In this document: positions 1-64,000 of the stretch, in pieces
Layout of the letters: each line of letters starts with the position of its first letter
Position numbering within the stretch: position 1 is the first letter of the stretch
From: the human T2T-CHM13v2.0 reference genome, Homo sapiens
Assembly (NCBI RefSeq): GCF_009914755.1
Contig: NC_060935.1
Length of the DNA stretch: 64,000 bases
Reading direction: 5' to 3' (one strand)
Notes under the pieces: model-generated
Told to the model about the DNA's origin: nothing
Seen by the model: the letters and a program-made list of their open reading frames with translations, nothing else
Database searches by the model: none
Translations under genes and position numbers: made by a program

Positions 1-1310
1 CCCTGCCTCCTGACAGGCCCCAATGTGCATTGTTCCCCTCTCTGTGTCCATGTGTTCTCATTGTTTAGCTCTTACTTACAAGTGAGAACATTGGATATTT
101 GGTTATCTGTTCTTGGGTTAGTTTGCTGAGGATAATGGCTTCCAGCTCTATCCATGTCCCTGCAAAGAACACTAATTCCTTCCTTTTATGGCTGCATAGT
201 ATTCCATGGTATGTATGTACCATATTTTCTTTATCCAGTCTCTCATTTATGGGAATTTGGGTTGATTCCATGTCTTTGCTATTGTGAATAGTGCTGCAAT
301 GAACATACACATGCATGTATATTTATAATAGAATTATTTATATTCCTTTGGATATATACCCAGTAATAAGATTGCTGGGTCAAATGATATTTCCATTTCT
401 AGGTCTTTGAGGACTCGCCACACTGTCTTCCACAATGGTTGAACTAATTTACATTCCCACCAACAGTATAAAAGTGTTCCTATTTCTCCACAGCCTCGCC
501 AGCATCTGTTGTTTCTTGACTTTTTAATAATTGCCATTCTGACTAGCATGAGATGGTATCTCATTGTGATTTTTTATTTGCATTTCTCTAATAATTAGTG
601 ATGTTGAGCTTTTTTTCATATGTTTGTTGGCCATACAAATGTCTTCTTTTGAGAAGTGTCTGTTCATGTCATTTGCCCACTTTTAGATAGGGTTGTTTGT
701 TTTTTTCTTGTAAATTTGTTTAAGTTACCTTTGTCAGATAGATAGATTGCAAAAATTTTCTCCCATTCTGTAGGTTGTCTGTTCATTCTAATGATAGCTT
801 CTTTTGCAGAATCTCTTTAGTTTAATTAGATCCCATTTGCCAATGTTTGCTTTTGTTGCAATTGCTTTTGACGTTTTCATCATGAAATCTTTGCCGGTGC
901 CTATGTCCTAAATGGCATTGCCTAGATTTTCTTCTAGGATTTTTATAGTTTGGGGCTTTACATTTAAATCTTTAATCCATCTTGAGTTAATTTTTGTATA
1001 AAGTTTAAGGAACTGGTCCATTTTCAATTTTCTGTATATGGCTAGCCAGTTTTCCCAGCACCATTTATTAGATAGGGAATCCTTTCCCCATTGCTTGTCT
1101 TTATCAGGTTTGTCAAAGATTCAATGGTTGTAGATGTGCAGTCTTATTTCTGAGATCTCTATTGTGTTCTATTGGTCTACGTGTCTGTTTTTGTACAAGT
1201 ACCATGTTGTTTTGGTTACCATAGACTTGTAGTATAGTTTGAAGTCAGGGAGTGTAATGCCTCCGGCTTTGTTCTTTTTGCTTAGGATTGTCTTGACTAT
1301 ACTAGCTCCT
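1..1310 (-). mobile_element. L1PA-type LINE-1, 3' part of ORF2 and 3'UTR (runs off the window)
   Basis: Minus-strand ORF2 C-terminal peptides ([15 protein letters not shown]..., WIELEAIILSKLTQ), frame-disrupted. Confidence 0.9.
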
Positions 1311-2794
1311 TGATTTTAACCATGCCATTCCTTTACCAGTTCAGGACCTGCCTCCATTTCACAGTTTGGTGTCCTTTTTGATCACCACACCCTGAATTCC
1401 CCTTGCTATCTTCTATCTGAACCCATTGCTCCTATAAAATTCCTGTTTCTCCTCTTGAATAAATTAAACCTTGCAGCCCACATTGGGTGTAATTTATTTG
1501 CCATCATCTCAGGGAAGTATATCCCAGGTTCCCACCTCCAGATAATTACCCTTTCATTTCAGGCACTCACAGTGGAATTGTCCCACACAACTATTTCTGC
1601 TGGTAAATCTCTCTCTCTGGCCACTTGTAACGCATTCACTTTTCCATTGATGTAGGTCAATTGGATAAGTAGATATTTGATTTGATTGTTCATATAACAG
1701 AATTAATTATTTCCTCCATATCTGGAAGAACATAAACAATGCATAGGAAAGCAGAGATCCCTTCTCAGGTTTCCTGGGTTCTTCATCCTCTAAATTCATT
1801 CCCATCCACGGCCAATAAAACGTAGAATGACTCCTACAAATCATATATACAGGTACTCAGAGAGAGAGAGTTGAAATTTGCTGAGTGCTTACTAAATTTC
1901 AAGTTCTATTCTGAACATTTCATACATGTTAAGCCATTGAATCCCTATTGACACAGCCATTGAGTGGAAGCTGACTCAGCATGGCTCCTGAGACTAAACT
2001 CATAAACACTTTGTGACATTTCCCCCAAGTGGGCCCCTGATTAGGTTGAAGTGGGGAGGTTTTATAGTGGCAGCCAAATATACCACCCAGGGAAAATACT
2101 AGAGAAACTCAACATATGCCTCCCATTTCTGTCTACTGGAAGTATCCCATGCCTCCATTTTTCTATTGCACATCTTCCAAAATGTAGGCCCAGAAGCAGA
2201 GGCCACAGCTATGCCTAGAACTACAGAACAACTGCCACTGGGGTCAGGCTAGTGTATGAAACTGCAACAATTAGGCCAGTAAAATTTTAGGAATGAAAAG
2301 TTGACACTATATCTGTATATTAAGGGATACTTGCTTTACAGAAATATCAGCAAATGAATCAAAAATTTACAGGCATTTTACCATTACAAGGGAAATTCAA
2401 GAAAGAATATGAGAAGGAGAGATTGTCTGATCCTCACCCCTATTTGGTTGCAGTTACATCATTAGCTTCTTCAGGCATTATTGGGTAGTAGAGAACAGCA
2501 GGAAGCAGGGAGACAAAAATCAAAATATCAGTTTAATAATGTTAAATCGACAGATAATGTTCTGTTGGAGGACATGGCTTTGATCTGGTCCTGTGGCTGC
2601 CCCACAGTGTACACCAGAATTAGACAGGCTAACCCAGGAGAAGCAGGCTTGCCCTGTTGCACTAATTGCGTAGATGAGAGAAAATCAGACTACATGCTCC
2701 CTGCAGGGAGACAGATCCCAAAGAAAGAGAAGGAAGATCAGAAGGCCAAGTTCTCCTGCCTAATTTTTTTCCCAGATTCACCACTCCTTTAAAT

Positions 2795-3006
2795 CAGGGG
2801 TGTCCAATCTTTTGGCTTCCCTGGGCAACATTGGAAGAATTTGTCTTGGGCCACACAAAAAAACACACTAATGATAGCTGATGAGCTTTAAAAAAATCAC
2901 AAAAAAACTCTTAATGTGTTAAGGAAGTTTACAAATTTGTATTGGTCCACATTCAAAGCCGTCCTGGGCCGCATGAAGCCCACGGGCTGTGGGTTGTGCA
3001 AGCTTG
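2795..3006 (+). mobile_element. MER30 (hAT-Charlie MITE)
   Basis: caggggtgtccaatcttttggcttccctggg...gcaagcttg; 8-bp TSD ctttaaat/ctttacat. Confidence 0.85.
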
Positions 3007-3868
3007 CTTTACATCACTCCTACCTTCCTAGAAAGGACTGAGTGAAGGAGGAGGCACAAAACCTGCATGCCATTTCAGCGTAAGTCCCTCTCCAGGAAAA
3101 CAGGAGGAAAAGGGAAGGAACTCCCCATACACATACTAAGATCTTTAAGGTTACTTCACTCTGATCCTCTAAGAAGTCCTAAACTGAAGTTCCATCCACG
3201 ACTATGAGGGGCCACTAGACCAGGAGCCTCATCTAGTGGAATCCAATTTGTCAGTATCTCCAGGTCTCAGTCAAGGCCTCTTTATGATGATGTTGGTCTC
3301 ATCCAATGCTTGGATCTTACAGGATTATTATGAGCCCAAAAAAAGAAAATTGATTTTTAGAAATCTCTTAGAAAAAATTTAAAACATTATATAAATACCA
3401 GGGATTCCTGTTATTATCAAATGCCACTTCCCCCAAGGAAGCATTCCCAGACTCCCTGGACCTCACTAAATCCCTGGGCCAATCTCGCCCCATTCTTGCC
3501 CTTTGGTGTGAATCATCACAGTTGTAAGTTCATGCTTGAGGGTGGGGTCACATCTGTCTCTTCACAAATATATTCTCAGCATCTAGAACTGCCTGATATA
3601 CAAAACGCAATAAATATGCATTTTTGGTCAATTATTATAATTGATCTGTTGGAAAAAAATCAATTATGTGACCCAAATTGTGACCATTGTCACATGAAAT
3701 TGACTCTTGAACTATAATATTGTTGATGAAATTTCTGTAATCGTTATCATACAAGGACTTTGCATCAAATTTGATGTTGATATAATTTAGAGAAGGAGCC
3801 TTTGGAGATTCCTCAGACTTCCCTGTACACAGTTTCATCACCTCCTTATTAGATGTGCTATCATAATG

Positions 3869-4335
3869 GGTGTGTGTGTGTGTGTGTGAAAAGGAGAGAA
3901 AAAACATGCACACGTGTTGCTTAGTAACTTTTTAATAACTCCCATTGCATCTGCAACTGCCAACTTCTCCACTGAAAATATATTTCCTACAAATATCCAA
4001 TATTACTCCCTATGCTAATCATTATAGTAGACTTCTTATTCAGCATCAGTTAGGAACAGTGTAAACTGTTCATGTGTTTGGGTGAAGAAGGGCAGAGCAG
4101 TGATGATGGGGAAGTTGTCAGGCTCACTTTACCAATGCAAAGGTAGGTGAGGGCGTCCTGAAAATTTTGCACACCTACAAACTTATGATTTCAATAGTGT
4201 CTCTGAAAGGCAAAATGTCCATTTGCAATTCTGGAAGTATATGTCATCTTGAACTAGAAGCTTCAGGCTGATTAAGATCTCCTACTTCTAACCTAAAATA
4301 CTGGGCTTCCTAAGACACATTCAAATAAGGTAATT
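3869..4335 (+). promoter_or_regulatory. Putative OR4D6 promoter/first-exon module (copy 1)
   Basis: (GT)n, then AACTTTTTAATAACTCCCATTGCA at 3926-3949 (homeodomain TAAT + O/E-like TCCC), atccaat, and a candidate donor aag|gtaatt at 4330. Homologous to four other copies. Confidence 0.55.
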
Positions 4336-6675
4336 TTTCAAAAATTAAAACTCATTCCATAAACATTACTAAGCCCCTACCATGTGTAAAAAAATAATAA
4401 CTAGCATGATCTCTTTCTTAAAAGGTGATTAAAAGTTAGATGGCAGCAAAAAGACAACTATATAATGATATTAGGATTATGATAATATTAATACCCTACA
4501 TTTGTATAATGCTTTGAAGTTTGCAGTATTCTCTCATATGCATTAAGCCATTTAATTGACTTATACAGCAACATAAGTGAATAGGGGATGTAAGATGAGG
4601 CTGAAAATGGCGTAAAGGAAAACAAATACTTGTTGGGGAACTACTGCACATCAGGAGTTGCAAATGGACACCCCTTTGTTCATTCATCTTCAAAAAGAAT
4701 TATTGAATAACTGCTATGTTCCAGGTAGGAGCTGGGGATACAATAGTGACAAAAGAAATCCTTGCCTTCAGGGAGTTTACATTGGGAGGAAAAGGCAGAC
4801 ACACATAGACCCATAAAGGCAAGGAGTAAAAAGTGCTAGATTATCACAAGCAAGCCTCACTATGCAAAGTAAGGTGTATGTTCCCCATTTCATGGAATAA
4901 GGTCCTGGGGTTCATAAAGGTTAACTTGCTCCAGGTCACAAGAGCCACAGTTTAAAATACTGGAACCTGACTTCGAAGGCTGTGCTCTTTTGAACAAGCT
5001 AATTCTATGTTCAATCATGCAACCCTGAGGTTACAAAATAGAAAGGCTATCGTTTGATCCTGACCTCACATTGAGCCTGATAGTCCAGAACCTTCTAAGG
5101 TGATTGACCAGAAGAGTAGGTGGAATAATGTTAATCTGAAAGAGAAGTCAACAGTAAGTAGATTTGACCTCAGTTCCCAGAGACCTGAGTTGGCTGATTC
5201 CAGGTTCTCCTCTGGGTGCCTCCAGCCAATGCCTCATGGAGCCATAACACACCAAAAGAAAAATTAGAGCTGTCTTTCCCACACACCCTTTTCCATAATA
5301 AGTCAGCTTCTTAGAACAATTTTAAAAACAAAAAACAGAAAAATACAAGATACATAATATCAGAGCTCAAATTAATGGAGAACTTTTTACTTCAAATTGT
5401 AAATAGGTATAATACTTTTTCTGATTTTCATAATCAGAAGCCATTTAAAATCATTTTTTTAATTAGACACAACAGAACGTCTTTTTAAAATAAAAATGCC
5501 AAAATCCAATTACCAACAGATAATGGCTACTACTGTTGTGATATATTAATACATCTTTTCAGACTTCTAGCCATGTAGATATTTTTCCCAAAAATAACAT
5601 CATGTGACATATTCAGTGTTTTAATCTGTCACTAAAAAGAAATCTTTCCATGTTTAAAAGTACAATTCTACGTTATCACTTTGAATGTCTGCAAATACTT
5701 AATTGTACTATTGTGCCATATTTATTGAACAAATTTTCTATATCAGACGCTAACTTAAATTCTAATTTCTACTATTTGAAACAGCAATGTGATGAGCTTT
5801 GTTTATATTTAGGACATTAAACATTTGGTTTATTAACTCTTTAGCATAAATTCCTAAAGTAGAAATTTTGAGTCACGGGGTTTGTACATATTACATTTTG
5901 ACACATATTTCCAGAATGACCCCAGAAATGCTGCCTATGTGTGCACTCCTATTAATCATATGAAAGTGTCACTTTCCCCACATCTATGCCAACAGTGGAC
6001 TTTTCAACATTGGTTAATCTTCTAGATGAGAAATGATACCTCATTGTAATTTAATTTGTATTTCCTTTTTTCTTTCTTTCTTTCCCTTTTTTAATAGAGA
6101 CAGGATCTTCCTATGTTGCCCAGGCTGGTCTCAAACTCATGAGCTCAAGAGATCCTCCCTCCTTGGCCTCCTAATATATTTATCTGATCAATAGTTGATT
6201 GACTGTCTTTTCACATGTGGGCTAACCAACTGTATTTTTCTGTGAATCATGACTCATTTTTGTTTTAAAGTATCAAAATGTCTGTGTCTTACAGATTTAT
6301 AAGAGTTCTTTATATAGCAAAGATGTTAAGCTTGTTTTACATGTTTTTAGATATTTTCCCAAGTTTTTTATTTATAGTTTTAGGCTTATTTATAATGCTT
6401 TTAAAATGTAAAAGTTTTATATTTTTACTTAGTCAAATATAATAATTATTGGTGTAATGCTCCTCTACTCCAAAAATTATGAAAACACTTACCTAAGTTT
6501 TATTCTAATATTTTAATTGTTTTATATTTTGGTATTTATATTATTAAGGTGATAAAATCTTCTTGTCTTCCATTTCTGTAAGAAGTTAAAGAGTGTTGCA
6601 ATTTATTTCAACTCATGGTATCTATATATAAAAAGAAATTAAACATTCAAACACAATTAGAATTGGGCTGTGTCC

Positions 6676-6957
6676 TTTTTTTTTTTTGGAGACAGGTTCT
6701 CGCTCCATCACCCAGACTGGAGTACAGTGGTGCAATCACAGTTCACTGAAGAGTTTCGATGTCCCAGGCAGAATTGATCTGCCCAGTTCAGCCTCCTGCA
6801 TATCTGAGACTACAGCATACACCACCACCAGGCCCAGCTAATATTTTTTGTAGAGACAGGGTTTCAGGCTGGTCTCAAACTCCTGGCCTCAAGTGATCTG
6901 CCCACCTCCATCTCCCAAATTGCTGGGATTAAAGGTGTGAGCCACCACACCCAGTCT
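6676..6957 (-). mobile_element. Old Alu (AluJ-like)
   Basis: T-tail followed by diverged reverse-complement Alu. Confidence 0.85.
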
Positions 6958-6960
6958 GTT

Positions 6961-7955
6961 TCTTTTTTTTTTTTTTTTTCACTTTTATTTTAAGTTCAGG
7001 GGTGTAAGTGCAGGTTTGTTACATAGGTAAACTTGTTGTACAGATTATTTCATCACCAAGGTATTAAGCCTAGTGTCCATTAGTTATTTTTCCTGATCAT
7101 CTCTCTCCTCCCACCCTCCACTCTCCAAAAGGTCCCAGTATGTGTTGTTCCCCTCTGTGTTTTCCTGTGTTCTCATCACTTAGCTCCCACTTATAAGTGA
7201 AAACACGCAGTATTTGGTTTTTCTCTTCCTGCGTTAGTTTGCTAAGGATAATGGCCTCCAGTTCCACCCATGTCTCTGCAAAGGACATGATCTCATTCTT
7301 TTTTATAGCTGCATAGTAATCCATGGTGTATATGTACCACATTTTCTTAACTCAATCTATCATTGATGGGCATTTAGGTTGATTCCATGTCTTTGCTATT
7401 GTGAATAGTGTTGCAGTGAACATACACGTGCATGTGTTTACAATATGATGATTTATATTTCTTTGGGTGTATACCTAGTAATAGAATTGCTGGATGAAAT
7501 GGTATTTCTGTCTTTAGATCTTTGAGAAATCGCCACACTGTCTTCCACAATGGCTGAACTAATTTACATTCCCACCAATAGTTTATAAGCATACTTTTTC
7601 TCCACAACCTTGCCAACATCTGTTATTTTTTGACTTTTTAATAGTAGCCATTCTGACTGGTATTAGGTGGTATTTCATTGTGGTTTTGATTTGCATTTCT
7701 GTAATGATCAGTAATGTTTAGCTTTTTTTCACGATTGTTGGCTGCATGTGCATCCTCTTTTGAAAAGTGTCTGTTCACGTCTTTGCCTGTTTTTTTATGG
7801 AGTTGTTTGGTTTTTTCTTGTAAATTTATTTAAGTTCCTTATAGATGCTGGATATTAGACCTCTGTTGGATGCATAGTTTGCAAAAAATTTTCTTCCATT
7901 CTGCAGGTTGTCTGTTTACTCTGTTGGTCGTTTCTTTTGCTGTGCGGCAGCTATT
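6961..7955 (-). mobile_element. 5'-truncated L1PA (older subfamily)
   Basis: T-tail, L1 3'UTR and ORF2 C-terminal peptides (MWYIYTMDYYAAIKK). Confidence 0.9.
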
Positions 7956-8558
7956 TACAATACCTTTATCATCAGTTAAAATTAGAAAACTAACGTGGCA
8001 TTTGAACTAGTAAGTTCATTTCTGGGAATGTATCTTAAAAAGAAATCATAGATGCACATGAAAATGCATTTACAAAATGTTAAGTGCAGGATTATTCAAA
8101 AATACTAATCAGGGACCGACTAGGCAACTGAAGAGATCAAGGTATGGCTTTTGTAGCCCCTCACTTCCTGTACATTCTACAAGCCTGACTCAAAATGCCA
8201 CCCACTCACCCTGGTTTCCATACTTTCTATCTTAAGTCCTGAGTCCCAAACTGCTGTGCTCTCCTGGCTGGTGTCTCGTTCCATTTTAGCCATCATGACT
8301 GACGCTTATTCTTCACCTGCCTGATTCCCACATACCTATGAAAACCTCTCTCTACCTTAGTAACCAATGTATTTCCCATCACATTCCACAAGGGATCAGG
8401 GAGATCTTGCAGCAATAACAAAGAACTACCTACAGTAAAACAATAGAATGTAAATAAGGAACTGTTAAGAGGCTACATGTGAAAAATTATGGAGTAGAAA
8501 ATTAAGTCACTCATACGTTTTTGAATGTATGAAAGCCAAAGCAAAGATACATAGTCAG

Positions 8559-8839
8559 GGCCTGGCGCGGTGGCTCACGCCTGTAATCCCAGCACTTTGG
8601 GAGGCTGAAGTGGGTAGATCACCTGAGGTCAGGAGTTCCGGACCAGCCTGGCCAACATTGCAAAACCCTGTCTCTATTAAAAATACAGAAATTAGCCAGG
8701 CATGGTGGCGCGTGCCTGCAATCCCAGCTACTTGGGAGGATGAAGCAGGAGAATTGCTTGAACTGGGAGGCGGAGGTTGCAGTCAGCCAAGATCGCACCA
8801 CTGCACTCCAGCCTGGGCAACAGAGCAAGACTCTGTCTT

Positions 8840-8870
<31 letters not shown>
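8559..8870 (+). mobile_element. AluS with tail converted to (CA)n
   Basis: Full Alu; TSD caaagatac(a/g)(t/c)agtcag at 8542-8558 and 8869-8885. Confidence 0.93.
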
Positions 8871-8872
<2 letters not shown>

Positions 8873-9346
8873 GATACGCAGTCAGTTACACAATTCTTAT
8901 TGCCTCAAAAAAGAACGCACATTGATGTCCCACGGGAGCTCTGCCTTGCACTTGGGTCTAGGATAACTGTCTTCTTTGGAGTCTCCTGGGAAGAACCAAA
9001 TAGATCTTGGCCTGAGTACAATCCAAAGATGGATGCTTCTCCTTGTAGACACTCTAATAAAAGGCAATAACATAATTCCAAATACATTGTACCAGTTAGT
9101 GTGTTACTGGATGCTGGCATATTAAAGTAAGATTTCTTTTGGGCTGTATACCTTAAATATGTGCAATTTTTAAAAGACTGTAAAAAGTTTTTTAATTAAA
9201 AATAAATAAATAAAAATAAAAGAGGCAACTCACTTCCACAGGAATGAAATTATTCTAATGGTGGAAACATCAGGGATCTAAGAAGATCACAAGATTTTTG
9301 TTTAAGAGGAATTCTGTATGTTCTAACCCCTCAAACTAAACTATAA

Positions 9347-9869
<523 letters not shown>

Positions 9870-9894
9870 CCTTAAATTTTTTAAAATCATCTAG

Positions 9895-10268
<374 letters not shown>

Positions 10269-10824
10269 TTCATACAGATATTCTTACTGAAAGAAGTTTG
10301 TCCTCATATGACTGAATTTCTGATTTGGGAAAAAGAAGTATCAATATAGTAAATTGCTATTATATAGCAATAGTAGAATATCCCTGGAATTTGAGTCAAC
10401 AAACCTGTTTACAGTTCTCTATATTTCACCAATTCAAACTCTGATTCTGAAAAAAATAAATGTCCTTCTCTAGTCACTTCTAAAGTAAGAAACATTAGAC
10501 TAATTTATCTCTGAAGTCCTGTGACGCTCTAATGATCAGTTTTTCTGTGATACTAAAACATGCCCTGAACAATGACTGTGGCTCTATACAAAGAGCCCTG
10601 TGTGTCAATAGCAAGGTCCAGGCTTCCCAGAGTGCCAAAGAGGAGTACTTATGAGGGCCTGACCCTTCTCTTTTTATAAGGGATGAGACAAGGATTAGGT
10701 AGTCAAACTACTTAATAAACTGTTTAAGCCTTATATACACACTAGAATTCTGGTAAGCCAAAGTAAGCCCCAGACTCTCTGATTTCTCAGAGTTGTACAG
10801 TGGAAAAACCTCTGGAGACTGTTA

Positions 10825-11305
10825 TGTTAAAGAAAAATTATTCACCAGACAATTATTAAAGACAGGAAGATAGATTTCATTTAAAACTCTTGCAATAGAA
10901 GAAAAAGATTGAGCTCAACTCGAAATATAGTGAAAACAAGTGAAGATTTATAAGCAATGAGCAGAGTGAGGGAGGTCAGTGGATTGAAAATTACTAAGAA
11001 GTGATATCAAAGGTAGGGTGGTTCTTGCTAAACTGGCATAAAAGAATTCTTGCTAAAGACTGGCCAAGGACTTAGATATTGAGGGTGAGGGATGAGGTTA
11101 AAAATAATAAATATATAAAAGGGTAAGGGGTGAGGAATTTGATTAGATTTCAAGGGTGTGGAATTCTCATTAAACTGACTTGGCAAGATTCCTGTTAAAA
11201 TTGGGCTCAGCAAAGACAGACACAGAAGGTCAAGGTTGAGTCATAGTCAAGAAAAGGGCTCAGAGGAGCCTAACCAACATTTGGTCAAGGAGGGAATCTT
11301 TCTCA
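10825..11305 (-). mobile_element. MER31-like ERV1 solo LTR
   Basis: TG...CA ends; reverse complement starts tgagaaagattccctccttgaccaaatgttggttaggctcctctgagccc, like the MER31 5' end as I recall it. Confidence 0.7.
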
Positions 11306-11747
11306 AGTCAGGAGATTGATTTGTATTTGAATCCTCAATTTACAATTCACTAATTTTGCGACTATGCAGATGTAAGTCATTAACTGCTGTAAAGCTTCAG
11401 TTTCCCCGTATATAAAATGGAGATAACCATACTAAAGACTCTTCAGAAACTTCATGAGAATTGAAATCAGTATGAGCTATTGCAGGTGAAAGCCCTTGGT
11501 AAAGCAGAGGCAAATGGCCATAGTCCATCCATCTCTCTCTGGTCAGAGTGAGGATACAGACATGTGATGGTTTTTTCCTGTTAACCCAAGGTATTTACAA
11601 TAAGAAAGAAGAACCATATGAAAGAAGAATTTCCAGACCACAAAGAGAAGACTGGCCCAGTTTTTCTGTGTAGTCATGATGACCTGGATGCTTGAGAGCA
11701 GTATGTGATCAATGATTTTGCCACCTCATGTCACCATAATCCAAGTT

Positions 11748-11771
11748 CTAACATATCTTCATCAAAGGTAG
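11748..11771 (+). promoter_or_regulatory. Candidate splice acceptor for the OR4D6 coding exon
   Basis: ctaac branch-like motif, short pyrimidine stretch and AG at 11766-11767 or 11770-11771, about 25-30 nt before the ATG. Confidence 0.3.
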
Positions 11772-11796
11772 GACCTGGAAGAGAGTCATCCCCATC

Positions 11797-12741
11797 ATGG
11801 ACCAGATCAACCACACTAATGTGAAGGAGTTTTTCTTCCTGGAACTTACACGTTCCCGAGAGCTGGAGTTTTTCTTGTTTGTGGTCTTCTTTGCTGTGTA
11901 TGTAGCAACAGTCCTGGGAAATGCACTCATTGTGGTCACTATTACCTGTGAGTCCCGCCTACACACTCCTATGTACTTTCTCCTGCGGAACAAATCAGTC
12001 CTGGACATCGTTTTTTCATCTATCACCGTCCCCAAGTTCCTGGTGGATCTTTTATCAGACAGGAAAACCATCTCCTACAATGGCTGCATGGCACAGATCT
12101 TTTTCTTCCACTTTGCTGGTGGGGCAGATATTTTTTTCCTCTCTGTGATGGCCTATGACAGATACCTTGCAATCGCCAAGCCCCTGCACTATGTGACCAT
12201 GATGAGGAAAGAGGTGTGGGTGGCCTTGGTGGTGGCTTCTTGGGTGAGTGGTGGTTTGCATTCAATCATCCAGGTAATTCTGATGCTTCCATTCCCCTTC
12301 TGTGGCCCCAACACACTGGATGCCTTCTACTGTTATGTGCTCCAGGTGGTAAAACTGGCCTGCACTGACACCTTTGCTTTGGAGCTTTTCATGATCTCTA
12401 ACAACGGACTGGTGACCCTGCTCTGGTTCCTCCTGCTCCTGGGCTCCTACACTGTCATTCTGGTGATGCTGAGATCCCACTCTGGGGAGGGGCGGAACAA
12501 GGCCCTCTCCACGTGCACGTCCCACATGCTGGTGGTGACTCTTCACTTCGTGCCTTGTGTTTACATCTACTGCCGGCCCTTCATGACGCTGCCCATGGAC
12601 ACAACCATATCCATTAATAACACGGTCATTACCCCCATGCTGAACCCCATCATCTATTCCCTGAGAAATCAAGAGATGAAGTCAGCCATGCAGAGGCTGC
12701 AGAGGAGACTTGGGCCTTCCGAGAGCAGAAAATGGGGGTGA
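11797..12741 (+). CDS. OR4D6: Olfactory receptor 4D6 (314 aa, class II OR, 7TM GPCR)
   Basis: Intact ORF with OR motifs [45 protein letters not shown]; N5 glycosylation sequon (NHT); strong Kozak atcATGg. Sequence recognised from memory as OR4D6. Confidence 0.95.
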
Positions 12742-13276
12742 GCAGTCAGATGGAGAGTGGAAGTCTGTCTGACTTAGTTTTCTCAAAATGCTAGCCTAAG
12801 AGTAACAGGTCGCTAGCTCTTCTTCCACTACTTCATTGTATATCTTCATAGCCGCTCGATTCTATTAGCGGGAGTATACAAACAAAAAGAAGAAATGAGA
12901 TTAAACAATGTGAGCTATCGAGCTTGTGGACTCAGGAGAAGAAGAGGGTATAAGGTTGAAATCAATACCCTAAATGCTTTTTGGTGTTACCTGTGACTCA
13001 TACCAACACTTATCTCACTTTTAGCACCAGTAATATGGAAATATCATTACTTGCTCACAAGTTTGTCAAAAGAATGAAATGTGATCAATGCTGTGAGGAT
13101 GATAGTTGTGAAGGTTAGTACTGCTCCTGGCATTAATCAGGTATTCAATCAACATTCCCTATTACCTACCCCTCTTTTCCTAAATGTGCATATACACAGA
13201 ATATAGACACATTTATTTCATATATGCTTTCTCTGGTGACTCTGCTATATCCAGTCAATTATTGAAATCACTTGAT

Positions 13277-13603
<327 letters not shown>

Positions 13604-14399
13604 TTGATTTTATATTTTAAGTACAGAATCTTAAGTATATTTCACCAATTAGTGAAAATGGAAGGAATATTTTAAACTGTAAGTCAAATATGTACATGGA
13701 CAAATTTATACATGGACCAAGTATTTCCTGTTCTCAGGTCTAGTCTACTGATTTACCAGCTGAAATTAAAAAGATGCTTGTATAGTTTTGGTACATACAT
13801 GCGCAGAGACAATTTTTTTTATGTTAACCTGAACTTCCTTTTCTTCTTTATACCCTCCTTACATTTCACCCTCAGGGCTTTTATGACTGGAATAAAACCG
13901 TAGTTTTTGTTTATGTATGGGTAGACAATTCAAGACAAATCATGGTGGTTCAAGAAAACAAAACCTGTCTAATAAATACACTTTATGCCTTCATGGCCCA
14001 CTTTTTGTTCCAGGAGAGAAAAGAAACACATTGTATTCGGGGTCATTTGGGAATAGCCACTGGGTCTGTGTTAGAATCCACCTCTCTCTCAAGGGAAGGA
14101 TTCCAAGAGAGTAGATATCTAAAGACAATGAATCCTCCTTCTTCCTCTATACTCACCTCAAATCCACCCTTCAGCCTTCAACAGTCATTCAAAAATTATC
14201 CAAGAGAAGTAAGGAAGCTCAAGAAATTGCAACACATTGAAAAAAGTTTTGCGAGGTACCAAACTGTTATAACGCATTAATATTTGGCCAAGAAGATCCT
14301 AGTAGTTGACATACATCCATGATCCTCCCTGAGTCCTACAAGACAGAGATATTGAGCCAAGACTCCGCATCAGCTCCCCCTGCAGCCCCAAGGGCCTAG

Positions 14400-14498
14400 A
14401 GTCGCAGCTACTCATGGCAAAAGGATCATTTGAACCCAGGAGTTGGAGACCAGCTTGGACAATACTGCAAGACCTTGTTTCCACACACACAAAAAAAA
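14400..14498 (+). mobile_element. FLAM/Alu monomer fragment
   Basis: cagctactc...ggatcatttgaacccaggagttggagaccagcttggac followed by an A-rich tail. Confidence 0.6.
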
Positions 14499-14819
14499 TT
14501 ATTAGCCCCCTCAGGGAGCTTTATTCGCTATTTTTCCTAATTGCTCCCTTATGAGGAAATTCAATACCAAAAATATACTGTATATATTTATGTGTACTGA
14601 GGCCATACATCATTGTAATATATAAGTTTTGTTGCTCCCCTGAGAACAAATTGTCTCTTTGGGCATGTCAGGCTCTCATTGAGTATGAATGATTATATGA
14701 CATTAGATGTTTCCAGAGACCAATATTTCCCCAAAACTCAGAGAATCACAGAATAGGTAGATTCATGTCCATGTGTTCTGGGGCCTTGCAAGAATTTGGA
14801 AAGCAGAGAAACGGCATCC

Positions 14820-15827
<1,008 letters not shown>

Positions 15828-16506
15828 TCAGTTTAGGGTTTGCCCATGAGGATCATGAAGCTCTTTCTACCAAATAGGTGCTTCCTTAAAAAAAAACATG
15901 ACTTTAACCTCAAATTCCCTTAACAACTGTGAAGGTTTCAAAGTCAGCTCCATATGCATACTTTGCCCATGGCTCACTGGGTGTCATTTCTCTTTGATTT
16001 GGTGACAGCCTTAGTCCCAAACCCATTCACCCAGTGCTAAAGCCTCGGTTCCACTCGGTCAATTCACACATGTTCACTGAAACAAAAATAAGCAAGCTGA
16101 TTCAAAGAGAAGCTGTCCTTTCACAGAATAGCATTTTACATTTTGCAAATGTCTTCATAAATAACCTTTCATGATAGGCAGGAAAGATTTGGTTTTAGGA
16201 GAAACGGAAAGGAACCAAGTTAACTGAATGCCTACTACTGAATGACGGGTACTTTACAAATACTACCTCATTTACTCCTTATGCTACCTAACAAAGTGTT
16301 ATGCTTCCCAGTTTCCAGAGGAGTAAACTAAAGAAAAATAAAAGATTTGTCGAGGTAACAAAGTAGGAAGAGACAGAATTCCAACCCCAGTGTGCCCTAC
16401 TCCAAAGCTCTTAACATTATCCCACACTGCATTATCATAGACTGCCATGGCATTTCACCACTGAGGATCTCAGGCACAAAGAGGCAAAGTGGCTTTCTCA
16501 AAGTCA

Positions 16507-16910
<404 letters not shown>

Positions 16911-17009
16911 TGAGCAATATAGTTTCTTAGCCTGTGTTCGTCAAGATCCTTCTCAGTCACTCAGACTCAAAGGCCAATACATATAAGTCATGATGTGCAT
17001 TTATCAACT

Positions 17010-18030
<1,021 letters not shown>

Positions 18031-18626
18031 GAATCTTAGGAGAGTTAATTTTGCACAATGTCCTGGTGCTTTGCCAAGCGGGTAGCTCAGTATATGTCAT
18101 TGGGATAAAATGCTGCCCCCATCAGTACATGCTGTGGAGTTCACTGTGCCCATGTGGAATAAACAGACTCAGGAAACAAAGGGTCACATTCTCTGGAGCA
18201 GATGAGAGGCAACGTGTGTTTTGGGTTTGTTTATCCACACGATTTTTTAAGGTTATCACCCTTCCAAAGCTTGTTTTTCCGCAGCCCAAGCACGATGCCT
18301 CCCAGCTGTGCACTGAACTGGGGACCTTCTATCTGTAATATGGTGCCAGATGACTCAGGCAGATGCTTAGGCTGAGTATGACTATTTTCCTCTGAGTTAA
18401 CTTTTGTCATGCTGCCACCATCATAAATTTTATAAGCTATTGAAATTATGGTGTCAGGCTCCAGAAAAAATATATATATATTGAAGTGTTGTGAATGGAA
18501 AATGTATTGGGCTGAAAGTCAAAAACTGACTTCACCACTACCTTGCTGTGTGGTCTCCTACATGTCACTTCAGCCTAACAGGAAATTTACTTTTCTTAAA
18601 TTGATCCAAAAGCAACAAAAGTGTTA

Positions 18627-21206
18627 CTGGTTCTTTGAAAAGATAAATAAAATTGATAGACCATTAGCAAGATTAACCAAGAAAAGAAGAGAAAAAATCC
18701 AAACAACCTCACTAAGAAACGAAACAGGAGATATTACAACTGACACCACTGAAATACAAAAGATCATTCAAGGCTACTATGAACACCTTTACACACATAA
18801 ACTAGAAAACCTAGAAGAGAAGGGTAAATTCCTGGAAAAATACAACCCCCTAGCTTAAATCAGGAAGAATTAGCTACCCTGAACAGACCAATACCAATAA
18901 CAAGCAACAAGATTGAAATGGTTATTTAAAAAATACCAACAAAAAAAGTCCAGGACCAGATGGATTCACAACTTAATTCTACCAGCCACTCAAGGAAGAA
19001 TTGGTACCAATCCTTTTGACAGTATTCCACAAGATAGAAAAAGAAGGAACCCTCCCTAACTCAATCTATGAAGCCAGCATCACCCTAATACCAAAACCAG
19101 GAAAGGACACAACCAAAAAAGAAAACTACAGACTGATATCCTTGATGCATATAGATACTAAAATCCTTAACAAAATACTAGCTAACTAAATCCAACAACA
19201 TATCAAAAAGATAATCCACCATATCAAGTGGATTTCATACCAGGGATGCAGGGATGGTTTAACATACACAGCTCAATAAATGTGATACACCACGTAAACA
19301 GAATTAAAAACAAAAACCACATGATCATCTCAACAGATACAGAAAAAAAAATTCTGCAAAATCCAGCATCCCTTTATGATTAAAACTCTGAGCAAAGTCA
19401 GCATAATGAGGGACATGCCTTAATGTAATAATAGCCATCTATGACCAACCCACAGCCAACATAATACAGAATGGGGAAAAGTTGAAAGCATTCCCTCTGA
19501 GAACTGGAACAAGACAAGGATGCCCACTCTCACCACTCCTCTTCAACATAGTACTGGAAGTCCTAGCCAGAGCAATCAGGCAAGAGAAAGAAATAAAGGG
19601 CATCCACATCAGTAAAGAGGAAGTCAAACTTTCACTGTTTGCTGACAATATGATCTTTTACCTTGAAAACCCTAAAGACTCCTCCAGAAAGCTCCTAGAA
19701 CTGATAAAAGAAATAGCAAAGTTTACAGATACAAGATTAATGTACACAAATCAGTAGCTCTTCTATACAACAACAATGACCAAGCAGAGAATCAAATCGA
19801 GAACTCAACCCCTTTTACAATAGCTACAAAAAAAATAAAATACTTAGGAATATACCTAACCAAGGAGTTGAAAGTCCTCTACAGGGAAAACTACAAAACA
19901 CTGCTGAAATAAATCACAGATGACACAAACAAATGGAAACACATCCCATGCTCATGGATGGGTAGAATCAATATAGTGAAAATGACCATACTGCCCAAAG
20001 CAATCTACAAGTTGAATGCAATCCCCATCAAAATATCACCATCATTCTTCACAAAATTAGAAAAAAAAATTCTAAAATTCGTATGGAATCAAAAAAGAGC
20101 CCGCATACCCAAAGCAAGACTAAGCAAAAAGAACAAAATCTGGAGGCATCACACTACCTGATTTCAAACTATACTATAAGGCCATAGTCCCCAAAACAGC
20201 ATGGTACTGGTATAAAAATAAGCACATAGACCAGTGGAACAGAGTAGAGAACCCAGAAATAAACCCAAACACAGCCAACTGATCTTTGACAAAGCAAACA
20301 AAAACATCAAGTGGGGAAAGGACACCCTTTTCAACAAATGGTGCTGGGATAATTGGCTAGTCACATGTAGGAGGATGAAACTGGATCCTCATCTCTCACT
20401 TTATACAAAAGTCAGCTCAAGATGGATTAAAGACTTAAACCTAAGACCTGAAGCTATAAAAATTCTAGGAGATAACGTCAGAAAAACCCTTCTAGACATC
20501 GGCTTAGGCAAGGATTTCATCACCAAGAACCAGAAAACAAATGCAATAAAAACAAAGATAAATAACTGGGACCTAATTAAACTAAAGAGCTTTTGCACGG
20601 CCAAAGGAACAGCTGGCAGAGTAAACAGACAACCCACAGAATGGGAGAAAATCTTCACAATCTATACATCTGACAAAGGCCTAATATCCAGAATCTGTAA
20701 CAAACTCAAACAGATCAGTAAGAAAAAAAAAAACAATCCCATCAAAAAGTGGGCTAAGGACATTAATAGACAATTCTCAAAAGAAGATATACAAATGGCC
20801 AATAACCATATGAAAAAATGCTCAACATCACTAACGATCAGGGAAATGCAAATCAAAACCACAATTCGATACCACATTACTCCTGCACGAATGGCCATAT
20901 CAAAAAATAAAAAAACCGTAGTTGTTGGCATAGATGCGGTGAATAGGGAACACTTCTACACTGCTGGTGGGAATGTAAACTTTCACAGCCGCTATGGAAA
21001 ACAGTGTGGATATTCCTTAAAGAACTAAAAGTAGAACTACCATTTGATCCAGCAATCCCACTACTGGATATCTACCTAAAGGAAAATAAGTCATTATTCA
21101 AAAAAGACATGGGCACACGCATGTTTATAGCAGCTCAATTCACAATTGCAAAATCATGGAACCAACCCAAATGCCCATCAATCAACGAGTGAATAAAGAA
21201 ACTGTG

Positions 21207-21238
<32 letters not shown>

Positions 21239-21890
21239 AAATATTATATATATATAATATATAAAATATTTTATATATTATATATAATATATAGTATTTA
21301 TATATAATATGTATTATATATAGTATTTATGTATAATATATAATATATAGTATTTATATATTATATATAATATACTATTTATATAATATATATATTTATA
21401 TATTATATATAATATAATATATATAATATAATATATAAAATATATATATTTATATAAAATATTTTATATATTATATATAAATATATATATTTGTGTGTGT
21501 GTGTGTGTATAGTCCACCACATATACAATGGAATACTATGCAGCCATAAAAAGGAATGAATTAACAGCATTTGCAGTGACCTGGATGAGATTGGGGAATA
21601 TTGCTCTAAGTGAAGTAACTCAGGAATGAAAAACCAAACATCGTATGTTCTCACTGATACATGGGAGCTAAGCTATGAGGACACAAAGGCATAAGAATGA
21701 CACAATGGACTTTGGGGACTTGGGGGGAAGAGTGGGAGGGGCGAGGTATAAAAGACTACAAATATGGTGTAGTGTATACTGCTCGAGTGATGGGTGCACC
21801 AAAATCTCACAAATCACCACTAAAGAGCTTACTCATGTAACCAAATACCACCTGTACCCCAATAACTTATGGAAAAATAAAATAAAGAAA
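18627..21890 (+). mobile_element. 5'-truncated L1PB (L1PB1-like), decayed ORF2 and 3'UTR
   Basis: ORF2 RT peptides ([34 protein letters not shown]) in broken frames; L1PB-type 3' end gggtgcaccaaaatctcacaaatcaccactaaag. Confidence 0.92.
21207..21510. repeat. AT-rich low-complexity expansion plus (TG)n inside the L1PB
   Basis: About 285 bp of almost pure A/T expanded at the L1 'TATATA' site. Confidence 0.95.
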
Positions 21891-21994
21891 AATATAGATA
21901 AATTGGACAAATTCTTCATAAGACACAAATTACCAAAACTGACATAAGAAGATTATTTTGTCTAAACAGCTCTTTATCTGTTCAAAAAATTGAT

Positions 21995-23712
<1,718 letters not shown>

Positions 23713-23714
23713 AA

Positions 23715-26100
<2,386 letters not shown>

Positions 26101-26194
26101 AAATGAAATTTTCTTGAATATATATATTTTTCTTGACTATTATACATCTAAAAAATTATTTCCGTTCTTACATATACTTGTTATATATTCTGTT

Positions 26195-26278
26195 CTCTCT
26201 CTCTATATATATATATACACATATATATACACATATATATACACATATATATACACACATATATACACATATATATAT
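26195..26278. repeat. Compound (CT)n(AT)n(ATATATACAC)n microsatellite
   Basis: Seen directly. Confidence 0.9.
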
Positions 26279-26320
26279 CTTGGTGGGAGGTGTATATGTT
26301 TCCAACGCTTCTCTTCAGTC

Positions 26321-26552
<232 letters not shown>

Positions 26553-27894
26553 GTCTTTTATACAGCTGCAAGAATGATCCTGTATGATTATGTCAGTGCT
26601 CTGTTTAAACCCTGCAATTTCACTCAGAATAAAAATAAAATTTTCATAATGGACTACTCATTCTTTATAATCTTGACATCAACTGTTAAGCACTGGTCTT
26701 TTTGATGTTCCAAAAACATGCTGCCTCTCACCTTAATACCCTTGTGTAAAACGCAGTTCCTATCCATTGCCACCTATCTCACTGCCTACCTAGTGGTTTT
26801 TGTTCTGTTTCCACCAACATACTCTATACATTTTACTGATTTACTTTATTTATTACCTGAGCTATCCCACTAGAATAGTAGCTCCATGAGGACAGGATTT
26901 GGGTCTGTTTTATTCACTGCTGTACTTTCAGTTCCTTGGGTATAAAATAGACTCTCGAGAAGTAATTGTGGTGTAAACAGGTTTTTACACTTTTCTGTGT
27001 ATTTGATATAAATCACAGATGCCAGAGAGCTTATATAATCACTAAGTCCCTGTGTCACATGAATGCCATTACTCCATCCTATTCACATATTAATTCTTGT
27101 TTCCAATTAAATTTAAAGCTCTATTCCCCAGTACTAAAATTCCAAAACAGATTCAGATTTGTCTGGATCCAATTCATCCTTCTCACCTTCACTGAAAGAC
27201 ATCAACTCCCCTCAGACTCATTGCCTATTTAATACATCTGAATCAGGAGTCTCCACACATGTAACACAATTCACCATAAAGCTTGTAGGTAAAGTACATT
27301 CTTGTTCTTTTTATTAATTGATTATCTTCCTTTCCTTGTATCTGCTGCTTCTCACTCAAGTCAGACGTTAATGACTGAGACAGAAGAGGATGGAGACAAA
27401 GGTCCATTCAGTCTGCTACTCCAGAACCAGGTTAGTGAGACCCAGAAAAAGGCAAAAAAAAAAAAACCACCAAGCATTATCCATCTCAACATGCATGTTC
27501 AGTCTCCTGCTGTTCTTTGTAGACTAGTTTAATGTAATAAAACACAAATAAGTTCAAACTCATTGTCATTCTGGAAAGAGTGGAGGTGGATTCTATAGAA
27601 AATCAAAGCTTTCAATAAATTGAGTTAGGCTAAAATAAGTATTGCATTTATGTGAACAGTTTTATTATCTTACACTGACCCATCTGTCTCCCAACTGAAA
27701 GAGTCCACATAAGTAGTGTTGGAAAGAGGAAAATATATATTCCCCAAATATCACTTAAGTTGTTTCTGTTTATATGGACATTTATTAAAACATCATGGTC
27801 ATACTCAAATGAGATGGACAGTAAGTAAGTGTGTGTGTGTGTGTGTGTGTGTGTAAAACAAAAAAATGCATCGTGGGGCTATATTCACTCTGTG

Positions 27895-28520
27895 TTTAAT
27901 TAGAAACTGGACTGGAAGCAAATTACTTTAGGTCCAGTTCTCCTAGGTTTTTGGCAACCTAATTGGAACCTACAGGTAGATGATGTCCTCTGAGCCTTGC
28001 AAGCTGTGAAAATTGGGCTCAAAGTCTCTCTGGCATAGCACTTGACATGTATTAACAAATTTCTTATTGAACTGTGGTTAAGGAGATAGGTTTCCTCTAT
28101 TGCCTCTAGAGAATTTGGCCACCAACCAAAATGTACCCATATGTGTCTGTGTATACATGGTATGCTTTGGTAACATTTTAATAACTCCCATTGAAACTCC
28201 CTTACCAACAGCAAAATCAGCCACTTGACTTCTCTGTTGTCCAATAACATTCTCTTTCCAATTCATAAATTAAGCATGAGCCTCAGAGGTTTGAACATAA
28301 GTCAAGGACACAATGGAAAAACTTTAAAAGATATGGTTCTTTGAATCTGACTTTTCTCTCCAAAAGCAGAGCAAAGACACTGCGATATTTAGCATAGCAA
28401 AGGGCTTAACTTTTAAACAAGATTTTCAAGAATTAATGCCAGTAGTCTTCTGTTATGCACTATATCTAATAGCATCAAATTTGTAGTTGGAGTTTTGGGA
28501 TCAAAGGAACTAGGTAAAGA
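27895..28520 (+). promoter_or_regulatory. Putative OR4D10 promoter/first-exon module (copy 3)
   Basis: TAATTA at 27897, AACATTTTAATAACTCCCATTGAA at 28172-28195, O/E-like CCTCAGAGG at 28281, donor tag|gtaaag at 28514. Confidence 0.65.
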
Positions 28521-29644
28521 CAAACTTCTAGCTAAGGTTAAGGTTATGCATAGTGAAACAGATGTTTTTATTGATTATGTATGACTAATTTAACTTTGAA
28601 TATTTTTCAGGTATATCAAATGCTTCAGAGTTAAAATAATCATCTCAATGACAGAAACAACAAAGGTGGGTGTTAAACATTGGAAAAAATGATATTGTGT
28701 TAAGGGAGATGCTGGAAATGTGATCCATTTGGTGTGAGAGGAGGCATCATGCATTCACTGTGACCCTTTGAGTTGCTTATGTGTGAGGCCACCTCAGCCT
28801 AAGGTCAATGCAAAAGGGTTTCCAGAGTGGCTTTCTGCCAAATGCTTACCTTCGGAAAGACTTTTTCAAATGCTTTTCTGATACAAAGTTTCAACCTGTA
28901 GTGACTGAACTTGGGGAAAAAATGAAATATTGTGTCTTCCATACTGTTTCCATACCTTCCATTTCATACGTTCTTTCTTCACGCAACAAAGATTCATGCT
29001 ATATTCCATATGAAAGACAAGATTTACACTAGTGCAGACTTACCTAATGGGTGGTGGTGACAAATAAATCAAGTTTTTATACCACTTCATATATACAAAG
29101 GACTCAAATACTGGATTTTGTTACTGACAGAAATGATCATATCTCCTACCACAGGTGATGTGCCAACCAAATCTTCTCTTACAACACGTCTCACTTTTTA
29201 TCGTGTATCATCTTCACTTATTTGCACAAATCTTCCATTTCTGTTGGTCTGTAAACACTTTAGAAATGTGGCCCAACTTATTTGTATACATTTGAAGATT
29301 GCGATATATGTCCACCGGCTATGTATAAGGTGGCGTGAATAATAATTATAAAATTTATTCCAAATGACCAATGACAGCTTATAAACATAGGCATTATTCG
29401 AAAGATGACAATATCTCTCATTGCTGTGTGATCCCTCCACCCTCTAAGCTTTGATCCAAAGAGGGATAGAGCAGAAGAAAGTGTGATGATACAGTATCCG
29501 CTGCCTCCCAGAAAGGGGTCACTGTCTTTTTCTCACCCCAACACTCAAGCAAGATCCATAACCTTTCATCACCACTTTCCAGAACACCCCACTCCATGTA
29601 ATACTAGAAGTTCATGGATCAGAGTTGAGAGTAAAGAAGTCCAA

Positions 29645-29990
<346 letters not shown>

Positions 29991-31262
29991 CTACCATGGA
30001 TGAACATTTCAGGCTTTCCTATCCTGATTAGGAGAACAAGAAGCTCAGCAGGCTTAAACCATTCATTCACCAACCAAACGATACCTAGGCACCATTGAAT
30101 GTAATAATAAATCTTTTATTAATGAGGTTTCTGTTACTAATAAAAACCTCCTTCCATTCCACTCTTCCTCCCTCTGTACTAACCACGCTGCATTTTCCAA
30201 TGTTCTCTGTATAAGCATGTCATCTTCACCACCGACTGACGTTTTACGGGCTGTTTCCTTTGCATGATACATCCTGTTTCTGTTTCCTGGAAATTCATCT
30301 AAATTGAGGGAAAACTTCCCCTCCTCTAGGAAGGCTTCCCGCACTAGTCTCAGCTAGAGCGCTGCTGTGCTTCCACAGCACTATATTGGTACCAGCATCA
30401 TCTCCCATGTGTGATTATGCACTTACATGTTTATATTTTCCATCAGAGCGAAAATTGCTCCAGAGTAAGAACTTTGCTGTGGTCATGTGAATATTGCTAT
30501 TACTAGCAGAATCCCAGCCACACTATAGGGATTACAAAATGTGTGCCGAAGGACTGAAGGATTCATTGGCTAAACAAAAGCCTTCTCACTGGCCTAATAA
30601 ATAGAGGGTCAGGAATGTAATCAAATCCAACATTAAGGAGGCATGTTCCATTTTAATGACATCAATTTCTGCAGCACAGTCTTATCGGAGGTGCTGCAGA
30701 GGTGTGGAATATTGGGCTGAACCTATGCTGATCGAAACTTACCTGAAAATTTTATAATTTTTTAAACAGTTCATCTGAGACTGTTTTTCTGCCACCTTTA
30801 CCCTAAAGTAAATGGGAAGAAACAACTGATCAACTGAATGCTTAAACAATGATCATATGTTGTAACACATGTAATGTTGTAAGCTTTGGAGGTAAACAGA
30901 ATCACATCCTAAGTTCAGTTCCAGCACTTACTACTGCTGTGAGTTTGAGAAAATGAGCCTACCTTTCTGAAGATCGTTTCTTTATCTGTGGGGAGAAATT
31001 TTTTTAAGAAATCTTCTTTATAGGAATACATAAGAGAATAATTCACAAGACACATTTACTCTTGGGGTATGGAGATTGCAGGGACGTCAACGCTCTCCAG
31101 CTGATTTTCTCCCAGACACATGCAGTAGGTGAAGATAGGTTCTACTGTTGGTGAAGACAGGAAAGGTGAAGGAAAAACAGGACAGGAGGTTAGACCTTTC
31201 AACAAAGCCTGAAATTGAGCATCAACATTCAAACCCCAGGGTCTATACCCTCACTCAGTCTA

Positions 31263-31464
31263 CTTTTCTCTTTTCTGAGACAGGGTCTCACTCTGTCACC
31301 CAGGCTGGAGTGCAGGGTGCAATCATGCCTCACTGCAGCCTGGACTTCCGGGGCTCAAGTGATCCTCCCACTTCAGCTTCCTAAGTAGCTGGGACCACAG
31401 GTGTATGCCACCACGCATGGCTAATTTTTTTTATTTTTTGTAGTCATAGGGTCTCCCTATGTTG
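31263..31464 (-). mobile_element. Truncated AluJ
   Basis: Reverse Alu; TSD cctcactca(g/a)tct. Confidence 0.8.
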
Positions 31465-32306
31465 CCTCACTCAATCTTGTATTCTCTCAGGTGAATCTTT
31501 CCCTTGACGCAGATTCCTACTCATCTCTGCTGACTCCAACTGTTATTACCCACACAGAATCCATCTGACACAGGGCAGAGTGGAGGAGTCAGAGCCCCAG
31601 TCATTCAGCTAGTTGATGGCAGAATAAGGACCGATGGAACCAATGCTCCAAGCTCCCCAATCCAGAGCTCTCTTCACTACATCCCCCTGCCTCTCTCAGC
31701 AGCGAAATTCTTCCTTTGGGGGAAAAAAAAATCACCTTTCAGATTTTCAAAACTTCTGTTGGTTCCTATCAAAATGTATTCCTGTACAGGGCAAAAAAAA
31801 ACTGATAATAATAATAGTGACCATAAACCAGGAGCAGCCACAACATTAAAAAAAAAACCTGGTACTTTCACTTCTGTCTTTTGAGAAAGCCAGAACTTTT
31901 GACCTCCAAAGCAGTATAAGTGACAAGAAAAGATGAAAAGATTTCCTTAAAGCAGAATAAAGGGAGGAAAGATTTATTACATTGGGAGTTTTGTACCAAA
32001 AACATCAAATTAAATATGGGTAATTGATTTTTTAAAATACACTATGTCACTACTTAACATATTTTCTTTCCCAAAGTAGTTCTATAGGAGAAGAATTATT
32101 GAATGACTTTACATATGATAATTTGATTTTATCACCAGACTAACTGAAATCTGAAAAACGTGAACAATGCAACAAACTGCAAAAACTACAACCGCATGGG
32201 AAGTTTCTGCACTGCATTCTAGGTGTTTAGGAAGACAACAAAATAAATATCCCAGTGCTTTCACATGACATGGTTTAAAACCAAAGAGAATAAAGAGGAT
32301 GATTGA

Positions 32307-33242
32307 ATGGAGATGGAAAACTGCACCAGGGTAAAAGAATTTATTTTCCTTGGCCTGACCCAGAATCGGGAAGTGAGCTTAGTCTTATTTCTTTTCCTAC
32401 TCTTGGTGTATGTGACAACTTTGCTGGGAAACCTCCTCATCATGGTCACTGTTACCTGTGAATCTCGCCTTCACACGCCCATGTATTTTTTGCTCCATAA
32501 TTTATCTATTGCCGATATCTGCTTCTCTTCCATCACAGTGCCCAAGGTTCTGGTGGACCTTCTGTCTGAAAGAAAGACCATCTCCTTCAATCATTGCTTC
32601 ACTCAGATGTTTCTATTCCACCTTATTGGAGGGGTGGATGTATTTTCTCTTTCGGTGATGGCATTGGATCGATATGTGGCCATCTCCAAGCCCCTGCACT
32701 ATGCGACTATCATGAGTAGAGACCATTGCATTGGGCTCACAGTGGCTGCCTGGTTGGGGGGCTTTGTCCACTCCATCGTGCAGATTTCCCTGTTGCTCCC
32801 ACTCCCTTTCTGCGGACCCAATGTTCTTGACACTTTCTACTGTGATGTCCACCGGGTCCTCAAACTGGCCCATACAGACATTTTCATACTTGAACTACTA
32901 ATGATTTCCAACAATGGACTGCTCACCACACTGTGGTTTTTCCTGCTCCTGGTGTCCTACATAGTCATATTATCATTACCCAAGTCTCAGGCAGGAGAGG
33001 GCAGGAGGAAAGCCATCTCCACCTGCACCTCCCACATCACTGTGGTGACCCTGCATTTCGTGCCCTGCATCTATGTCTATGCCCGGCCCTTCACTGCCCT
33101 CCCCATGGATAAGGCCATCTCTGTCACCTTCACTGTCATCTCCCCTCTGCTCAACCCCTTGATCTACACTCTGAGGAACCATGAGATGAAGTCAGCCATG
33201 AGGAGACTGAAGAGAAGACTTGTGCCTTCTGATAGAAAATAG
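32307..33242 (+). CDS. OR4D10: Olfactory receptor 4D10 (311 aa)
   Basis: Intact ORF with [45 protein letters not shown]; [12 protein letters not shown] start recognised as OR4D10. Confidence 0.93.
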
Positions 33243-35064
33243 AAAAAAAAATCCTCAGCTCTTCATCACCAAAGATATCTTATATTTATTATTTTTCCCA
33301 TGAAGTCATATTCATATATTCAAATATATTGTCAAACCAACTACACTTAGTAATAATTAATTTTTCTATTTATGTTAGTAAGTAACTGATAAGCTTCTGG
33401 TCAGGGAGAGATTCACACCTTCTAATTGAAAATAAACCAGAGCTCCCTCCTCTTTACCACCAAGATTTTGTTTCATGATTTTTCTTCCATGGACTCCAAG
33501 TTCTGAAAGTGTTGCCTGCTGAATTGAATATATTTATTTAGTGATTGCTAAGTATTTGTTTTATTTTCATAAGTAATACATAAAATTATATATATACCTA
33601 GCAAATGCATATTATATATAGTAAATCTTCTTATCTGCATTTAGTTGACATAAATATTAATAATTTAAACAGAGCCTTTGTGATTCAGAAAAGAGAGGGA
33701 AAATTGTTAGCAAATGTGTATATGATTTTGCAGTCCAATTTTAAAGAAAAATTAAGCCAAATGCACGCAGACATTATCATTACCTTTCTGCTCCTATTAC
33801 AGTAAATGAAGGTGTGGGGTGTATCTGAAACACAATGGAGTTTGGGGATTGACTTTCTGTATAATTTTCATAAGGTAAACGTATCCTACATGATCCTTAT
33901 GATGGGCAAGGTCATTACCTTGCCCTTTCTTGAACCCCAAGCTCACTGGCCACCCTACCGCATTTCCTTGGCACTCTGTGCTTAGGGTTAGCATTGCACT
34001 CAGGACTCTATTTTGAAATTTCCTATTTTCTTGTCTCTTTCTCTTACTGGGCAGTGACTTCCCCAGGAGCAGGGATTATGTTTTATTTACTGTCACAGCA
34101 GCTAAAACATACTAAGACTTCAACAATATGTTGCTGAATAAATAGCTCAATGATTGAATGTTTTCACTTACTTGATATACTCTGTGGCCTGTGAGTTTCT
34201 ACAAATGACAAAAACACATTAAGCTACTTTAAGCTATGCATATACATATATAAAGCTTGGAAAAAAGTGAAAAATGATTATTTTACACATTGCTGCAATT
34301 ATGTTTTTAGCTGTTCACTTAATATTTTTTATAGGGATCTGGAGTTCTTATTGAAACTGGAATTCTTTCTGTATCTGATACTAATATTGTCCCACAACCT
34401 AGACATGCAAGAAATGTAACGTTTTAAAATTTTATATAACTTGATTTCTATTTCAAGCTTCCATTCAGTTGTGGTGGCTGGAAATTTAATCTTTCATTAC
34501 GAAGTTCCCTTAATGGTTTCTGAGTTCCAGGGAAAGAGAGTGGGAACTAGGGATAAAAGGTGATACATCATTATATAAAGGTAAATTCTTTCCTGAACCA
34601 ATAGTGGCAGTGTTCATGAACTAAGTACAATTGTCTCTGCCTTTCATGTTCACAAGCAAAAAGAATCTGCTAACATATTTCTTACAGATTAAAGAAAAAT
34701 GTGATTACCTCAGTAAATATAGAAAAGCACTTGATAATATTCAACACCAATTTATGGCCAAAACTCATAAATAAATAAAGAAAAGAAGCATTCTTTCTTA
34801 ACCTAATAAAAAGTCAATATAAATATTATAACACAAATTATATGTTATGGTAAAATGGAAGCAATCCATTTAAGTGCTACCTTATATTCCCACTCCAATC
34901 AACACTCTACTTTTCACAACAGAGACACAGAAAACCTTTGAACTCAATTCCTGATGTAATTCAGGACATTGCACAATTAAATTATGTATCTGACTTCTAT
35001 GAGGTCAGCCCTATGGCAATAAGAAATACATAAGTAGCTGAAGACTTGCATAAAAGCTCTCTGG

Positions 35065-35381
<317 letters not shown>

Positions 35382-35779
35382 TCACCTTGAGCTGAGCATA
35401 TAAACTGCTTGTCATTTCTTTAGTGTAATTTATTCAATGTAGTTAGGAGTAGCCACCCCTCCTCCACAGTCCCTGTAGTACTGACAAAGTCAATTACAGG
35501 AGTCACCTCATGATTCAAGCACTTGCTTCACTAAGAAAATTGTCACGGTCAATAACATGTGACAATTTGGTTAGTTATAATGCCTTTGTATGCCATGGAT
35601 TGCCAGAATCTGATTTACCGTGGATAAGGAATTCAGCATGATGTTCATGACCAAGGACGTTTCAAGTAATCTCAGAATCTCACCTTTGAGAGTCTGCTTT
35701 TTGCTATCACTTCTGTTACCAAATACTTTACCAATCAGGGTCAAGTCAAGACAACAGAAGCCACATCAGTTATTTATCC

Positions 35780-38230
<2,451 letters not shown>

Positions 38231-38486
38231 GAAAGTACCTATAGACCAAAATACCTCATGAACAGAGACAAATGCCAAAAAATAAAAACAAGAACAAAAA
38301 ATTAACAGAAAATAAAGTCAGAAATACAGAAAATAAATGTCATAAATTAAGACATACGTAGATTATATTCACGAATTGAAAGCCTCAGTATTGTTAAGAT
38401 TTCAATTCTGCCCAAATTAATCTATACAATCAATGTAACCCAAATCCAAATTTTAGCAGGACTTCTTGGTTGTTAAACTGATTGTA

Positions 38487-38792
38487 ATTTTTTTTTTCAC
38501 AGGGTCTCTCTCTGTCACCCAGGCTGGAGTGCTGTGGTGCAATCTCAGCTCACTGAAGCCTCAACCTCCCAGGCTCAAGTGGTCCTCCAGCTTAGGCCTC
38601 CCAATTAGCTGGGACTATATACAGGCGCATGACATCATGCCCAGCTTTTATATATATATATATATAAATATTGTAGAGACAGGGTTTCACCATATTTGCC
38701 AAGCTGGTCTCAAACTCCTGGGCTCAAGTGATCCACCTGCCTTAGCCTCCCAAAGTGCTGGGATTGCAGGCATGAACCAGGACTCCATGCCT
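38487..38792 (-). mobile_element. AluJ-like
   Basis: TSD ctgattgtaa; absent at the paralogous site ~24150. Confidence 0.85.
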
Positions 38793-39833
38793 GATTGTAA
38801 ATTTTCTATGGAAATGCAAAGAACCTAGAATACATAAAACAACTTTGTAAAAGAAAACAAAGTTAGAGAACTTATACTATCTGAATTCAAGATTTATTAG
38901 ACAGCTACAACCATCAATACCACATAAAATGGGCATGAAGCTAGACATGGATCATTTGAAAAGAAGTCTGTAAATACAGGCATACGTATATGATCAATTA
39001 AATTTAAATAAATCTGCCAGAGTAAATCAAGAGAGGAGCAGAGAATACTCATCTTTTTAATATATTGAGCGAAAACAACTGGCTATCCATGTGGAAAACA
39101 AAAAACCTTCACCTGAAAGTCACATTATGCAAAAAATTAACTTGGAATACATCAAAGATATAAACATAAATGTTCAAACTACAAAACCTCTGAAGAAAAT
39201 TGGACAAGATGTTTGCAATGTTGAGGTAAGTAAATATTTCTTAGACATGATTAAAAAAATAGAAAAACATAATAGAACTTCAAATTTTTAAATTTCTATT
39301 CTTCCAAAGCATTATTAAGAAAATTAAGAACAAGCTGTAGACTAGGTTAAACTCTTTGCAATACATATTTCTTATAATTAACTGGTATCCAAAATATATT
39401 TAAAATCCCTAAAACTCAAATTCAGAAAAAAAAATTTAATAGTTACAAATTTGAATAGGCACACCACAAAATAAATTATATGATTAGTCAATCAGTACTT
39501 GAAAAGATGATCAACATCACTGGTCATCAGGGAAATGCATATTAACACCATAATAAGATACCACCACATGCCCATGAGGATCATTAAAATCCATGCTGCT
39601 AACAATATCAAGAGTCAGGAAGAGTATGGGAGCCACTGGAACACTGCTGGTGGGGCTGTCAAATAGTGCAATTGCTTTATAAAATAGTCTGGCAATTACT
39701 TAAAAAGTTAAACATGACACAACTGATAACTTGCAACAAAATGGATAAATCTCAAAAGCATAAGAAAAAAGTCAAACACAAAAGAGTCCCTCCATATTAT
39801 AACTCCAGAAAGTTAATTTTTTAGTGAAACTGA

Positions 39834-40292
<459 letters not shown>

Positions 40293-40845
40293 TAATAGTT
40301 CACCAAAACATTACCCACCCATTACCTTTTCACGTCATCTGTTAAACACCGGCCTTGTTGATGTTCCAAAAACATACCCCCCTCACCTTAATACCCTTTT
40401 ATAATTTGCAGTTTTATCCATTGCTGCCTATCTCACTGCCCTGCCTAACGGTTTTTGTTCTGTTTATCACCAACGTACTACATACATTTTATTTACGTTA
40501 TTTATTATCTGGGTCATCCAACTAGAACACTCTATGAGGACAGGATTTGGGTCTGTTTTATTCACTGCTGTACTTTCAATGTCTTGGGTATAAAATAGAC
40601 TCTTGAGTAATAACTGAACAGGTTTTTACACTTTTCTGTGTATTTGATATAAATCACAGATGCCAGACAACTTATATAATCACTAAGTCCCTGTCTCACA
40701 TGAAAGTGATTACTGCATCCTATTCACATATCAATTCTTGTTTCCAATTAAACTTAAAATTTGATTACTCAGACAGAAGAGGATGGAGGCAAAGTTCCAT
40801 TCAGTGTGGTTCTCTGGGACCAAATTACCTGGCTCCTGAACATGA

Positions 40846-41323
<478 letters not shown>

Positions 41324-41494
41324 TAAATTAACACTGTTAATTGTTGGATAGTTTTACTAAGTTATACTGATCTAGCTATCTCCAAATTGAAATATCCCAT
41401 ATGAGAAAATATGCATCCACCAAACATTGTCTAAATTGTGATTCTATTTATGTGGATGCTTATAGAAATGTCATGGAGCTACGACCATTCTGTG

Positions 41495-42130
41495 TATAAT
41501 TAGAAACTGGACTGGTAGCAAATTATTTGAGGTCCAGTTCTCCTAGGTTTTTGGCAATCTAGTTGAAACCCAGGTAGATGGTGTCCTCTGAGCATTGCAA
41601 GCTGTGAAAATTGGACTCAAAGTCTTGCTGGCATAGCACTCGGAACGTTTTAACAAAGCTTTTAGTGAACTGTGGTCAAGGGGATAGATTTCTTCTATTG
41701 CCTCTAAAGAACTTGGACACCAACCAAAATGTGCCTGTATGTGTCTGTGTGTACATGTGCATGCTTTGGTAACATTTTAATAACTCCCATTAAAACTCCA
41801 TTACCAACGGCAAAATCAGCCACTTAATTTCCACTCTCTTGTCCAATAACATTCTCTTTGCGATTCTTAAATTAAGCATGAGCCTCAGGGATTTGGGCAT
41901 AAGACAGGGACACAATGGAAGAATTTTAAAGATGTGATACCTTGAGTCGGCCCTTTCTCTCCTGAAAGTGGAGCAGACACCAAGATATCTGGTATTCCAA
42001 AGGGCTCTACCTTTAGACAAAATCTTCAAGAATTAATGTCAACAATCTTCTGTCATGCACTGTATCTAATAGCATCCAATTTTTTTTTTTGGAGTTTCAG
42101 GATCAGAGGAAGAAACTAAAGCCATCAACC
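41495..42130 (+). promoter_or_regulatory. Putative OR4D8P promoter module (copy 4)
   Basis: Duplicate of copy 3; AACATTTTAATAACTCCCATTAAA at 41771-41794; CCTCAGGGA at 41883. Confidence 0.6.
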
Positions 42131-42327
42131 TGCTAGCTAAGGTTAAGGTTATGTATACTGAAATTGAAATGTTGTTACTAATTACATATAAATAATTTGA
42201 CTTTTTTCAGGTATATTATCTTTTCAGGTATATTAAATGCTTCAGAGTCAAGGTGATCATCTCACTGACAGAAACAAGAAAGGTGGGTGTTAAATATTGG
42301 GGAGACTCATGTTAAGAGCGATACAGA

Positions 42328-42709
<382 letters not shown>

Positions 42710-43569
42710 TCAAATGTTTATCTTCACAACTTTTTTCAAACAATCTTTCTAGAAAAATTTAGAGCCCATGTAGAATACTGGGGAAAAGGCACTATTTCTT
42801 TTATCCTATTTCCATCTTTTGTATTTTATACATCTGTTCCTTCAGCCAAACATAGATTCTGGAAATATTTCATGTGAAGTACAGGAATAGCATCAATGCT
42901 TACCCAATAGATGGTGGTAAGAATTAAATTAATCAAATTTTATGCTGCTTCACACATAGGAATCACTCAGAAAAGTAAAAGCTTTTGTTTTTACTGGAAA
43001 TCATCATATCTTCTATCATGCTTCCAATCTCACCCAAATCTATCTTGTTAAACACTGACAATGTGGTCCAATTTATCCATATGCATTTGAAGATTGCAAT
43101 AAATATTCACTAGGTGGAGCAAGTAATAATAATTTAAAATGTTTCCTTCAAATGATCAATGACAGCTTATAAACATTGGCATTATTCTAAAGATGACAAT
43201 GTCTCTCACTGCTGCATGGTCCCAACACCCTCTTACTTTGATCCAAAAAGGGAAAGAGCAGAAGAAAGTCTAATGAGACAGTGTAGGCTGCCTCTCAGAA
43301 GGGGTCACTGTCTTTTTCTCTCCTCCACACTGGAGCGAGAACCACAGCCTTCCATCACCACTTTCCAGAACACCCTCCTCCACATGATACTAGAAATTCA
43401 TGGATCAAAGTTGAGAGTAAAGAAGTCGAAGGACATTGCCCCCACCCACCATGGAGGAACATTTTAGGCTTTACTATCCTGAATATGAGAACAAGGAGGT
43501 CAGTAGACAGTTCAATCATGCACTAACCAACCAGTACCTAACAAACACTGAATGTAATGATAAGCTCTT

Positions 43570-43899
<330 letters not shown>

Positions 43900-45539
43900 C
43901 TAATAAAAACCTCCTTTCATTCCACACTCTCCCACTCTGTGCCAACCACACTGCATTTTCCAATATTCTTCTGTATAAGTATGTCATCTTCACTACTGAC
44001 TGACTTTTTACAGGCTGTTTCCTTTGCATGATGTATCCTGCTTCCATTTCTTGGAAATTGATCATGACTGAGGGGAAAAACTCACCTCCTCTAGAAAACC
44101 TTCCTGCGCTATTCCCAGCTAGAGCTCTGCTGTGCTCCCACAGCACTATATTGGTACCAGCATCATCTCTCATGTGTGATTATAAACTTATATTTTTGTA
44201 TTTTCCATTAGAGTGAAAAATGCTCCTGAGTAAGAACCTTGCTGTGGTCATGTGTATATGCAGAATTCCAACCACCCCACGAAGATCACAAAATGTGTGT
44301 TGAAGGGTTAAAGGGCTCATTGGCTAAATAAATGCCTTCTCACTTGCCCTGATAAATGCAGTCTCAGGAATGTAATCGAGTCCAACTTTAGAGAGTCAGG
44401 TTCCATTTTAATGGCATCAATTCTTGCTGCACAAACTTACTGAGATTGTTACAGAAGGGGTGGGAGATTGGTTGGGTTAAACTCATGCTAACCTCAAACT
44501 TATCTTGGAATTTTATTATTTTTTTATAAATATCTCATCTGGGACAGTTTTTCTGCCACCTTTACCCTAATGCAAAGACATAATTCTGGTCAACTGAATG
44601 CTTAAACAAAGATTGTATGTTGTAGCAGATGGAATGTTGGCTTTGGAGCTAAAAGAATCACATTGGAAGTTCAGTTCCATCACTTACCACTGTTGTGAGT
44701 TTGGGCAAATGAACTCACCTTTCTGAGCATCATTTCTTTATTGTAGGGAAGAAATAAAAAACTCTTCTTCATAGGAATAAATAAGACAACCGTTCACAGG
44801 ACATTTTAACTCTTGGGGTATGAATACTAGAGGAGGATCATGACTCTCCAACTGGTTTTCTCCCAACCACCTACAAATGGACCTACTGATGGTGGAGACA
44901 GGAAAGGAGGAAGAACGGGACAGGAGAAAAAAGTAGATTACCAGTTGGTTCCCACCTTTTGACAGAGCCGGAAATTGGGGATCAACAATAAGACCCCAGG
45001 GTCAGTCTTGTAACCTCTTAAATGAATCTCCTCCTTAGCTCGGATCCCTCCTCCTCCCTGCTGGTTCAAACTGATAATGTCCACACTGAATCCATTTGAT
45101 ACAGTCCAGAGATGAGGAGTCAGAGCCCCAGTCATTCAGCTAGTTGATGGCAGAATAAGAACTAGATGGAACCAATGCTCCAATCTCCCAAATCCAGAGC
45201 TCTCTTCACTACATCTCACTGTCTCTCTCAGCAGGAAAATTCTTCCTTTTGGGAAAAAACTAATCACCTTTCAGATTTCCAAAATCACTGAAGGTTCTTA
45301 TCAAAATGCGTTCCTGCACAGGGTAGAAAACTAACTGATAATAATAACAGTATTAATAATACAGCAGCAGCTAAAACAAAAATAAGAACCGGCTGATGGT
45401 CCTTTCACTTCTTACATCTAGAAAAATCAGAACCTTTTGACCTCCACAGCAGCATTAAGTAACAAGATGAGATGAAAATATTTTCTTAAAATAAACAGAA
45501 AACAAAATTATTACAATAACATATTTTAGTGCTATTCAC

Positions 45540-45815
45540 TCTCAAAAGGACAAATACTGCACGATTCCACTTCTAAAATAGTCAAATTCATTGAAACTGA
45601 AAGTAGAATGGTAATTGCCAGGGGCTGATGGGAGAGGGAAGAGGGGAGTTGTTGGTCAATGTGCACAAAGTTTCAGTTATACATATACAAGATGTGTAAG
45701 TCCTAGGGAATTTCTGTACAACATTGTACCTATAGTAAACAGTCCTCTACTGGTACACTTAAAAATTTGTTAAAAGAATAGATGTCGTGTTAACTGTTTT
45801 TACCACAATCAAAAA
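45540..45815 (+). mobile_element. L1MB/L1MA10-type 3' end fragment
   Basis: ggacaaatactgcacgattccac...aaagtagaatggtaattgccagggg...taccacaat. Confidence 0.7.
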
Positions 45816-46530
45816 CATTAATTGTATTCTTTGAGATTTGTTTTTACATGTTGTTTCAAATCTGTTTCCTAATAGCAAATTTAACATGCTTTCAAATAAA
45901 TATTAAGCAAAAAATCTGATTAGTGTAAAGTAGTGACAAGGACAAGTTGACTAAATGAAATCATAGGCTGCAATTTTAAGAAATCTGACAGAATACAACC
46001 AAGAGCTAGGAAATTGATCCGTGACACAGCAACATTGCAATAAGAAATAGAACAGCAAGATAAGACTCTCTTGAAGTCAACAGAATATTAGCTACTATGA
46101 CTATTAAGTGTGTAGACTATAAGTTTCCTAATGGCTGGAACTATGTCTAACTTATCTTTGTATTTAACACTTCACAGTTCCTGGCAACCAATAAGTTTGC
46201 ATGGATATAAAAATAAATAATAAATATAATAAAAATAATCAATTATATTAAATATAATATGTAAATGTCACTATTAAACATGATACGATTATTCTTTCCC
46301 AAAATAGTTTCATAGGAAAATAATTATTGAATGACTTTGCATGTGATAATTTGATCACCAAACTGATTGCTATCTTAAAAATGTGGACAATGCAGCAAAT
46401 AGCGAACACTGCAATCACGAAGGAAGTTTCTGAATTGCATTCTAGTGTGCTTGGGAGGACAATAAAATAAACATCCCTGTGCTGTTGTATGACATAGCTT
46501 GAAACAAAAGAGAATAAAGAGGATGATTCA

Positions 46531-47460
46531 ATGGAGATGAAAAACTGTACCAGGGTAAAAGAATTTATTTTCCTTGGCCTAACCCAGAATGGGGACACAA
46601 GATTGGTCCTATTTCTTTTCCTACTCTTGGTGTACATGACGACTCTGCTGGGAAACCTCCTCATCATGGTCACTGTCACCTGTGAATCTTGCCTTCACAT
46701 GCCCATGTATTTTTTGCTCCATAATTTATCTATTGCCGATATCTGCTTCTACTCCATCACAGAGCCCAAGGTTCTGGTGGACCTTCTGTCTGAGAGAAAG
46801 ACCATCTCCTTCAATGGTTGCTTCACTCAGATGTTTCTCTTCCACCTTATTGGAGGGGTGGATGCATTTTCTCTATCAGTGATGGCATTGGATCAATATG
46901 TGGCCATTTCCAAGTCCCTGCACTATGCGACCATCATGAGTAGAGACCGTTGCATTGGGCTCACAGTGGCTGCCTGGTTGGGGGGCTTTGTCCACTCCAT
47001 TGTGCAGATTACCCTGTTGCTCCCACTCCCTTTCTGTGGACCAAATGTTCTTGACACTTTCTACTGTGATGTTCCCCAGGTTCTCAAACTCGCCCATACA
47101 GACATTTTCATACTTGAGCTGTTGATGATTTCCAACAATGGACTGCTCACCACACTGTGGTTTTTCCTGCTCCTGGTGTCCTACATGGTCATATTATCAT
47201 TACTCAAGTCTCAGGCAGGATAGGGCAGGAGGAAAGTCATCTCCACCTGCATCTCCCACATCACTGTGGTGACCCTGCATTTTGTGCCCTGCATCTATGT
47301 CTATGCCCGGCCTTTCACTGCCCTCCCCACGGATAAGGCCATCTCTGTCACCTTCACTGTCATCTCCCCTCTGCTCAACCCTTGATCTACACTCTGAGAA
47401 ACCATGAGATGAAGTCAACCATGAAGAGACTGAAGACTCTGACCTTCTGATAGGAAATAG
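46531..47460 (+). pseudogene. OR4D8P: Olfactory receptor pseudogene, closest paralog of OR4D10
   Basis: Colinear with OR4D10. GAG>TAG at codon 231 (47221-47223); 1-bp deletion in the NP codons (~47380, giving TGA at 47383); 5-bp deletion near 47435; DRY>DQY. Symbol inferred from its position between OR4D10 and OR4D11. Confidence 0.85.
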
Positions 47461-48337
47461 ACCAGTGCTTCCCTCCTTCTCACCACTTTTGAAAATGCTT
47501 GCCCAGCAAATACTTTCTACTCACTAATTGATTTCTAATTATTTTTTAGTCTACTAATAAGAAGCACATGACTTTCAAACATTCTGATTAGCAGGTCATA
47601 ATAATGTAAAAAAGATGGGTTCTGTGTCACAGGAGAAAGTACAGAGATAAAATTGTTAGCAGGAGAGGTGTATATTGTTTTTGTAATTCAGTCTTGGAAA
47701 ACCTAAAAGAAATGAAATCAAAATACACTCAGACATTTCCACTACAATCCTTTACTGCTGCCAGGAAGGGAGCTGAGACACATATTAGAAATATGATGCA
47801 GCTTGGGCATTAGGATTCCATAAGACCTTTCACAGAGTCATCATATCCTAATTAAAGAAACCACATCCAAGTTAAGTTCCTCCTCCAATCCTGTAAATGA
47901 ACCAAATAAATATCACTGTTAGATTTTTTAATCTAAAGCCCACCTACCGATAGCTGAGAGCAGGTGCTTGGATCAGCATAGCTTGAGTTAGAACATGACC
48001 TCACCTATTGTGACCTCTATGACCTTGAACATAGTTCTAACCTGATCTTCCTCTGAACCCCAGGTCTGCTGGCCCCCGCTCCAGGACATTCCGTCAGTAG
48101 CCTGTGCTTGGCTGTAGCACAACCCTTGGGACCCTGTTTCAATTCCGTGTTCTCTTTCTCCCAATCTCCCCCAGTAGGATTATGCTTTATTTATTGTCAT
48201 ATCCCCAACACCTGGCACAAGTATAATATAATAAACGCTACTGAAAATTACTGAATTAAAACATTCAGTGAAAGACTACTGCCTCTCACTCATTTCTGCT
48301 ACTCAAATCATTGGAAAGTATTGTTAAGAAAATAATT

Positions 48338-49117
48338 AAAAATGCTCACCATCATTGGCCATCAGAGAAATGCAAATCAAAACCACAATGAGATATCATC
48401 TCACACCAGTTAGAATGGCAATCATTAAAAAGTCAGGAAACAACAGGTGCTGGAGAGGATGTGGAGAAATAGGAACACTTTTACACTGTTGGTGGGACTG
48501 TAAACTAGTTCAACCATTGTGGAAGTCAGTGTGGCGATTCCTCAGGGATCTAGAACTAGAAATACCATTTGACCCAGCCATCCCATTACTGGGTATATAC
48601 CCAAAGGACTATAAATCATGGTGCTATAAAGACACATGTACACGTATGTTTATTGTGGCACTATTCACAATAGCAAAGACTTGGAACCAACCCAAATGTC
48701 CAACAACGATAGACTGGATTAAGAAAATGGGGCACATATACACCATGGAATACTATGCAGCCATAAAAAATGATGAGTTCATATCCTTTGCAGGGACATG
48801 GATGAAATTGGAAATCATCATTCTCAGTAAACTATCACAAGGACAAAAAACCAAACACTGCATGTTCTCACTCAAAGGTGGGAATTGAACAATGAGAACA
48901 CATGGACACAGGAAGGGGAACATCACACTCTGGGGACTGTTGTGGGGTGGGGGAAGTGGGGAGGGATGGCATTAGGAGATATACCTAATGCTAAATGACG
49001 AGTTGATGGGTGCAGCACACCAGCATGGCACATGTATACATATGTAACTAACCTGCATATTGTGCACATGTACCCTAAAACTTAAAGTATAATAATTAAA
49101 AAAAAGCATTAAAAAAA
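48338..49117 (+). mobile_element. 5'-truncated young L1PA (L1PA3-5-like)
   Basis: Open ORF2 C-terminus ending at its natural stop (48888), 3'UTR and A tail; 12-bp TSD aagaaaataatt at 48326-48337 and 49118-49129. Confidence 0.95.
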
Positions 49118-51086
49118 AAGAAAATAATTCATTTTTTACTCTCTGAAGACATGACTTCCTAAAAATGACTGAAATCTTTGAAGCTGCTTCGGACTGTGCA
49201 TACTTATTCAAAAAGCTGGAATAAAATGGAAAATATTATTCGATATATCAAGTTGGTTTTTATTTGTTTACTTAATGTGCTATTACAGCTGCTGGGAGTT
49301 ATTCTTTTGTTTTTTGTTTTGCCCATTTCTGGAGGTAGATCCTAGATATCTTAAAATTGTTGAAACTAGCAAAATGTGTATGTCGGTATACAAATCTCAA
49401 TTCACAAATCAGATATGCAAAGGCCCTGAGATGGGGATGTGTCCACAAGGTCAAAGAAACAGCAAGGAGGCCCTTGGGACTAAGTGAGAAGAAGCAAGTA
49501 AGAGAGAGGAAGTGCCTGTAGTTGAGTTCAGAGAGATGGTAGGGTCATGGGGCCAGTTCATCGCAACTTTGTGGACCACTGCACAGCTTTTAGCTTTCAC
49601 ACTGAGTAAGATGTGGCACATTTGGAGGCCTTCAAGGAGCAGAAGAGGTGTAAGGACAAAAACCAGGCAGCAATTCAGAGCCTACTATAATAGCCCCATG
49701 AGAGAAAGAATGAAGACATGACTTAGAATGGTAATGGTGGTCATGGTGAGAAGTTTGAAAAACGTTGAAGGTCAAGTTGGCATGATTTGCAGATGAACCC
49801 AACATAGGTTTCCTGACTACTATGCATCCCGTGAGAACTCCATCATCCAATTTTGTCATCAGGCCATTGAAAGTTCCTTCATTCTCACCTACACGATCCC
49901 TTCAGATCCAATATCTCCTTCCAGTACTTATGTGTCACACTTCAGACTCATCTTGCATGCATGGGACTGCAAGAATAGAAACTTATTTCCCAGCAGAAGC
50001 CAGAGGTTAACCTCTTCTAGTCATATTGTAGGAGTCAGTATAGCTGTGGAATCTTCTTCAGGACTCACGCTCTCCAGAAAGCATCCAGGTAATCCAAGCT
50101 AGGAAAATAAATAAATTAAAATAAAATTAACTTTTTATATTCATGAATAAATGCTGTACCTGGAAATAATAATATAAAAAGTCAGGTTTTTGTTTTGTTT
50201 TCTTTGGTTGGTACCATTTATTGTGTCATTTATTTATATTTTCAAATCACTTAATAAATTTTTTTTAACATAGGCACCAGTTTTTCTTGGAGAAATGACT
50301 GATTTTAGGACTGGGGCAGGGAATATACAATATAAGCCTGGAGCACCTTTTAGCACCAAAAAACAAGGAAATGTTTAAAAAGCAAAACAGTGGAGGTATG
50401 TCAAAGGGGCACAGGAGCCAACTGAAAGAATTTCCCATGGCCAAAGTTGGAACGACAAAATACATAATGTAGTCAAGGATTATAACCCAAAGTATAAAAT
50501 AAATATCCATGAGCCCAGTCATAAATAAACGATTAAATAAATCAATAAATGGAGGATAATAGACAAGTCTTGCATGCAGGAGAATTCCAAATAATGTATG
50601 TAGATTGTCCACCCTCAAGGACGTGGAGCATGACTCCCGATTTTTTTTTTAATTGAGACATGATCTCACTCTGTTGCCCAGGCTGGAGGGCAGTGGTGCA
50701 TCTTGGCTTATTGCAGCCTCAACCTCCTAGGCTCAGGCGATCCTCCCACCTCAGCCTCACAAGTAGCTGGGACTATAGGCAGGTGCCACCATGCCTGGCT
50801 AATTGTTGTATTTTTAGTAGAGACAGGGTTTCACCCTGTTTCCCAGACTGGTTTCAAACTCCTGAGCTCAAACAATACTCCTGCCTTGGCCTCCCAAATT
50901 GCTGGAATTGCAGGCACAGGCCACCACACCCAGCCCCAACTCTCTAAGTGTGAGTTATAAATAGTTATCTCCTCTCTCCAAAGAGTACAGTTTTTTAAAA
51001 TCCTGGGGAAACCTGACAAAGACTACCTCAGCCGGGTGTTCAAAGTTAACATCATCAGTGATCAATCATGTTAGTGGCATGTACCC

Positions 51087-51454
51087 TAATATGGTTTGAC
51101 TATGTCCTCACCCAAATCTCATCTTGAATTGTAGTTCCCATAATTCCCATGTGTTGTGGGAGGGATTTGGTGGGAGATAATTGAATCATGGGGGTGGTTT
51201 CCTCCATACTGTTCTCATGGTAGTGAATAAGTCTCACGAGATCTGATGGTTTTATAAGGGGTTTCTCCTTTTTCTTGGTTCTCATTCTCTCTTCCCTGCC
51301 ACCATGTAAGACATGACTTGCTCCTCCTTGCCTTCCGCCATGACTGTGAGGTTTCCCCAGCCATGTGGAACTGTGAGTCAATTAAACCTCCTTCCTTTAT
51401 AAGTACCCGGTCTCTGGTATGTCTTCATCAGCAGTGCAAAAACACACTAATACA
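51087..51454 (+). mobile_element. THE1 (MaLR) solo LTR
   Basis: taatatggtttgactatgtcctcacccaaatctcatcttgaattgtag...actaataca; 5-bp TSD taccc/tacca. Confidence 0.92.
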
Positions 51455-51579
51455 TACCATTTGATATGATGTGATGAGAGTGGCATTTGGCCTCTGTGTT
51501 CTTTCTCCCAGACATCTGCAACCCCTGTCTAACCATGAGAAAATCATCAGGACCAGCCAAACTGAAGAACATCATATAA

Positions 51580-52104
51580 CAGCAGTCCCCAACCTTTTTG
51601 GCATCATGGGCTGGTTTCACAGAGGATAATTTTTCCACAAATGAAGGTGGTGGGGAAGGTTTTGGGATGATTCATGTGCGTTACATATATCCTGCACTTT
51701 ATTATTATTACATGTAATATACGATGAAATAATTATACAACTTGCCATAATGTAGAATCAGTGGTAGCCCAGGGCTTGTTTTTCTGCAACAAGATGGTCC
51801 CATCTGGGAATGATGGGAGACAGTGACAGATCATCAGGCGTTAGAGTCTTATAAGGAGCAACCAACCTAGATCCCTTGCATGCAGAGTTCACAGTATTGT
51901 TCCCACTCCTATAAGAATCTAATGTCCCCACTGATCTGACAGGAGGTGGAGCTCAGGCAGTAATGCCAGCAGTGAGGAGCAGCTGTAAATACAGATGAAG
52001 CTTCTGTCACTTGCTTACCCCCTACTCACCTCCTGCTGTGTGGCCTGGTTTCTAACAGGCCAAAAGCTGGTAACAGTTCATGGCCTGGTGGTTGGGGACC
52101 CCTG
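51580..52104 (+). mobile_element. MER1A (hAT-Charlie MITE)
   Basis: Terminal inverted repeats cagcagtccccaacc / ggttggggacccctg; 525 bp. Confidence 0.88.
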
Positions 52105-52744
52105 TTCTATACAATACTTGACAATGACTCTCAGTACTGTCAAGGTCATCAAAAACAAGGGAAACAATGGAAGCAATTATGGCCAATATTCCATTTTTAG
52201 AAGCTTAAAGCTGTAGATCTTAAAGATGGTCAAACAATGAAGCTAGCTATTGAGTAGAATCACATTTCTCACTGTGTGGCCATCTTGGTGTCTCGTTTCA
52301 TTTGACTTTATTTTTCTTAGTATAGACAGCCAACCACACTACTCTGTCCTGTGCCTGCTTCAACCTCTTCCCAGACTGGGGATTCCTAGTCAGTAAAGTA
52401 AGTGTTGAGATCTGGAGAAGGGATGAGCCTTCCCCAAAGCTCGCATGCCCATGTACTGTTTGTTACTAAAGGTTCCATTTCCAGTTCTCTTTGTGCAAGT
52501 TGTTAGACTTGGAAATAGAATAGGATGGAAGACCGGGCAGTGAGTCCAGTGCCCTCGTCACCTCCAAGTTTCTCTGCACCATGGGCACTCGTGGAAGGGT
52601 GCCCTCTGATCGCCAAGAACAGCACTTTTTGGACTTTCTCAGGAATACAGCTTGACTTGTTTCCACACAACCTTTCTTCCTTTTGAAGCCAGAAGATAAG
52701 GGGATTAATTCTTTCAGTTGCCTCTGAAAAATTTTAGGCTCCAG

Positions 52745-53115
52745 ACAAAATGTGTGTTCCTAAGCATATGTGTCTGAGTGACTTCTTAATTACTCCCACT
52801 GAAACAACCTCACCATCAGCAGAATTTTTCCACAACTGCATCCAACTGTAATCCCTCTGATAATTCTCACACTAGTTCTGGGATTAAGGAACTGGTAAAT
52901 ATGATGGGACACTGTGAATCAGTGTGGAAGAGCCAAGAAAATATCATTCCCTAAGTCCTTTCCACATTAAGATAGAAGAGATGCCATTGAAATAACCGGC
53001 CTTCAGAGGGGTGTTGAGCAGAATTTTCTGAAGTTGGATGATTCCTGAGATTCATGTGAACATTATTTAAGATGCTGGAATTCTTGGAAGAAGATTGCAG
53101 ATTTTAGGTAAAAAA
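52745..53115 (+). promoter_or_regulatory. Putative OR4D11 promoter/first-exon module (copy 5)
   Basis: GACTTCTTAATTACTCCCACTGAA at 52780-52803, then atccaac...taattctcac, donor tag|gtaaaa at 53108. Confidence 0.55.
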
Positions 53116-53597
53116 ATAAAAGTCTGCATGTGTGTGTGTGCCTGGGGTGTCTGGGTGTTTATGCATAGAGTGAGAAATAAGAAAAAAAATTGAAATCTAG
53201 ATGTAATCATTAAGATTCACAAATACACTATGACTACAAATAATGTAATATGTATACAAGATGCTGCATTCTGGGAGAACCTTCCTTTAGTAACAGACAG
53301 CATAAGCTAGAAATAGTAACAAAGAGTACGTTGTGGAATGAGAGAAAGAGTTGAGGTCAATTTGGAATTGGGGAAAAGGCAGCTTTTGCTTTCTGCGACC
53401 TCTTGAATAGTACAGAGAAGAGATTTTTCTCAGTCTTCTTTTCTCTAGACGGATCTTCTCAGGCTGAAATCAACAGAGGTGATTCTTACCCTGAACTTAA
53501 ACCTGCAGTAACAAACGCTCACAAAAGTTGAGAGACTCAGACAATAAACACCTGTCTACCCTTCTTTAGATCTAACACAAAAATAAGAAGTTTATAG

Positions 53598-54077
53598 TGT
53601 AGGGGACAGGGGAAAACTTCCCCTTCATCCTCTGAAAGTTCACTGAAAATCAGCTGACAAAGGCAGACAATTAGGAGAAAAGGAATACAAATTTATTTGA
53701 TCATAGTTTTACATGACATGGGAGCCCTCAGAATGAAGACCCAAAGATACAAGGAAAATGTTCATTTTTATGCTTAGGTTCAACAAGGTGTGGACAGCCA
53801 TGTAGAAATAGGATTGGACAAAAAAGGTATGATAGCTTGCTTTGGCAGCACATACTAAAATTGGAACAATGCAACAATGTAGAGGAGATTAGCATGGCCC
53901 CTTTACCAGGATGGCACGCAATTTAGTGAAGCGCTACATAAAAATAAAAATTTTAAATTTAAAAAAATGGTATCATCTAATGCTAATGGACAATAGTGAA
54001 ACCCAGCAAGTCCTGTCTGTTTAGATCTTATTTGGCCTCTCTGTGCAGCAATTCCTTGCTCCTGGGTATGAGGCAGT

Positions 54078-54128
<51 letters not shown>

Positions 54129-54455
54129 GTCTCTCTGGAATGGGGTTCTTATGACCTACAGTCAAACAAAGTAGACCTGAGAATTTATTTATGACCCACT
54201 CTTACACAGAAAGGTGGAGTCACAGGGAAGTTAGAAAAATATGTTTAGGTTTTATAGCTGGCTTTGGAGAAAAGGGGTTCTGGTTTCCATGACCCGCCTT
54301 AGGGAAGAGATATTGTAGTTTCTACAGCTAACCTTGGGGAAGAATGAAGTACCAGCCACCTGACACAGGAAGGCAGGAGGAGGTCAGAGAAAAACTTTTA
54401 CTTCTGAGGCTACTTCTGAGGCCTTCATTATAGGGTATTGTTTTCTGAAACCTTA
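53598..54455 (-). mobile_element. ERV1 (MER4-group) solo LTR containing the U6 copy and (CT)n at 54083-54135
   Basis: tgtagggga...cagaatgaagacccaaagatac...gggtattgttttctga resembles MER21/34/39-type LTRs; subfamily uncertain. Confidence 0.55.
53833..53950 (+). pseudogene. Retroposed U6 snRNA pseudogene
   Basis: gcttgctttggcagcacatactaaaattggaac...gagattagcatggcccct...ggatggcacgcaatttagtgaagcgctacata aligns to full-length U6; A-rich tail follows; degenerate TSD aaaaaggtatgat / aaaaatggtatcat. Confidence 0.92.
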
Positions 54456-55239
54456 TGATAGCAATGATTTTCTTTTCTCTGTCTTTCCATGCTGTCATGT
54501 TTGCACCCTTTCTTTCCAGTCAAACTTCCCACTCATTAGCAACTTTCATATATTTAAATAGTCCTGTAAGGCCAGAATGTCCTTTCTCCCCGTTCCTATA
54601 TGTCCCAAATGTAAACACCACTTCCTCCATACAGCTTCACTGAGCCTCTTATTTGGAAATCATCCTCTTTTCACACTCAGCTCTTCATCTGTCCTTAAAT
54701 TGTCCCCATCACTCCCATGTAACTATTAGATTTCAATGCTTTTCCCACTGTATTTAGATTATATTCCTTTCTCTCAAATAACCTAGAACTCTTCCCATAC
54801 TCCATCAATATTTGCTAAATAATTGGATAGATTAAAAGTAGCAGAAGGGTGGAGCAGAAGCTAGGGGATGTTGTCTTTAAATTACCAAAGGCAGTTTGTG
54901 AACATGAGACCTATTTCTTTCAGACCAATAGTCCTGGCCTGGGGTCTGGGATATGGTTTACCTTCCACCCATGTGTGTGTAAACAATGTGCTGTTTACAT
55001 GGGGGTCCCTTTGAAGAGCTTAATAACTAAATTGGTTTTCTTCACATCTCTAGTAACCATACTGAGTTGGTGTTCCTAGTGACCATTTCCTCTCTCTTTA
55101 AGCTAATCAGGATTGATAACTACCATTTAGTTCAATACACTCCATTTACTGATGAGGCTTCACTGTTAGGGTTACCCAGCATAGCACTAATCACGACAGA
55201 TAACCAGCCCATATGCTGAGAAGAGTACACAAGTTAATT

Positions 55240-55900
55240 CTCCAACCCTCTTAACTTCCCTGTGAGGTGAGTATTATTATTATCCCCATCCTACAGATGA
55301 AAAAATAGAGGCTCAATGAGGTTATGCACTTGCCCAAATCACACAGTGGCAAAGCCAGGACTTGAACCCAGATGAGTCTTGATCCCAGAGCCCTTGCACT
55401 GAACAATTTCTCTGGTCTGCTAATAAGATGTCAGAGAAGAAGCCAAACCAAGCAAGTGCTCTTTTTACTGTCATACACTGTCACGACTCTCTGGGTCACT
55501 GGAAGGCAAATATCTCCTAATTCCTTCAAAACAGCAAATGTTCTGATGAAGTGGTTGAGGACACACGTGTGGGAAACATGCAGCTCCTCTAAAAGAATGT
55601 CCATAAATATATTGGAGATATATTTATTGAAGAAGCTGTGTGTGGGAATTATTAACCTGGAGTTGTCTTTAAGGTAGCACACATATAATTACACTTATTA
55701 CAGATTAGGCAACGCTCTAAGTACTGATGCTCTACATAGATTAACTTATTTAACCCTCACAAAAGTCTAATGAAGGAGATGCTATTGTCTCCAAATTACT
55801 GATATAGAGAATGAGGTCAAGGGATGAAGCAATTTGCTCATGTTAGCACAACCAGTAAGTACTCAGCTGGGATTTGAACAGGCTGCGTGGTGCCAGAGTC
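55240..55900. mobile_element. Two MIR remnants (~55240-55410 and ~55690-55900)
   Basis: MIR core tattatccccatcctacagatgaaaaaatagaggctc...gacttgaacccag. Confidence 0.7.
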
Positions 55901-56261
55901 TAGTAGGCATCTACCTCGAAGGTAGAATACTTCTTGGCAGCTTGTTTTCGGATTTACCCATTAAATAGATTTTGGACAAAATTGCCTAGAGAGGAAAGAA
56001 AACTTGAAGACAAAGCGAGCTAAGTGAGAAGAAATATCTTCATTTAAATTGGAGAACACACCCAAAGAACGGGAAAAAAGGGACTTTTGCCCTTCATTTG
56101 TTTCTAATTATGGAAAGAAAAAGGAGATAAACTAGGAAGAAAGAAAATAAGGCCCATTACAAAGATTTACCAAAAAAAAAAAGAAAGAAAGAAAGAAAGG
56201 AATTCAAAAGCAACACAGTTATAAGGTAAGTGTATGTGTAACAGTTTTTTAAAAAATTGCC

Positions 56262-56555
<294 letters not shown>

Positions 56556-57369
56556 ACTGCCAAAATATTTTCAAATTGATTGTACCATTTTACATTCCTA
56601 CTGGAGTTCCATTGGTCTACATCTTTGTCCACTCTTGATATATCAATCTTTTTCATTCTAGTGACTCTAATGTATACTATTTTTAAATTACAACGTGGTT
56701 TCAATTTATATTTTCTCAGTGATAAATGATGTTGAGCCTTTTCATGTGCTTATTTGCTCTCTCTGTGTCTTCTTGCTGAAGTGTCTGTTCAAATAATTTG
56801 TCCTTTTTTCTCTTCTTTTTTTTTAACTTCTTTTAGTGACTTCATTTTGTTAAAATAATTTGTCCTTGTTGCTTAATTGGTTGTTTGTTCTCATACTATT
56901 GAATGTTAAGAGTTACAGCCATTCCACTCCTAGCTACTTACCCAAGAGAACTGAAAACATATGTCCACACAAAGACCCAAATGTGAATGTTCATAGCAGC
57001 TTTATGAGTAATATTCAGAAGCCACAAATAACCCAAATGTTCACCTACAAGTGAGTGGATAAGCAAACTGTGGTATATTCATACAATAGAAAGGAACAAA
57101 ATAGCAGTACACACAAAACAACGGATGAATTTCATGGTTGAAAGAAGGCAGACAAGAAGAAAATACAAATAGTAGAATTTCACTTATAGAATATTATAGA
57201 AAATACAAACTAATGTATAATGACAGAAAGCAGATCAGTTGTTGCCTGAAGAAGGAAGGGTAAAGGGGACAGGCTACAAAGGGGCACAAGGACATTTTCT
57301 GGGTGATAGATATATTCACTCTCTTAACTATAGAGATGGTGTCACAGGTATATATGTCAAAACTTATCA

Positions 57370-57665
<296 letters not shown>

Positions 57666-58454
57666 TTATCGAAGTGTGAATTCAAATATGTGCAGTCTAT
57701 GGTATGTCAATGATAGCTCAACAAAAATTATTTTTTAAGAAAGAAATTGAAACAACAGAAGAGAAGCTCTGAGTAATATTTTTATTTCCATTGCTAAGGA
57801 GCTATTCACCACCCCGGGGTTTCAGTACCTAAAGTAGATTAAAGTAAAGAAAGAAACAAAGCAGTCCCCTTAAAGAAGAATAGAGCAATAGAAACAAATT
57901 TTATGGCTTAAACATTTTCTAATTTTTCATGGAAATAAGTTTGTGATTTAAGAAGAGAGGGGTGCTGCTTCCATACAATTCAATCCAGTGGGGGGCCTCT
58001 TTGCAGACAGGGGTTCTTAGAACCATTTAAATGGAGCATCCAGTCTGGGAAAAAACAACAAAATCCTCAGCCCTGTGAAACTCAAGGTGTTCTAGTCACA
58101 CAAAGTAAGCACTGCCTTATTCTCACAACAAACTAATCCCATTTTTATATTTCCCATGCCACAATAGTCTCTTTCTAAATAATTAATATCCCCCTCTGTT
58201 TATCTTGAATAATGTCCTAAGTATCTTGAATAACTGCAACATTATTTTTATACATTTTTTAAAATTGTAATTTATATAAGTGTATGCATGATTGTATAAT
58301 AAGATGTCATTTTACATGCATTGGCAATAAACTTGAAATTGTAATATCTCACAAGTTTTCAGACCTAATACTTGAATCTGTTAAGAGAGAGTAAACACTT
58401 TCTGAAATAACATTATTTTTTCCAAGATATTCAGGAAAGAGAAAACATGATTCA

Positions 58455-59390
58455 ATGGAGTTGGGAAATGTCACCAGAGTAAAAGAATTTATATTTCTGG
58501 GACTTACTCAATCCCAAGACCAGAGTTTGGTCTTGTTTCTTTTTTTATGTCTTGTGTACATGACGACTCTGCTGGGAAACCTCCTCATCATGGTCACCGT
58601 GACCTGTGAGTCTCGCCTTCACACCCCCATGTACTTCCTGCTCCGCAATCTAGCCATCCTTGACATCTGCTTCTCCTCCACAACTGCTCCTAAAGTCTTG
58701 CTGGACCTTCTGTCAAAGAAAAAGACCATATCCTATACAAGCTGCATGACACAGATATTTCTCTTCCACCTCCTTGGTGGGGCAGACATTTTTTCTCTCT
58801 CTGTGATGGCGTTTGACTGCTACATGGCCATCTCCAAGCCCCTGCACTATGTGACCATCATGAGTAGAGGGCAATGCACTGCCCTCATCTCTGCCTCTTG
58901 GATGGGGGGCTTTGTCCACTCCATCGTGCAGATCTCCCTGTTGCTGCCTCTCCCTTTCTGTGGACCCAATGTTCTTGACACTTTCTACTGCGATGTCCCC
59001 CAGGTCCTCAAACTCACTTGCACTGACACTTTTGCTCTTGAGTTCTTGATGATTTCCAACAATGGCCTGGTCACTACCCTGTGGTTTATCTTCCTGCTTG
59101 TGTCCTACACAGTCATCCTAATGACGCTGAGGTCTCAGGCAGGAGGGGGCAGGAGGAAAGCCATCTCCACTTGCACCTCCCACATCACTGTGGTGACCCT
59201 GCATTTTGTGCCCTGCATCTATGTCTATGCCCGGCCCTTCACTGCCCTCCCCACAGAAAAGGCCATCTCTGTCACCTTCACTGTCATCTCCCCTCTGCTG
59301 AACCCTTTGATCTACACTCTGAGGAACCAGGAAATGAAGTCAGCCATGAGAAGACTGAAGAGAAGACTCGTGCCTTCTGAAAGGGAATAG
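58455..59390 (+). CDS. OR4D11: Olfactory receptor 4D11 (311 aa; DRY motif reads DCY)
   Basis: Intact ORF with [45 protein letters not shown]; [12 protein letters not shown] start recognised as OR4D11. Confidence 0.93.
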
Positions 59391-59402
59391 AAAACAAATC
59401 CA

Positions 59403-60012
<610 letters not shown>

Positions 60013-61409
60013 TCATCACCAAGGACACCTTATATTATTTTTCCCATGAATTCACATTTACATACTCAGATACATTGTCAGTAAACCAACTATACTGACT
60101 ATGAACAATTTGTCTTCCTATTTCAGTTAGTAGATAACTGATAACCTAAGCTTCTGTGCAGCATGAACTAACTAGTGTTATAGGAGTGAACTGACTGTTA
60201 CTTTTCCAAAGACCAAGTAACCTTATGTCAATCAAGACAGCTATATGGCAGGCAGATAAGATGATTAAGTCCAACATTTTTTTCAGAAGATAAGGAAATA
60301 AAAGCCCAGAGAGATAAAGTGATGTGTTCAAGGTCTTATATTAAGTTAATTACAGAGACATCTTCAGATGCTCAACCCATTGTTCTTCCACCACATGAAT
60401 GTAATTTATTACATTGTTGGACCTGTCTATACCAAACTATAATCCTGTTCCAGAAGGATCTCATGATCAATGCCTCTGGAGTACATATATGTGGGTATGC
60501 ATAGCCTATTGCAGATTGAGAAATTGGCCTCTGCTGAATTAAACTAAAGTGGGCTCATGAGCTACTGAGAACTTCATAGGAACATAATGGTTATCCTCCT
60601 GGATTCCTATCAAGATTGATGAGGCTTGGGAAGATTTCTCATCATGGCCTAAAGGTATATATCTTAATGCAGAACTAGACATGCCACACATTCTCATGAT
60701 GAGTTTGGATAAAGGCAAAACTTCAGAAACCACACACATGAAGCAATTTATCTCTACCATCAAAGGACCGATTTTCCAGTTGCAGCCTTACAAGGGTCAG
60801 TTTTGCCTTGGCCTCACCATTGAGAATTCACATTTCTTTTCACTGGAAAGAGAGAATGGGAGAGTTTAAGAAGAAAAAACTCTACCCGGTCTATTTTTTC
60901 AAACTTCTAGTGTTTGTGAAGAGGCAGTATAGGCTAGTGTTATTATCTGGGAGAGCAGTAAAGCATGGTGGATGAAAGCTCTAATTTCAGAGTCATACAG
61001 ACCCAGGTATGAATCCTATCTCTGCCATCCACCAGCTGTGCGATCTTGAGCAAGTTATTTCACCTCTCTCTCCAAAGGTCATAGTTCACCTACGCAAAGA
61101 TTCTCGTTATAATATCCATCTCATGAGGTTGTTGTAAAGGACAAAATGAGATGGTATACATGAAATATATGATACCTGGCAGAGAATAAATGTGCAACCA
61201 AAGATAAATGTCATTATTAATATCACCTTTATTGCTTTACCTAACACGCCTTCTGTTTCCCATTGGCCTGTAACACCCTTTTCCTATATGACCCATACTC
61301 CTTATTTTTAGATAAAAACTGGTTGAGTAGAAAACATGAAAATGTATATTGAGTTCAAAACATCCATCATGTTAAAATGTCTAGCTTTCTTTTTTTTTTA
61401 ACAAAAGAA

Positions 61410-61832
61410 AAGTTTAAAAAGGAAGAAATCATACAGATAACACAATTGTCCACATTGTCAAGAAAATATAGAAAAATACTCTTAGGACTAATAAATGACT
61501 TCTGCAAGGTCTTAGGATACAAGACCAATGTACAGAGATCAATCATATTTCTGTATACCGACAATAAACATGTGCAAACCAAAATTAAAAACAACACCAT
61601 TAATAGTCACTAAAAATGAAATACTTAGTTATAAACAACAAAAAAATGTATAGACTGTGTATGCTGGAAATTACAAAATGTTGATGAAAGAAATCAATCA
61701 AGACCTAAACAAGTGGAGAAGCATACTGTGTTCATGGACTGGATGATTCAACATAGTAAAGATCCCAATTCTCCCAAAATGTATAAGTTTAATGCAATTC
61801 TTACCGAAGTCCCAGGAAAGCTTTTTTGTAAA
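61410..61832 (+). mobile_element. Ancient L1M ORF2 fragment
   Basis: Decayed LLGLINDFCKVLGYKTNVQRSIIFLYT. Confidence 0.75.
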
Positions 61833-61907
61833 CTTTTTTTTTTTTACAATTTAATCTTTTATTTTTATTTACATTTTATGTAGAATGCTTATAACTAGAA
61901 AGAAAGG

Positions 61908-63199
<1,292 letters not shown>

Positions 63200-63202
63200 T
63201 TA

Positions 63203-63574
<372 letters not shown>

Positions 63575-64000
63575 TTAATATCAAAAGAAGATAATGGGTC
63601 AAAAATAAACCCTGGCTTATAGAGTAGCCAAGAGGACAGGCCCCATGGGATGGAACAGAGAGCCCAAGGAGAGTAAATTAGCCAAAGGATAATGAATGTT
63701 GAAGGATAGTGAATGTTGAAGACAAACTTTACTTAAGTCCCTCATTGGATCTGGCCTGGCCCTGTAAGCATTCATGAACTAACTGGCTCAAATGTTTGCC
63801 ACTTCCTGTCACCTGATCAACAAAACCTAACTTCTTACAATATTAACTTACTTCTGCAAGCAAACAGATTCTAATAAAAAGTCACACTTGCCAGATCACT
63901 ATTCATAGGGTCCTGCTACCTTTGCCCAAGTAGCTTTGGTCTCAAGAGTCCCTAGGCTTTTCTTTATGAAATTGCTTATGAAAAATACACACTACAAGCC

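What the first reader, a model, noticed from the sequence alone, without database searches (positions are those of the whole stretch)
3926..52803. A 24-bp homeodomain + O/E composite motif recurs five times, once upstream of each OR gene plus one extra
Seen: AACTTTTTAATAACTCCCATTGCA (3926), AACTGTTTAATAACTCCCTCTGGA (14894), AACATTTTAATAACTCCCATTGAA (28172), AACATTTTAATAACTCCCATTAAA (41771) and GACTTCTTAATTACTCCCACTGAA (52780). All are on the + strand, preceded by a TG-rich tract and followed by a tccaa(t/c)...aatt/aatc block. Four lie 7.9, 4.1, 4.8 and 5.7 kb upstream of OR4D6, OR4D10, OR4D8P and OR4D11. The core survives although copies 1, 2 and 5 are otherwise barely alignable. Known: OR promoters and enhancers use Lhx2 (TAATNN) and Ebf/Olf1 (TCCCNNGGGA) sites, and mouse Greek-island enhancers carry a closely spaced Lhx2-Ebf composite. 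Here the spacing is an invariant TAATwA-C-TCCC. Inference: this is the ancestral OR4D-subfamily promoter core.
Basis: partly seen in the sequence, partly recalled or inferred. Interest (0 to 1): 0.75.

Follow-up and report, generated by a model that had tools for sequence, protein, structure and literature searches.

The report
Shared promoter motif of OR4D genes
A 24-base signal that looks like a paired docking site for two olfactory-neuron transcription factors sits at the head of every OR4D smell-receptor gene unit here and has stayed almost unchanged while the DNA around it drifted, so it is very probably a working promoter element of a known general kind.

Summary
TTAATWACTCCC occurs 5 times in the window, all on the + strand, against 0.06 expected. 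It is not a repeat: genome-wide there are 843 hits against 996 for the reversed control.

It is the best-kept block of a paralogous promoter/first-exon module. Two more copies lie just right of the window, before OR4D9 and OR4D7P. Two more lie 6.8 and 3.1 kb upstream of the two chr17 OR4D-like genes. Mean pairwise identity in the core is 0.92, against a median of 0.32 in the flanks. Synonymous sites between these paralogues are saturated, with dS 1.27-2.2.

RefSeq exon 1 of OR4D10 starts inside the motif.

The left half matches the published extended homeodomain site AACTTTTTAATGA at 9-12 of 13 positions. TAAT + 3 nt + TCCC is the same register as the published Sfaktiria Greek-Island Lhx2/Ebf composite probe.

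Caveats:
- The Ebf half is weak in most copies.
- No binding data or exact start sites were available.
- The OR4D5-like gene lacks the motif.
- Six other OR4-family genes on chr14/15 carry it, so it is older than the OR4D subfamily.
- The copy at 14894 has no gene.

Verdict: new member of a known kind.

The parts
3926..3949 (+). Copy 1 of the motif (AACTTTTTAATAACTCCCATTGCA). It lies 7,871 bp before the OR4D6 ATG and inside the RefSeq OR5A1 last exon.
   Evidence: It matches the extended homeodomain site at 12 of 13 positions. Twenty-two nt are identical to chr17 copy a.
14894..14917 (+). Copy 2, the orphan. No OR coding sequence follows it before OR4D10. Its O/E 10-mer TCCCTCTGGA has 1 mismatch, the lowest count, shared with the OR4D9 and OR4D7P copies.
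   Evidence: tblastn finds no OR relic between 12.7 and 32.3 kb.
28172..28195 (+). Copy 3, at the 5' end of OR4D10. RefSeq exon 1 starts at 28187, within TCCC.
   Evidence: and the hub annotation.
41771..41794 (+). Copy 4, before the pseudogene OR4D8P. The otherwise invariant G at motif position 21 (counted from 0) is A here.
52780..52803 (+). Copy 5, 5,675 bp before the OR4D11 ATG. It has TAATTA.
3996..4020 (+). Second conserved block of module 1: a CCAAT-like element, then an O/E-like TCCC, then a homeodomain core (CTAAT), followed by a TATA-like stretch.
14964..14988 (+). Second conserved block of module 2.
28240..28263 (+). Second conserved block of module 3.
41842..41865 (+). Second conserved block of module 4.
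52841..52866 (+). Second conserved block of module 5.
3864..3888 (+). (TG)n tract before copy 1.
14826..14858 (+). (TG)n tract before copy 2. This is the only part of the module with genome-wide matches.
28187..28513 (+). RefSeq OR4D10 exon 1. Its donor is CTAG|GTAAAG, with GT at 28514.
   Evidence: Hub annotation. Canonical splice sites were checked.
15246..15254 (+). Putative splice donor TAG|GTAAGA of the orphan module, 355 nt after the motif start. It is homologous to the OR4D10 donor at +342 and the OR4D11-module donor at +328 (GT at 53108).
4144..4152 (+). Putative donor TAG|GTGAGG of module 1, 221 nt after the motif start. It is shared in position with both chr17 modules.

Best explanation
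The 24-mer is the selectively maintained core of a promoter/first-exon module that was copied along with each OR4D gene unit. The module runs: motif, about 45 nt, a CCAAT-like + TCCC + TAAT block, a TATA-like stretch, and a splice donor 220-355 nt after the motif start.

It most likely works as a composite docking site. A LIM-homeodomain factor (Lhx2, possibly Emx2) would bind the extended homeodomain half, AAC(T/A)TTTTAAT(A/G/T)A. An Olf/Ebf dimer would bind the abutting O/E-like half, TCCCNNNGNA. The fixed 3-nt spacer would let the two bind together, as on Greek-Island composites. That would open the promoter and set how often the gene behind it is chosen in olfactory neurons.

Shown here: the motif exists, is far above chance, is not a repeat, is always in sense orientation before OR4D-type genes, is conserved across saturated divergence, coincides with the one annotated OR4D 5' exon in the window, and shares its register with one published composite.

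Inferred: which proteins bind, that they cooperate, and the effect on transcription.
For: - Chance: 5 exact copies against 0.06 expected.
- Not a repeat: the 12-mer has 843 genome hits against 996 for the reversed control. The 23-nt pattern has 9 hits against 6, with 5 of the 9 in this window. A 321-nt module query finds only itself and copy 4. The chr17 module finds only itself. The orphan module matches elsewhere only through its TG microsatellite, apart from copy 4.
- One copy per gene unit: 7 modules for 6 OR coding regions over 94 kb, plus sense-strand copies 6.8 and 3.1 kb before both chr17 OR4D-like genes.
- Selection: across 8 lineages (copy 4 left out as a recent duplicate of copy 3) the best 12-column window has mean pairwise identity 0.92. 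The median is 0.32 and the 95th percentile 0.62 over 591 windows.
- Saturated divergence: dS is 1.27-2.23 for OR4D6 or the chr17 genes against the rest, and 0.67-0.87 within OR4D9/10/11. Copy 1 and chr17 copy a still share 22 identical nt. DNA next to the ATGs is not alignable.
- Decay at dead genes: both pseudogene-linked copies carry a change at an otherwise invariant position, against 1 of the 7 others.
- Promoter position: RefSeq OR4D10 exon 1 starts at 28187 with canonical splice sites. The RefSeq OR4D9 start is 261 nt after its motif start.
- Known sites: the extended homeodomain site AACTTTTTAATGA of the mouse H and P elements and P3 promoter is matched at 9-12 of 13 positions. It is the core of the x21 gene-choice enhancer.
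- Register: the Sfaktiria probe reads AACTTTTTAATTGA|TCTCCAAGGA, and the authors placed their spacer insertions at the bar. That is TAAT + 3 nt + O/E 10-mer, as here.
Against: - The O/E half is weak. Mismatches to TCCCNNGGGA number 1 in 3 of 9 copies, 2 in 3 of 9 and 3 in 3 of 9.
- By the definitions printed in PMC5638857 (TAATKR, YYYCARRRR), only the OR4D9 copy fits both halves. This is my reading of the strings.
- The only annotated 5' end in the window lies inside the motif rather than downstream of it. The human OR models of Barnes et al. were cut where RNA-seq coverage dropped below 3 reads. No call shows whether the RefSeq OR4D10 model derives from them, so its 5' end may be only approximate.
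- The register comparison rests on one labelled published instance. The HOMER composite matrix was not available.
- The OR4D5-like gene has no match within 20 kb upstream.
- Olfr1423-1428 are all flagged 'nonGI' in Monahan's source data. That they are the mouse counterparts of this cluster is my recall only.
- No binding, accessibility or cross-species sequence data could be examined.
Confidence: 0.62

Rival explanations
1. Homeodomain site plus core-promoter initiator. The right half (CCCATT) would be kept because transcription starts on it, not because Ebf binds it.
For: The RefSeq OR4D10 5' end (28187) is 3 nt before the A of CCCATT. Seven of 9 copies fit the initiator consensus BBCABW (the consensus itself is recalled, not taken from a call). 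A at motif position 18 is kept in 7 of 8 lineages.
Against: G at position 21 is invariant in 8 of 8 lineages and A at position 23 is kept in 6 of 8; both lie outside the six-base initiator consensus, though inside the O/E 10-mer. No TATA-like element is conserved about 30 nt upstream. The OR4D9 model starts 261 nt further on. The copies with the best O/E match (2 and OR4D9) are the two that fail the initiator pattern.
Confidence: 0.15
2. The modules, or at least the orphan at 14894, act mainly as Greek-Island-like enhancers rather than as promoters.
For: - The register equals a Greek-Island composite.
- The orphan has no gene. It keeps every core position and its O/E half has 1 mismatch, as low as any copy.
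- In mouse, the 3-gene cluster Olfr462-464 holds 3 Greek Islands. Naxos lies at distance 0 from Olfr463, whose promoter is flagged 'GI'. Kasos is 5,759 bp from Olfr464.
- Olfr464 is listed as the OR4D1 orthologue.
- Ten of 63 islands lie within 500 bp of an OR start site.
Against: Six of 7 cluster modules and both chr17 modules sit in sense orientation 3-8 kb before a coding exon, with splice donors. OR4D10 exon 1 starts there. The mouse island sequences could not be read, so it is not shown that they hold this motif. Olfr1423-1428 are 'nonGI'.
Confidence: 0.12
3. Neutral leftover of duplication or gene conversion, with no function.
For: Copies 3 and 4 are recent duplicates, 82% identical over 842 nt.
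Against: The other lineages have saturated dS and flank identity near 0.32. A 22-nt identity links chr11 and chr17 with no flanking identity. Changes at invariant positions are concentrated in the pseudogene-linked copies.
Confidence: 0.03
4. A piece of a dispersed repeat.
For: Look-alikes of the left half occur at 518 (+) and 48411 (-), inside stretches the hub lists as masked.
Against: Genome counts equal the reversed-pattern controls. Module queries find no family. The look-alikes lack CTCCC.
Confidence: 0.01

Closest known systems
Greek-Island Lhx2/Ebf composite motif (Monahan et al. 2017, PMC5608512; passages and supplementary files 1, 2, 3, 6 and 7 read)
   Same: A homeodomain site and an O/E site abut in one orientation with a fixed gap. 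The Sfaktiria probe AACTTTTTAATTGA|TCTCCAAGGA and the OR4D motif AACTTTTTAATAAC|TCCCATTGCA share the first 11 nt and the TAAT + 3 nt + 10-mer register. A stretch in the first 400 nt of the LSCHR hub construct, ACTGTTTAATTAGGCCATCAGGA, reads the same way. That stretch is my reading and is not labelled by the authors.
   Different: The published motif is defined on intergenic mouse enhancers bound in most neurons, and is reported as depleted from or absent in OR promoters. Here it sits at the 5' ends of human gene units. The second Ebf half-site is weaker. The score under the authors' matrix is unknown.
Extended homeodomain site AACTTTTTAATGA of the mouse H and P elements and P3 promoter, and the x21 gene-choice enhancer ACATAACTTTTTAATGAGTCT (PMC7804114, PMC5638857, PMC8213819, bioRxiv 2021.09.28.462154; passages read)
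   Same: Matches at 9-12 of 13 positions in all nine copies, including the AAC and T-run that lie outside the TAAT core.
   Different: PMC7804114 calls the extended site 'distinct from the composite motif'. Here the extended site and a TCCC half-site are fused into one conserved unit. TAATAA replaces TAATGA in 6 of 9 copies.
Generic OR proximal promoters with O/E, homeodomain and TATA elements (Young et al. 2011, PMC3247239, passages; 2025 review PMC12547500, passages)
   Same: An AT-rich module in sense orientation with homeodomain, O/E-like and TATA-like elements next to a short non-coding first exon.
   Different: Those surveys report enrichment of separate sites. In the Young et al. text, 'spacing' and 'orientation' occur 0 times. 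Here one fixed arrangement is kept across paralogues whose silent sites are saturated.
Subfamily-conserved OR promoter blocks
   Same: Paralogous ORs of one subfamily share a short conserved promoter block with O/E and homeodomain sites.
   Different: A different subfamily and species. Whether those blocks have this register is not known to me.

Membership tests
OR proximal promoter module | Lies at the 5' end of an OR transcript, in sense orientation | tested here: met
   RefSeq OR4D10 exon 1 starts at 28187, inside copy 3, with canonical splice sites. The OR4D9 model starts 261 nt after its copy. All 9 copies are on the sense strand. No transcript model with a 5' exon exists for OR4D6, OR4D11 or the pseudogenes.
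OR proximal promoter module | Homeodomain (TAAT) site | tested here: met
   TAAT is present in 7 of 9 copies. It is TACT before OR4D7P and TAAC at chr17 copy b.
OR proximal promoter module | O/E (Olf/Ebf) site TCCCNNGGGA | tested here: inconclusive
   The TCCC half is invariant in 9 of 9 copies. The full 10-mer has 1 mismatch in 3 copies, 2 mismatches in 3 and 3 mismatches in 3.
OR proximal promoter module | Drives OR-like expression and is bound by Lhx2/Ebf in expressing neurons | not testable with these tools
   No expression, ChIP or ATAC data for human OR4D loci were available.
Greek-Island composite motif | Lhx2 and Ebf sites juxtaposed at the stereotyped distance | tested here: met
   Same register as the one labelled instance, the Sfaktiria EMSA probe, with the authors' insertion point at the same junction.
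Greek-Island composite motif | HOMER composite score above 5 (permissive) or 10 (stringent) | not testable with these tools
   The matrix is not given in the text or in the supplements read.
Greek-Island composite motif | Sits in an intergenic element co-bound by Lhx2 and Ebf in most mature neurons | not testable with these tools
   There is only indirect mouse evidence. The Olfr462-464 cluster has 3 islands. Olfr1423-1428 are 'nonGI'.
Extended homeodomain site (H/P/P3) | Match to AACTTTTTAATGA | tested here: met
   Matches of 12, 11, 11, 11, 10, 11, 9, 11 and 11 out of 13 in the nine copies.
Dispersed repeat | Many genomic copies with extended similarity | tested here: not met

The most novel reading that the evidence does not exclude
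OR4D-type promoter modules are dual promoter and Greek-Island elements. A composite normally described as enhancer-only would be built into the promoters of a whole OR4 lineage. That would explain why the mouse Or4d1/2-type mini-cluster has three Greek Islands for three genes, one of them on a start site. The gene-less copy at 14894 would then be a promoter that outlived its gene. It would now serve as a human Greek-Island-like enhancer, or as a far-upstream alternative first exon of OR4D10. This would show one route by which OR enhancers arise from OR promoters.
Probability: 0.22. Interest if true: 0.7.

Novelty: new member of a known kind. Interest (0 to 1): 0.5.

Why it matters
OR gene choice is explained today by weak, separate Lhx2 and Ebf sites at promoters and tight composites at enhancers. 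Here a composite-register site is held fixed at the promoters of an entire human OR lineage, across paralogues with saturated silent sites. That is a clean natural test case for the distinction.

It gives a 24-bp element with obvious mutations to try: the TAAT, the TCCC and the 3-nt spacer. It marks the likely promoters of OR4D6 and OR4D11, which are annotated only as coding exons. It also flags an orphan element at 14.9 kb that could be a human OR enhancer or an unannotated first exon.

Tried and rejected
- A wide survey of 60 more OR upstream regions could not be fetched. I replaced it with genome-wide pattern searches without loci. These list only strict matches, so the share of OR4 genes with degenerate copies is unknown.
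- I searched the human genome with the published mouse Sifnos forward primer at up to 3 mismatches. This gave 132 hits against 99 for the control, and the list was cut before chr17, so it was uninformative.
- Markenscoff-Papadimitriou 2014 was not held under a recalled PMC id or DOI.
- Earlier findings of this scan were not open.
- MEF2 and NF-Y readings of the motif were considered by eye and dropped. There is no YTAWWWWTAR and no ATTGG in the OR4D copies.
- A TATA box about 30 nt before the annotated OR4D10 start: only a TATACA at about -38 to -33, not conserved in the other copies.
- Literature search for the exact 11-mers and their reverse complements: 59 papers hold one, 20 were listed, and none of the 20 is about olfaction by title. 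The other 39 were not seen.
- A search for OR4D10/OR4D6/OR4D11 together with start-site or olfactory-epithelium terms returned 3 papers, none on regulation.

Full report
**Observation.**
- The shared 12-mer TTAATWACTCCC has 5 exact matches in the window. Dinucleotide shuffles give 0.06, and 0 of 100 shuffles reach 5.
- With one mismatch allowed there are 6 matches against 0.82 expected.
- The downstream tccaa(t/c)...aat block is present in all five copies.
- The upstream TG tract is long only before copies 1 and 2. It is short before copies 3 and 4 and absent before copy 5.

**Not a repeat.**
- In the whole genome, of which the window is C11:59396001-59460000, the 12-mer occurs 843 times. The same pattern read backwards occurs 996 times.
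- The 23-nt pattern ACNNNTTAATWACTCCCNNTNNA occurs 9 times against 6 for the control, and 5 of the 9 are in this window.
- A 321-nt query around copy 3 finds only itself and copy 4.
- A 421-nt query around the chr17 copy finds only itself.
- A 521-nt query around the orphan copy matches elsewhere only through its TG microsatellite, apart from copy 4.

**One copy per gene unit, and more copies outside the window.** I read 30 kb further right.
- Two more sense-strand copies appear. GACATTTTAATGACTCCCAAAGGA lies at 66157, which is 261 nt before the RefSeq OR4D9 start and 3.6 kb before its ATG. GACTTCTTACTAACTCCCAGTGGA lies at 78432, 8.2 kb before OR4D7P.
- Over these 94 kb there are 7 modules and 6 OR coding regions.
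- tblastn with three OR4D proteins finds nothing between 12.7 and 32.3 kb, so the copy at 14894 is an orphan.
- A protein search of the genome listed the closest relatives of OR4D10. The two chr17 genes are 62% identical to it. By position I take them to be OR4D1/OR4D2, and those names are recalled. Both carry the motif on the sense strand: TACTTTTTAATAACTCCCATTGCT at 6.8 kb and AACTTTTTAACAACTCCCATTGCT at 3.1 kb before the ATG.
- The distal chr11 gene is 58% identical (OR4D5 by recall). It has no position-weight-matrix hit of 8 bits or more in 20 kb upstream.

**Conservation.** I aligned nine modules and left out copy 4 as a recent duplicate of copy 3.
- The best 12-column window is the motif core, with mean pairwise identity 0.92. 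The median over 591 windows is 0.32 and the 95th percentile 0.62.
- Twelve positions are invariant in all 8 lineages. These include AC at the start, TTA of TTAAT, ACTCCC, and a G four bases after TCCC.
- Nei-Gojobori dS is 1.27-2.23 between OR4D6, or the chr17 genes, and the others. It is 0.67-0.87 within OR4D9/10/11. Neutral DNA should therefore be unalignable, and the DNA directly before the ATGs indeed is.
- Copy 1 and chr17 copy a nevertheless share 22 identical bases.
- The two copies attached to pseudogenes each carry a change at an otherwise invariant position: G to A in copy 4, and TAAT to TACT before OR4D7P. Only 1 of the 7 others does. The numbers are small, but the direction fits relaxed constraint.

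**Promoter context.**
- RefSeq OR4D10 exon 1 is 28187-28513. Its first base is the first C of the motif's CCC, and all four splice sites of the model are canonical.
- The donor TAG|GTAAR at +328 to +355 is shared by the modules of OR4D10, OR4D11 and the orphan. It is destroyed in the OR4D8P module.
- Module 1 and both chr17 modules share a donor AG|GTGAG near +200 to +221.
- The human OR models of Barnes et al. were trimmed where coverage fell below 3 reads (passages of bioRxiv 774612). No call shows whether the RefSeq OR4D10 model comes from that set, so its annotated 5' end may be only approximate.
- I can therefore say the motif is at the promoter to within a few hundred bases. I cannot say whether it lies upstream of the true start.

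**What the motif resembles.**
- PMC7804114 and PMC5638857 (passages) print the 'extended homeodomain site' AACTTTTTAATGA of the mouse H and P elements and the P3 promoter. The nine copies match it at 9-12 of 13 positions.
- The same string is the core of the 21-bp x21 gene-choice enhancer.
- Supplementary file 7 of Monahan et al. 2017 gives the Sfaktiria composite probe. On its R strand it reads AACTTTTTAATTGA followed by TCTCCAAGGA, and the authors' 2-14 bp insertions are placed exactly between the two.
- The OR4D motif is AACTTTTTAAT-AAC followed by TCCCATTGCA. That is the same first 11 nt and the same TAAT + 3 nt + 10-mer register.
- The O/E half is a perfect TCCC plus a poor second half. 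It has 1 mismatch to TCCCNNGGGA in 3 of 9 copies, 2 mismatches in 3 and 3 mismatches in 3.

**How this sits with the literature.**
- Monahan 2017, the 2025 Chem Senses review and the 2024 Research Square preprint all state that composites are enriched in Greek Islands and depleted from, or not found in, OR promoters (passages only).
- The OR4D modules are thus an exception in arrangement, though not in ingredients.
- Monahan's own tables show 10 of 63 islands within 500 bp of an OR start site.
- The three-gene mouse cluster chr11:87.88-87.98 Mb has three islands. In that cluster Olfr463 lies at distance 0 from Naxos and is flagged as a 'GI' promoter. Olfr462 is 4,781 bp from Naxos, and Olfr464 is 5,759 bp from Kasos.
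- PMC4133803 Table 1 lists Olfr464 as the mouse orthologue of OR4D1.
- I could not read the mouse sequences, so it is not shown that these islands carry the motif.
- Against the idea, Olfr1423-1428 are all 'nonGI'. I recall these as the mouse counterparts of the genes in this window.

**Wider than OR4D.** A matrix built from the OR4D copies gives leave-one-out scores of 20-37 bits.
- It scores 15.0-18.9 on the sense strand 4.4-5.7 kb before 3 of 10 other OR4-family genes sampled. It finds no antisense hit of 8 bits or more in those 140 kb.
- Genome-wide, TAAYAAYTCCCWTTGR has 41 hits against 31 for the control. Five of them lie on the sense strand before OR4-family coding regions. One of those, C15:19025579, was not used to design the pattern.
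- ACNTTTTAAYNACTCCCANTG with up to 1 mismatch has 29 hits against 19 for the control. Twelve are OR-linked: 6 in this cluster, 2 on chr17, 2 on chr14 (4.1 and 2.0 kb before OR coding starts, sense strand), and identical 21-mers on chr18 and chr21.
- The three chr14/15 modules I could read share a downstream block of their own.
- The motif is therefore older than the OR4D subfamily. These strict patterns did not find it before the chr11 48-55 Mb OR4 genes.

**Verdict.** This is a real, selected cis-element at the head of OR4D gene units. It is most likely an Lhx2-type plus Ebf-type composite promoter site (0.62).
- The main rival is a homeodomain site plus initiator (0.15).
- An enhancer role, above all for the orphan, is open (0.12).
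- Neutral paralogy (0.03) and a repeat origin (0.01) are disfavoured.
- In kind it is a known arrangement in a new place, so interest is moderate.

Noticed in passing
window 518-541 (+) and 48411-48434 (-): Two near-identical look-alikes of the left half, GACTTTTTAAT(A/G)ATTGCCATTCT, score 8.8 and 12.3 bits. Both lie inside stretches the hub lists as masked repeats. By recall this string belongs to LINE-1. They lack CTCCC.
   Followed up: partly
window 3926-3949: Copy 1, the presumed OR4D6 promoter, lies inside the 8-kb last exon (3' UTR) of the RefSeq OR5A1 model. One gene's UTR would therefore run over the next gene's promoter.
   Followed up: no
window 53835-53945: The annotated U6 snRNA copy sits about 1 kb after module 5, inside what would be the first intron of OR4D11.
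   Followed up: no
L020 (window-equivalent 66100-66156): The OR4D9 module has a GA-rich tract where the other modules have a TG-rich tract.
   Followed up: no
L023 about 3260-3290 and L024 about 7010-7040: Both chr17 modules carry an extra O/E-like site with one mismatch (TCCCCAAGGA and TCCCAAAGGA). It lies inside the second block and is absent from the chr11 modules.
   Followed up: partly
G000 C18:14729000 (+) and C21:11930402 (-): These 21-mers are identical to the chr14 copy (ACATTTTAATGACTCCCACTG). They are probably pericentromeric duplicates of the chr14 OR4 cluster. No OR lies within 10 kb of them.
   Followed up: no
L027 about 4990-5020, L033 about 4400-4430, L034 about 5710-5745: Three chr14/15 OR4-family modules share a block of their own, CCCAAAGTACATTCTC(T/C)ATTGCA-like, about 60 nt after the composite.
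   Followed up: no
window 41771+330 to +380: In the OR4D8P module the donor shared by modules 2, 3 and 5 reads AAACTAAAG, with no GT. The pseudogene has lost promoter-side signals as well as its reading frame.
   Followed up: partly
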